The notes below the pieces were generated by a model. That model had not been told where the DNA came from. It saw only the letters and a program-made list of their open reading frames with translations, and ran no database searches. This document shows, in pieces, positions 1 through 64,000 of a stretch of 64,000 nt of DNA. The position numbers and the translations under genes were made by a program. Each line of letters begins with the position of its first letter. The stretch's first letter is position 1. This stretch comes from Phoronis australis. Taxonomy: Eukaryota; Animalia; Phoronida. The stretch covers positions 1 to 64,000 of the forward strand of contig NMRA01000901.1 in the NCBI GenBank assembly GCA_002633005.1. The letters are read 5' to 3'.

Positions 1-1214
1 CAGGGGTCATGCAAATCAAACTGAATAACAAAACAAAACAATACAACTAATAATAATGTCAGACTATATTCTGACAGTGTTGTTCTACCCCGGCCAAATG
101 CCGTAGTGGTCTTCAAAATACAGCTCCTCTTACTAACATGAAGAGATGCATATGAGAAAAATGCATTATACTAGCAACCGGGTTGACGATATTTCAGTTT
201 TTGCGTTTCCGAAAGATTCAGAAATTGACCAGGAATGGCAGTCATTCGAGGGTCAGACGTGTGATTTACCGGTCCCTGCGGAGCAAATGATCAGGTCATG
301 GGTCTCACTGGGATGTAGATGCAACAAAATTGTTTGTGGCCGGCATAGAGGTTAGAGACACTTCGAGCGAAATAATTGACGAATCACAACAGTGCAAAGC
401 ATTCATGAATTTGAAGCAAACAATACAGAAACGACCAAAAATAAAGTCCAGTTAGCATCAGTCTGCAGGTGCAGTAATTAGAAAAGATCGTTCCCGCCAA
501 ACGCACTGGACAAATTAAAAATGAAATCAGTGTCCGCTATGTGCTACCAGGTTTTGATAGACAGGGTTAAGGATTCGTTAAGATAAACAAATGGGGATAA
601 ATGTTACTCGACACTGGAGTGCTTAAAAAATTAAACCTTAGTTTAATTAATGAACTGTGCGCACACTGAGCAGACCCCTTTCTCTCGATGCGTGACTTTT
701 CAGACGGAACATGTAACAGTGAATATAGCAACCATTACTAAGTATTATCGACTTAGATTTGATGCGATTTTCCAAGAACATAAACAGAATATTTTAATTG
801 ATGAAAATTGGTTATTAGTATAGTTGTTCGAAGTAATATCGTATGAAGATGTTCAATTCTAATGGGAACTATTTCAAAAACTCTATTGCAAACGAATATG
901 TATTTTGTCAGCTGCTGGAATAATTGTTAATGTATACTGTTATCAGCAGCATATCACGCAGACTTCTATTGGGAAGAATGGCATATGCAAACACGAGTTC
1001 AATTAACAGGTAATTGGTTTGAGGCGTCCCTAATACAAGACCCGACAAAAACTTGACGATTGCAACGGTAATCAAGCACAGCTATTGTCGAGATTTACGG
1101 TAACAGTGCTGCCATCCCCCAAGAAAGTTAAATGTACTACTTCGGATATGAAGACGTGTATCTGAAAACACGCATACATTTTAATCAAATGTTATTGTTA
1201 ATAGCGATGCCAAT

Positions 1215-1385
1215 AATTTCAAAAATATCAATAACAATTATAATACTGATAATCATATTACAAAGTAATAGAAACATTAAAAGTAATAGCAGTGGTGATA
1301 ATAATCATCGTCATCATCATAGTAATAACAATGAAGAAACGGTCATGATAAAAAAAACAGAGAAGAGTGTTATTAATAACATTCA
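1215..1385. repeat. Degenerate (AAT)n-like low-complexity tract
   Basis: Runs of aat/aac/cat triplets. Confidence 0.6.
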
Positions 1386-1811
1386 AAGTAAACGATGACA
1401 AATTCAAGTATGAACAATTGCACGCAGTGACTGTTTGTTCCAACACTTCTGTGATAAGTGTGTGCCAAAGTGAACTCGAGACCACCCTAAGTTACGACTT
1501 CTTTTTCTAGTTAAAGTAAAGTTATAAGGTGACGCTAAGGTTGCAGATTGGTGGGTATAATCAATGAGACACTTACCTAAGTTCACCTTGCGATAAGGTG
1601 CCTTCCAGTTCGCTCCCCGCTCTAAGTTTCAGTGATGCCACTGGATGGTCAGGAGTAGAAAATTAGCACTTGATAAACAGACTACAGCAGCGCTGTTCAT
1701 GAAATCTGCCGAGTTGCCAGTCAGTGTCTAAAGAACTGGGGCCACGTTTACATACATGTAGAGAAACTCATGAAGGAAACAGGAGAGAAATTTCTTATCA
1801 AGTACACTCAC

Positions 1812-2051
1812 GTGAACCGTTTCTACTCGTCACTTTAATTCCATGGACACTGTATTTTCCATTTAACTCAACTCTCCACCATGGATTCTGCAGGTTGCTT
1901 CGCTTTAAAGTGTGAGAACACGACCGTCCGTTCATGAAGTCTGTGGAAGATTTGCCGTCCATGGCCTTCCTTGCGTCAGCAGTTAAGTTGAAGGAAGGAG
2001 AAACAAGAGACAGTGTCGACGACTGGTTAGCCCATAAGAGTGTGATATTCC
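1812..2051 (-). CDS. Gene A exon 7: N-terminal half of F-type lectin (fucolectin/tachylectin-4/pentraxin) domain
   Basis: ttgtttag|...|gtgagt, 240 nt, phase 1-1. Reads GNITLLWANQSST...KAMDGK...CSHTLKRSNLQNPWWRVEL...VTSRNGS, with F-lectin motifs QSST, A(I/M)DG, CSHT, PWWRV.L. Confidence 0.9.
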
Positions 2052-3092
2052 CTAAACAATATAGTGATGTTGATTTCACACAGTGTAAGTCTTAAACAGG
2101 TCATGTCCGTGTAAATCGTTCACTCTGTGAAAAATGACGATTAATGAAGTTAGCGTATTAAAATGTCTGTCTACCTCAATTAAAAAACTCTTCCAAAGAG
2201 ACATTTTGACAAAAAATGACAATAGATTATTCAACAATGTCCGATTGTTCCAAATCACAAAGTGACTTCAATCGCTATTTCTTCCAGATTGGCCAGGACA
2301 TATACAGTGTAGACTATTGAAATGCTGAAGGTTCTCAAAAAACATTAACTGTACTTGAACGATAAGGTCCTGTTGTACAATTATTTATCACGGAAATTGG
2401 ATCGCAACAAGATTAATATGTTTGCAAATATAAATGGCTATTCGACAACTAAGACGTGATATCCACCAAAGCACAAGACCGATAGTATTTCTGTGTTTGA
2501 TCGATGGTGGCGTTGGCTCACCTCGCTGGACCGTGTAAACGGATTTTCCCGGGATTAAGACCTCATCGCGACTACAATCTTTTTGGGCTTGTAATTTGTT
2601 GGTTATGTGTTGTGACAGCATTATACTGCAGGACTTCTAATACATGAATAAAATTTGAGTTAACCCTTGACTAAAAAGTTTAGCTTCTAACAAAGCAAGA
2701 TTGTTACATCAACATATCAAATTTTAAGACGCTATACCATCAGGTGTGTATATTTTTGTAACTCAGTATAACACAAGTTTGCATCCAGTAACATTTGAAT
2801 TCTAAAATGGAAGAGGTATGCACACAAGCCCAAAATTTTGAGCCTGTGAGAATTCGAACGCCGACATCAAGACGTATGATTCACACAATTTCCAAGTAAT
2901 CCCATTATTATAGATGCAAAGCGGTAACTAGTTTGACAGGTATACAGAATCGTTTTACAACATGACTTCACGTCAGTTGTAGCAAAATGACCTTTGGGGC
3001 CGACGCCATCCAGCAATTGGATTCGTATTTCTAAATATCAACAAGCGTTTAATTGAAGAATTTTTGTTGTTATGTTTACAGCATGAAGTTAC

Positions 3093-3362
3093 CGTAATTA
3101 ATATTCACAATCCTGGAAAGTAAATTCCTCTTGTTTCCTGCAGTCGTGAAGACGTTAACGCCAGTATGTAAAAGGTACTCCTTATACCCCAGTGAACGTC
3201 CGGAATGTACCTCCGTTGGCGGTGGTGGTGGTGGTGTTGAGAGTGTAGTGTCATACACGCTGGCTGATAAGACGTCAGAAACCAGGTCAACGTTACTTCC
3301 GCCGTACACGCGGACTGTCCCAGAACCCATCGAAGATAGTGTGCTGAGACGATACAGTGATT
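3093..3362 (-). CDS. Gene A exon 6: about 90-aa beta-rich segment, possibly a degenerate Tie Ig1-like domain
   Basis: catttcag|...|gtaact, 270 nt, phase 1-1. Reads (E)SLYRLSTLSSMGSGTVRVYGG...SRIVNINY and is homologous to 36333-36596. A 4-nt indel between the paralogs just upstream fixes the acceptor. Domain identity is inferred. Confidence 0.85.
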
Positions 3363-3650
3363 CTGAAATGCACTCTAACAAGTGAATAGACATTCGGATG
3401 CATTCCAGTCACATGTTCCTGGATTGGAACATTAAAGTGGAATTTGCAGGCTGCGATTGCTTTGTCAAGAAAGGGATAGACACAACACAAAGCAACGCTG
3501 TGAATATGAAGTAGGTTGAAAATTGCCACTCAACCGCGTCCAGTAAAATTGTGACGTGGTATTGGGGAAGAACATTGCATGACGCAGGCTATGTGAGTTT
3601 CCAAGGTACGTCATTGGTGCAAAGGTAACCTGTTTACACAATTCTTATTT

Positions 3651-3936
3651 CATGCGCGCATATTTCATGCTTGCATACATGGGCTCGGGAGGCTCAAACG
3701 AGTACCCATTTGGCGAATTGGGCAAAAAGGTCCACCCCAGAGAAGCAAAAAGTCCGACAAAACGAGACGAAAGTTCACAAAGAAGAGGCAGGCGCACGGT
3801 GCACAGTCCTAAAGGGTGGTACCCGTTTCTTATTTTATATTTTTATTTTTTTTTTAATCCTCACTATTTTTGTCAGCAAAAGGTCCACATCGACAGAAAT
3901 TCGAGCCTCCCATTTTCAAGGCTGCGTGCGCGCATA
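3651..3936. mobile_element. MITE, CATGCGCGCA-ended family (hAT-like, 5-bp TSD)
   Basis: Ends catgcgcgca / tgcgcgcata; flanks tattt/tgttt (1 mismatch); internal similarity to 22196-22436 and 60918-61134. Confidence 0.65.
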
Positions 3937-4336
3937 TGTTTTTATATTAACAAGTTGTCAATGAATATAACTGAACTTTGTTTAACTTAGATGCTGTTCA
4001 AATAGCATTGTCGATTAGTTCGTGTTATACATTTACATAGTTAGGAGCATGAACATACATTTAAGCTATCAAAGGCGTTGTCGACAAGTCTGTATATCCA
4101 GTCAAATATCATAAAACTAGCTCTGGCAATGTTTATAGCTGCACGTGGTGTAAACTGTTGATCAAAATTTCTTTTCCTGAGCGGAACGTGGATTTGTAGT
4201 GGCTTAATTAATTCTCGTTTTCCAGTGAAGGTTTTGATAACGGATTGACAGAACTTACAAAGACAAAACGCAAAATGCAGAACCGCCAGAATATGCGATC
4301 TTTAAAGTCAATAAATTTCTCAGATTAGTTACTTAC

Positions 4337-4386
4337 CAGTTTTTCGACTCGACACAAAATTCTTGCAAGAAAAAGTTGAACCAAAC
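4337..4386 (-). CDS. Gene A exon 5: end of LCCL domain
   Basis: cttgtag|G TTT GGT TCA...ACT G|gtaagt, 50 nt, phase 2-1, FGSTFSCKNFVSSRKT; homologous to 33720-33769. Confidence 0.85.
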
Positions 4387-4589
4387 CTACAAGTAGGAAC
4401 TGCATTTGCATGAATTTGGCGGATAAAATCTTTTGAGGAGTTCGTTACAGTTTTAATTCATCTTTTAAAGACTTACGTGTTTTTGATGAAACATTTGTTA
4501 ACTCAACCAACCAGTACACAGTTGCGCGGCAATATGACATCTAGTGTAGTGTACATCAAACAAATTACGAACATTATCGGACCCTATAA

Positions 4590-6521
4590 AAGCTAGTTAG
4601 GCAAGAAAAGACCACCTTGCCTGGAATCTCTCAAGATCCAATTTATCATTTTAAATATTTTTTCCAGGTTATAGTAATCACATACCACACGTAAAAATGA
4701 CTGAAAATTGGGCTTAGCCTTTTGTAGTCTTTCTCTATAGAAATGAAATTTTGGTAAGCAAAGAATTAAATTTACAACTTCTAATCTACAGGCTGGGTCT
4801 CCAAACAAGGCGGAAGACATATTTAACTGCAGAGGGAAGCTGTACTGATTTATCATCCATGTTTTTAAACATCCCCAAAACTTCTGAACAAGTGAACATT
4901 CCCAATACAAATGTAGAATTGTTTCTTCATGTTGCTCACAGAAAGAGCATACAGACGATTCACAAACACCTATTTTCTTTAAATAAGAGTTTGTACCGAT
5001 AAGTCTGTGGTTGATATGGAATTGAAACCATCTGAGTCTGACATCGGAAGTACAATTATAAATTACAGAATGATTTTTTTCCAAGATTGAGTATCATCGC
5101 ATAAGTTAATTTCTCTCTCCCATTTCAATTCTGCGACAGGTTTTACATACAATTTAGAAATGAATAATTCATCGATTTTCCGAGTCCCTTTATTTTCCGA
5201 GGAGATTCGAAAAATATGTTCTGGAAAAAGTGGAGTGACTATAGTACTCTTGTCTCTTAGATGGTTCCAAGAACGAAGTATTGAACTTCGAATTCCATAA
5301 AAATGAGTAATACAAGGACAAAATTGAAAACGTGTACAAAAGGTGTGATAATCATAGATATATCCCTTATCAGGGTCAATTAAATCGTATACGTACCGTG
5401 TACCCTTTTGAAACCACTCGTTCCAAAAATTGGATTACTGTCTATCTTACCAAAGGTACATAAATTTCTTTTTGACCAATGTCCAATGCCTTTTCTAACC
5501 TCGTTTAATTTTACATCGTAGTTTAAAAGTGTCATGTTTTGTAAGTTGACAGAAAAGGTAATTCCAAGAGATGTGAACTGGGAACTTTCCCATTTAAATC
5601 TTTTTCACAACAAAGCCTATCACCACCACAAATCTTATAACCACTCCATATACAAACAGTTTTATCGATATTGGGTGAAAAACCAGAATACTTAGCAAAC
5701 TGATCAAGAAGGTTAAGTGACGATTTTAAAGAAGTCTCTGAACCATCTAGAAAGGGGACCGTGTCGTCTGCATATTGCAATAGTTTATACTCTAAAGAGC
5801 CTACTTTTATGCCTTTAACATTCTCGCATTGCCTCAACATAGATCTCCATGATAGCAAGTAGCAACATATATTCAAGAAAACAACAACGGTTTTAAAACT
5901 TGACATGTTTCGGTGTCATTTATTTAACGGGCATGCTTACAATGGTTAATTCTGAACCAAGTATAGCTTGTTGTATTTGGGTTACGTAACCGCCACGGGT
6001 CGACCAAATTTAACTGCGACATCAGACTGATAACTTGTTTTTTTGCAGCCGGATTGTTTTGGTGTTTGTATCCTAAACAGTCAAGATTGAAATCCTGAAC
6101 CAAATATCAGTCGCCGCAAATGATTATAAACTCTGAATTATAGTCAGAGACTATTCGAATCAGGGTTCTAAAAAATCAGGGTCATCCTTGTTAGGACCAT
6201 AAATATTAGCTAACGTTATTGAGACTCGATTTTCAATAAGTAATTCGATGACAACAAGGTCTCCTCTATCATCAAGATGGATTTTACCAACTTCACATTC
6301 AAAACTATTATTTAGCAATGTGCAGACATGTCTCGATACTCTTGTTCCAGGGCTCATGAAAACATCATATCCCCACTGTGCTCTAATTTCTGATTCAAAA
6401 TTAAATGAGTTTCTTGCAAGCAATAGATACCACAACACTTCCGTCACAAAAATTCAAAGACATCCTTTCTCTTAATTGTGTCCCTTAGCCATCTGCAGTT
6501 TAAAGATAAGATACTAACCAT
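4590..6521 (-). mobile_element. Degenerate, internally deleted L1/Tx1-clade LINE ORF2
   Basis: APE endonuclease start MVSILSLNCR...YCLQETH and NIYGPN (6521-6100), RT motif QYADD (~5770) and C-terminal zf-RVT-like CSFC...ETILHLYWEC (~4950); stops and frameshifts present. Confidence 0.9.
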
Positions 6522-7624
6522 GTTCCGACAAAAGACATGACAAATCGGGTCTATCAATTAAAATACTAAGTGTGATGTATATAGAACGTACACAAGTTGG
6601 TGAATCAACAAAAATCTCGCCCAGAAATATGTAAAACAACAAAAAGGGCGTGGGCTAAAATGTACTTCACCACCTCCATGATACACACTGGACATCAGCT
6701 TAGACGATACCCGCATTCATAGACCTGTGTTAATATGCAAATCAGTTGTAGTGTTAATTCATCTTTGTATTTTTTGGATTCCGTATTCAGTTTTTGCTTT
6801 TTAAAAATAGAAAATAAGTGTGGATCACTACGTCAATTTTTCCACTTTGACGACTTAAACAAAGGCACCTCTGAAAAGCCACCTCCGATTAACTTAAAAA
6901 TTGAAACATTTTTGAAAACGTAGTTTCATTTTGATGTCCATTGTGAGCTTTAAAGAAAAAAGAGAACAAATTAATGTTCTACCAATTCCGAGGTATTTTG
7001 TCTAAAACTTAGTCACATAAGAATGCAAAACTTGACCTAAACATGATCCAATTTAAAAACACTATTACCCCGCTGCATTTCACAAGATCTCGATTAGGTT
7101 ATGTTGTTAAGACTGTAAAACATTATTAGTTGATAAGAATATTCTTAAGATCAGGATATTCTTCGTAAATATTTTCAAAATTTTTATTGGAGTCCAGTCA
7201 CACCTAATATTATGGTGTACTATGCCGTCTTTGAGAAATTGATATCAAGAACTATCACTGTGTTAAACGCCAAAACAACAAAAATTCAATGCAAATTCGA
7301 CAGTTTTCACATTTCAATAATTTGTGGTTATAAATAAAAATTTTATTCAAACGTCTTATAAGTTAGTTATTGTGGTCATGGAACAAGTTATAAAATACCC
7401 ATATAATCCACTTGGCTTAAAGTGTGTATCGTGGAAATTTAGAGGCGTAAAATTTGCGTATTAAAAACCTTTTTAAACGTTTCATACCAAACAGAAACTA
7501 GAACATAAACTTTGTTGAGTTATCAAAACACGTTTAAGGGGGGACCTTTAATACACGAATTAAAGACAAAAGTCCATTTTCTAACTTGCAAGTGGTCTCG
7601 AAAATGAACGTTTAACTATCTTAC

Positions 7625-7773
7625 CCCCAACTTTTTCCAGCCCCGTAATGGATTGACGAGATATAAATTGGAGGTGATGTACAGGATGTCCATGTGACCG
7701 TTCTGTCTTCGTCATTGACGCTCCACGGTAAGATACGACCATCATGCCACGCTGACCGACATACTGTGGAATC
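7625..7773 (-). CDS. Gene A exon 4: LCCL domain core
   Basis: tcaaaag|GAT...TGG GG|gtaaga, 149 nt, phase 0-2. Reads DSTVCRSAWHDGRI..., matching the LCCL signature Y..DS.(I/V)C.AA.H.G.I. Confidence 0.9.
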
Positions 7774-8122
7774 CTTTTGAAGAACAATTAGACTTTACAC
7801 GTTACCTAAATGCAACCGACTTAATAAAGCGAGGAACACTGTTACTGTCAATCTAGAACAGTGACCGCCCCATACGATTAGCCGCGCATCATTGTGCTAA
7901 AAAGGACAGAATAACAGTCTCAATACTGCAGAAGCAGCCTTACCTAGCGTATGATGCCGCTGGGTTTAAGCACATGAAAAACAGAGAGGCAATAAGACAT
8001 CAAGTTAGTAGTAATAGAGAAGGACGACGCTAGTGTGGTACAGACAGCTATAGAAGAGGGGTTCAGACAAGAATTGTATAATTGGAAATCAATCGTTTCA
8101 AAAGGCAGACATATGACGAGAA

Positions 8123-8280
8123 CAGTGCTGTAGTGGGACGCAGGCGCACGTAGGAGCAGCCAACCATTCCTTTTTGTATTTGAACGTAGCGCCTACGCAC
8201 CGTAAGTTATGTTCAATGCTCAAGGTGATACGGTGGGCTTTGGGCGCCCACTTGCCTCTAATTTTACCACTACAGTTCTG
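8123..8280. mobile_element. hAT-type MITE
   Basis: TIRs cagtgctgtagtgg / ccactacagttctg; perfect 8-bp TSD gacgagaa at 8115-8122 and 8281-8288. Confidence 0.85.
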
Positions 8281-8608
8281 GACGAGAATGAACTCTTAAT
8301 GCGTCTTAAAGCTTATAGGAATTTTCAAGTCAAAACTGCCAAAAGTAGCGACGGAAATTATTTGAGTATTTTTTGCTCCGCGAATTGCATGTAAATTGGT
8401 TCTCCTACTGTCATAAAGACATTTTGTGTTCGCTACAATTACAACACGCGTAATGGAAAATAACCCTAATGCGTTTGCTCGGTTGCAAGTAGCTTATTGC
8501 CCTACGTTCGCTTTACTTAAGCCGCTGCATAAGCAAGCACCCTCTTAACCACTCATTGGTCATTATCAGCGCGGTGTGATGTTTTTTAAAGTGATAGCAT
8601 CAACTTAC

Positions 8609-8681
8609 GCGCGTGTAATAATACGTTCCATACACGACCTTGGCACTGGGACAGCTTACTTTGGGACAGACATAGTCCGTG
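8609..8681 (-). CDS. Gene A exon 3: LCCL domain
   Basis: tttttcag|...|gtaagt, 73 nt, phase 2-0, TDYVCPKVSCPSAKVVYGTYYYTR (LCCL CP..C...VYGT..Y); homologous to 25130-25202. Confidence 0.9.
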
Positions 8682-11600
8682 CTGAAAAATAGATGAAAAT
8701 TATTACTCCTTAAAAATGACGCGGGAACCAGTGGTACGCAATATCGTGAATTGTGATTTTAAACAGAATAGAGAATTTCTATGTTCATCTTTTAAAACAT
8801 TATTCAACAGAATGTGGCACTTTGTATTATGTCTTATTAGCCAATCACACACTCAGTAATTCAGACGTTGAACAAGGTCGTATTCATTAACCTACTGAAC
8901 GATGAACAAGTAAAACTCAAACTTGACGGAGCGTTCAGCTAGCCTGTGCCGTGGGTATCCACTCCAAATAATGCATGTGTCACCGAATTCTTTGAAACTA
9001 AGACTGTTCCCTTTCTACAACTTACGGCGACTTTTGTGTTTGGAGGCGGGAACTTTAATCAGACAACGGTCTTTATCAAATTGAATTGTTGATATATATA
9101 TGCATATACATTCTTTTGCTCTGGTTGTGGTGATAAATTATGTACAATCAATGCCATTGTATTATCAATCAACTTCTAACCCGTTTTTCTCACGGTTACT
9201 TCTCCTGTCAAATTATGAGTTATACTCCATTTAAGACCACCTCCAGAATGGTATATTTAATCCCTTTTCTGTCCTTAAGCTCATATAGATCTTGACTAAT
9301 AGTTGTTACCACAACCTGCCACAATTTCCGTAGTGGGCGAACTTCAAAATATTTTCAATAACGTAGGAAAATCTTTTTAAATTTGGGTTTTGAGAACAAA
9401 GGACATTTTCTTCTGTTTTATTCAAAGTGATTTGTTATGCTTTTTGCGTGTACATAACGGTATTTCTTGTTACCTATACTTTGTTCACCCAAAATTTCCC
9501 AAAGTATGTTCCCCTTTCCCAAAGTGCCCAGGCAAACTATCGTAGTTATCCTTTGTTTCAGTTTCTTTATATTCTCCGTCTTGGCGTTTTCCAAACTCAC
9601 AATTTCTGGGCACCGATGTTGAAACTTCACGATGCCCCCCAGGTCGGTATTTACAGGTTCGGAAAACATTTTGAGTGTTCTTGGAAGTATTCTTTATAAC
9701 GCTTGGCTAAACCTTTGTTGTTAATTATCTAATGAATCCCCAGACACTAGAGCTCCCCTATAAGCATGTACTCTGCTCAATTGATGGAAATTATGATTCA
9801 CCCTTGCCCATGTGTATGGCTAATTATGAATATTTCAGCCACTTACACGTTTAACTGGTTAAAACTGCCACCTTCTAGGTACTAGATGTGGTTACCCATT
9901 TGTAAATAGTTATTATACATGGCGTGTGATCATATTTTGCGTTTTTTAAACAAAATCTACGAAATCACCACGGTTCGGAAGCTATTTATGATGCCTAATT
10001 CTGCTTTTGGTCAGGAAGTTGTCTTCTTCCACAATTGATTAACCGTTTTTTTCAAATAAATTAGATCAATCTAAATATTAGTTCCAAAACCATTTACCGT
10101 GATTTTCTCAGTCTGCGATGTGCTGAATAACCCTAAAAATTAATTTTCAACCTCTGTTGTTTTATATCTGTTTGAAGCCTAGTGTGAGAACTTTTTATGA
10201 CAATTGATATTTTGTTTTTTGAAGATCCAAGACCACAATTTGGGCTTTTATAGCTCCCAAACATGAACAACATGGTACATCAGGCTAGAAGGGAATTCTG
10301 TATAGTGAAGGGGAGCCATTGTTACGAATGGCATTCGGAACTTATTTTACACTGATTTGAGCTAATAGAGCCCGGAAACTTTGCAACTGTTCTATTTACT
10401 CTGATCAGGAAGTTTTTCAATTTTCAGAGCATGTCATTGTTTAGCCCGGAACTTCGAACGAGATACAGATACCCTCAAAACGAATGGAAATTAGAAATTC
10501 GTGTTGATTGTGACACAGTTTATACTGTACGTGTATTTCTGGTGTGTGCATCATGAAAAGGGAATCATTGGTCTTACTACCCACTTAACCTTTTGCATAT
10601 CAACTGCATTCTAGAATAAGTTCAATGACTCTGACAATGTACACATGACTGGTAGTTATTGAGCTATAATTTTTACAAATTACTTCTAAACTGTGATGGT
10701 TATTTTGCTAAAGCTTTATTAAAACATTGTGAAGTGTGAATGTGAGACCAAAGCTCTGCCGAAATGTTAGATTAATTTTTTAAAACAGGTCCCAGGAATG
10801 TACGTGCATCAGGGCACTAGAAATCTTGCTATTGCTCTTGGACTGGGGTATTTGCTATATGTACATGGGATTTGTCGTTATGGAATAATATTGCCGCCTA
10901 GAAGTCAATAGCAGATTTTAATGTCATTTTCAGCACTTCAATTTTATTTTCGTGGACGTGAATTTCTTTTTCCATGAGGATTTCCATATAGTGTGCTTTC
11001 ATTAAAGTATGCATTTTCGAGTTGTCTTGAGACAGAGGAACAAAACTTGTTGATGATCCAGTGTAGCGGTTACGTCGAAGCCAGGCGCTAGAACTGTGTT
11101 CTTAGCTCTTGATACATGTACATAGCAAACAATCAATAATGACGCTAACTTGAGATTGGAAAACATTAGTCCCCTAGTTGGATGGTAAATTTGTTTAGAC
11201 CAGTTATGAATGCATTGGCTGATATAAAAGTCAAAAAATTGAATCCTCTGTCATCTACGACTAATTCCATTAGCGCAAACGTATGGAGCACTGTGGGGCA
11301 TCAGTACCTGTTTATTGATAAAAGCTCAGGATATGGTCAATTTAAAAGCTCATTTCGGTGTCGCAGCCCCCGTGTTCGTTGGAAGGTGCCTACAGGCTGT
11401 AACTCATGTTACTGGCTAGTAATGAAATCCGTTAGTGCCGGTACTGAAATCAATTTCGGTTTTAAAACACATTTTCCATTAACAGGCAGTCATACCATTA
11501 AAATCAGCTCAAACACTCTAAAATTCGAAGATTTCTCTTTGGATTGTCAAAACCACTACAGTCAGTTTCTATTGAATTTGTTAAGACATTGAACTGTTTT

Positions 11601-13268
11601 TTTCCTCTTCTTCATAATTTAGGGCTTCAAAAATTGATTTTTTAGATTTAAAACGTTCTAAATTTCACAATTTTTACAAATATCGATAGATGCCGATTCA
11701 TAGAAAATTCGATCTAATAATGATGTTCTTAAAATGTGCCATTCAACTAGTGATTCTGCATTGCCATAGTGTGAAACTTTTGTGTATTTTTTGAAATTAC
11801 TTCTAAGAACTATTTTTGATAATGTTGTTGACTTAATTTGCGACATTTTGCGATCACTGTAACAGTGTGTGGATTAATCACCATGCTTTTGTAAAGTATA
11901 ATATTTTGTACTTTAAAAATCATCAAAACAAAATTGACCCTCCTCCCCATCTAAAAACATGGGTGATAAACATGATGCAGCCCACAACCCACGGCCTACA
12001 TGTAGCATGTATACACGACTATTTCCAGTGAGATTTTAAACAAAAACCTACAGGGTGTAATAGTAACGTAGGCATCTACTTAAGTCAAAATAGGCCCCAA
12101 TATTATTATTATCACAGACATATCTAAATCATTCATTTTAAACGTTTCGAGCTAATAAATGGCACGTACCTCAGTGCAAGGTTAATGTAATTAATTAGCA
12201 ATTATCACTGTTGTGAAGGCTATAAATTAATAACTAAGCTGCAATTGTAGACATTTTGGATGAACACATATGTACAAGCATATACATCTAAATGTGCAAC
12301 ATGATTCTCTCTAATCAGGAGCCAAACTTTTAGTTTGCCTAATAGAGGCAGAAACTTCAGATTTTGAAGACTGTCAAATTCTGTTGATGAGCTCACGGTG
12401 ATACTAAACGTTATTGATGCTGGAGTTTTCAACGGCATAGCAGCACACTTCCCGGCATACTTTTATATAGGACAACAGATCAATGAGGAGGCGTTGTAAA
12501 CATGATCCAGTTGACTTGATAAGATAAGTCAGACAGGTACACGACTTCTACGAATTCAAACACCTTTACACCAGGTACTGACAATGTACCCCAATTCGAT
12601 GCGAATCCAAACTGTAAAGCTCTCGATGCTTTATGGAAAGCCTACGAAAATGACACACTGTCGAGAACACACGTTGAGAATGGTTTACAGCATGTGCATC
12701 ATCTTTTAACCACAAAACTGTGCAATTTCCTGCAATTTTTCCCTTTCTTACTCAAGCAGAAACTAAGAAATGTTAGCACATTTGTCCAGTAATTATTACA
12801 AATATACAGTTACAAAAATAACAGTTAAGTTCAGAAAGTATGAATGATCTGGGGATCAGAATGACCCTGTTTTGAGATAGTAAGCTTTAGTTTCCATTTC
12901 AAATTGTAAAGTAGAATCTGCCCAACGTCGCCTACAATATACATTATTCTGGTTCACAGAAGTTTCTCGTAAGTTGAGACCAGATACGAATAAAAAATGT
13001 GTGATTAGTATTACAACTTCAGGTGTTTTACGAAACAAATTGGCTATAATCAACTTGCCAAGCAATCAGTCTCCACGGGCCACAAGCCGCTTCCGGCAGC
13101 CCTCTCGTTTAGTAGCACAAAATTAACCTCCGGTTTAGGGTAATCAAAATGCATGAATGTGTATTGACAATAAAAGTTCATTGTACAATGGTAAGATATC
13201 ACCTGTATAAATTGTAAGCGATTATTTGGATTCCGCTTCGAGCGTTAGATTTATATCATAATGCTTAC

Positions 13269-13338
13269 TTATCATTCTTGTCATGGAACTTAGTGTTACA
13301 CGTTATGGCTGACGCAGATAGACTCTTCAGAAAGCAAC
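13269..13338 (-). CDS. Gene A exon 2: end of signal peptide and start of LCCL
   Basis: catttcag|...|gtaagc, 70 nt, phase 1-2, (G)CFLKSLSASAITCNTKFHDKND; AITC.T resembles the cochlin LCCL start; homologous to 22472-22541. Confidence 0.88.
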
Positions 13339-15702
13339 CTGAAATGAACAATAACAGCTAACTTGAATAAGAGTTTTAGTGTACGAAAGCAATGAGGGCA
13401 ATTCGCAAAGAGACGGGGAAACGGTACAATGGGAGAGGAAATGGTCAGAGGGGTAGGGGAATGGAGACTGGAGAGGGAGACAGGACGGTGAAACGAAAGT
13501 GTGCGGAAAGAGACATGTAGACTCACGAGTTCGGTGGAGAGATACAGAGAAAATCGTTACAGATGGACTCTACCTTCCTTATAAATTCTTGATCCACAAC
13601 GTCAGTTAGGATACACTTTCACCTGGTTTTATCTGAAGTTATCTGTGTTAATATTGCTTTCATTTATAGTTGTCCTTTTGGATGCTAGGAATACTGTGAC
13701 ATCGAACAAAAGGCGAGTACCACAGAATAAAGTTTATTGTCAATTTCACACATACATGTATCCTGATTGGGTATTTTGGTTGTCCTTTTGTCAACATCTT
13801 ATCAATTTTGTACTTTCGGGTATATATCGAAGTTACTAAAACATATGTAGTTCCTGCAAAGACAACTGTCTGAAACTAAGCTTGATTGCAGCTTCGCTGA
13901 AAAATTTTGGCGCGTTAGTATGAACTAAAATAACTTACTCTTCCCACTGGAAATCCAAGATTTTTAAAATCCTTCAGATGTCTCTCAATGTGGGGTTGAC
14001 ATCGAATTAATTTTTTTTCTTTAGCAGTAAGTGAGAACTTATCGACAAATATGTTAATTACCTGCACAACTATAGATGTTTGGCAGTTAAATTATGTAAT
14101 TTCTGAAAGTATTTTTTAAAATGCTCGCGTAACCTCTTTTTAATTTGTAGCACTCTGACATAACTGCGTAATTGATGTGTTGATGACAAAACAACAGAAT
14201 CAGTTTTTTAATGTATAAATGCTGAACACCAGTTATGCCACAGCAATTTGCAGTCTGTTTCATTTTCGTTTTCTGGAAACTTTAGCCAAATCTGAGCATG
14301 CAAAGAAATCCAAAACAGCCCAATTTTGCTCTTTCGACCGCCTTGACATTTTGCATCTGCATACACTGTAACAATAAAACTGACCACGCAAAACTGTGCC
14401 TAGACTATGTTTTAGAATTGGAAATATTTTGAAATGTGACCAACAGTTTCTTGCGTTGTTTCATTTTGACTAAATAGTGAGATACATGCAGGTTCCCACA
14501 ACAAATATGTCTGTAGCGATTAATGTAGAGCATGGGAGGCTCAACAAAAATATCACCGACTGGTGCCTGATCCCATGCAAGATTTTCATAAATTCTAACA
14601 CTTCCTCGTAATTGCTCGTAGGACGCTGACAGGAAGGTTGAAATGATCTATAATATATTGCTAAAAGTATTGCATTGAGTAGGTTACATCCCCTAGTCAT
14701 CGTACATGTATGTAAAACGATTAGTCTTTTTGAAATATAGTACGGTTTTAAAACATCTTATTATACTTTTAAAAAAGATTAATTGTGCTGTTAAAACATC
14801 TTACTATTTTTTTAAAAGACTAATTGTTCCCACAGAAGACTAGAGACACATGCTTGCCGCATGAATATCTTTAGATAGGCGTATCTATTTTCACTTTGTT
14901 TTTGATTTCTTTCAATAAGCATGATGGTACACATTTATCGCTAACCGGCTGATGGGGAGCAAGATACCGTATGCGTGCAACACGTACATGTATTTTTTCC
15001 AACAAAGACGCAACAAAAGAAAACAATATTAGTGTCCCATTGGGCGATAACCATGCAACACGCTTAAAGTCCTTGTCTCACGCGTTGTTAACCCTTATTA
15101 CATGGTTAGAAGATGTTATAAGGATCCAAGAAGTACCTACCCCATAACTAATACACGATCCGAACGCGCCATTCACGATTCGCACCCGAAGAAACACCGC
15201 CATTTTGAACTTGCCGCGAACCCGGAAGTACAATTCATTCAGGAACCCAGGCCGAGAAAACGCCGTCAGTGCGACTCGAGCAGTGCCTGTGTACTGTTAC
15301 CAGCCAGCAAACGGGGATACAATGATCGACAGCGCACCTTAATTTTAATAAAATCAAACTACAGACAATTTTATCGAATTTGCTGAAGAAATGTGGCGAA
15401 TAAATTTTGACATAAATTATTTTGCCAGACTCGGGACCGCAGCCTATCGGACCCTGTGCGGATCGAGACCAGACACTGGCGAACGGGTAAATGCATGCGG
15501 TTGCAAGCTGTTTTGTCGAAGCAAAATGGTCAAATGATAAATGCTGCATATATTCAAGGGTAGTTTCAGATACTTGCATGAAATTACGGGCTGGTTAGTC
15601 CTGTGTAACACTGCCGCGGCAGACTTTAGTAAGCCTCAGTCGTCAGCTACCAGTGAAGACTATAGTCAAAATACAGCTTGTTAATAGGCCTATACAGGCG
15701 TG

Positions 15703-15843
15703 CGTTCAGTAGACGCTAGGACCTACGCTAGGACCTTGCTAAAACCTAGACAAAGTCACGTGTTCTTATTCAAAATACACGGCGAAATCTCACGTATTCT
15801 CCCGAAGTCTTGCTTTTTAGCGAGGTCCCAGCGTTACTGAACG
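15703..15843. mobile_element. Short MITE-like inverted-repeat element
   Basis: cgttcagtagacgctaggacct... versus ...aggtcccagcgttactgaacg (imperfect TIR). Confidence 0.45.
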
Positions 15844-16034
15844 GGAGGCAGCTTTGCGCCAAGACTACCCTTAGGCCTAACTGGTCGCTGGCCACAAACA
15901 CAAAAAACACGAAAATTGAACAAAGTTTCTTTTTTGTAGCAACGTTTGTCAAAATGTATCAACGTTAAATCTTCACAAATTACAAAGTAGCCGACTGAAC
16001 ATGCCTTTCAGTTCAGCAAAAGTCGACATTGTAG

Positions 16035-16124
16035 NNNNNNNNNNNNNNNNNNNNNNNNNNNNNNNNNNNNNNNNNNNNNNNNNNNNNNNNNNNNNNNNNN
16101 NNNNNNNNNNNNNNNNNNNNNNNN
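16035..16124. other. Assembly gap (90 N)
   Basis: Run of n in the sequence; lies in the first intron of gene A. Confidence 1.
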
Positions 16125-16645
16125 AACTAAACACCAATGCTATTTTAACATACTAAGTACGCGTAACATTCCAAAAAAATCAACGACCACAAACTACAAA
16201 CTATAAATACACTACATATGCAAACGAATCACGATATATTACTAATAAAACAATATAATGAAGACTTTTCGAGCAAGCCATAGCACATTCAGTTACAAGG
16301 AAAAAATGGCGGCATTCAGGACAAGTTCCTGAACTGATGAGCCGGAAATGTGGGTACGGAAATAACCGATGACAACCGGTAATCATACGCTCAGAGAAAA
16401 GGGTCAAATACGGTTGAAAAATCGCTTTTGGCAAGAAAGGCGAAAAGAATGTAAAGAAAGGGTGTCGAAAATAAGATTTTATGTAGTAAGTATTTTCGGA
16501 TACTAGAACCACATGGGCAGTTTGCAACAAGGACTTTAAGCCTGTGTCATGGATCTGGCAAGTTAAACAATAGTTTGTGAAATCTATAAGACATCATTTG
16601 GCACGATATGAGCAAAAATTGCCGTTTTGGAGCCTGAGTAGCTGG

Positions 16646-16752
16646 GACACCTATATTAATAAGGCGGGAACCAACGGAAGCCCACCAAGAGCGGGCCCTC
16701 TAAATTAATATTTAACGCTTTCAGGCGGGGCTTCTATTTTAGTATAGGTGTC
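16646..16752. mobile_element. Short MITE-like element
   Basis: gacacctatattaataag versus ctattttagtataggtgtc imperfect terminal inverted repeat. Confidence 0.45.
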
Positions 16753-18574
16753 AAAACTTGAAGCTTGGCAATGGATTTTTTGGCTTGTATGTTTTTTTGT
16801 CATAAATACATGCAAGCACGAATGCTTTGCTAATTTAATTGAACTGTGAGGAAATTGGCTTCATTCTGACGATGACCAGTGTAAAGTTGGTAGTTACCGA
16901 TAAATGCTTGTCAAACTGAACATCGCATACGTCTGTCTATCGCTTTGTATGCGACCTAATTTCCTTGGGTTTGAGGCTAAAATTATGCCGGCCATAGAAA
17001 CAGATTAGAGGATTGTTGAGAAAATATTGCAGCGAGGAATCAGGGTGCATCTGAATACATTAAAAGCAAGACAAAATGCCTAAAAAGAAGTCAATTTTGC
17101 CACTACGTGCGTTATGTTACTTTATTAGCGAAGGTGCGATGGTGAGGAGACTTTTAGCGAGGCAACGAAAGCTATGGAGTACTTGCAATCATACGAGCAA
17201 CAATGGATCCAACTGCTGTCTTGCAGTAGACAATATGCACCTTGGGAGAATCTTGCTTCTTTGTTTTATGATACGCAAAAAGAGCGAATCATTTCCCTCC
17301 AACATGTTGAACCACAGTTGCGAATTACTGGCCCGAACACACAAATGGTCAAATGTTCTTCCATTTCTTAAGACGGAAAATTTTGGATATGTATTGCTCA
17401 ATTGTTGCTTTGGTGGATTGGGTGGAATGCTAAAAGAAATGCAATCATCCCCGAAGAGACTCGTGCCATAAGTCATACCGCACTCACACCACTCCGCACG
17501 ATGTTTCTAACCATTTGCTCATTCCACTTGCCACTGGAAAGAATTCTGCGTATCACGCAACATTCGTAATAATTCGCACACGGTTTACAAAAAATATAAC
17601 AATTACACGAACAGTACGCACATATCCACACACGTTTCCCACGACGTCCAAATAATCCGACTGCAGCTTGCACGCTCACAGAATAGCAATTTTCACACCC
17701 AAGCCTGCAAATTGTCACTGCCCCGCTGTAAATCATCTCAATATTCGAGTAGTTTGTTCTTAGCTTTATTGCCAATTTCTTTGCATTCGGTTGACAAATG
17801 ATCCCGTCGTGAAAGACTTAACCTTGTCGAGGTTACGGGAACTTCAAAAGCGTGTTAGCATTCTCAATGTATTTCCCCACACCTGTCCAAGGGGGGGATA
17901 AAAGATTGATAGTGTTTCATTAGACCGTTACACACTTCCATCACCCAGTTTGTTCATTTACAAACGATTGGTGAAATCATTAATGCCACGCATAACTAAT
18001 GAGTAACGATTTTGGCCATATTGCACCGAAACTTGTGAGTTTAATTCGGATAAGACATTTCCCAACAATAGCCTTACATGTAGCATTTGACTATTGCAAG
18101 GAACAACTCTGTGAATGGGCCCCTGGAAAACACGCATTGCAGTGTACATGAAAGACCCTAGCAATACTAATGGTGCTTTTTACATGAGTGGTTTTCAAAA
18201 AAAGAACTTCGATTAATTCCACGAATCAAAAGCAAGAATTGTTCAAAACAAACACGAAAGATTAATTTAGAAAACTGATACAGTTGCATAAAGCGCTTAC
18301 TTGGTCAACAACTTCTCATGCGTTGACAATGGGCTTACTGATGAATAGATCTAAGTAAAGCTCCCGAAGATGTGTTCCTCAAAATGAATTGAAACTATCT
18401 AGACAGTAAGGCAGTGGAGATACTCTCATGAATATGCTACTCCTCAAGCTAAATTTGAGCCACAAATCATGAGTTGAGCGTATTCCAACGACACCATTTG
18501 GTGGTGCACGTAAATGTAGGCAACAACACGAGATAGTGTTGGCTGAAGTTGATGGCAAAACAAAATGTACTTAC

Positions 18575-18620
18575 CCAGAAGGTAGAGTGACGCAATCAGT
18601 GATGCCTTATAAGACACCAT
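18575..18620 (-). CDS. Gene A candidate exon 1: signal peptide
   Basis: ATG GTG TCT TAT AAG...CTT CTG G|gtaagt, 46 nt, phase 1. MVSYKASLIASLYLL joins GCFLKSLSA to give a typical signal peptide. Separated from exon 2 by the N gap. Confidence 0.6.
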
Positions 18621-20291
18621 TTCGAATAAAACAGACTCGAGTTACTTCCTAGTAATGATCGTACGTACATATACACGAATATAAGATGCTCAACCGCACA
18701 ATGTAACAGAATTAACCCAAATTGCCCTCAGTTATCCTTAGAAGAAAGTTGAGCTAGGTTGAATCACATTGTTTTGACTTCTTGGTCTTAAAACAACTGC
18801 AATACGATGCCACATTGATGTTGGTTTCTAAATCCCTTCCCGTTGTCATAAACTACCCAGGTGACTGTGATAAAGTTTGACCCTACATCGAAGTCCTCTT
18901 CAACCAGGCGTTGTATGGTTTTACTCTGATAAGGTACGTGGTGGTTGGCCAACAACAGATAACGTATCGGTACTGACATCGATAAGACAGTAAAATAAAA
19001 CATTTTAAACTTCCTTGTAACTGCGATGGAGTGAATTGCGTGTATTTTAGATCAATAAAGGAATCGTGTTTTGTTATTTTTTAACTACATGGTTCTGCGG
19101 ATCGATTGCATATAAGCGGTCGCCATCTGATACAGCTCATGGTCAAAACATTTATTCACATTTAAACACATTGGTATGAGTCGATAAGTTTGGTTAATTT
19201 GTTCTATTTATGTGAAACGTCTGCCTAAATCACATTTGTGTACATGCGTTACTGAAGAATCAAGATGTTACGTTGTAAGCTCAATGTGTTTGACATGCAC
19301 TAAAATTTTGTGATTAGTTTGCGGTGTGTACAATCTGCTGAGTGAAAAGAACCCTAGTGCATTCTGTGCCACTTACTGGGTATAGTAATGTGGTAAACAT
19401 TAATTACTAAATGTACAAGTAACCGCAACAACTGGTGATTTGATCAATTAACGGAGTTACTTGGCAACGATAGTGTCAATATGGGACATCTGGATTGTCC
19501 TCAGTTTAACTTCAAGGTTTCAAAACTTGTGTATCAGGGTTGCTATTGCAAACAATGTAGTCATTCATGTCATTAAAAACATATGTATTAGTTAGTTAAA
19601 CACAACATGGCTACGGTTCTACATGCAGTTTCTTTTATACCCCGACATTTGATTGATATCACCGAGCACTCGCAGATTTCAACAGTTCCTTCGGCATGAC
19701 GTCATTTGAAATTAGTGCATAATATCCTGCTGCAAATGTTAGTTTTCATCAAAATCCGTCAAACTGTGCCCGTCTTCGTCAAAAATATGGCAAAGTAAAT
19801 TAACAAATTGACAGAAATTGTGACTGTCAATTTTTTGCTCCAGCAATTCCGTGTAGTTACACGCCGCTTGCGGTCAGGTTTGAGCCAATATCGTCACATG
19901 AGCATCAACTGACACTTGGCACTCACTTATTACTTAACTGGGGGGATTTCCGTTGCTGCTCGGTCCTTCTATCGTTAAAATTGATAATCAAAATTTGCAG
20001 CCCTTATCTTGGAGGATAAAACACAAGGCGTTTAGTGTTACAATGGGGTCACGCTAAGGAACTTAAGTACTTGACACCAGAACACCTTTAAGAAATGTGG
20101 CAACACCAGTAACATACTACATGTAACACGGAAACGTTAATTGGAAGTTGGATATTCCTGCAATTTTGAGTTTGGAATTCACCGAAATTACACGAGCTCG
20201 TGCTTTTGATAATTTGTTTTGCACTGAATAGGGTTCACGGCATATTCGTTCCGCGGATCTTTGGACCCGGAAATACACGGCAAATTCAAAG
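18621..20291. promoter_or_regulatory. Putative shared bidirectional promoter region between genes A and B
   Basis: Lies between the two divergent inferred start codons; ETS-like ccggaaat (~20267) and YY1-like aagatggcg at gene B's ATG. Function is inferred. Confidence 0.4.
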
Positions 20292-20340
20292 ATGGCGACC
20301 ACCGAGACGGGTTCTATCGTTTTTGCATGTCTTCTAATAT
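20292..20340 (+). CDS. Gene B candidate exon 1: signal peptide
   Basis: ATG GCG ACC...CTA ATA T|gtaagt, 49 nt, phase 1; MATTETGSIVFACLLI joins CCILKILSA. Confidence 0.7.
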
Positions 20341-22195
20341 GTAAGTAATCGCATGTGCACGTATGCAATTAATTATCTACCGTGTTATTCCAGTTTTTTA
20401 CACAGCCTAAATCTATGAAACGCCACAAGTTATTGCGGCTCTAACCCTATTCTGTTAGTTGCAATTGATGAATATCAACTACGATATACATATAAGCTAG
20501 TTTTGTTTTCAGCAATAACGCTGCAAATGAGATTAACCAACAGCTAGAATGTCGTTTCCTCTTAAAAACGAAGTGATTTGTCCATTGTGTGTCCATTAAG
20601 GTTATTTTCACCTTCTTGCCATTATCACGGACCCCTGCGATCCTCCTCAGAGCATTTACATGTATAGCACACCTGCTGAATAACTAGCCATCATCGGATA
20701 TTGAATACAACTATAAGGGATGCAAAATACACCACGAATATCCTCGAAAGCAAATGTAGTGTACCATTTGTGATTTTAGGTACAGGTAGAGCACGTCTGA
20801 CTTTTCCCCGATTTTGATTGAACTCAGATTGTGCTCACCAACTCCCGCACAAGACTTCGCGAAATGGTCCACATTTTGCGTGCTTAATTTCAATAAGATT
20901 TAGAACATGGGCATAACTTACACGCATATGAGGGAAATGTGGTAGTACAAACTGTCAATATCAAATACAACGCGTCAAATGAGGGTAGTATTGCCAACTC
21001 AATGGAAAACAATAAAGCGATTGTGGAACGCAACTGCCCTGTCAAAATTTTTCAAAGTGTTTCAGGCGGGGGTAAATTGTAAAAATTGTTAACCCAAAGA
21101 AATAAAATGTTTTAAAAAATGTCAAGCATCGGCTAAATATGCAGATGAACAAACAGGTCCTTGGTGTGCAGGAACACGGGTTGGGATCCCAATACTTCAA
21201 GAGTCTCAGGTAGACTTACATGTACGTATATAGAGCAGATATTGTCGGACTTTACAATCGAGTTCGAGCTATCCAGTCACTAAGTTCACTGATTCTTGTG
21301 AGAAAAGTTGGTGCGCTGCCGTTCAAATGGAAAACTCTAACACTCTATTTTTCTTAACTATGGTTGTTTGCTGCAAAGAAGGAACCACAATCATATAAAA
21401 CGTTTGTTTCAGGTATGATTTGAAAAACTAGAAACCAACATGTGTGGCACTATTTCTTTCGGATAAATTTACATGTTTGCTCCCTCAGGGCGACTATGTT
21501 GTTACCTCTTCAGTATTTGAACTTTTATCTCGGCAACACATGCTTGAAGAAAAAAAGACGTTAAGAGAGACAACCTGTGTCACGATTAAAGAATTCTTCT
21601 GATGCAGCTCTACACTGAAACAATTTTGTCGTTGACAGCAAGATACCGTCCGGAAGTACTTGAACGGTTGTTCATGGTAAACTTGTTCGCGCGGAATAGA
21701 ATTAATCAGGCACAGTGTGTTGTTCACTAAAACAAGAGAGACATTAGAAAACATAAATACCGTTCACGAAGACGCTTGTATTTAGTAAAATGAAATTAAT
21801 TGCTCTATTTAAGTATCAAATATATTTACGATCGCCCTAGTATTTTTCACCTTGTGCCTGTTGAAGTGAAATTCTACTGGGTACAGAAACATGTAGTAGC
21901 GGTTCCTAAATGTACATGTATTGCAAATCCATTCCTCACACTTAGTAAAGGACAGTAAATAGCGTACTCCATTTCCCCACCTCTCTCTTTCCCACGATTC
22001 CTGGCTCATGTCCTTTCAAGTACATCCCTTCTCTTTCAATGACTCTACATTCATTGTATACCATAATCATGAACATCAAAGAGCCGCCCAACCCAAAGTC
22101 CTCCACTTTCCTTACCTGGGCTCTTTTCCCTCACCAACATTTTTTTCTCTATTTTCCTGATTCCTCAAAATGTAGTAAATGGTCAGCATTTATTG

Positions 22196-22436
22196 CATGC
22201 GCGCTTCCAGCCTTCAATATGGGATGGCTCGAATTCCTTTTGTTACCAAAAGAGCAGGCGGACTGATAAAAAAACGGCATCACCGCGATTTTGCGCGTTT
22301 GAGCATGTTTAGTGGACGTTTGCCTCATTTTCTTAGACTTTTTGTCTCTCAGAGGCGGACCTTTTTGCCCACTTCGCCAAATGGGGGGAGGGGCTCCTTC
22401 GAGCCTGCAGAGCCCAACCCCCTGGTTGCACGCATG
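22196..22436. mobile_element. MITE, CATGCG-ended family, 5-bp TSD
   Basis: Ends catgcgcg / cacgcatg; TSD tattg at 22191-22195 and 22437-22441. Confidence 0.75.
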
Positions 22437-22471
22437 TATTGTTATCGTTAAACTGTGAATCATCATTTCAG

Positions 22472-22541
22472 GTTGCATTCTGAAGATTCTATCTGCGTCG
22501 ACTATAACGTGTGACACGAAGTTCCAATACAAGCAAGATAA
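22472..22541 (+). CDS. Gene B exon 2: end of signal peptide and start of LCCL
   Basis: catttcag|GT TGC ATT...GAT AA|gtaagc, 70 nt, CILKILSASTITCDTKFQYKQD. Confidence 0.88.
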
Positions 22542-23629
22542 GTAAGCTTCATTATATTAATCTATCATTTCCAAGTCCATTAACACTAACCGCTTCTCCT
22601 CCTAAATTCACCAAAATCTTGTTTGTACATGGACTTTGTATACCTATTTGCAACATACAAAGGGGAACTTGATAACCCAAAAAACACACATACAGTCCCG
22701 TGCAGTGGCTATGACTAAGGAGTGAGTGGTCCGCATTCGTAGTTCGCCAAGGCAAATCTAACACATTGTAAGATAAACTGTTTTTCCAAAGCACTTCAAG
22801 GGAATGGTTAGGAGTATTAATAAAACACATTCTCCATGCAGTAACAATGTCAACAGTTGAAACGTGTCTACACTGAAAATGTATATTTTTCTCAACTAAA
22901 TAAAGGTGAAATAGGGAGAACGAAGACGCGTTGTTTGTATGCGTAAGTTGGAAATAGATTCAAATCTTTATGCGTTTGCAGTTTTTCCAAAACCAGAATT
23001 CGGAAAATACGACCTCAGTGGGATTAGTGAGCTGGAAATTCGTTCCTAGGATTCGTGGCGAGAAGAAAAACACATGTGGGGGGTACTGGAAAAATTATGA
23101 AACACTATTGACGGTGTCCGTGTTGTGATGGCGGTATTGACGAAAAACTGTAGTGGCACCGCATCTCTGATGTGACGGGGGTAATAGTTACCATGCAATC
23201 GAATAGAGAGTTGGAGAAATAACACTTTGCATAGGCAGATTTGGGGGGGCACCCCCACCCTTGGCTGCCGGAAACGAAATGAAATACCATCCAGCAACAG
23301 TGTGAATAGAGAGAAAATATTGGATTTAGGGTTTAGGAACTGGCACTGTACTAGGGGGGCGGGTTCAGATTCCATATCGCGCCGAATCGTGTTTCCTTTT
23401 TTAGTTAACAGATAGATTTCCTGAACATAAGGTTCACGTCCAAGGCACCCGCAACTTTCGGGCGCCTGTGCATTTACAATCGCGCTTTGCCCAACTCCCC
23501 GAAGCAACATTTTGAGATGTTGGGGCCCTCCTTGTGGTATCCTAGATCCGTCACTGCTTTGATACTTACGTTTGTTGTCCGATCGCGGACATCCCTGGTG
23601 GGCGAGGAGTAACGCGCTTGAAAGCATGC

Positions 23630-24010
23630 CTCGCATTGACTATCATACTGTTGCTAAGGTTTCTTAAAAGCTGAAGCGTATATGGATTGAGCCTGATTAC
23701 GAGATCAATTTTGCGCACCGATTCTAAGGCATACATTGGTGCATACAAAGGACAAACGTATTAAAAGGCAGTATCAGTGGGGTAATTAATCACGTCCGTT
23801 GTGAAGATGACAATTGTGAAGAGAAGTGGGTGTACATAGGAGAAACTCAACAACCCCTGCGCAAATGGTTGTTCCAACGCCGTAGGTGGTGGATAGACAG
23901 ATGGTCAGGATACTGAGAGTTTTGAATAGTCATTCAAAATCATCCTCATTAAGACATGTTATCCTTCACTTAGCATGCACGAAAGAGGGAGGCATGCACT
24001 GCTGAACACT
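23630..24010 (+). mobile_element. Penelope-like element fragment (GIY-YIG endonuclease)
   Basis: Degenerate translation LRHTLVHTKDK...SGVINHVRCEDDNCEEKWVYIGETQQPLRKWLFQRRR. Confidence 0.75.
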
Positions 24011-25129
24011 GCTGCATGTATAGATCGTGTATTGCGAAAGCAAAGCAGTGGGCGTCCGCCTGTCCTGTCATTCTACTAATTCAGCAGCATTCCTCAAGAC
24101 TGGAATTGGTACAGTGTACGCTTCGAGGACTTAAGGATTTTTTAATGGCATAGTCAAATTGAACAGTTTTGATTTCTTTGAATACGAATTTCCCCGAGTG
24201 GGTAAACATTACATGTCAGTTATTGTAAACATAAACAAATGGATTGTCTGTAGAATTCGATTTTGACTGTTTACCAATTTGCCATTGGGTTGAATGTCAG
24301 AGTCATATTCGTAAAGTAAGAGAAAAGAAATGCACTTTATTAGCAAAGCGACCATAACATCACTACATTGAATTTAATATAAATGCTCAAGGTTAAATCC
24401 CAAAATCACGGTTCCAGTTTTCTAAATTATCAGTTCGTTTTTCATTCATGTAAATTCATTTAATTTTTGGCGCTTAATAAAAGCCACAAAACATTTTGAT
24501 AGCATTTGGTGCAAAATTAAACCTTTTAAATTTGGAGAAATGTGCACAAAGTAAATTGAGCCAAAGTTTCTGTTAAAATCGGTAAGCGATTTCTGAGATA
24601 AAATGTTAGCAATTTAACCAAATTTGGACATTTTGAAGTCCTGCATACCGTTTTAAAAACCGTTTCCAAACGTAATACTCTGTGTCACTGTGTGCCCCAA
24701 CGCTTCATTGATTTTAAAACGCAAAATGTGTAAATGAACTGCAGCATTTCCAATTACAAGTCGTTTGTTTTCTAAAACTAAGTAGTTTGGAGTTTGAAAC
24801 ATTATCAATCTCCCCCGATTGTTAACGAATGAACAGCCAACTCAGGTCAAAGGTAGTGTGTAAATCCGCAATATCATGATTAATTGAGTAGAAAAATATC
24901 TGAACCGATTTCCTGGGCCGCTAATCCTTTCCAAATTATTATTGATACCGGTAGGGATTCCATAAGGAACACTTCATGTACGAGAGCGATTTCATGTCAG
25001 CTGGATTTTCGTTTTTAGTAGGCTGAAGAGGGGAAAATGTTTAAAAAGTCGTGTATAATACATTTTATCCAGTCGTAGGCTGCATCTTGTGGTATTTTTG
25101 AAAAGTAATACTTCACATTGATCTTTTAG

Positions 25130-25202
25130 CACGGACTACGTCTGTCCCAAGGAAATGTGCCCCATGGACAAGCACGTGTATGGAAGTTATTATTACACAA
25201 GC
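25130..25202 (+). CDS. Gene B exon 3: LCCL domain
   Basis: cttttag|...|gtaagt, 73 nt, TDYVCPKEMCPMDKHVYGSYYYTS. Confidence 0.9.
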
Positions 25203-25307
25203 GTAAGTGGATATTACTCTTTCAAAAATACATTACAGACCGCTGATGTTCATCTACGTATAGGAGTTGACAAGAAAGTACCTTACTTTGCATATGTGGT
25301 ATACCAT

Positions 25308-25561
25308 GGGCTGACTTCAAAAAACTGACTTATGTTGACATTTGACTTAAGTCTAAACTTTGTCTCGACTTCCGTACATGAAAATTCTAGTTACGGTAAA
25401 ATAGTCAAAACTATAACTTAAAATTTAAGTCAAAGACTTAAGTCAATTCAATCTTAAAATCTCGTTTTGAAAAGGATTAAGACAAATTTTTAAGCTTTTT
25501 CTTAAAATTGACTAAAATTTAAAAATTGTCAGATCTAAGTCAGATTTCTGGAACATGGCCC
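25308..25561. mobile_element. Harbinger-like MITE (degenerate)
   Basis: gggctgacttcaaaaaactgactta versus taagtcagatttctggaacatggccc imperfect TIR; internal gacttaagtc palindromic repeats. Confidence 0.5.
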
Positions 25562-27004
25562 TTGCTTACACAAATAAAAGGGAGCGATGTGCAGGTCCAG
25601 CTTCAACCGACGTCCCAAATTGCCCTAATTTCAAAGTTGCGCCCATTTGTGTGAGCGACACTATTCTAAATTAGCACAATTTTTCCAAATTGTCAGCAAA
25701 GGTTTTGCTAATGACAGGTTTCGCAGTACTATAGTACAGGCCCAAATTGCCACAACAACGTTAGTTTAATCAGTGGGATATTCTACATGTAGCTGCGGTG
25801 ATCAGATCTTTCACCTATAAGGCACGGTGCAATAAAAAAGACCCAAATTCAAGCTGCAGCAAAAATATTGGGAAATTCGAGGAAATTCTTCTGAAGCCCA
25901 CAAGACCTCCTCATCTCTCAGCACCCTCGACCCACGACTCCCTTGACCCACAACCTGTTGCAATAGGGGTATGTTTGTGCTTTTTACATATTTCACAATC
26001 TAACTACGTCGCTGAGTGACGTTCTAATAAGACATACTTACCCGCCAGTGTGCTCTGGCTCAAGTTTGGCGATTAAAAGTAGAAAGTGGTGTGACATCGT
26101 GATGTGAAATAGTGCATTGCAAGGGCGATATCGCTTTGATGGAAAAAGTTTCACGAGTGGCTACCTTTGGCCCAGTTCTACTAAACCTAGGGAGAGAGAC
26201 GGTTAACGTGAATGTACATAATTTTACTTTATAATTGTTATTATTTGCTTTCTGTTTTACACATTCTAAATATCACGTTGAACTATTCTTAGGCAACAGT
26301 TTGTTTTTTCAAACGGTATTTATTGATGAATTACAGTTTTGTCAGTTCTCGGCACTCCGCAAAAAACTGAAACTGCCATTTCACTGAAGATCAGCCGACA
26401 CGATTAATATCTACATGTTATTATGGTACTCAGCTGCACTTAATCGTGGAGCTTAGACGCATCCGCTTACTTGCGGAACGCATTAGAACAAAACTCTTGC
26501 AAAGCAGACGCATGATACATGTAGGAGCATGGTAAGGCAAGTACAAGGAGGCTTTTTTGCCCCTACTTGCAATATTATGGAGTGTTGTTTCGGATAAAGG
26601 TTCATGTCAGGCGCGTAGGAAGGCAAACATTTTTGGGGGGCACAAACCATTTCAACTTCGCCAAACAGTCCCCCACCCTTTGCCAACACCTCCTCCACCC
26701 ACCCCCACCTCGCCGCGTGCACCCGATGCCACAATATTTGTACCTAATCTCCCTCGCCCGCCCTAGGTGGGAGGCAGAGTGGCGAATTTAGGAGTGTCCA
26801 TGCGGCCGGTGCGCCAGAAAAAGTCTCTCAGATTCCATTTGGCAGTTCGGAGGTAAAACCTTGGCTAATACTCTGCCCTGTCAAAACTCCCAAACTCAAA
26901 ATCCTGAATCCGTCCGACCTTTGACAATCCCGCGGGGGTGAAGCCATCAAAAGTTTAGTAAAAGTGAACCACGGAGAATCAGACTGGGTCAGTTCGGAGA
27001 AATC

Positions 27005-27250
27005 TCCTCGCGGTGTCGCTGCTGTACTGGTGGTAATTGAATTGCGCAGTCGTGGCTGTCTGGATGTAAACAACTTGTAAAAGATAGAATTGTTATCAAA
27101 ATACGTCGTCGCGCTAAGCCTTATTACTGCTAATTTCCCTGGTGAAGTCTTCGACAGGTGGCCAAAAATTCCCAAGAGACCTAAATGTTACTATATTTGT
27201 GGACAATTGCGGGCAAAAGGGTCAACTAACTGAAAAAAGTGTGTGGTTGC
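27005..27250. repeat. Dispersed repeat, inverted copy at ~33235-33475
   Basis: For example ttgttatcaaaatacgtcgtcgcgctaagccttatt (~27090) versus aataaggctttgcgcgacgaagtattttgataacaa (~33358). Confidence 0.8.
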
Positions 27251-27317
27251 TGAAGAACAGTGTGTGCTCTATGCATTGCTTGTGTTTCGTGAATAAAATC
27301 ATATTCTGCTTCAAAAG

Positions 27318-27466
27318 GATTCCACCGTATGCCGGTCAGCACGGCACGACGGTCGTATAATACCATGGAGTGACAATGACGCAGACAGGACGGTGAGATG
27401 GACCACCTGCACCACCCCTTCTGCGTATCTCCTGTCACTTCGTTACGGTGCTGGGAAGAGTTGGGG
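27318..27466 (+). CDS. Gene B exon 4: LCCL domain core
   Basis: tcaaaag|GAT...TGG GG|gtaagt, 149 nt, DSTVCRSARHDGRIIPW...YGAGKSW; 36/49 aa identical to gene A exon 4 by manual count. Confidence 0.9.
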
Positions 27467-30400
27467 GTAAGTTAGTAAAACTTTCATTTTCGAGAACACG
27501 TGTGTGTTTAGACATGGACACTTGTCTTTCTCCTGTATATTTGAAAATCCCCATAACATATAAAGCACATTTTCAAACCTGTGCAACGTAGGTGTTCAGG
27601 TTTGTGTTTTGGTGTGGAATGTTCAGATGAGATTTTATTACTCAGAATCTCTTATTTTGGTTTATGTTATATTGAAACAGCAAATGTTAAAACTCCATCA
27701 TCTAAAGCAAAACAGTACAATGTTGCGGCAAGAATAAATTATCCGATCAAAATGATTTTTCGCTCCTTTAGAGAATATCATTGTATTCACTATAACCACA
27801 GAAGGAAAAACATCATGCGCCATTGCATCGATGTATGAAGACGCTGAAACTTTGTCGAGACCAGTCATGTTCGTCACCTTAATGGGAAGCTTTATATCTT
27901 GATCATTCTTACAGCGGTTCTGTGTCTGCAATGTAATGGTGTTCGCCATTCTCTGTTTGTAGTCATGGTGTACACTAGAGGTATGTTGATAAAGATCCAA
28001 ATAAACTCCCGTAAGTCCGATTAAGGATTGTTTTTGGGATTTGGAAAGTACTGCCAGTTTTTTACTTGATACACTTTTCAAAAACATTCGGGATTCGTCT
28101 TTGTTTTTAGTGGTTATGGTTTTCATTACGTGCATAGTTACTAAATATTTTTCTGGCATTTACAAAAACTTTTAGAAGTATTTTAGAGTCAGACACATTT
28201 TGCTGGTTTCAGCAGAAATAATAGCAACAAACTCATACCAAGTATTTAATTCTATTGGAAAAGACAAAAGCTGATGCCTATTCAGTATAAGTTTATGACA
28301 TAATCATGTAACTTACATGTAACGAACGCGTCGTTCATCAAAAGAGTGTTGATGCAGTTTCCCAAATACTGTAGCCGTAAAAGAGTCGCAGTTTTAGCGC
28401 AATAATAATATAATAAACATTTAATTGTGATTTTTATTTCATAGAGCCGGTTCCTGAGATTAAAAGATGTTGATTTGGAGTTGATTTCCTGATATTTTGG
28501 CGTTTAGTAGCAGCTTCCAACGTGACTAAAATCGAATGAAACTTTGTATTTTTTTAAGAAGAGTCATACATTTTTTCACATCAAGTAATTTTGTTTCACA
28601 ATGTCAGTAACATACTTGCTCATCTAGTGGAATTTAGCAACGTCATCATGACTTTGTAGTTTTAGCGATTTGACGTCAAATTTCGCATTGTTAGGGGAAT
28701 ACGTTTTGGGTTAAAATACCTCGAAAATTGAAAACAATAATAATTTAATTGTCCAGTTCATAAAACACTGATCAATATAATATGAACAGCCCATTTTTCA
28801 AAAAAATATTTCAGTCAGTAGTTTAAATAGATGCGACTTTTTGTAAACATATGGAAAATTCGCACTTTTGTCGGAGGCGCCTTTTTTAAACAGCTGTGGA
28901 AGATACTAGGTAATTCTGCAACCCATATATGTTTTAGATTTTGCAGTAGGCAAATAATAAAATGCAAATTGTAAAAATATTAACAATCAATTAAATAGTT
29001 TCTAAGCCCCCAATAAAGTTTAAATTACACATTTAGAATGTTCTGTTATCATATATGTACATGTACTTCCTACCTGCAGGTATGATGTAACTTGTCCTTG
29101 CAAGATCTAGTCGAAAAACGCAAAGTTTACGCCTCTTAATTTCCACGACCCGCAATTTAGACCAAACTGATTATATGGCTTTTCATGACATGATTCATGT
29201 TATCAAAGTTTCCTAACATTTTGATTTAATCACTACATGCGCTTGTATACCACTATCTACACGGAGTTATCAGAGAAAAGTAAACGATCACGACGAACCA
29301 GATGTGTTTTGAATCTAATTCCAAAATCGCGCAATTAGACATAAATTAAACATTGATACCTTCATCTAGAAATGTTTTACAAATTCATAAAACACGTATG
29401 GTATTGTTTCCGGAGAAACGACAAGTGGTCAAATGTATTTGTCATATTGGCAAAATGTTCCTGGAAGACGGGTTTAGTTCAAAATTGTAAGGTTCATTCC
29501 ACTCCTTTGTCTCCCTAAACGTTTTTAATTCCAAGGTATTTGCTCTTGCAATTATGTCCCAAATATCCCCTGCCTCTATTCCATTGTTCTGGTTGCCGTA
29601 AAAAACACAATGTAAATAAAAAAATTGTTCTAAAAATATTTCAATCATTAGCTTAATGGGGTTATTCAGCAATCTTAACATTACTAAGGTCGCGCGTGTT
29701 CTAGTGGTGATAGATTAACAGCCTCGATTTCGCGAACCCTTTAAATACATGGTGAAATGGCTTGCAGCCGTGCCAGCTGAATCTGAGATCGTGTGAAAAT
29801 GGTGCTTCCATGAGAGGAAGTAAGCATGACCATATACAAAGGTAAGGTTTGTGATTATTTTAACGATAATTCCGTGTTTACAATACTGATACTTGGCCGA
29901 GGTCGACTTCCCGGCAGTCCCCAGTCGGTTTTTCGTTGTGGAGATTGATGTGTGTTACGATACTTGACGTACCACTCGGGATTTTTTCGTATATCAAAGG
30001 AGCATTAGTGGTTGGAATTCTTTCTAACAGGTTTAACGGAGACAGTTACATCAATCAATGCTGAAGTTTTATGCTATCAATTCGATATTGGTTAGTGAGG
30101 TAAGATTACAAAGCCCAAAAGGGTACATGGCAAATATCCGTCTATCTATTACGCGTTTGCCTGGAAATATGCCATGCCTGTTTTCAACTGACGTTTTTAG
30201 GTTTGAGGGCTAGTATCGTGGAGAGGAGATATGCATCGCTTCTGCAACAGTACCTGGTTTTAAGCAATTGACTGCAGATAGCTAACCAGCAAGATCTTCC
30301 TATCCAGTGCAGATCATTTGTTAAAACCTACTTTCTATATCGGAGACAAAGAACAAAGCCTTTGATAAGGGACAGGTATTTTTTAAAAAAGGTATGTAAG

Positions 30401-33234
30401 TTGTTTTGTTACTATACTTATTCAGGACCTTAGCACTGGATTGTCGGAGGGGGTTGGGGTTATAAAATTTGGTACACCTGAATGTGTGGAAATAACGGTT
30501 AATGGTGAGGTAATTCTTAACCTTCTTGGAGTTCTTTCACGTTTCATGAAACTGCTTTGCTGTACACTGTAAACCCCTAAATATTTATTACATTCTCTTA
30601 ATTCCCAACAACTGAACAGTCTTAACTCATGCCTTGAGCAAGTCGTTTATAAATTCATATGACCCTCATTTTGTGAGAAGTGCATTTTTGATGTGAACAT
30701 ACGAGTGAGGTCGTGTTTGAACATATGTTTCTTACCGCCAATACACAAACACTGGTGCCTTAGGATTTTTCTTAAAGAAGAAAAAAATCATCCATCATTT
30801 TTAAGAGACCCAAGTTTTCATATCCTCTATAAGAAGAAAAAAAATCTGAAAAACGGTTAACTCAGCCTTAGACAAGATATGTGGTTGAGAGGCCAATGAA
30901 TCTGTAGTCGGTGTTCATATTTGATAAAAGTATCAAAAATCAAAAGCTTTGAAAACGGGTAACAAAGGTTTCAAGTAGTCTCAAATAATTTGCATATTGT
31001 GAAGACAAGTGGTGCGTTTAAAGCATTGTTATGGCGGCCAATGTAAAATAAAGACGGACGCAGTCCTATACTTATCGATATTTATTAAAGTATATACATG
31101 TACACTGTAGCTTTCTTGGAAAAGCGATTATTTAATTTTGTGAGAAATTGTAAAGTAGTTACCATATCATGTTTTTGAAAAATGAGGACAACATTTTTGA
31201 CCAAACCTCACGTACTTAATCATTCATGTTTCAATATTTGTTCCAGGCTCATAAACATTTTTAAGGCCACTGCAAGCCGCAACTTAGTTAAGCTTTGTTA
31301 CTCTTTTCTCTTCCCAGTGCATGTTGTCCATACAGCAGCAGTGCTGCATGTCACAATGCACAAGAAAATGGCCCTGCAGAAATGTGAATCGCAGTACCTT
31401 ACGAAAATGCGCCAGTGTGTTTGTGTGTGAAGGGGAACTATACCTGACTGCTACACCAACCAGCTTCAGTGATGAGGATGCCCTTTCAAAGGCAATGAGT
31501 CACGTGTGGAGAACAATGGCTTATTTCATCTGCTGGAAGAAACATGAAGGACTGAAGCTAAAGAAGACCTAGTAACACTCTGGCGTAGTTCAGGGTCAGA
31601 TTTTGGGCACAAAGCGAGTCAAGTGATTTGCTGTTGTGTTTACCTCCAAGGATCTACATTTAATTGTGGACTTATTGAACCTGAATGAGTTAACGTGAAG
31701 AAAATCCAAGTGCTTAAACTGGACCTATTATACAGGCGCTTCTAAAGGCCATTAGAACGCTATCCCAGTGAAATGAAAACCAAAAGCACCTTGCATAAAT
31801 ACCTGTCCTTTCTCACTGAGTAACATCAACTTTTCTTTTCAGAAGAAATGTTTTAAACTAATGGTAAAAACTGTTCAACTTGGTATGCATTATGCAAACA
31901 TGACATTAAGGGACTGCGTCGATTGTGCATCGACTGTCTTATTGTCAGTAAAAAGCCCGTTATTATTACGCTTTGATGATCGAATATTTTTTTATCAACA
32001 GCCTGCAAGTTTGTCACTAATTATTCAAACCACAATATTTCTTCAGTTTTAAAGCATCATACAGTGCAGTTGTATTGCTTCTTTATCAGGCTGTAAAGAT
32101 TACCGATTACGCTTGAGAAACACTTTCCTGATGACCTAAAGAAATGTCCCGCAACAAAAACAAAGTATTCCCTCTTATTGCATTTGATTTGTTTATATGT
32201 GAAACTAATTTTAGATTTTGAACATTCATAATTTTGTGTTAACTTGACTCCCAGCAAAAGTTCCACATGCAAGCAAAGTATGATTTCAAACGGAGCTAGC
32301 CTGATAAGAGTCCGCTATGCACAAGATTGGAGCATAAGCAATAATCAGTGTATTTAAAACAAAATGGCAAAATGAAAAAACACATACGCACAACAGAACA
32401 ACATTATTTGTTAAAAACAATTGTAATTTTTCCCAATCAGGGATAGCAAGGGCTGACTTTTTTAATTGAAAGGTTCAATTCCCTCATCTTATTGCTGAAC
32501 GACTGCTTTTCACTTTGGCGAGAGGTAAAATTGGGTAAGGCGGCAGGTTTCAGTCGTTTTCTCTCACCTGTAACAGAATATTCAGAGACATGTTAGCAAA
32601 TTATTAAAGAAAACAAAAGACAAAACTACTTTTGTAAGGCAGAACTTACTTGACATTTCATCTTCATATTGATACAAAGACACTAATATTCTTTTTACCC
32701 AAGCCTTATTTAAGATCTGAATTAAAATACGTTTTTCTGATCTCAACAAATACAAACTCAATCTACGTGTAGGTGTCAATATTTATCACAATGCAATGTT
32801 ATGAATTTACTGAATACCTAATTCACGTTAATTCGGTAACTATAATCTGGCAGTCCCGGGGGTGGGGTTTGTTATAGAATAATGAAACCCACTCATCTAG
32901 AGAAGTTGATTGGATATAGCGTGGCATTGTAAAGTAACTGCTGTGAAAAAGTCGCCATTGACTTCTGAGTGGCACGTCCCATACCCGTCTTGTATTGGTA
33001 GCACTCCCGCCAGGACAATATGTGGGTATGTGGTGCTAGCCTAACTGGGTGCCGAGTGAGTTTTTGAAGAGAAAAACTTAGTTCCACTGAATAAACACGT
33101 TATTTAGAGGGCTATCTTGTGGGGAAAACATCACTGTACGATGTCGATAGAAACTTGATTGCTAAAAACTTACGAAGTAACGTGATCATGTAGTCTCTCA
33201 AAGGAAGACACACACGGGGTATGAGGCTACGCCA

Positions 33235-33475
33235 TCCACTCACTTTCTGTCACTTGGTTGACCCGTTTGACCGCAATTTTCCGCGCCTGTAATATTCTTA
33301 GGTGTTCTGGGAATTTGTGACCACCTGTCGACGAATTACACCAGGTAAAATAGCAACAATAAGGCTTTGCGCGACGAAGTATTTTGATAACAATTTCGTC
33401 TTTTTACCAGAAGACAGCGACGCATGCGCACTTCAATCACCACTAGTGCAGCAGCGACACCACGTCGAATTGAAA
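33235..33475. repeat. Dispersed repeat, inverted copy of 27005-27250
   Basis: Reverse-complement similarity to 27005-27250. Confidence 0.8.
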
Positions 33476-33719
33476 GTGGGTTTTCAGGAGCCATATAAGT
33501 GTTATACCTTTGCCAGAGACCTCTTTGTTTAATTGGCCAAAAAGGAAAAAATTAATTCGGTGAAGGGCGAATTTTTTCGCTATTTTGCAGTTGGAAAAAC
33601 TAAAATAGGAAACCTAAAAAACAACAATGTATTAAAACAGTTGCGAACACCCACGAATTTTACTTGAACATTAAGAGGGACGTGGATCAAACATGTAAAT
33701 GTAATATTCCTTTTTGCAG

Positions 33720-33769
33720 ATTTGGCGGCGTGTATTCTTGCAATCAATTTGTTTCAAGTAGAACAACTG
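33720..33769 (+). CDS. Gene B exon 5: end of LCCL domain
   Basis: ttttgcag|A TTT GGC...ACT G|gtaagt, 50 nt, FGGVYSCNQFVSSRTT. Confidence 0.85.
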
Positions 33770-34039
33770 GTAAGTAACCGATCTGACACATTTTCATAAG
33801 TTTAAATATCGCATCGAGTGTTCTGCGTTTTGTGTTTTTTCTTTGTTAAGTTGTATTAAAGCTGGATTTAAAACGTAATAATATTTTTTGAATTCACTGT
33901 AAATCGAGCATTACTTAAGTCGGCTATGAACCGGAGCTGTGCTAAAAAATCGAAATTTCAATCTAAACCACTTGCGTACTCAATTTTGTCACAAGCTACT
34001 CAAAAACTATTATTAAAATTTCTTGGTCGATTGACACCG

Positions 34040-35400
34040 ACCTCTTCTCTATTTATACTGTCACGGCGTTTCGGTCTGTCTATTCTCCGGCCAACGTCCG
34101 GTGTTCAGGCGTTCTTAGAAGAACAAGCACGGATGTGTGGTACATGTACATTCATTGTGTGATTTTTGCAGGATTTGTACCCACGATTCATGAAACTACA
34201 GATAATTCGAGTCCAGCAACTGAACCACTACACCACGGAGTCATCCACTTACTTACAGGAAATTTAATTATACTGTTCAGCCATTCACAACACTTTTACT
34301 GGTGCCAACGTATCGCTTGAATGAATCGTTTTACTCCACTAAATCATCAAATTTTGACGTATCGACGTAAAATCCTTGCAAATTCGTCTAGTTCTTAAAT
34401 AAACGTGTTGTTTTGTTTCACGGTTACGGATATTTAGGTATTTGAACGTATAGTGGCCTACACAGCTCGGTCAAGTTGTGCAAACTTCTAGATTCTGTAG
34501 GCCAATTTATCATGGTCGATCGCAAAACTTTGGGTCTGTTTGGTGATAAATTCGAATCATTCTTCCGTGAAATGCATACATGTGAGATAGCTGTGTGTTG
34601 TACTTTGAATCTTGCGATTTTTTCAGTTCTAATCACACAAAACTCTTGTTATCCCAGCCAGTGCCTTGGAACTCGACCAGGCCCGTCGCGGCCGCCGGGA
34701 CTGGACATCACGAACATATACCAGCTTAAGTAAGAAACTAAACCTCCGGTAACGAATAAACTATACTAGTGAGCAAAAGAAATAGTGTGGACGTAATTAT
34801 TTAGGTGAATTAGCGACGAAACTGCAAATATACTTACTTGTCGGGGGCGGTGAAGTCAAGTTGCCCTTTTACAGACCCATCAGGGCGAAAGTTGTACAAA
34901 AACAATGATGTGAATAATAAATTTGTGTATCTAAATGAAGATTCCCCTATCTCGTGGCCATATCACATAAGTCGAGTTATTTTTTTCACACCAGCTTTCT
35001 GTCAGCAAACACTGAATTAGCATGAGTCATGTGTCAGTCGCTTGTTTGCTTCGCTGAAGGAAGACATTGCCTTGTACTTTTATGTACATGGCTTCCTTGA
35101 TCTTTATCTTGGTGCAACCTGTTTCACTGTCAACTATTCGGATGTTTTTTTTTCCACTGGATGTCGTGTTGTTTCGACCACATATGTTCTACTACTCCAG
35201 ACGAGGTATTACACTCTCTACAACAACTCTTATATTCAGCAATTCTCGTCTACAGTGGTCTTAGTCTTTCATCGATATATCATTTACCACATTCACATGG
35301 GATTTCATAGGAGACATTTTTCTTATTTCCCAATTCAGTTTTTGGTTTCACTTTTGTCAGTCGCCGACCCAGTGTGCCTGAGCTGCGGTATACTGATCCT
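34040..35400 (-). mobile_element. Penelope-like element, left (minus) copy of an inverted pair, interrupted by ~0.7 kb of other sequence
   Basis: Minus translation TLGRRLTKVKPKTELGNKKNVSYEIPCECGK.YID...RIAEY...VEHMW (GIY-YIG); tRNA-like segment 34168-34242; decayed hammerhead 34061-34104. Confidence 0.8.
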
Positions 35401-35930
35401 TCTACAGTTTTCAGGAGGGATATCACATGGCATACTCCAGAGAATCTACCCAAGCAACAGAAAAGCCCCTCACATGTACGGTAAACCTAAGATACACAAA
35501 CCTGATATGCCAATGAGACCAAATATAAGCAACATTGGTTCGCCTTGCCACCAACAAGCTAGAATCCTCAACAGCAAGATATCCCCACTAGTTGTACATG
35601 AAATCCCATGTAAATGTGCTGGCTCATATATTGGTGAAACATTAAGACCACGGGAGAAGAGAATTGCTGAACATAAGAGGTGTTGTAGAGAGGGTAATAC
35701 CTGATCAGGAGTAGCAGGAGACATGTGGTCGAAACAACACAATATCCATTGGAATAACAACCGAATACTTGAAAGTGAAACACGTTGGACCAACATAAAG
35801 ATCAAGTAAGCCATGCACATTAATGTACAAGGCAGGTTCTTCAGTCAGGCAAACAAACAAACGAGTGACACCTGGCTCAGTCTACTTAGGAAAGTTTAAG
35901 TACAGTAAAATTTCCTCTAAATAAATGAAT

Positions 35931-36012
35931 GACACCGTGGTATAGTGTTTAAGGTGCTGGACTCGAATTATCTGTAGTTTCAGAAGACGTGGGTTCAAAT
36001 CCTGCCTCGGAC
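35931..36012 (+). pseudogene. tRNA-Ser(CGA)-like sequence embedded in the PLE 3' region (not a functional tRNA)
   Basis: A-box-like tggtatagtgtttaagg, ctggactcgaa anticodon region, long variable arm and B-box ggttcaaatcc; stems are poorly paired. Confidence 0.7.
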
Positions 36013-36075
36013 AATAAATCACACCATGAGTATACCAATTACTGTATCCGTGCTCGTCCTTCTAAGAACGCGGGA

Positions 36076-36119
36076 TCACCTGACGATGGGCGGAGAATAG
36101 ACCAACCGAAACGTCGTGA
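36076..36119 (+). ncRNA. Minimal type I hammerhead ribozyme motif (PLE-type)
   Basis: Stem I tcac/gtga, core CTGACGA (36080-36086), partly mismatched stem II, then GAAA-CG-TC (36108-36115) with the palindromic ACGT minimal stem III. Confidence 0.7.
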
Positions 36120-36332
36120 CAGTGTAAAAAGACCAAGAGATTTTAATAATAATTGTAATACACCACCACCTCAGAGCGGTTTTAGAAAGTCAGCTACTTT
36201 AAATATATTTTTCTGGATGCTATGACTTGTCGGTAATTTCCTACAGTGTACTTGGACACTACCTTTATATTTTAGTCCAGGAGCGTGTTAAATGTATCCG
36301 AATGTCTATTTGGTGGCTACCGTACATTCCAG

Positions 36333-36596
36333 AAACATTGTATCGTCTTGACACGCTTTCATCAATGGGCTCCCCAATCATCCGTGTCTACGGAGGTAGT
36401 AACGTTGACTTTTCCACTGACGTCATATCAGCCAGCGTGTATGACACTACAGTCATAGCATCACCGGCACCAACAGAAGTACACTCCAGCAATACCGTGG
36501 GATATAAAGAGTACCTTATACATACTGGAGTTAATGTCTTCACGACTACTGGAAACAAGATGAATTTATATTCCAGAATTGTGAATATTAATTACG
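36333..36596 (+). CDS. Gene B exon 6: about 88-aa segment, possibly a degenerate Tie Ig1-like domain
   Basis: cattccag|...|gtaact, 264 nt, phase 1-1; homologous to 3093-3362. Confidence 0.85.
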
Positions 36597-37242
36597 GTAA
36601 CTGCTTGCGGTGAACAAAACATGTATTCCGAGTAAGCACTTGCTGATTATGAGAAATACAACGTACAAATCCGTTCGCCGGATGCCTTCCGCCATCTAGA
36701 GTTGGTGCAACTGACGTGAAAATGTGACGGCGTTGTAAAATTATTCAGTATACGCATGAATTAAATTACCACCCTCCATTAAGGAAATGTGGTGATGTTG
36801 AAAATACTGATTAGCATCCTCTCATGTTGGCATCCAAATTTACACAAGTTGCATTTTTTTCAGTCTTTTGGTATGATCCAATTTCCACCATAATCCAGTG
36901 TTCCATGTATTTTTCTGAAACCTCAGACTTGCACCTTCTCAGGTAATCTGGAAGAAGTGGCTAAAGTGGTTGAAGTCACTTAGCCTTTGTGAAGAACCCG
37001 AAGTTCTTAAACAATTCAGATGCACGTGTCATTTTGAGGTTAAAAACATGTCTAGTTCAGGAGGCATCTGTGTCCAAATTTACTCTTCCGTTAAAGTAGA
37101 CATTTTACTATGATTCTTGGCACCATTTGTTTTAAATTATCGCTGACCGTGCATGTAACAGCACTGAATGGTTATTACCTTAAACATTTACAAGGTCATA
37201 TCGTTTTAGTTTACGTGGATTTAATGTTGTCATTTCGTTTAG

Positions 37243-37482
37243 GCAATGTTCCACTCCTTAGTGCTGAACAGTCGTCAACACTGAGGCTTATTTCTCCGTC
37301 GTTAAACTTGACAGCCGACGCTGGGAAGGCCATTGACGGCAACCCTTCCACAGACTTCATGAGAGGACGATCGTGTTCTCACACTTTAAAGAGAAGCTCC
37401 TTGCAGAATCCATGGTGGAGAGTTGAGTTGGATGGAATATACAGTGTCCATGGGATAGAAGTGACAAGCAGAAACGGTTCAC
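37243..37482 (+). CDS. Gene B exon 7: N-terminal half of F-type lectin domain
   Basis: cgtttag|...|gtgagt, 240 nt, AEQSST...KAIDGN...CSHT...NPWWRVELD...VTSRNGS; 64/80 aa identical to gene A exon 7 by manual count. Confidence 0.9.
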
Positions 37483-38689
37483 GTGAGTGTATTTCAATTT
37501 GGAGTCCACTGAAATATACATTTAATTCAAGGATTTCATTAACGTGCTTGTGTTGTTTTTGTCAAATTAAGGCCAGTTGCCTCAGGTACATGTAAATATC
37601 TAGTGACATTCCGGCAAAATTAGAGACGTGGGCTGCAATTCGTAAAAACAAGAATTTATCGAATAAAACCTGTTGTGTGAAATTCATCATTGAGGGCTGA
37701 ATCAGGTTCTGGATCAGGCGCCATGATCTAACTTGTTTACTAGTAATCGAACTTGAAATTTTTGTTTGCATATTTCATTCTACTTTGGTGTAGACTCAAG
37801 GTAAGGGTCTGAAATGTATGCAAGAGTATGTCATCATTAACGTGTAGGACTGTGTTATCCTATTTTACACGATGTGACCCCAGTGTTAAGGCTACGAGTT
37901 GAGTCTTCGTGGACTCGAAATATCGATTTTTGTCTTGAGTTCGTACTTTAGTCCAGAGGCATTATCCAGAAGAGAGCACTGTATAAAGTTCTAGAAGTAT
38001 TTTTAGTAAAAGTTGGAACCAGATTTTTAAACAAATTCCGTGTATGGAAAATTCAACTACATGTAGTCGTTTTCAAGCCGAATTTAGCGTTTTGAACCTC
38101 TAGTTAGCATAAACAAAATTGCGGCCAAATTGTGAATTTCAGGTGCGTCCATACAGTAGAAATCACGAAATGTCTTACCTGAACACATCATATAAATAAT
38201 TTTTGAGCAATACATAACATATGGAAACTAAAAAAATTAAAACTCCAAAAACTGATTATGCCAATTAGGTACCGCTTTTACCATTCCCAACAATTTTCCC
38301 CAAAACTTTGTCTTCTAGCAGTCTAATTTGAAAAATGAGGTGTGATCACTTATGTCTGCATGGTCAAAAATTATGATAAAGACACGTTTGGACCGATTTA
38401 TCTCATATTTACAGAATGCGGAAAACTAAGTCGTTGGTCTCAAATGCTCATTTAGCACGGTGTCTCTATTTTCACTTAATATAAGGACAAATGTTCATAC
38501 TATTCTGTATTCTTCCATTTATAAAAGTCAAAAATAGTTATTGATAATTAAGACACAGTCCGTTTTCATTAGATTGTCAGTTGTATAAATTGTTTTCAGG
38601 CCAGCGTAACACAATTTTAGATTTCACGTTTTGGTACTTTTTACACGCATGAAGCAAATCGAACTGTTTTCTTGCAAGGAGTCTGGTCG

Positions 38690-41600
38690 TGAGTGTGCTG
38701 CTGGCATGTGGATTAAAAAAGGTGCATCTTAATCCAAATTCCATACATCTGCATAGTCTACCGTTTCATTGTTTCTGGAATGTGCGCTATACCATCTCTA
38801 GGCAGCTGCCTGGAATAGGACTTTATGTCATCACTATGGTCTGTAGTCATGTGTCAGTGTGTGTCCATCCCACATCAGAGGGTGCTAGGTACTCAGATAT
38901 CCATGGACAATGAGCATTTCGCTATACCTTGACTTGATAGTGCACTTTTTTATGTATTTATTATCCTTTACAAACAATTACAAAAAAAAACAAACAAATA
39001 AGTACACCATTCATTCACGCATGCACACCTCAGGAAGACCATTCTCATATCTCGTTTAAAGTAAATATCTTCTACATGAACTTAACATGAACAATAAATT
39101 TTTCCCATTTTGCAGAGAAGCTGTCATGTACAAAGTTGTTATGTGCATTTAATTTTTCAGCATTATAGTATTCATAAGTTTTTGTAACGAACTTGAGAAA
39201 ATTAGGTATATTTTTGTGACATCTCTCTTTGTAAATGTACTGTTTAGCTAGTGGAAGTAAAATGTTAAATAGGAAATCTTGCGTCTTGTACAGTCCAAGA
39301 ATAACAATATCGTAAGACAGACAGTTGGGAAACTGAATGCCACACTTTTGAAGTAGCTTTTCGAATTCCTTCCAGAAATCTTGTACAAAGCTACATTCCC
39401 AAAAAAGGTGTGACAGCGTCTCTGGAGCTTTATTACAAAAGGAACATAGATCAGAATCCCTAACACATATTTTGACTAAAAAGGTATTTGTTGCAATAAT
39501 TCTATGTAGTATTCTAAATTGGAACCATCTAATATGGGGATCCTTTGTAATTTTGTAAGGTAAAGCATATATTTTCTTCCAATCTAAACTATCTCCTAGC
39601 TCTATTTCCCATTTAGACTCTGACTTAGGTTTCTTAACGTTATTAAAGACTGAACAGATATGTCTACAACCCTTCAAATCTTTCCGTAAGTGAGTAATTG
39701 CTAAAGGCATGCAAGGAGAGTAGACATTAACACTTTTAAATTTACTTTGAAATAGACTTTTTTGAAACCTTTTTAGAACAGAAACAACACCATTATATTC
39801 TACAAAGTTGGTTTTCACGTCGAACCTATTTTTCATATTGTTTAGACTAACAAGATCACCATCAGAGGTATACATATCTCTAATAAATCTCAAGCCTTTT
39901 ACAAACCAAGGCTTATAAAAAACACCTGTGCCTCCGATCGCCAAGTTACTATTAAACCACAAAGGTTGGTTCAAAAAGTCCTCTTTACTTGCAACAATTA
40001 TTTTCTTGTAGAAAGATAACATACTTTCAAATACGTCGCGCCAGTAGGAATTACCAATTAGAGTTAACTTCGACTTAATAAAGTCATCTCCAAATGAAGC
40101 AAAATTCTTTAAGAACGGGTAGAGTGCGTACAGTAATTCACCACTTTTAGACGCAGGGCTTTCCAGATATCTACGGGCCATAGCGAGTTTTAAAGCTTTG
40201 CTGAAAGTATGCATATTAACCATTTGAATTCCCCCTCGATCAAGTCCTAAACAGGCCGTAGTTCGTTTAATTTTATCATTACGGGCCTGCCATACAAATC
40301 TAAAAAATGTCGTATTCAATTCACCCAAGACTTTCACTGATGGATTTGGTAAACTTGACAACAAAAAATTAAGTTTAGAAATAGCTAATGTTTTAATTAC
40401 CGTTACTCTACCAAACGGCGTTAAATTTCGTCGACTCCAACTTTTTAGTAAAGACTTGATCTCAGTTATTCTTGCAGTGAAGTTCTTATGCGTCATACTA
40501 TCCAATTGAGTGTCGAAATCCACCCCCAAAAATCTAAAAGATTTTTTTGTCCAAGACAAAATTTCTTTTGTAGGAATCACGTCATCACTACCAGTTTTAC
40601 TTCCAAACCATATGGCTTTTGTTTTATCCACATTCACTTGGAGACCGGAGACACTAGCAAACAAATGTAGTACATTCAGTGTGGTAGTCAATGACAAATT
40701 CGACCCATCCAACGTAATTGATGTGTCGTCCGCATATTGCGAAATCAAATATTCCTTATTCCCAGCAACTACACCAGCAATATTTTTATTATTCTTGATT
40801 AAATACGCCAAAATCTCCGCGCACAATATAAAAATGTAGGGAGACAATGGGTCACCTTGTCTGCAGCCACGTGAAATATTGAACCAAGAAGATGGGTGAC
40901 CATTTACGACAACACAGGACTTAATATTACTGTAAAAGACTTTCACCCACCTTCTGATCGACCAACCAAAATTAAGGAACGATAAAGTTTTTTGAATAAA
41001 ATTCCACGACAATGAATCAAATGCTTTCTCAAAATCAATCAGTAAAAGCAATCCAGGTTTGTTAGCTGCCTGGGCATAAAACATTAAATCATATAGCACT
41101 CGGATATTTTCGTTCATATTTCTTCCAGAAACGAAACCTGTCTGGTCCTTACTGATTACTTTTCCCAAAACGGATTTTAACCGTTCAGCTACTGCCGAAG
41201 AAGCCAATTTATATGTCACATTGAGCAAGGATATGGGTCTCCAGTTTTTCAAATAATGTTTACTTTTATCTGCTCCCTTAGGGATGCAGGTGATCACTCC
41301 CTCTTTCTGTGTTGAGGATAACTGGCCAACAGCAAAACCTGTATTAAGTGAGCGAACAACGAAATGTCCAATGTCAGCCCAAAAAAATTTCAAAAATTCC
41401 ACTGAAAAACCATCAGAGCCTGGGCTTTTGTTGTTTTTCATTTTTTTCAAGCATTGTGTGACTTCTTCATATGTAAGAAGACCTTCTAATTTTTCTTTTT
41501 CTGTCTCATTCAGCTTGGAGACACAAACATTATCAAGAAGAGTTTTTAAAGAAGTATTGTTAGTATGTCTATATTTGTATAGATTTTCATAAAAAGTTTT

Positions 41601-42510
41601 GGTTTCCTGAATAACCTCTTCTTCACTATTGGTTTTAGTATTGTCAGATTTCCACAAAAAAGGCATAAACTTACTTGTGTAATGCCTATTTTCCAAGTGA
41701 AGAAAATATTTGGAAGGCACTTTGATCAGATTGTTAAAAGGCATCATGTGGTGAGGGAAAGGCTTCTGGTTTCACGTTCTTGGAGAGTAGTTAATGGCTT
41801 GCCACATCTACAAGTTCTGGTCAAGTTGTATAGTCTGCAGACAAATGCTTCTGAAAACGTCATAGTTTCCCTTGTGAGTTCACCAATATCCAGGTTCTTA
41901 AGCAATTTGTGATGCTATTGGTAACGTCTTCCATGATGATCGTTTCGTGTGACTGGCAAAGTACGAGGTGGTGTCACACCCGGTCAGGGCATGAAATGCT
42001 AAAAAAGATGTTGCCAAGTCGCTTCGTAATTTGTTGAAAAGTGCTTCAACAGGGGCATGTGTTGGAGGTGCGATACCAGAAGCAGTAGAACATCAGTGTC
42101 CTTGGAAGATACGACTACTCTATTAAACTGGCTGTGGACAGCACGCTATGCCATTCTTGCATTTCTTTTTCATGTGTGGATTTCAGAGGCCTCTATGAGT
42201 AGTATCCTGTGTTTAGGACCGTTTTCATGAATGAATCCGCCACAAGTCTCCAAGGCTTACGATCATTAATGGGGCAAGAGGGCGTGTCATGAAGTTGAAT
42301 TGTTTCAGGACTGTCGATGTGTTCTGTTAGTGCTTTTGCAAGTAAAAATATATTTGCAGTGCTCAGTGAGCCTTTCGTTTCAGCAAGAGAAAGGGGGACC
42401 GGAAGAAGCTCGTGTTTGAGCGCGGACAGCAAATTCACTGGCCAAGCTGCCTCATAAGCTGCAATAAGACAGCAAAGAAAAGTCCTGTCTGCCTTTAGAA
42501 CTATTTTCTT
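38690..42510 (-). mobile_element. Academ-like DNA transposon remnant (XPG/PIN nuclease plus Cys-rich C-terminus), split by a LINE
   Basis: Degenerate minus translation ADR...LKHELLPVPLSLA, VVVSSKDTDVLLLL, FHALTGCDTTSYF, AFVCRLY (42510-41724), resuming as AHYQ...DVGW...SCLEMV...CRC...GLRCT (38941-38690). Confidence 0.7.
38949..41716 (-). mobile_element. 5'-truncated L1/Tx1-clade LINE with uninterrupted RT ORF, poly(A) tail and TSD
   Basis: ORF 39072-41747 has KSPGSDG, WRPISLLN, DFEKAFD, GCRQGDPLSP, QYADD and CSFC...ETLSHLFWEC. AATAAA and a short A tail lie at ~38950-38962 on the minus strand. Direct repeat gcacttt at 38942-38948 and 41717-41723. Confidence 0.95.
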
Positions 42511-45500
42511 GTAACCCAGAGCCGCTCCCAGTGCTGATCGAATCTCAAAAACTTGGAGAGACGATCAGTTAAACGCGACCTTACGGGTTTATGAATAACA
42601 AGTACATGTACTTCTGCTTCAAAACTAAACGATGTCCATAATGTCGAAATAAATGTAAAAAAATATCCCTTTAAACAACAGAACCGGGGGCTACCGCTAC
42701 ACTACTGCACAGATCCAGCAGGTGCCGAGACAAAGACGGCCAGACGACTGAAACTCCGGAGTCAAAATCAGATAGGCTTACACTACATGCGTAACCACCA
42801 AACTGAAACGTGTGCATCTTAGGAGAAATATATTTGTGTTTAACCTTCGATCAATCAAGCAACAATGACATGTTCAGATGCTCGTATGCCGGCTCACACA
42901 CTATAGTTAACATCTTTTGACATCACTAGTCAAGTTAGGAGTTGGCCAAAATGACGGATATTGTTCTCGAACTGCATAACGGCTGTCAGGATTAATCACG
43001 CCACATCAACAATATTTAACCATTCGTTTCGCACAATTACTTGAGCTATAGACTAAAATACATTCTACACGGCAGCGTGTTGTCTGATAAAATGGCGATT
43101 TGGAAACGCAAACGAAGCTGTTTCAAGAATGCTACATTGTGATTGGTCAGTTAAGTCGTCAGTCATAATCCTGGCGATCAGTCAATTTTGTGAAATCTAT
43201 GGATCGCAGGTCTGGCGTTTTACTGTAGGTCTTGCGATTTATAGTACACTGTTGGTCAGTATGATTAGATGGCCCATGTGTATTCACTCATCTACAAATC
43301 ATTAAGTTGTCTGTGATGTTAGCACTGTCTAAGAATGCGTTTAAACGCACCAGCTCCGCTCGCGAATAAGTTTTGCAAACTGGGAGAATCCTCGAATTCA
43401 ATGGTTACATGAATTGCGCCGGTAATAGTGCAGGCATCCGTACATACGTTGCGTAAAGCCAGTCACCCAGCTATCCTCATATTTCAGCTAGGAACTACTG
43501 TGTGGTAATCTTGCATAGATTTCTGCTTTTTATCTCGTTGAAAAACTTTTACCCGCACCACTATATACATGTAGAGCTAACAACCTTCGAGGCTCCATGC
43601 AAAATCTGAGAGTCAATCGACACTCACCTTGCACGTAGAAAATGCCAAAACAATTTGGCAGCAAAGATACAAGTCGTAAGAAATTGCTTCGGTACTTCGG
43701 GAATGAATTAAATGTGAGACGTCTCGTAGAAAGTTCTGGAAATGACTTCCATCGGCAAGGGTTTGATTTTGGATTACTGATACATGTATATATTCTTTAC
43801 CTGTACTTGTTGCGTCACGATGTACACGTGTATACTGGTCTGCAAGGTGTTTTGAGAGTACTCAGGTACATTGGCATGTTCTACCAAAACAAGTTCAGTC
43901 ACGCGGGTCAGTTACCGGGAGGACCGCTGTTTCAATTCAGGAGGAGATACCGGCAGTTAGTTCAAGTACTGACGTGCAGTACTTCTCATAAAACACGGTC
44001 GTTATATGATTCAGGAAGTGGCCAAACGGGTTGCAGTTACATGAATCACGCATTTCAGTAAAATTCAACGAAAAAAGAAAAATACAAGGAAATTAATACA
44101 ACGGTATTAATGACATGATCAAATTTTGTTTGATGTAAACGTTCAAGCTGAGCAATGAAACACGCTTTTAGAGTTTCATTTCGTTGTTGTCTCATGCAAC
44201 AAGAGCATAATACATAAAAAGACATAAAAGTCCTTTATTTGATTGTCCCTCGTGCAAAAAGTGAAGCATTTTAAAATCAATTCAGCATTTTTGAGAATAG
44301 TGCTTAAAGCCTATCATCTACTAGCTTCACTTCAATCCTGTCAGGTCCTTAGCCAGGATAACGCAATGTGTGGTTCAAATTTCTGAAACACTGGAGTGTC
44401 CATTAAAAAAATAAATAGCAAGCGACGCACTAACTTTTCAATGCATTTTGGCAAGCAATTCAAACGCAACCAATACATTTTAATTCTTTCACCCTGGGCT
44501 TTATGTTCTCAAAAAACGCCAGTAAGTAACTCTTTGTTGTTGGGGACATGTTTCAGGACCATTCTGACAATTTGCCTGACCTGTAGTGCATGTAAATGTA
44601 CCTGCTCATACGAACGTGTAAGGTACGTGCCTGGCCGTCCAAAGTCTACGGGACCCGTCAGTGATGGTTTTTATACAGAGTTGGGATTTTTGTGTTCATG
44701 TTCGTTCAGGAGATGTGCTGTTTTTAATTGTTCATCAAAAAGTAAACAACATAGGTTACTTTGTTGGCAAGGTGTTTCTCATTATCCTGTGTCGAGCGCC
44801 AACGGGCTACTTCTATATTTTGGCAATGCCCGCAAAACCGTGTGTGCGATGCTAACGAGAGCATTTCTGTGGGATTACTTGCACGCTATTGTTGTCATCA
44901 CTCATGTATACCCCGCCATCACAGCCTTTATCTGTGTATGCAGTCGGCAATGTCGATATACCGTGACCATTCATAAGGTGCCCGTAATGTGTACAGCTAG
45001 CTACTGGGTGCGTTTGCCCGTTATCCGCTAATGACTGCAAAAACACACTGTTTTCAAGCAAGTCCAGACCATGCATGTTGTATTAGGCATTTACTAATTT
45101 GTCAAGGGCTTGACTTCATTGTTGGAAAGAACTTTGTCGTCAATAACGGGATAAAATTTCAGTGAATATACATGTAGTTTCTTTTAATCCCTTAATGTCT
45201 TCAAAAGGTAGTATATTGCAAAAAGTTGAAATTATACACAAATTATGTAACATGTACATGTATGTGTTTCACTGCTATCCGCTCAAGACTACAAAAGCAA
45301 ATTGCAGCAAGTCCAGGCATACATGTATGTTGTACTCGGCATTTACTATTCGTATGGGCAAGGGCGTGAATTCATTGTTGGATGGAACCTTGTCTTCAAT
45401 AACAGGAATACATCTCATCTCCTTCAGCCCTGAGTGAAAGCGATAGCACGTCAATTTTCAGCAATCCTACTCGTTTTGGTACTAAATTTGACAAAAAACC

Positions 45501-47338
45501 TTAATCGCCTTTGGTTAAAATTCATATTGCAAAATAGATGCAAACTACCAGGAATTGCCGAACGTATGAGCGCTGCTGTTCTTTATGTTTTGCTACCGGG
45601 ACACGGCAACTCGCGAATTACATACACCCCCAGCAGTTGGCGTGTGTCAATGTAACAGGAGAATAATCACTTGTGAAATGAAATATTTTCAATTATTAGA
45701 CAAAACGTATTTTAGAACGTGACAAAATGTACAACAGATACGCCGAGGAGTGTAGTGAACTGTTGTATATAGGCGGAATGTCGACGATGGAAACTCTTAG
45801 TGTCAGAAGGATGACGCAGGGTTTTTTATACCGATGTCAAAAGAATTTCAGAAAGATCTTGTTGTTTAGTCTTGCTTTAATGACTCTTACTTCCAACTCA
45901 GCAACAAATCTAAAATGGCGGGGTAGCACTCCGCTCCAGATCGTGGCACGTGAGCCAGAATGTTATGATATTTGTCCTACGTACGCATTTCTATACGATT
46001 CAGCAATGTGTACTGGTGACTTTGTAATAATGTGTTTTAACAATCTAATACGTGTTTAACACCTTTGATACTAGGGGTTTGAGCTGTATTACTTGTTTTC
46101 CAATGAATATGATCAATTCATTTTATATTAAAGGCGAAATATACATGAACGTGGTGTTAGTCATTCCCTGATGCTGTACACGTTTCACCATAGTTTTGGC
46201 CTAGTGGTTGACCGAGCGTCATTGTTTTCCTTCATATCTGTGCTTTCACCTTATCGTCGTCCCATGCCAGTGTCATTGCCGTTTAGCGGATAATTGGGGT
46301 TGCACCTCTTATATCGAACTTGTTGATCGTTCCTTGTCTGCGAGGTCGTGCACCAATGACTCTGATTTGCCATCAATACACCGCGTTTTCATCGACCAAA
46401 GATTTGTTGGTAGACCTAGGCCTACTTGTTTCAGAAAACTCTGAACAGGCAGTAGTGCCCACGTCAGGATTTTCCACAAGAAAACATACTGAAAGTCTGA
46501 TTTCTGCTGACTAATGGAGAATGGTAACACACAATTTTACATGCATTCTTTATATTGTTTAACTAGTACATATTTTGCATAGCAGGTACAAGCTAGGCTG
46601 TGCTTTTACGCGGGGCCATTCAATCGAACCCCCGACTTTCCCCTGCCTAAATGTTTCTGGTATACATGTAAAGGTGTACGACTTCCGAGTTTATTCCAAT
46701 TCGGGCATTGTATAGGCTTCTACATATACTTAAAAGTGCAGGGTTTGCTTTTAGTCGTCAGGTTGAGCTATTTGTGCCAATTTGCATTCTATTACAAAGG
46801 AACCTGAACGCTAATTCCTCGTCTCTGTGATTATAATTAGAAACATAACATACAGCGATGACAAGTAGGTTGACAATTGTCAAATGTTTTTAAGGACGAG
46901 TTTGAACCACCGTAAATCACTCAACCGTATCTAGTAAGAAACGCCACGTGACGTTAAGAAATAACACTGCATTATGCGACAATGCGAGTCCCCAACGTAC
47001 GTCTATAGTGCAAAGGTCACCCATTTACAGAATTTTTAGTTTCTGATATACATGTACATTAGCAAAGTTAGGACCATGCTAATAATCTTCAATTTGGAAT
47101 CACCCTTATGTTATAACCAAAATTGAGCATAATAATTGAAAATACACTAGGGTTTATAGGAACGTTCTTGTTGTGTGATCCGTGGCAGAATTAGGAAGTA
47201 CATTAGCTTCCACCTTTGCATTTCAAGAAATTGTAACAGCGCGGATGCTGCTTCATACACATCTCCTTAAATCGCTGGTCACCTAGAGCTGAATCATCAA
47301 TTGCTAAACGCCATGTGTGATATCCATTTCCAATTCAG

Positions 47339-47545
47339 ACGACTGCAAAAACACACTGGATGGTAGAGACTACATGGGAACAGTCAGTGAAGGTAGAAAC
47401 GGTGAAAGGTGCAAAATGTGGAAAGACACAAAATATACTCTTCTCCCAGAGAATTATTGCCGGAATCCTGATGGCGAGCCAAATGGACCGTGGTGTTACC
47501 CTACGACTGGAGGATGGGAGTATTGTGACGTGAGTCTATGTTCAG
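47339..47545 (+). CDS. Kringle-domain exon inside the gene B intron that splits the F-lectin domain
   Basis: caattcag|...|gtatgg, 207 nt, phase 1-1. Reads DCKNTLDGRDYMG...C.MW...NYCRNPDGEPNGPWCY...WEYCDVSLC with all six Cys. Membership in gene B is uncertain. Confidence 0.85.
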
Positions 47546-50500
47546 GTATGGAAATATTGTACAGGTGGTGACTAAAGTCTATGTTGCGAGTCACATTTGA
47601 CCCCCGAGTAATGAAACCACGCAGCAGTGATGCTATTTTTTCTCTAATTGATTAAGACCTTGGTATTCTCCTTTAACACAAGTAACAATGCATTTAACAT
47701 TTCATCAACCCCCTTTACCATGGGTGGTTAGAAGTGTTGGTGCCACTAGTGACAGTACACGCCAAATGAAAGCAACCTCTTTCTTACAACAATTAATACA
47801 ACGACGGTTATGTTTTCGGAAAAAAGAGGAGAATCAAATACATTTGTGCCACTTTCAACACTCGTAGTCAAGTGAACGTGCCTTCGTTTGTGACATAATG
47901 TTCTTTTGAAGGTACATTGATTGATGAAAGTCCTTTTGCGACAAGTCATCGAACTACATGTATTGAGAAGCCTAACGGTTGAGTCTTGGATTTTCCATAA
48001 CTAGCAACGATGTTTTATTACCAAAAATACGCTTTGTGTTTATTAATTTTCTCTACTGATAATACAGTTCTCGATTTTATACTAAGCCATCAATTTACAC
48101 CTTACATAATACTTGAGGTACTACTTTCAATTTGGGACATTGTGTTTATTGGAAATTCAAGCACAAAAAGTTCGATAGACTCAGTTGCTTGAGATTGTGA
48201 AATTTGAAATCGTGGTCAAACAGCAACTGCTGAAAACGCAATTATGCATCAACATTTTCTGTTCCAAACCACATCTTTTTGGTCGTTATAGTCAGTGCGT
48301 TGTATTGACCTTTCGTTTTCGGATTGGGTTTTCAAAATATACATGTAGCTAAAGGAATCGAAATGGAATGTATCTTAGCGCTGAAACTTGAAGCACGTTG
48401 TCCAAAGCCAATTACGTAACTCTCTGTAAGAGGAGGTATATGGGCAACAAGTCTTCATAGACCATAGGCGGATTAAGGAAGGGGTTGCGGCAGCCCCCAA
48501 TTCAGACATTGTCCGACTCCGACAACGGGCGCAATCGTAACGGTAACTATTTGGCTAAATATTGCTACTGCCGGTCGATGTGTGCGTGGTATCCCAGGCG
48601 ACTGCCACTGTCGCTGCGCCATAGCAATCAATTTCCGTCGTCTGCTTAACTGTGCTAAGAAAACTATTAAGACATGTTTTCGGAAGCTGAGTGACGATGA
48701 AGAAACACAAACTGAAATGAATCCTCAGAAGCGCATAATTCGCTCTTTGTGTAACATTTAAATTCAAACGATTCCCCTTTGCAACCGCATGGTTAAAGCC
48801 AGTGCGAAAAGTGTATTTGTTCTTTTGGGCAACTTAAACAGGTTAGCGCGAACGGTGTGAGCCATAAGTACATGTATGTCTCTTAGCATATTATTTTTAG
48901 TGCATGCGTGATGGTGCAATAGAAGAACACGCGCCATTTTGACCAAAACGACGTGAGTTCTAGTAGGTGCAATGTTGACAAATTTTCCGTTGTTTCACCA
49001 ATTCTCAGTGGTTTTTTACTCTATTATATTTCAAGGCCCGGTTGCATTAAAGTTGTACATGTACGCCGTAATTGCAACAGTGAAGTCGCATTATCACGCG
49101 TCACTTTGTCATTGTTGAATAATGCCCTGACGTCATGCAACAATCAAACTTATCCAGCGGATAACTTTTGAAGCTTTGTGCAGCTCAACCCTGAAATTAA
49201 GGAAAATCATTGCTTATGGAAGAAAAAAATAAAATTTTCCTCTGGGCGTAAAGGGGAAGCCACTCCGACACCCCCCATTCGGCGCTGTTCGCATCTAGAT
49301 ATGTGCTTCGTGCCAATGTCTACAAGACAAAATATTTGGGCCTCTGATGATATGATAGATCTGCCATAACAGACAATGGCATAAATTGCGTGAAACTGGT
49401 TAGCGTTTTTTGATCAAATATTAGAGCTTGGGTACAACTTGCAAAACTTTCATGAAGTTTTATGAACTCATGGCTACTTTTTAATTCCTGACATTCCCGC
49501 ATTCGCGGAATAAAAGTAACCCTATTCGGTAGTGTGATGGTTAACAAGCAACAGGATTATGAATTACCGAGAAAACTGTGGGGGTAAAAATGGTAGAGAA
49601 ATTGCACAAAGTCTTTTTTGTTGGTGAAAGCCTTTCGAAAAAACGCTGTTTTTTACTAGAAAGCTGCTACCATTTTTATGAAATTCAATTAAGATCAAGT
49701 GTATATTTTTTATAAGTTTACATGTAATTTTTCATGACGTTGCATTACATGTAGTCACAGTTATGATGAGGCGTTTAGACTTTGATAACGGCTATAACAT
49801 CTTTTTTCAGTCATCCTATAGTGCCATGGTGATCCGTCATAAATGACAGAGTTGGTTTTGTTTCTAGGTACACATGTCAAAATATAATTTAAGTATATGT
49901 AGCATGATGCCAACAACCTGAGCTGATGGTGGTTTATTAAGACACATTTCCCAAGTACCACGATTAATTGAATATGATTATCAACACACATACTGTGTGA
50001 CCAGGATCCTTCTGAAGATTATAATGTAGGAGTTCAGTGGTTGCCCTTCGAGCTTCAAGTTTATTGTTCAGCAAGCACAAAAGTTCTGTTAAAATGCAGA
50101 CGTGGCGAAAGTGCACGTGTCTGGTTTTGTTCAGGACCAATACTTACAATGTACGATAGATGAGATCGGAACTATGTATATACATGTAGGATTATTGAAC
50201 AGATTTTCAACTTACGATTTTGAAAATTTTAACCGAAGTATCTATAACGAGTAAGTTCTACTATGATGCTCACTTTCCGTTAAACTCAAGCGCCATAGTG
50301 TTTAAGTATCAGTCCACGGATCCACCGACAACTGTGCAGCCAACAAGCGGCAAGGTGGGGGGTCAGCCATTCAGATCCATGTTTAGTTTGATAGATTACA
50401 TTAGGGATGAGAGAAATTGGGTGAAGTATGACACCACAAAGTTTGGTGGTTTAGAAGATACAAGGGGAGTGTTCTAGGGGGCAAAATGAGGCAATTCCTT

Positions 50501-53500
50501 GATGTGGAATTAGTCATTTTTTAACCAAATTCTCTACTCCAGTTCCTGCTTCAAACAGAATCGTTTCTGAACAATTTTGATATTACATGATAGGTTCATG
50601 ACTCAGTAAAAACGTCACCGACAGTAAATTATCTGTTACCATGGTAACACTGGAACTGTTTCCGTGGAGGTAAATTTCATTCTTGTGAAAAACCAGCAGT
50701 AAGTTGTACCCTTATAGCGAATCTGCCCCCGCGAGAAAACTAAAAATAATAACATGGACATGTAGAAGACTCCATAAAAACTTTGTCAGCCCTTCAGGCA
50801 GGCTTGTTAATAGGTGTCTGAAATTCACTATTTTCAGACCGTGTATGTAATTTGTCATGTTAAACCAGTCACTTGTTGTGCGTCGTTTCTACGCATTAAA
50901 ATGCCGTGTTATAATACAGCAGTTAAAGATTTGGTTTTGCTTAAATGTTTTAATTAATTTCAAGGAAACTAGCATTTCCAACTAAAATATGAAATTATAC
51001 TAAATTTGTTCATCCAACTCGTCTGAATACCATACATAGCTTACAATGCGTTGGTTGAATGGTGGCCATCTAATGTGCGGGTTTGCGAATTTATCTATTT
51101 ATCTGTCACTGCCAGTCGCATGGAATGTGGTATTTCTACAAATTGCGGAGAGAAAAAACTTTGGAAACTCTTTGGAAATGCACAAAGAGAAGAGCCAGAC
51201 ATTTGAGCACCTTATAAGAGTAAGGGGAGGTGATGTGGAGGTGGAACGTGTCCTCCTGAGAAGTAGTCTGTCTCAGTGTCTGCCTCGGAGGCAGGTTTGC
51301 AGCAGGAGCTACATAATCTGCCGTAGAAGATTCACTTGCCCGAATCATGTGTACAACCTTGGAGATATATTGGCGTCGCGAAAGACACTGAGTAGGCCTA
51401 CATCCACTGCACACTAGAGGATAAATCTAATAGAGGTCTGCAAAATGACCAGAGACGTTAAGTAAAGGTTCAACGTCTTGCTTCGTGTGAGCTCAGGTAG
51501 GAATCACCAAACCCCAGGGTCTAACCCTGAGGAATATTTTTAGAAGCACGTCATTCATGTAAAAATACTTTTATTGACACACCGTGATTACTTGTACATG
51601 TAACTTGGGCCTTATTGCACAATCACATCTTATTCAACTATGTTGATGTTTATGCAACTACATGTATACATTGGCAGGTAGTCATCATAACTTTTCATAA
51701 CAACCAACAAATGTGTAACATGACTTCTGCCCATGAACTACTTTTAGAGACTAGGGAATATGTTATGTTTGCCAATGAAGTTCTTCGATTATGAAGTTAA
51801 TTAAACATGCTGAAGCCGTCAAAAATATCAGTGCCTTCACTTTAGCTTGGTATTAATATTTTTTGAGCCAAAATGGCCACATTAAATTTAATATGTTTAT
51901 TTTTTTCATTAATACAACTTTAGGACTTAGGAAAGGCTTATACTGAAGAAGTGGCTTCTGTTGAAGCTGGAGGCCTGCCGATTATTAGTAAAGGTTGGGT
52001 AAGGAAAAGTTCGCAACCAGCCAGAAGGTACCCTTCTAGACAACTAAGTGAGGGGGCTAGAGAGAGAGGCCGAAAAGTCTACTCCCAGAAAATATGTCAA
52101 AGATAATTTGTAACTTGAGGAACAAGTCGGGGGAAAAGTATTTGCCAAAAATTACTGGCTTATACCACAAGAGGTCCAAAGTAATTTGTTGAGATAGGCC
52201 ACACTCAACAAATGTGAGGAAACTGGGACAGAGGAAGTGGAGTATGCATTGGAAGAAGCAATGTGCGATTGTCAAGGATGTAGCATTGTAAAAACTCAAA
52301 GGGAGGAAACAGTACAGTGCCTGGACCTGTAGATACTCTGGCTTATCTGCTAAATCCAGCGGTGGCATTATTGTGTCAGCACAGCTGTGTAGGGAAGTAG
52401 GCTTGTGTGTTTCTGACCACTGTACTGTTCCTTTTCCTTGAAGGTGCCTAATTGATCTGAATTAATGTTTCCGCATTTTATTTACCATTATAGATTTTTG
52501 TTTGTAAAGGGTATATATTACTAAAATTTGAGCACATGTTAGGCTGGTTATGTTAACTTATCTTTCTGCCTGGGTTATAAACCTTCTATCCATGAGGTAA
52601 TAAGTTTTGATTTAGACCATTTACGTCTATAAACTTTGCTCAGTTTGTTCCTTATCCAGATGGGAAGCGATTTCTGGAGACCATGCTGTGTGTTTAAAAT
52701 CGCACACTATTAGACTGGTCTCTAGCAATTGCATATTGCCAGATCTTTCAGATCTTTCAAGGTTCAGAAATTGCTCAAAAGTGACCTGAAAGTAATACCT
52801 ATTTCATGAAGGTAAAAATGTCTAAATGAAAAGTTGTTTGATGTGATTTTAAGCGAGTTTATATCCACTTCAAATGATTTTTGTTGCAGTACTGAAAAGT
52901 ATTGGCACATTAGCTCTGGTGGCTCCTTGTTTTTTTTTGGCAAATTGACCATTTTATGGTTCCCATGGGCAATTTTGTTACTGATCTAGTATGTATGTAC
53001 AACTGTAATCGTAGGGAAATTGTAATGCAAACCATGTTGCAAAAGTATTTTTTCATGACCATTTCATTGTAAAAATGCTGCCTAATTGGAACCAACAAGC
53101 CAATTTTTCATTCTGTGGTGGTTAGTTTTGATAAGAACATTGTCGTGGTAAATACAGCTACCTCAAGTTTGTGAAGAAGAGATTTCCAGTGTTGTCAGCG
53201 ACATTGCGAAATCACTTTTTCCCAGTGAGACTACATCACCTTAAATGTAATTCCTTGACTTTGTGGGCTTTGTGTGGTTGACTCTGTCCTGTAGCAATTG
53301 GACTGTCGAAAAGATCTACAAGGCAATTTTTATTAGAGTCATAACATTTGCACTTTTGACTGTAAATTCATCTTTGCGTTGTATAACGAAAACATATTTT
53401 GTAGTACACAAGTCTCTGGTTGGTATTTTATTTTTTTTCACACGGAAAATTTTGAGGTAGGCAATTTTCCAATGAGATAAGATGTGTGATCTTCCAATAA

Positions 53501-53695
53501 GTGATATCTTTTAAAAAACCTGTGCAGAATTTGATTTTTACTCTTCATTTAAAGGAGAATAAATACGTTAACCTGCATTGTCTAGAAATTTTACTCAAAC
53601 TACATATTACAGGGTTGGGGATTGGAATCTTAATACAACTGAGTCTGAACCCGTACCATGAGCAATACAACACAATACACGGATATAAACATTTG

Positions 53696-54867
53696 CAGCC
53701 GATTTCATAAAGGTGGTTTAAAGTTAAACCTGGTTTAAACTGGACTTAGACCAGGTTTAATAATAATCTGCATTTCATTAAGATGGTTTAACTTTTAGAC
53801 CAGTGGTCTTGTAAAACCTGGTTGAACTCCAGTTTAGACCTGGTCTAAGTCAGTTGTCATTTCACCAACGAGGTCTATATCCTTTAGACCTGCATTAAGA
53901 TCTTAAACTATGTTTAACTTTAGACTTGGTCAGACCCAGGTTTAACTCTTAAATATGTCAGACTTGCATGGTATAGGTACAACTGAACGATGCCACGGTG
54001 TGCAATTGCGACGCAGTTTTAGAGCGGAAATGGACTATTTACAATATTCAGGTTTACTACGACATGAGATCAAACGTAGCAGGGGCGGATCCAGGATTTT
54101 TTAAAGGGGAGCGGACGGTCAAGGACTTTTTGAAAGGGGGGACCAAGTCAACAATTTGAAAATTATAGATTTGATATCATTAAAATCAAGGGAAAAAGGG
54201 GGCTCCGAACCCCTTGACCCCCCTGGATCCGCCTATGCGTAGACCAGTACGTGCTGGAGTGTGTCCTGCAGATTCCTCAGAATACGACTGGTCGAGCAGG
54301 TCTCATCGTCGCAAGCCCTACGGATTTGACTTAAGACAGCATCCTCTGATTCTTCTGACTAAGTTCCACCTCCACTGTTCTCCGATTCAATGTTGCCGGG
54401 AAGGGGTCTTGCCCCCCCTTTGGCCGCGAAAAATAAACACTAAAATAACACGGAAATAAATTTGGGCATTTATCATTTTACATCTAATCATCAGCATCTT
54501 CTTTAATGTGTGTGTGTTGGGCACAAAAATAACATTTTTCCTCATGAGAAAAGCTTTTAGACCTTTGTCGCTAATGTCTGCACTGATTCTACTGGTGTAT
54601 GCCATTCTATACCCACGTGATCAAGGTTTCATTGAAACACTTCAATAGTTTCTTTGTTGGGTTTACCCAGCTCGACACAGTTGGGTGCCTTTGATACTTT
54701 AAACCTGGTTCTATTGAACCAGCTCCCTGGTCTAGCAAAACCAGGCTTTCAGACTTTTAAACCATGTTGGTGAAATGCAAGTTAGGTCTAAAATTAGACC
54801 AGGTTTAGGAAGACCAGGTTTAAGTCTTAAACCTGGTTTTGTTAAACCACCTTTATGAAATCGGCTG
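53696..54867. mobile_element. PIF/Harbinger-like non-autonomous element
   Basis: Perfect 26-bp TIR cagccgatttcataaaggtggtttaa; 3-bp direct repeat ttg on both flanks; subterminal (a)aacc(a/t)ggttt / gaccaggt repeats; Myb/SANT-like remnant RQRSKSFSHEEK on minus at ~54570-54535. Confidence 0.85.
54080..54237. mobile_element. Nested MITE (hAT-like ends, 5-bp TSD)
   Basis: caggggcggatccagg / cctggatccgcctatg; TSD cgtag at 54075-54079 and 54238-54242. Confidence 0.85.
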
Positions 54868-56604
54868 TTGGTGTTTAGGCTCCACGGAAAGGATTCGTGT
54901 TCGCGGTAATAGTTACTAAGGTGCGTGGTCATTGTTTGTGGATAATTTGGGATTCCTCTTTTGTGGTCATCCACGGTAAACCTGGTCGCATAGAGAACAA
55001 TATATTAGCATCTTCATTGTTCCCGTTGTTAAAATAAAGATAGAATGACGACCACTTATCGGCAACGGTCTGATGTACGCAAGGTTCTATATCCATGCGA
55101 CCTGTGTTGTTACATCCAACAATGACACAACAGAGGAAAGCAATGATAGGACCGATGGACGAAAAACATGCGACGAGTTTCCACTGACAGTGGTGGAGTT
55201 TGTCTTGTCATTCGAATGTGTTTTAGAGAACTGCAAACCCGGTATGCGGTCTTTTGTATTAAGTCGTGCGAAAAATTGCGGTCATGCCACCAAACTTATC
55301 ATTCATTTGATATTACAATGCATTGCATGAAACTTTGATCAACAGAACATCTGTGTGTGAAGAAATACCCATGAGGAAATTGCAAGGTATAACAACTGTA
55401 AATCAAAATAAGCTACATTTGTCGAGTTCATGTCTAACCCTGTTCACTGTGGAGGACATAATCGGGCTTTTTACAAAATGGAGCCATGTATGGTATTTAG
55501 TGGACAAATAGGCCTAAGTGGTAACTAGTAAAACATTCAAAACATTCAGGAGGAACAAATTTGTTGCAAAATATCGAAAAACATTAAGGACAATCTCATT
55601 TTACGGTGTTCACGCATCGATCTCAGATATATGAAAAATTCTCATTTTAGTACATTTGAGGTACCAAAATGTATAATTAATGAACAGGCTGACAAAGTTT
55701 TTATTTTATGCAATAACAGTAAAATGTTGTGTCAACAATTTGACCAAGTTTCATTCTCGTAGCAGGGGGACAGATTTGGTAAAGCAGTGTAATGAACATA
55801 ACCTCAAAATGGCTTAACGGGGCAGTGTAGTAAAACTACTAAATGAGGGTGGTAAATCGCAATCGTGTTTCAAGACATCTGTGTAACAATCTATAGGCAC
55901 CACTAAACAATGCCAAGTGAATAATAGTTCAATAGCTTTCATTCAAGGAAAAATAAACAATTAAAACTGGACAGTTTTTATACTGTGAAAACATGGCTGC
56001 GAAGCCTAAAATGTGTTTGAGCCTATAACTTGAAAAAAAACGTAATATTTTGAGGAACTATTTTACCGCTGTTTATAGATCCCATAGGACTACCTATGTG
56101 CCAAATTTTATGAAAATCGGCTGAACCCCACCTTGCCGCTGGATGGCTGTTACTCTCGTGGACTAGTACTTAATTGCGCTTGCGCTCAGCTGTCATGGCG
56201 GAGCATAACTGGTCATTCTATTTATTGTCTTTTGTCTTTCACTGTACATGTATGTTTTAATATTTAAGAATTACAACTCTCAATTTAAACAAATATAACC
56301 GCATGCGCTGCATATGCATTTGAATGAGTGTTGCGCTGTATGATACTTGTCCAATAGAAACATTTCGTTTAGATCGTAATACCTTAAAGATTTTTACGAT
56401 TGGGGAGATCAATCGCCTCAAAACGGAGAATATATTGCACTTAGAAGTAAACTTCATATGGGACTTTGCTATCAATTTGGAAATAGTTTTGATTTTCGCA
56501 CTAACGAGCTCATTATACATATTGCGGTAGTAAAACATGTAATAACCAACTCAAGTGTAGCTTGGTATATTATCACAACCAAAATACCCGCCTATGTACT
56601 CAAG

Positions 56605-56850
56605 GTCTGACTGAGTCGCTCAGAGATTTCCAAGTTCGGGTCTCAAATACAAGTGAAACACCACCAGCGACCTCTACTGACGTTCTGTGCAAACACTACA
56701 CCAACACCATCAGTGACGCCACTACTGTGTACATAGCTTGTGATCGTCCAGTGAGTGGGAGATATATCTACATCACCAAGAACGGCAACAGCAAATCAGA
56801 AACGCTGTCTTTATGTGAGGTGGAAGTATTCGGGACCCCAGCGCTTGCAG
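56605..56850 (+). CDS. Gene B exon: C-terminal half of F-type lectin domain
   Basis: ctcaag|...|gtattt, 246 nt, phase 1-1, LTESLRDFQVRVSN...C...CDRPVSGRYIYI...LSLCEVEVFG. Confidence 0.9.
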
Positions 56851-57396
56851 GTATTTATCCGAGACTGGTTTGCCTGGATAAGGACAAGCCGTGAATGATC
56901 GAAAATATCATTTATGACGTAATTTTTGGAAGTTAAGTACGAAAGTGACTTTGCAAGAAGGACTCGTACAAAAAAAAACTCTGGCTAGAATGTTAAGAAA
57001 TTGATTACAAATTCAAAATATAAGCAACACTAGAACAGCATCAGGAAAAGTATCATGACAAAACAGGTTAGGTACATGTAGGTAATTATAGAAAAAAGAA
57101 ATGGTGGTATAGGTTAGAATAGTGCACCGTATCACAAAAAGGAATGAATTCTGACCAATGATGTACATGTAAGAGTATGGTACATTTTGTAATAATACTG
57201 AAGTGAAAAAGTGAATTAAATGGGAAGTGAAGTAAATGATTCCTAGTTTCATCGACTTCTATTCTATAGAATGATTTTGCATGAGTAAGAGCTTTATGCT
57301 ATTAAGAAAATGGGACTTCCCTGATTATTTTTGTTTAGTGTGTGTACAAATACATGTATAACACATAGGTTTGTCCACATTGTTTCTATATTGTAG

Positions 57397-57642
57397 CCTC
57401 CAGCACACTCACTACAAGAGTGGACGTGGGTGATGGAGTGACACTAACATTTGATGGGCTAGAGCCATCTGGTGTCAGATGGCAGAAAGACAGTCTTGGG
57501 TTTTACGCCGAGGTCTCCATAGTTGGATGGAATGACAAGCTGGCTAACACAATTGATCCAGTTGAAGTGGGTCATGGCGGAGTGTACACTATATACAAAT
57601 CGCCTGGAAATGTTCTTGGCATCACCCGCTTGGTCGTCAGAG
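57397..57642 (+). CDS. Gene B exon: Tie-type Ig2 domain
   Basis: ttgtag|...|gtaggt, 246 nt, SSTLTTRVDVGDGVTLTF...RWQK...GGVY...ITRLVVR, resembling Tie2 TLTMTVDKGDNVNISF...RLIVR. Confidence 0.88.
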
Positions 57643-59571
57643 GTAGGTTTGAATTTCCTTGTTTCTCGTCATAAAGCTTACTTTTTTCTAGGAAAGTGTG
57701 TGACGTACATGTACGCTATTGAAAATCTCGGTTATGTAAATGGAAGGGAGCAGGGTTGCATACACACCATATATAATCCATCGCCAAACATCAACAGCAA
57801 AATCAATTGCTAGTTTAATTTGGTGACTGTTGAAAGTATCCGGTCATAGTCTCTTTCTAAAAGAATAAATTAATATTATTTTTACTGAGTCTTCAAATCG
57901 CTTTTCACATCCAGTTCTTCAGTTTTACAACAGTACTCCTCAACGTTCTGATCTGAAAAACAATTTCTTCGACTGAACACAGGTTCTTATCACCTGTAAG
58001 CTCGGTACAACTGACTGTTATTCGGAAACCTGAAGCAACGAGATTTTAACAACATGTTGTATCTATTGAGACAACACGGATATACATGTATCGTGAGCTT
58101 TTTGATTGCTGCATTACACACGTCACAAAAATTGCCGACGGTATCCTGACAATTGCTTCCATAATGCAGTTGTGGAAGGATGGAATTCTGTTTGGGGTGG
58201 GTGGGGTAGCACGTTTTGCAACTAAGTGGACAACTGATATGATGTTGAACGAACAGTGCACAAAATTATGCTTGTGTTGAGCGTCACTGGCTCTCAGCTG
58301 TTTCTCATCGTGTCAGGTCCCTATTTTTTGCTAATAGCATATATGTAAATCACTCTCTTCGTAAATGTAAATCATGTGAAATTATTATGTAAGAGTTGTT
58401 CCTTTGAATTTATAACACAGAATAGAATTTCTCTTCAGATTGCACGCGTACTAACTTTGCTCTGTGAAGACAGTATAGTTATGCAAAATGAAGATCATTG
58501 GTGTAGAATGTTGGGAATATTTATATGGTCATCCTACCACTCCCCAATGTCATCACTCAGCTTGAAATGAATGCTTCTGATACTACTTCTGTCTTTTCCA
58601 TAAAATACGAAAATTCCTGTTTTATTTTGCTTTGTTTGCCGATAAGATCATGGAATGACATAGTTGCTGCGCCCAAACCTACATGTATTCATGAGAAAGC
58701 ACCTGACGTAACTGGCTACGGTGTGTGAAGTGTGTTAAACTGTGTTGTGCAGTGCTGTTTTTGGTCCGTCTTTTGTTAGAGCGCATTTGTTTTCCGCTGC
58801 TGAAGTACATGTATGTAATGCTGATGTTTGTCTGTTGGTTTTAGGCATGATTTGTACATGTATCTCGATGACTCTCCGAACAAAAATGAGCCACGTGGAG
58901 GCAAAGTACCTGGAGTCAGCTAAGATTTAGGAACCGTTTTTTTTCCGCCTTAACAAAAGGAATTTTCATCGCAGTTATTATTTAATTGAGACATTTCAGC
59001 TGTCGTGTGGCTGCTTTTCCAGGTTTTAGGGATGTGAAACCAAAAATACTGTTGTCATACATCACCCATTTTATAACACCACGATCTTAGGCTGCCGGGT
59101 TAGTCGCACTATCCGTTTCTAAAAAGAACAAGTTGTACACTCGTGAACATTGTGATAATAACCAACAGTCCCGAGGATTGTTGTAATTGATGATCAAAAG
59201 TCCAAAATGTGCTTTAAATGATAATCATATTCTCATGAAATCACATCAGATTATATTTTTTATATTCACAATATGCTATAGGTTTTGCTCACAAATATAA
59301 TTATTCTAGTTATCACAAGACCTTTTTCTTCACAAAGTATTTATTTTCAGAGATTAAGTTGCCATAATTTCCAATCGTGAATGTTTTCTTCCTCACACTC
59401 TTAGTTTCTGCCATCTACAAAAATTTCGTGTCCTTGTGGGGGGCTAAAATCTTTCCCTACTTATATTCATTAAGTTGCGTGATGTGTTCAAATAAAGATG
59501 TCATGCTGATGTTCAAAATGTTCGCTGTGGCTGTGGTTCCTTGACGAAGCGTTCCATTTGTGTCGTTGCAG

Positions 59572-59703
59572 TATGCCCAAGGGATAAATACGGCGTTGAT
59601 TGCACTGAGGATTGTCCACAATGTGAGAATGGAGGCATTTGTCACGACATCACTGGGGAGTGCATCTGTCCACCTGGGTTTATGGGGCACAGTTGTTCTA
59701 TAG
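59572..59703 (+). CDS. Gene B exon: Tie-type EGF repeat 1
   Basis: gttgcag|...|gtgaga, 132 nt, CPRDKYGVDCTEDCPQCENGGICHDITGECICPPGFMGHSC; not in the ORF track. Confidence 0.93.
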   Translation, partial: YAQGINTALIALRIVHNVRMEAFVTTSLGSASVHLGLWGTVVL

Positions 59704-60701
59704 GTGAGAACTTTAGTTAGCAGGTTTAAAATTCACCGCGTGGTTTAAGTTTACCCAACACACACACCAGTCGATCCATTCAAACCTATGGAACCATAGC
59801 ACAAAAGTGTTCTAGAGGAGAGAATTTGAGTTATGGGTTTAAAAAGTCGTTTGAATTCATCATAAAAACAATAAAAAATCACCGATCAATTCATTCAAGT
59901 ACTTAAAGAACGAAACACGTTTTGATAGATTTGTGGGTTTCCTAACGTGTGTTGCATGCAATAAACTGAATATTAGAAATCTTCCAGCTGTCAATATTTA
60001 AATTTTGTTTTTGGATGGCAGCAATGTAAAAAGGGGCTACATGTACGCCTTCGCTTTGTGTAACTCTCTCGCTTCAACACCTGTACGTGGAATGGGCCGA
60101 ACACAGCTCGTCATAAATATAGGCCAAAGCGAATGAACGACACTACATGTAGTTCTTGCAATTTGTTTGATTTTCTCAACAAAGTTAGTAATTTTGAAGG
60201 TTAGCTCTAAGACCAACATGTTAAATTTTGAAATTTGACCAATACACAATGTGGTTTGAGAAAAAGAAGGATCAAGAGAAAATTGCCTCTGTAATTCAAA
60301 AATCACATTAACTTGCGCACTTAAACTGTTTTGATTAATCGTCACATGAAGATCACATTTAATAAATTTACAATTTTACAAGGGTATACTGTATATTACA
60401 GCAAGCGTATCACTGGTCCTGACACAAGTTTAATCAAACCATGTGCGCCAGATAAGTTTTCGCTTTAGTACGATCAGGTAACGAACACATGGGGTAGTTT
60501 AAAATGCATATTATTACAACACCGTGTTTCATCGACCACGGAAACGTATTATTACCAATTAATACAAAGAAAATGATTTCTCAGAACCGTCAAAATGTCC
60601 AGATATGCATGTATAGATAGCACGTGTTTGGGTAGTCAACTCCTTGTATGACATCGTCTACAGCTGGCTTCCCACTGAAAATGACTAATTTCTGTCGAAA
60701 G

Positions 60702-60851
60702 GTTGTGGAGGTAATCTGTTTGGAAGTGACTGCTTATCGAAGTGCTCCGAAGTGGACGATGAGCAGGGATGTCGGGGGAAATATGTGTGCACGATAGATC
60801 CATACGGATGCTCCTGTGTTACTGGATTTAAAGGAGTGACTTGCAGTGAAG
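60702..60851 (+). CDS. Gene B exon: Tie-type EGF repeat 2
   Basis: gaaag|...|gtaaga, 150 nt, CGGNLFGSDCLSKCS...GCRGKYVCTIDPYGCSCVTGFKGVTCSE; DPYGCSC is characteristic of Tie receptors. Confidence 0.93.
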
Positions 60852-60917
60852 GTAAGAGTTGGTATTCGTAAACCATACCACGTTTACTAAATGTGTTAGC
60901 CAAGATGTTTACCTGCG

Positions 60918-60994
60918 CAATCGCGCACCCCACCTAAAAATAGGGGGCTTGAACTTTTGGACAATACGATTCTTTTTCAACAAACAAGGGAATA

Positions 60995-61026
<32 letters not shown>

Positions 61027-61134
61027 TTAGCCTGTTCAGAGCTATGAATTGAGCAATCGCGGACATTTTTTCCCACTTCGCCAACGCCAAATGGCGGCTC
61101 GTTCAAGCCCACGAGCACCCTGTGTGCGCGCATG
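60918..61134. mobile_element. MITE, CATGCGCGCA-ended family, 5-bp TSD
   Basis: caatcgcgca / tgcgcgcatg; TSD ctgcg at 60913-60917 and 61135-61139; contains an (AAAAAT)n tract at ~60991-61022. Confidence 0.75.
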
Positions 61135-64000
61135 CTGCGATAATCTATTATTTGATTTGTTTAAACAGTATATGTTGCTGAAATACCTTGGGAACCATTT
61201 GGTAGATATTTTACATTACTCTTTTTATGGTCATGGTTCATTGCAGGTGTGTTTCTTAATACCACGGCAGCGGATTAAAGAGCAGCGCTTGCAGTGTTTT
61301 AGTCTGCAGTTCTTTAACCTCGTTTTCGCACCGTTGAAGTTTCTCGTTCAGTAGCGACAACTGTATTCGAACTTTCTACGCCACTGTTTTTCTTTTCTAC
61401 TGTGCTATTGGCTGGAACTCCGGTGTCAGAAAGTTGGATAAACCTTAAAGTAGAAATAACCCTAGATACATTGTGATCCAAAGTGATTTTTTATTCATCC
61501 TCACATTTCTATAACGAGGTGAAAGGAGCAATGGGTTTTTCTAGCTGCACAGAGGGAATCATAATACCTGTAATACTTGTTACGGACAGGATCAATGGGG
61601 AAATGCTGCTGCATTAATAACCTCCCCAGACCGTCCAGGTGACAGCAGAAGGGGCAGAACTTGTCTTTGCGTGCCAGCGTGTGATTTGAAAACTGACGGG
61701 CACGGCTCTTGTTGTGACTTTTAACAGCATGGCCATGTGTACTAGCGGCTTCGAGCAATCGGCTGCCATCATTGAACTCTGCCATTTGAACGAAGTCTGT
61801 TCGAGTGTGGGTTGAAGAGCCAGCAGCTTAATTTCAGCCGAGGATAAGCAAACGGGTTGGTTAGTGTTACAATACCGCGTACAAAAGGCAAGCTCACTGT
61901 ATGATGCAGATGGCGTGATTGGAAAACATCTCAGTGGACTGGGATCTCTCCAGACTGAACAATCATCAACACTGCCATAGAATAAGTGGTACAGATAATC
62001 TTGTGGTTTTCCAGGTCTAGATATGATAGCTTATTTGGGACACGTTGTTTACATTAGCCTCAAACTCAATCCATGTACTACGTGGGTATACATGGTAGAG
62101 GCCACTACCCACCGCACAAATTATTTGGTAGCCCCATTCAGCACGGTTAGTTGCACTATGATGGCATCGATACCTCAAAGGTAACACCATAGTTGACGGC
62201 ACAATGCTTGGACTACTCAAAGGGGCCATTCCCTAGCTGCCCTTAATATATGGTTTAGCGAAGTTTGTTTTTCGCCAAGCATTTTCCACCAATTTGGGCA
62301 TAACTTCCTACCGAACTCATTTTTACTACCCTACGTACACGTAAAAGTTGTTGAAAGTAATATACAGCACGCTATATATTTGTTTCAGAAACAATTTCGG
62401 CAGAGCTTTAACCGTTGATTGGATGTGTTTTTCGTTACGTGGCTTGAATGTAAGAGCTCTCTGTAGTTAAGTATATTTTGCTACCAGGTATCTAAGAGCT
62501 GCCACCAGATGAAGACACGGTCAATTGCTGGTATGGACAAACCAACTGTCGTATTTAACATGCTTTATAGACAAAGGAACTTTTTGGAGTTGACGGAAGA
62601 ACTCTATCATGGCGAAGACATTTTATTTTCTAAATAAAGACGCTTAAAGGAAACACACGAGTGACTCTTAGTGTTTTGTAAATCGTCGAAACGCCAGACT
62701 TCTTTTAATTATTTCTAAAGTATTCTTAAATACAGAACTGAAGAACATGAACCTCTGACCAGTATGAGTGAAATTCACGCCTCAAGTTAGCCGGTTCTAA
62801 ATAATTTCCCAATGTTTTATTTCATTTGAAATTCTCTATAAATTGTTCTCTGGTCTCCGGGGTTCTTTCTCGAGATCGTGATTTTGGCTGACGTCTCTAA
62901 GTTCTCGTTTGTTGTTGGATAATAAGGCGAGCGGTTGCAATGGCGATCATGCTTCCAGGTAGCCAGGACAGTAATGTTGTATCCAGGAACTCTAAACAAC
63001 GAATTGCTCTCGAGAGCGATACTTTTTCACTGAAATTTTATGTGGCAGTCACAGCCGGACCAAAAATATACCGCTGTAGAACGCCTGACCCCAAAGTTTT
63101 GTAAATCGTGTATTTGGCTATAATTCACCTTATGACGCGTTACGGATGATTAAAGTAATCCATTTTTTTGCCTGTCACTTACGATATTCCTTCGAAGCAT
63201 GAACTCCGGTGTTAAGCAGGTATCGCGGATTCGAAAAGAGATTCCTGCACCTTCAAAATACCCTACTTGTCAAATAACACGAGCCCTGAATTTTAAAACA
63301 GGAACCCGGGAACTGAAACAACACTTCCGCACTTTTGGGCAAATATTGTTTAATGAAAAAAAAACACTTCGGCTTTCAATAGTTGCTGTGATATTTTTTA
63401 GTAAAACATGAGAATTTTAGACAACTTATGACAGATTAGCCCTCTACCTTATTCTACTGCTCAGGTTGTGGTGAGATGTTATGTGTCGTCTTTTCGCACC
63501 ATGAAGTATTGTGTCCCCAATTATTTAATCATCTTTTCTTCTTCCATGCAGTTGCGCACATGTCCCAACAAATTAATTAACAACGACATTCCAAATTCGA
63601 CGTTACATTTTTGTTTTTCATTTTTAAAACGTGTCTGGGGAAAGTATTGAGTAATATTGAGTTTCGAGTGGCTTAACGACTTCCGTCCAATACTTCATTT
63701 GGCGGAAAGCTTGTAGATAACTGTTTTGTTTCACAATATAGTTTAAGAGAGAGTACAAAAGGTGGCTATTTAGTTTAACACAGTGGTATTCGTTTCATAT
63801 AACAAACTGAAACCTCAAAAAATGCGGGATGAGCTATGGTTGTGGTGACACCGTCTGCCATTTTTCAAGATGGCCATACAAGTACTTTGATTCGCACAAA
63901 TTTGAAACAGATAAGTGTGGCGTTTTTATTTAAACATTGCATCATAGACTTTCTGGGTCGACTAACCCATTAAGACGCATTGCGTTTGATAGTAGTAATA

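Follow-up and report, generated by a model that had tools for sequence, protein, structure and literature searches.

A probable Tie-like receptor gene of Phoronis australis with a kringle exon nested in its F-type lectin domain

In Tie1 and Tie2 (TEK), an Ig domain is followed by EGF1 and EGF2 and, further along, by EGF3, Ig3, three FN3 domains, a membrane span and a kinase. Tie genes also exist in echinoderms: Tie and Tie-like genes (SpTie1/2, SpTie-like) are reported for the coelomocytes and the axial organ of the sea urchin (PMC6494969), and the likeness drawn here to these genes is one of family and not of domain lists; the non-vertebrate Tie genes described so far are kinases (PMC12113024, PMC4898815). 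In F-type lectins, fucose is contacted by His52, Arg79, Arg86 and the Cys82-Cys83 bond (PMC5712786). Class 1-1 domains, which include the kringle, usually enter phase-1 introns that are already there, and the internal insertion of such a module is an established mechanism (PMC3927616). The FN2 inserts in MMP2 are a comparable system.

Here we describe a gene (gene A, 20292..60851, all exons on the plus strand) in a 64-kb stretch of DNA, referred to as the window. Like Tie1/Tie2, gene A encodes an Ig domain and then two EGFs, which match Tie2 EGF1 and EGF2 in register, but it differs from them in having LCCL-like, 88-aa, lectin and kringle modules ahead of the Ig domain and no recognisable Ig1. 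The exons which the first-pass annotation had spliced by hand are indeed present over this span, all introns are GT-AG, and the 625-aa frame of the 12 exons, spliced in silico, is open throughout. The layout proposed there stands with respect to exon order and the lectin, Ig and EGF-EGF modules, and in part for the LCCL-like region; it omitted the kringle exon, and its Ig1 was not recognised. That annotation had not recognised the architecture, and no earlier description was found in a shallow literature search. From these data we conclude that gene A probably encodes a Tie-like receptor that arose by exon shuffling and in which one domain is nested within another.

The split F-type lectin domain

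Exon 7 (37243..37482) encodes the N-terminal half of an F-type lectin domain, including the Ca motif, His265 and Arg295, and exon 9 (56605..56850) the C-terminal half of the same domain. The two halves match positions 1-41 and 46-89 of PF22633, respectively, and both match the solved lectins FBP32 and AAA (FBP32: E 1.4e-15 for exon 7, 1.7e-5 for exon 9). Between them lies exon 8 (47339..47545), a compact kringle of phase 1-1 (PF00051: E 1.5e-13, 51.3 bits vs a cutoff of 34.3) with six cysteines at residues 301, 323, 339, 351, 361 and 366. Its location corresponds to the CDR4 loop, which is the sugar-binding loop of the domain. When the kringle was removed in silico, the lectin halves aligned as one domain with 82 bits to a profile of 10 intact domains; with the kringle left in, the same profile gave two separate matches.

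With regard to the fold family, the profile match (in two pieces), the Ca motif and the structural cysteines are all present, the pairs C263/C438 and C396/C413 being the equivalents of 50-146 and 108-124 in AAA. Gene A therefore shares with AAA (1k12) and MsaFBP32 (3cqo) the fold-defining sequence, the Ca motif, two cysteine pairs, the His and the first Arg, but differs from both in carrying a 69-residue kringle exon instead of the Asp-Cys-Cys-x-x-Arg loop. The CDR4 loop reads R-x-D-C-C-x-x-R-L in all 10 intact lectin domains, and in gene A the Asp, the Cys-Cys pair and the second Arg are absent, so that the fucose motif H...R-x-D-x4-(R/K) with vicinal Cys-Cys is incomplete. A similar departure from the sugar motif inside a mosaic protein is found in the degenerate lectin of Drosophila furrowed/CG9095 (PMC12221842). 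With these elements of the motif lost in gene A, canonical fucose binding by its lectin is unlikely, as judged from the residues; some sugar contact could survive via His265 and Arg295, which are conserved in both paralogs (see below). An N-glycosylation sequon directly after Arg295 is also present in paralog B.

The first-pass annotation had proposed that the lectin turned a Tie scaffold into a glycan- or microbe-sensing receptor, which agrees with the lectin fold, the His and the first Arg, but is weakened by a kringle in the binding loop and the lost Asp, Cys-Cys and second Arg. A working lectin, acting via a non-canonical site or in a kringle-skipped form, is an unlikely alternative for which several observations nevertheless speak besides the structural cysteines and the Ca motif, which are retained. 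As the kringle exon is symmetric, skipping it would leave the reading frame intact, with a new Arg codon where the flanking exons join, and its rough depth in RNA run X1 (22, compared with 31 and 46 for its neighbours) may leave room for such a form. LCCL domains occur in factor C and cochlin, and by analogy with these the LCCL-like domain of gene A could bind microbial surfaces on its own. In addition, deviations from the F-lectin motif may alter specificity rather than abolish binding (PMC12221842). However, the Asp and Cys-Cys are still missing when the kringle is excised, and the profile then puts Ser, not Arg, at the position of the second Arg. Moreover, RNA shows inclusion of the kringle on both sides (6/9/0 reads into and 18/6/0 out of exon 8 in runs X1/X2/X3), the LCCL match is limited to about half of the profile, and the runs X1, X2 and X3 carry no tissue label that would speak for immune expression.

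The reading that we prefer, with a probability of about 0.58, is that gene A encodes the ectodomain of a likely Tie-family receptor kinase. Its lectin has probably lost fucose binding and would act as a platform from which the kringle meets its ligand, a protein or a microbial surface. The kringle, as a class 1-1 module, would have entered a phase-1 intron by exon shuffling. Exon shuffling had already been proposed from the sequence and is upheld by the module boundaries, which are phase-1 introns as shuffling predicts. The ends of a kringle are tied by a bond between its first and last cysteines, which is established kringle chemistry, and the module would thus fit into the loop and leave the lectin barrel intact. 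The two lectin halves would refold into one domain, given that the pairs C263/C438 and C396/C413 and the Ca motif are kept. A ligand at the LCCL/kringle end would cluster receptors through the Tie-type Ig-EGF stalk, with signalling via a kinase encoded beyond the window. Since the intron of teleost F-type lectins lies elsewhere in the domain (PMC5712786), an ancestral intron at the kringle site is not established.

Like kringles of the plasminogen/HGF type, that of gene A has six cysteines, the core motifs and a single phase 1-1 exon, but it is about 13 residues shorter than those of plasminogen, and no Arg precedes its last aromatic motif. Since this Arg has a role in lysine binding, lysine binding by the gene A kringle appears doubtful from its sequence. 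In contrast to the class 1-1 modules of plasminogen, HGF and MMP2 (FN2), it sits inside the binding loop of another domain and not between domains. Most proteins found by HMMER with the kringle as query contain several kringles. BLAST of the best 150 gave no match to the LCCL, 88-aa, Ig or EGF parts of gene A, and none of the 11 full-length lectin-like domains in these proteins was split by a kringle. A partial lectin match in P0115 was considered as a second split domain and rejected, as no kringle follows the match; P0125, an unrelated protein, combines kringles with a weak LCCL match. The lectin half had no matches in prokaryote genomes, and exons 6, 7 and 12 as protein queries gave no homologs among longer proteins, which is weak evidence. 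The idea that the large introns conceal another lectin half was likewise dropped after tblastn; in 37952-56607 only the kringle matched Pfam, the scan covering 88 plus-strand open stretches of at least 40 aa after exclusion of 13 that overlap a retrotransposon.

Gene A provides an RNA-supported case, on a Tie-type scaffold, of a mobile domain that sits within the active loop of a second domain, the binding residues of the host being lost to match. This may be a route by which an invertebrate Tie-like receptor switches its ligand, and domain lists which name such genes fucose-sensing lectin receptors can mislead. The surprise is limited, as class 1-1 exon shuffling is an established process and invertebrates have many shuffled receptors. 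Such a switch is open to direct testing by means of the symmetric exon and the adjoining paralog. We regard it as rather improbable that the lectin is a display scaffold on which the symmetric kringle exon acts as a recognition cassette, switchable by splicing or swappable between paralogs, through which the duplicated family would obtain varied ligand specificities from one site.

Tie-type stalk and N-terminal modules

Exon 11 (59572..59703) and exon 12 (60702..60851) encode two EGF domains, as had been claimed, and their best PDB matches are the consecutive Tie2 residues 189-230 (E 6e-11) and 235-278 (E 8.5e-7, the next family following at E 0.019), in order and in register. Exon 10 (57397..57642) encodes an Ig domain at the position of Tie Ig2, directly before EGF1 according to the Ig clusters of the Atlas (first match 0.90, all 10 named matches in the Ig clan) and the RNA joint; Pfam gave Ig_2 at E 0.24 only. 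By position and general likeness we take it to be a putative Tie-type Ig2. The earlier assignment as Tie-type Ig2 holds as far as the Ig domain is concerned, but specific likeness to Tie2 Ig2 was detected neither in the PDB nor in a fold search with the low-confidence AlphaFold2 model (pLDDT 59.6), the fold search being uninformative.

The gene A product is probably a cell-surface receptor. Exon 12 ends at a GT donor, and gene A therefore likely extends past the window; in 60852-64000, where RNA depth is low, a scan revealed no EGF exon, and the 64-kb window contains no exon for a transmembrane segment, Ig3, FN3 or a kinase. That gene A encodes a receptor kinase is thus what we infer, and the Tie1/Tie2 parts from EGF3 to the kinase would then lie outside the window. 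An unlikely alternative would be that the Tie-type ectodomain belongs to a receptor phosphatase, to a decoy anchored in the membrane or to a protein that is secreted. Nothing past EGF2 is visible in the window, a gene with several gains of 5' modules may have an altered 3' end too, and lectin-plus-EGF receptor phosphatases are known from marine invertebrates. However, Tie2 is matched by the two EGFs in the right order and better than any other EGF family, and kinases are what the non-vertebrate Tie genes described to date encode (PMC12113024, PMC4898815). Under the preferred receptor-kinase reading, the local duplication and purifying selection described below would fit the expansions of amphioxus EXTK (PMC3342872) and of tyrosine-kinase receptors in Apostichopus japonicus (PMC5638244); membership of these groups requires a kinase domain, which would lie beyond the window.

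At the N-terminus, exon 1 (20292..20340) provides a start codon and a hydrophobic signal-peptide-like stretch in phase 1 (hydropathy peak of the product at residues 6-23) and is the best signal-like phase-1 first exon candidate in 16200-22400. The LCCL-like region comprises exon 2 (22472..22541; signal peptide end and LCCL-like start, GT-AG, in frame), exon 3 (25130..25202; in frame, within the profile match), exon 4 (27318..27466; core motif) and exon 5 (33720..33769; end of the region), exons 2 and 3 being conserved in paralog B. Against a local profile of 137 bacterial LCCL domains, of which 20/20 training sequences checked are PF03815, gene A scored 31.4 bits over positions 7-59 of 108, and in the shuffle control 0/1000 sequences reached the real score (best 10.2 bits vs 35.7). 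Paralog B also matches positions 7-59, above all shuffles. The LCCL domain proposed over four small exons was thus recovered for about half of the profile only: exon 5 lies outside the match, the C-terminal half of the local profile is unmatched in both genes, and Pfam matched none of the LCCL exons when these were searched one by one.

Exon 6 (36333..36596) encodes an 88-aa cysteine-free domain, which had been called Ig-like (Ig1). This assignment was not borne out, as Pfam, the PDB profile search and the Atlas did not recognise it as Ig, and AlphaFold2 gave a low-confidence model (pLDDT 41) from an alignment that was not deep. Of the claim that the lectin was placed between Ig1 and Ig2, the Ig exon after the lectin remains, but none of these tests identified the 88-aa domain as Ig. 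An upstream acceptor for exon 6 at 36276 was dropped, since RNA reads use 36333.

RNA support and paralog B

RNA runs X1, X2 and X3 were chosen by species label, and the test covered introns 4-11, while introns 1-3 rest on sequence. Of the 11 introns, the eight tested reach from the LCCL region as far as EGF2, and all of them had GT-AG joints on the correct strand in stranded reads, each in two runs and with at least three read start sites. In addition to the kringle joints, reads in X1/X2/X3 amounted to 12/3/0 for exon 4 to 5, 19/7/2 for 5 to 6, 6/5/0 for 6 to 7, 12/9/0 for 9 to 10, 47/11/0 for 10 to 11 and 23/13/0 for 11 to 12; these short reads represent adjacent joints and not one full-length molecule. 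The LCCL exons are thereby connected to the EGF exons as one gene, as annotated, and a division into two genes (LCCL/lectin-N vs lectin-C/Ig/EGF) fails, since the joints bridge both. It is very improbable that hand-splicing created the architecture from exons of different or chimeric genes. In favour of such an artefact, the kringle has repeat-rich introns of 9-10 kb on both sides, close paralogs may contribute reads that cross-map at 90% likeness and introns 1-3 rest on sequence, but against it stand the eight joints, the exact complementarity of the lectin halves on the profile, and the recurrence of the first seven exons in paralog B with the same phases. A Thr/Pro linker exon near 50313 was dropped, because RNA joins the kringle directly to exon 9. 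The kringle exon, which RNA places between the lectin halves, had been overlooked in the first-pass annotation. Gene A is expressed in X1 and X2 and near zero in X3, and variant joints among its reads suggest a second allele or a close paralog.

Self-BLAST revealed paralog B (1812..18620, minus strand), absent from the earlier annotation, upstream of and head-to-head with gene A. Its exons lie at 18575-18620 (tentative first), 13269-13338, 8609-8681, 7625-7773, 4337-4386, 3093-3362 and 1812-2051, all on the minus strand. Known from sequence alone, it is open over 299 aa and leaves the window after the lectin N-half, with an intron at the same site as in gene A. The two genes share 75% identity (dS 0.57, dN/dS 0.29 over 272 codons), and dN/dS is 0.28-0.32 on each of the three common modules (0.28 for the 88-aa domain), which at the codon level indicates purifying selection on all three. 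Rfam gave no match in the window. Within the intron that separates the lectin N-half from the kringle lies the 899-aa reverse-transcriptase ORF of a non-LTR retrotransposon (39075..41771, minus strand; RVT_1 E 2e-35, zf-RVT E 5e-7).

Structure and expression of gene A

All eleven exons listed in the first-pass annotation could be located, with GT-AG introns and an open joined frame, in animal-type genomic DNA (about 38% GC). The list was incomplete, since a twelfth exon encoding a kringle lies at 47339-47545 (PF00051, E 1.5e-13, 51.3 bits vs a Pfam cutoff of 34.3), in the 19-kb gap separating the lectin exons. With this exon, gene A encodes 625 aa in an open frame, and its introns are in phase 1 throughout from exon 5 on.

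RNA from three stranded raw-read runs (X1-X3; about 18-19% of each run) and one contig set (X4) was mapped to 27401-47400 and 44001-64000, which contain 8 of the 11 introns of gene A (introns 1-3 lie outside); each region holds one kringle-flanking exon only, and a kringle-skipping joint is out of view. Among the joints listed, reads in X1/X2/X3 connected exons 4-5 (12/3/0), exons 5-6 (19/7/2), exons 6-7 (6/5/0), the N-terminal lectin half (exon 7) and the kringle (6/9/0), the kringle and the C-terminal lectin half (exon 9; 18/6/0), this half and the Ig exon (12/9/0), Ig and EGF1 (47/11/0), and EGF1 and EGF2 (23/13/0), so that expression was unequal across samples. Because every one of the eight covered introns shows GT-AG joints in the expected strand orientation, the possibility that the two lectin halves belong to separate genes fails for exons 4-12, as judged by pairwise short-read joints. 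Variant joints among those listed, at 36600-37251 (6/3 reads) and at 56828-57395 (4 reads and an X4 contig; frame kept), carry different letters at the exon ends and point to a divergent allele or, alternatively, to a closely related third paralog. Since RNA depth beyond 60851 is low and the remainder of the window holds no further EGF exon, gene A likely continues past the window edge.

An inverted copy, paralog B, lies head-to-head with gene A on the minus strand (1812-18620). If its tentative first exon is correct, the two start codons are about 1.7 kb apart, and the genes possibly share this stretch as a promoter region. Within the window B has seven exons with the phases of gene A, stopping at the identical lectin point; its first intron contains an assembly gap of 90 N (16035-16124). 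The copies share 75% identity (dS 0.57), and both look functional because dN/dS is 0.28-0.32 in each module, which indicates purifying selection.

A kringle nested in the lectin domain

Exons 7 and 9 cover complementary parts of PF22633 (1-41 and 46-89) and of the solved F-type lectins FBP32 and AAA. Against a profile of intact F-type lectins (10 domains out of 5 proteins), a kringle-less join scored as one domain of 82 bits vs two matches of 39.9 and 33.8 bits for the real product. The kringle enters four residues past Arg295, the equivalent of AAA Arg79. In the available text of PMC5712786, Arg79 and Asp81 sit in loop CDR4, and fucose is contacted by His52, Arg79, Arg86 and the Cys82-Cys83 bond; that of PMC12221842 gives the sugar motif as HX24RXDX4(R/K). 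The Arg, Asp, Cys-Cys and second Arg are kept in 10/10 intact domains. Gene A has the F-type lectin domain but fails this fucose-binding motif: His265 and Arg295 remain, 29 residues apart, Gly replaces Asp, Cys-Cys is absent and Ser takes the place of the second Arg. A glycosylation sequon lies at 296. The Ca motif is retained, as are the cysteines equivalent to the two structural bonds, one pair spanning the insert. From the sequence we infer that the barrel still folds and that its canonical fucose site is disabled.

Among 150 kringle proteins, 6 had lectin-like domains, and 0/11 full-length lectin-like domains were split (a small sample, biased to multi-kringle proteins). In the text accessible to a full-text literature search, no paper described a kringle inside an F-type lectin.

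We favour, with a probability of roughly 0.58, a mechanism in which insertion of a symmetric kringle exon into a phase-1 intron of the lectin would have turned the lectin into a scaffold, with the Ig-EGF stalk leading to a Tie-type kinase. Symmetric exons entering phase-1 introns are the rule according to the part of PMC3927616 available. Of this mechanism, the splicing, the order of the domains, the loss of motif residues, the purifying selection and the sample-dependent expression are established. The glycan- or microbe-sensing role originally proposed would have the lectin still working as a sensor, with which the retained His265, Arg295 and Ca motif are compatible; the nested kringle, the notable feature of the gene, and the lost fucose motif argue against it, and we consider it unlikely.

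Flanking modules and comparison with Tie

The LCCL exons of gene A gave zero Pfam matches when searched singly. We built a profile of 137 domains from 126 bacterial loci chosen by an LCCL core motif, toward which it is biased; 20 of the 137 domains were tested and 20/20 were PF03815. Over profile positions 7-59 (of 108), gene A scored 31.4 bits and B 32.3 bits, vs a best of 10.2 in 1000 shuffles per paralog, none near the real score. Because the profile is motif-biased and neither copy aligned to the domain's second half, we term the module LCCL-like. Exon 6 (88 aa), the candidate Ig1, is conserved between the copies, and Pfam, a PDB profile search, Atlas and AlphaFold2 all failed to recognise it. 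In Atlas, exon 10 scores as Ig, and a PDB search gave no Tie2 match; that it corresponds to Tie2 Ig2 is our assumption, made from its position in the gene. The Tie-type EGF pair was borne out, EGF1 and EGF2 both matching Tie2 best in PDB, in Tie2 order.

Gene A is built like a Tie ectodomain and, with the window covering ectodomain exons, is a candidate member of the Tie kinases. A non-kinase tail behind this ectodomain would fit the same exons; with the EGF pair in Tie2 order, we regard it as similarly doubtful to a working sensor and prefer the kinase-linked scaffold. An artefact is highly improbable: gene A is real, expressed and was partly misdescribed.

In the portions available, PMC6494969, PMC12113024 and PMC13409769 report Tie or Tie-like genes in sea urchin and starfish coelomocytes, PMC4898815 Tie duplications specific to the sea squirt and/or amphioxus lineages, and PMC3342872 and PMC5638244 kinase-receptor families greatly expanded in several lineages. 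The full-text literature search found, in the text it covers, no published description of the gene A architecture, which supplements or domain-architecture databases could hold; the available parts of PMC8662651, PMC13228809, PMC5336234 and PMC7217437 held nothing on it. Homolog searches with exons 6, 7 and 12 among longer proteins were empty, which is weak evidence. In an unrelated protein, P0125 (1559 aa), kringles likewise occur together with ephrin-receptor-like cysteine repeats and a weak LCCL domain.

Mobile elements and repeats

A non-LTR retrotransposon with a long reverse-transcriptase ORF lies inside gene A on the minus strand (39075-41771), and B contains fragments of a similar element (about 4596-6453, minus strand). 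RNA reads map to both strands of the intron stretch at about 50300-56600 and show numerous mismatches and indels, the pattern expected when other copies of a repeat are transcribed. Within this stretch, a 1.2-kb piece bounded by 36-nt inverted ends (53686-54877) is missing in many RNA reads. Three intronic inverted-repeat pairs of 230-290 bases (33233-33464/27009-27249, 34048-34274/35899-36132 and 35015-35308/35598-35887) resemble nested transposon ends. The palindrome TACATGTA, which we take to be characteristic of the genomes of several marine invertebrates, occurs in 47 copies window-wide vs 1.8 expected from shuffles.

Follow-up and report, generated by a model that had tools for sequence, protein, structure and literature searches.

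The window analysed here, a stretch of 64,000 nucleotides from Phoronis australis (contig NMRA01000901.1, positions 1 to 64,000), contains a kringle exon lying within the intron that divides an F-type lectin domain. This arrangement raises the question of whether the kringle is spliced into the lectin, and, if so, whether its inclusion is optional and what becomes of the sugar site.

Exon structure of the lectin-kringle gene

Three exons on the forward strand form the core of the gene: an F-type lectin N-half exon (37243..37482), the kringle exon (47339..47545) and a lectin C-half exon (56605..56850). An earlier sequence-only reading had described a phase-1 intron in the lectin and a clean 1-1 phase for the kringle exon; the three exons do have AG/GT ends at these positions and lengths of 240, 207 and 246 nt, and all junctions are in phase 1. 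The codon split at the lectin/kringle junction encodes His, followed by the kringle, in the inclusion form and Arg in the skipped form, and both forms are open. Over the wider region from 25130 to 60851, ten exons with AG/GT ends join into 604 open codons.

Upstream of the lectin, a forward-strand exon of about 106 residues (36276..36596), for which no family was found, is assigned to the gene by its phase and by its match in a paralogous gene, gene A, whose corresponding exon is 72% identical; a model of this exon reached a pLDDT of 43. Three small exons lie further upstream on the same strand (25130-25202, 27318-27466 and 33720-33769) and encode a Cys-containing module whose pattern makes it a candidate LCCL-like domain. 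Queried singly, these small exons gave no profile or structure match (LCCL included), and two upstream exons had no usable match in the Atlas. The introns of the gene are rich in repeats. The intron between the lectin N half and the kringle holds an 899 aa LINE-type reverse transcriptase ORF on the reverse strand (39075..41771; RVT_1, E 2.4e-35), which is a passenger and not part of the protein.

The lectin halves and the sugar site

A profile of the F-type lectin family, built from 468 domains and 155 positions long, was used to search all six frames of the window. The N-half exon covers profile positions 25-83 (E 1e-16) and the C-half exon positions 86-155 (E 2e-12), so each half supplies what the other lacks, with no overlap; joined without the kringle, they score 111 bits as one lectin domain. 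The best PDB matches of the halves are 3cqo and 1k12. The only further lectin match in the six frames was the N half of gene A (reverse strand, 2051-1812), the next best score being 3.5 bits, which agrees with the earlier claim that no other lectin half-exon flanks the kringle, gene A supplying the sole extra one in the window.

In alignment to eel agglutinin AAA (1k12), the break point falls three residues past the Arg aligned to Arg79, within the loop known in F-type lectins as CDR4 (PMC5712786). The calcium motif of the family, h2DGx with Ser49, Cys146 and Glu147 (PMC5712786), is retained as AIDGN, a Ser preceding the first Cys, and a Cys-Glu pair in the final strand. Four Cys align to the disulfide pairs Cys50-Cys146 and Cys108-Cys124 described for the family (PMC5712786); these bonds are predicted from the alignment, and the first pair would span the kringle, since the N half has a single Cys, whose expected partner lies in the C half together with the Cys108 and Cys124 equivalents.

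The sugar site itself is degenerate. Of the basic triad, His52 and Arg79 are kept in the 1k12 alignment. With or without the kringle, Asp81 is replaced by Gly and Arg86 by Ser, and the vicinal Cys82-Cys83 is absent, a feature that is not decisive alone as some active tandem F-lectin domains also lack this pair (PMC5712786). An N-G-S N-glycosylation sequon directly follows the Arg79 equivalent. Of 530 N halves from the database, 337 contain the canonical R-x-D/E-x4-R/K motif (337 of 567 with P0001 included), which is missing from the lectin-kringle gene. The proposal that the intron breaks an RxDxxxxR fucose-binding loop thus holds as to the place of the break, in CDR4 just after the Arg79 equivalent, and fails as to the motif, whose Asp and second Arg are absent in both splice forms. 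Given the absence of Asp81, Cys82-Cys83 and Arg86 and the sequon beside Arg79, skipping of the kringle would not be expected to restore a canonical fucose site.

The kringle module

The identification of the kringle as a six-Cys module was upheld by Pfam: the exon matches PF00051 with 51.3 bits, above the curated cut-off of 34.3 (E 1.5e-13). Its first and last Cys are 66 residues apart, compared with 79 in plasminogen kringle 1. A single-sequence model of the kringle alone gave a mean pLDDT of 43. There is no second kringle in the window.

RNA evidence for inclusion of the kringle

No indexed run has this stretch on record as RNA; the raw runs used here were chosen by species label. Two of three raw RNA runs, X6 and X7, express the gene, and 18-19% of each was read; in the third, X8, the exons are nearly devoid of reads. 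The likeness threshold for counting was 88-90%, so that the counts include reads from paralogues and junction reads are not assignable to a single copy. The joint from the N half to the kringle (37482>47339) was found in 7 reads of X6 and 9 of X7, with 7 starts in each, and that from the kringle to the C half (47545>56605) in 18 and 6 reads, with 16 and 6 starts. Both joints are GT..AG, and the first mates all lie on one strand. When the count was repeated at 90% likeness with the first exon shortened, the N-half joint retained 5 and 4 reads and the C-half joint 18 and 6. A third joint, 56850>57397, connects the C half to an Ig-like exon (12 and 9 reads).

The joint that would skip the kringle, 37482>56605, was absent among the 15 joints listed of 27 in the first read mapping, and again among 15 joints, extending down to 3 reads, at 90% likeness; a further 24 rows lie beyond those listed, and a skip joint with replaced letters could be among them. 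A skip joint would go unlisted in both runs with a chance of 0.28 if skipping stood at 20% and of 0.04 if it stood at 30%, which argues against kringle skipping above about 30% in the sampled RNA. The junction reads predicted for inclusion were found in both expressing runs, with no skip joint among those listed, and the idea of a splice-controlled ligand switch is not supported; the skipped form would in any case lack Asp81, Cys82-Cys83 and Arg86.

Mean read depth on the kringle was about 22 and 18 in the two runs, against 49/60 and 31/37 on the lectin halves. In X6 the deficit falls mostly in the 5' part of the kringle (depth of about 7 versus 35). Such low 5' cover fits diverged paralogue kringles, and it leaves room for paralogues without a kringle as well.

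Paralogues and alternative explanations

Gene A, whose lectin N-half exon lies on the reverse strand (1812..2051), runs off the left end of the window. Its N half is 80% identical to that of the lectin-kringle gene at the protein level, with the same motif and a phase-1 donor placed at the corresponding codon. Most RNA reads on the N-half exon represent a third paralogue. In X5, a contig from a separate study, a kringle with 17 differences in 169 bases is followed directly by a C half with 25 in 200, showing that a diverged copy has the same exon order. The kringle to C-half reads of the present runs join exactly at the exon start of the window copy, where the X5 contig has 20 other letters. 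The best reading of these data is that the nested insertion is common to at least one paralogue.

The splicing of the kringle between the lectin halves in RNA makes an orphan exon, a nested gene or a pair of tandem genes unlikely. A nested gene was rejected on two counts: both RNA joints are direct, and 14 of the intron ORFs, each of at least 64 residues, gave no Pfam match. Misassembly was likewise rejected as the source of the exon order, the same order being seen in RNA. A narrower version, in which the window copy is misassembled or its kringle orphaned and paralogues at other genomic sites supply the junction reads, draws on the excess of third-paralogue reads over the N half and on the repeat-rich introns; we regard it as very improbable, given that the kringle to C-half reads join at the exact exon start of the window copy, where X5 has 20 other letters, and that no splice site is damaged and the reading frame stays open throughout. 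Even then the nested design would still exist in the paralogues.

More weight, though still little, is given to the possibility that the kringle is included and the halves do not form one barrel, either because they swap between receptor chains or because the lectin is a decaying spacer in which only the kringle folds. A degenerate sugar site and the unequal read depths of kringle and lectin would suit this explanation, which is difficult to reconcile with the retention of the calcium motif, both Cys pairs and all core strands in the halves; the 80% identity and shared motif of the gene A N half also suggest a maintained fold. The alternative that we take most seriously, while considering it unlikely, is a regulated cassette exon, with the kringle included in the sampled tissues and skipped elsewhere or at a low level, giving two receptor heads, of which the skipped form lacks the canonical fucose site. 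The exon is symmetric, skipping it keeps the frame and leaves a product that scores as a single lectin domain, the detection limit at 20% skipping is loose, expression varies by sample, X8 being nearly silent, and oyster F-lectin bindins are alternatively spliced (PMC5712786). Against this stand 16 and 24 inclusion reads for the two kringle joints with no skip joint among those listed, and a skipped form whose residues at the site predict that no fucose binding would be switched on.

A putative Tie-like ectodomain

The Ig-like exon to which the C half is spliced in RNA (57397..57642, forward strand) has a weak match to Pfam Ig_2 (E 0.19) and no useful PDB match. Two EGF-like exons follow on the same strand, at 59572..59703 and 60702..60851, and are assigned to the gene by phase and the open frame rather than by RNA. 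Their best solved matches are consecutive parts of the Tie2 chain, positions 189-230 (E 6e-11) and 235-278 (E 9e-7), respectively. In Tie2, an Ig1 domain stands ahead of Ig2; here the lectin C half runs straight into the Ig-like exon in RNA, and an N-terminal Ig1 ahead of Ig2 is not present at that point. The gene likely encodes a cell-surface receptor; the earlier reading did not mention that the lectin-kringle unit belongs to a longer ectodomain of this kind.

Proposed structure and origin

The explanation that we consider probable is that splicing sets the kringle between the lectin halves, inside CDR4, and that the halves likely fold as one barrel presenting the kringle instead of binding fucose. 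The best reading of its origin is that exon shuffling made a fixed domain-in-domain insertion into an old CDR4 intron, at what would be the tip of the Tie-like ectodomain. A kringle exon of phase 1-1 would have been shuffled into a phase-1 intron already present in CDR4, and the gene would have been duplicated afterwards with the insert in place. The halves may then close through a disulfide of the Cys50-Cys146 type linking the two exons that flank the kringle, while the kringle, shut by its own first-to-last disulfide, would bud from the face that normally binds sugar. Placed near the N-terminal tip of the putative Tie-like ectodomain, the unit could present the kringle as a protein- or glycan-binding head.

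Gene models from other animals suggest an old intron at the CDR4 loop. Three partial Saccoglossus models end four residues after the Arg, and one Saccoglossus and one Ruditapes model jump from the loop break point to the next domain; the age of the intron is read here from protein breakpoints rather than genomes, and these breakpoints are one residue off. Oyster bindin also has a mid-domain intron in its F-lectin, at a site not given exactly (PMC5712786).

To our knowledge, modules moved by exon shuffling nearly always land between domains. A transcript-supported module inside the ligand loop of a domain, with matching decay of the host site, would mean that one binding function has been replaced by another on the same surface. 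It offers a testable design, in which a lectin barrel is the scaffold that carries a foreign head, and it bears on annotation, where a nested protein of this kind shows up as a kringle and two pieces of a broken lectin. A bolder and more tentative proposal is that the CDR4 intron serves as a reusable socket into which invertebrate receptors drop whole binding modules, converting a dead lectin into a display scaffold, with paralogues or isoforms that are filled, empty or fitted with diverged kringles varying in recognition. If the CDR4 loop takes other modules in other phyla, its intron would be a general route to invertebrate receptor diversity.

Comparison with known systems

No published kringle inside an F-type lectin was found in titles and abstract openings, and a 2015 Glycobiology survey of F-lectin architectures may list lectin-kringle proteins. 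In the main text of two F-lectin reviews, PMC5712786 among them, the word kringle is absent, and indels in the CDR loops are mentioned. Searching representative proteins with the N half gave 754 matches, of which the best 150, a set biased to tandem lectins, were multi-lectin proteins with no close relative. A kringle motif followed none of the 567 N halves among these best 150, and one of the 150 proteins contained kringles, outside its lectin domains. A folded insert was found in one of 679 lectin domain matches, a ricin-B in another loop. Among longer proteins, no homologue was found for the N half, the C half or the second EGF exon, which is weak evidence; these searches turned up no orthologue from another species. 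A metagenome scan returned one decayed match of 24 residues (L001), which was of no use.

Eel agglutinin AAA (1k12) and striped bass MsaFBP32 (3cqo) share with the lectin-kringle gene the calcium motif, His52, Arg79 and both structural Cys pairs. Unlike them, this gene lacks Asp81, Cys82-Cys83 and Arg86, has a sequon after Arg79, and carries a 66-residue kringle in CDR4. In fish F-lectins the intron lies at the barrel bottom near residue 123 (PMC5712786), whereas here it lies in CDR4.

Against the kringles of plasminogen and HGF (PF00051), the six Cys and the core motifs of the kringle exon align. The exon is about 13 residues shorter and symmetric, and its module lies within a host domain instead of forming one link in a chain of domains. 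One Gly of the exon aligns to an Arg of plasminogen kringle 1 that we take to be a lysine-site residue. Class 1-1 exon shuffling, as described by Patthy, has a nested counterpart in the gelatinases MMP-2 and MMP-9, where fibronectin type II modules, small, disulfide-closed and related to kringles, sit inside the catalytic domain by way of symmetric exons. In those proteins the host is an active enzyme, whereas here it is a lectin with a degenerate sugar site whose own binding loop is the site of insertion.

Among receptors, Biomphalaria SudRes1 receptor phosphatases, with galactose-binding domains and MEGF, are likewise clustered paralogues in which a lectin-type domain precedes the EGF repeats, as described in PMC12297450, a source whose main text does not contain the words kringle or inserted. 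In contrast to these receptors, the EGF exons of the lectin-kringle gene match Tie2 specifically. Tie-2-like proteins have also been reported on starfish coelomocytes (PMC13409769). In Tie2/TEK (2gy5), EGF1 and EGF2 are matched in order by the two consecutive exons, with the weakly matching Ig-like exon before them. Two of the three Tie2 EGF repeats are thus seen; the window shows neither a third EGF nor any Fn3, membrane or kinase part, the last three of which would lie beyond it, and the likeness to Tie concerns the ectodomain part. The difference from Tie2 lies at the other end, where the lectin-kringle unit and two unnamed modules replace the first Ig domain.

Exon structure and gene context

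The F-type lectin N half (37243-37482), the kringle exon (47339-47545) and the lectin C half (56605-56850) lie on the plus strand, each preceded by AG and followed by GT, with a length divisible by three and phase 1 junctions, exactly as the sequence-only reading had placed them. Each lectin exon alone gave a weak match to F5/8-type lectin families, and the kringle exon scored over the Pfam cut-off for kringle. Against a 155-position profile that drew on 468 F-type lectin domains from retrieved relatives, the N half occupied positions 25-83 and the C half 86-155. The sole further profile match in six frames of the window was the N half (2051-1812) of gene A, a minus-strand paralogue at the left end; the next score was 3.5 bits. 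Since tblastn and kringle profile searches over the window also revealed no extra lectin halves or kringles, the kringle stands between one N half and one C half, and the earlier claim that no other lectin half-exon lies beside the kringle was upheld. Two tandem lectins were rejected, as the halves are complementary on the profile and only gene A supplies another.

Alignment to gene A revealed four exons upstream of the N half; downstream of the C half are one Ig-like exon, whose Ig assignment is weak, and two EGF exons, with best solved matches at Tie2 positions 189-230 and 235-278. The ten exons, from 25130 to 60851, concatenate to 604 open codons, with RNA-supported links from the N half through the Ig-like exon only. 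The upstream modules matched no family or structure in the searches run. Because no membrane or catalytic exon was found before the window end, we class the predicted product as a Tie-like ectodomain rather than as a Tie kinase. Its domain content points to a probable invertebrate source.

The intron preceding the kringle contains a LINE reverse transcriptase frame of 899 open codons (39075-41771, minus strand), and a broken LINE (4596-6453, minus strand) lies in an intron of gene A. The second intron is repeat-rich at 49000-56200, with deep RNA cover showing many differences and a plus-strand GT..AG joint near 51497>51925 in three runs. A Pfam search of this region gave no match; the region is probably a degraded transposon whose RNA comes from copies elsewhere. 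Read-through past the kringle donor (47546-47849) meets a stop seven codons on, and five molecules of RNA run X7, which may be copies of one, start at 47849; read-through past the C-half donor (56851-56894) meets a stop 14 codons on. Short secreted forms are possible from such read-through.

Transcript evidence and paralogues

Raw reads from three RNA runs that carry the same species label (X6, X7 and X8) and a contig set from another study (X5) were mapped onto 37050-57040 at 88% likeness, with 15 of the 27 joints listed; 18-19% of each run was read. The GT..AG joints 37482>47339 (7 reads in X6, 9 in X7) and 47545>56605 (18 and 6) were both found, and their first mates were on the minus strand in every case, which in most stranded libraries denotes a plus-strand transcript. 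A second mapping of X6 and X7 onto 37430-57429 at 90% likeness gave 15 joints, with rows as low as 3 reads, including 37482>47339 (5+4 reads), 47545>56605 (18+6) and 56850>57397, from the C half to the Ig-like exon (12+9). The skip joint 37482>56605 was absent among these 15; joints with substituted bases were tabulated separately, with 24 further rows beyond the matches listed. If a joint needs 3 reads in a run to be listed, the probability of overlooking skipping is 0.53 at a skipping level of 15%, 0.28 at 20% and 0.04 at 30%. One X5 contig runs from a kringle with 17 differences in 169 bases into a C half with 25 in 200, both of them diverged. In X8, one of three samples from the same study, the exons are nearly without reads although repeats are covered, and expression of the gene is therefore sample-specific. 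Thus two of the three joints that the sequence-only reading had singled out for counting were found and the third was not listed: the nested design is genuine and backed by transcripts, and the proposed splice-controlled ligand switch is not.

Gene A is an inverted head-to-head duplicate, with six collinear exon blocks (1812-13350, minus strand, versus 22460-37482, plus strand), separated from this gene by a 90-base N gap (16035-16124) and leaving the window at its left end past the lectin N half. Its copy of the 106-residue exon (3094-3425, minus strand) is four bases longer at the 5' end; the equivalent acceptor looks out of frame, and inspection by eye places an in-frame AG some 36 bases inward. 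Gene A may be damaged, or it may splice at a different acceptor. RNA reads on the exons include paralogue reads. Because the majority of N-half reads (37243-37482, X5-X7) carry variants that fully match neither of the two copies in the window (of 10 variants listed, 5 are identical to gene A), a third paralogue is expressed, and more strongly. Read depth is lower on the kringle than on the lectin halves; some kringles may have diverged, or some copies may lack the exon.

Sugar site and proposed arrangement

Passages of PMC5712786 give the fucose motif as His followed by Arg-x-Asp-x4-Arg/Lys, with Arg79 and Asp81 (eel agglutinin AAA numbering) on loop CDR4; parts of that review and of PMC12221842 describe a basic triad made up of His52, Arg79 and Arg86. 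Of 530 database N halves, in a set that omits one protein with 37 repeated half-domains, 337 carry the exact motif. In this gene's lectin, alignment shows His52 and Arg79 retained, Asp81 replaced by Gly, the second Arg by Ser, and the vicinal cysteines (Cys82-Cys83) gone. The insertion does fall in the fucose-binding loop, as had been proposed, three residues past Arg79 in CDR4, but the RxDxxxxR motif itself has lost its Asp and second Arg. Nor would skipping give the plain lectin: the skipped form equally lacks the Asp, vicinal cysteines and second Arg, its split codon yielding an Arg four residues past Arg79 and not seven or eight. Both this gene and gene A have an N-G-S sequon right after Arg79, where a glycan would likely cover the pocket. 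The lectin still has its calcium motif and each of its four structural cysteines, the partner of the single N-half Cys sitting in the C half. Our reading from sequence is of a lectin fold kept and a sugar site lost or changed.

A symmetric exon can land only in an intron of equal phase. The gene A donor is in the same codon as this gene's N-half donor, three partial Saccoglossus models stop four residues past the Arg, and one Saccoglossus and one Ruditapes model skip from the CDR4 point straight to the next domain. Oyster bindin has an intron mid-way in each lectin domain, at a site not specified in the passage, and a fish F-type lectin gene has its intron at another place (PMC5712786, in part). 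The breakpoints, gene A donor and bindin intron together suggest, from protein models rather than genomes, that the intron in CDR4 is an old feature of invertebrate F-type lectins.

The first and last Cys of a kringle are bonded, so its ends are adjacent and suited to loop insertion. We consider it probable that the insertion is fixed: the kringle exon would be permanently included, the two lectin halves would fold around it, and the kringle would be displayed on the face where sugar formerly bound, near the tip of the receptor ectodomain. Kringle skipping at a low level or in some tissues, which the detection limits at 15-20% leave room for, is unlikely, and the canonical fucose site would not return with it. 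Less likely still are chain-swapped or unfolded lectin halves, a doubtful reading beside the retained cysteines and calcium motif, and, improbable above all, a signal from paralogues only, for which the mixed reads speak and against which stand the exact fit of the kringle-to-C-half reads to this copy's exon start and its open frame.

Comparison with known insertions

Domain insertion via symmetric exons is already known, for example for the fibronectin type II modules in gelatinases. A kringle within the lectin domain occurred in none of the 150 best relatives listed (of 754 matches), and we found no description of one inside an F-type lectin in the literature covered, the main F-lectin architecture survey being outside its scope. 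The word kringle is absent from the main texts of two F-lectin reviews (PMC5712786, PMC12221842). Among the relatives, a Nucella gene model (P0001) strings together some 37 lectin N halves in tandem, every one stopping just past the Arg79 position; either the half-exon is repeated in the gene or the model is an artefact of gene prediction. A metagenome protein (P0140) carries a complete ricin-B domain inside its F-type lectin domain, past the strand following CDR4; the F-type lectin fold therefore tolerates inserts, although the ricin-B domain occupies a different loop from the Phoronis australis kringle.
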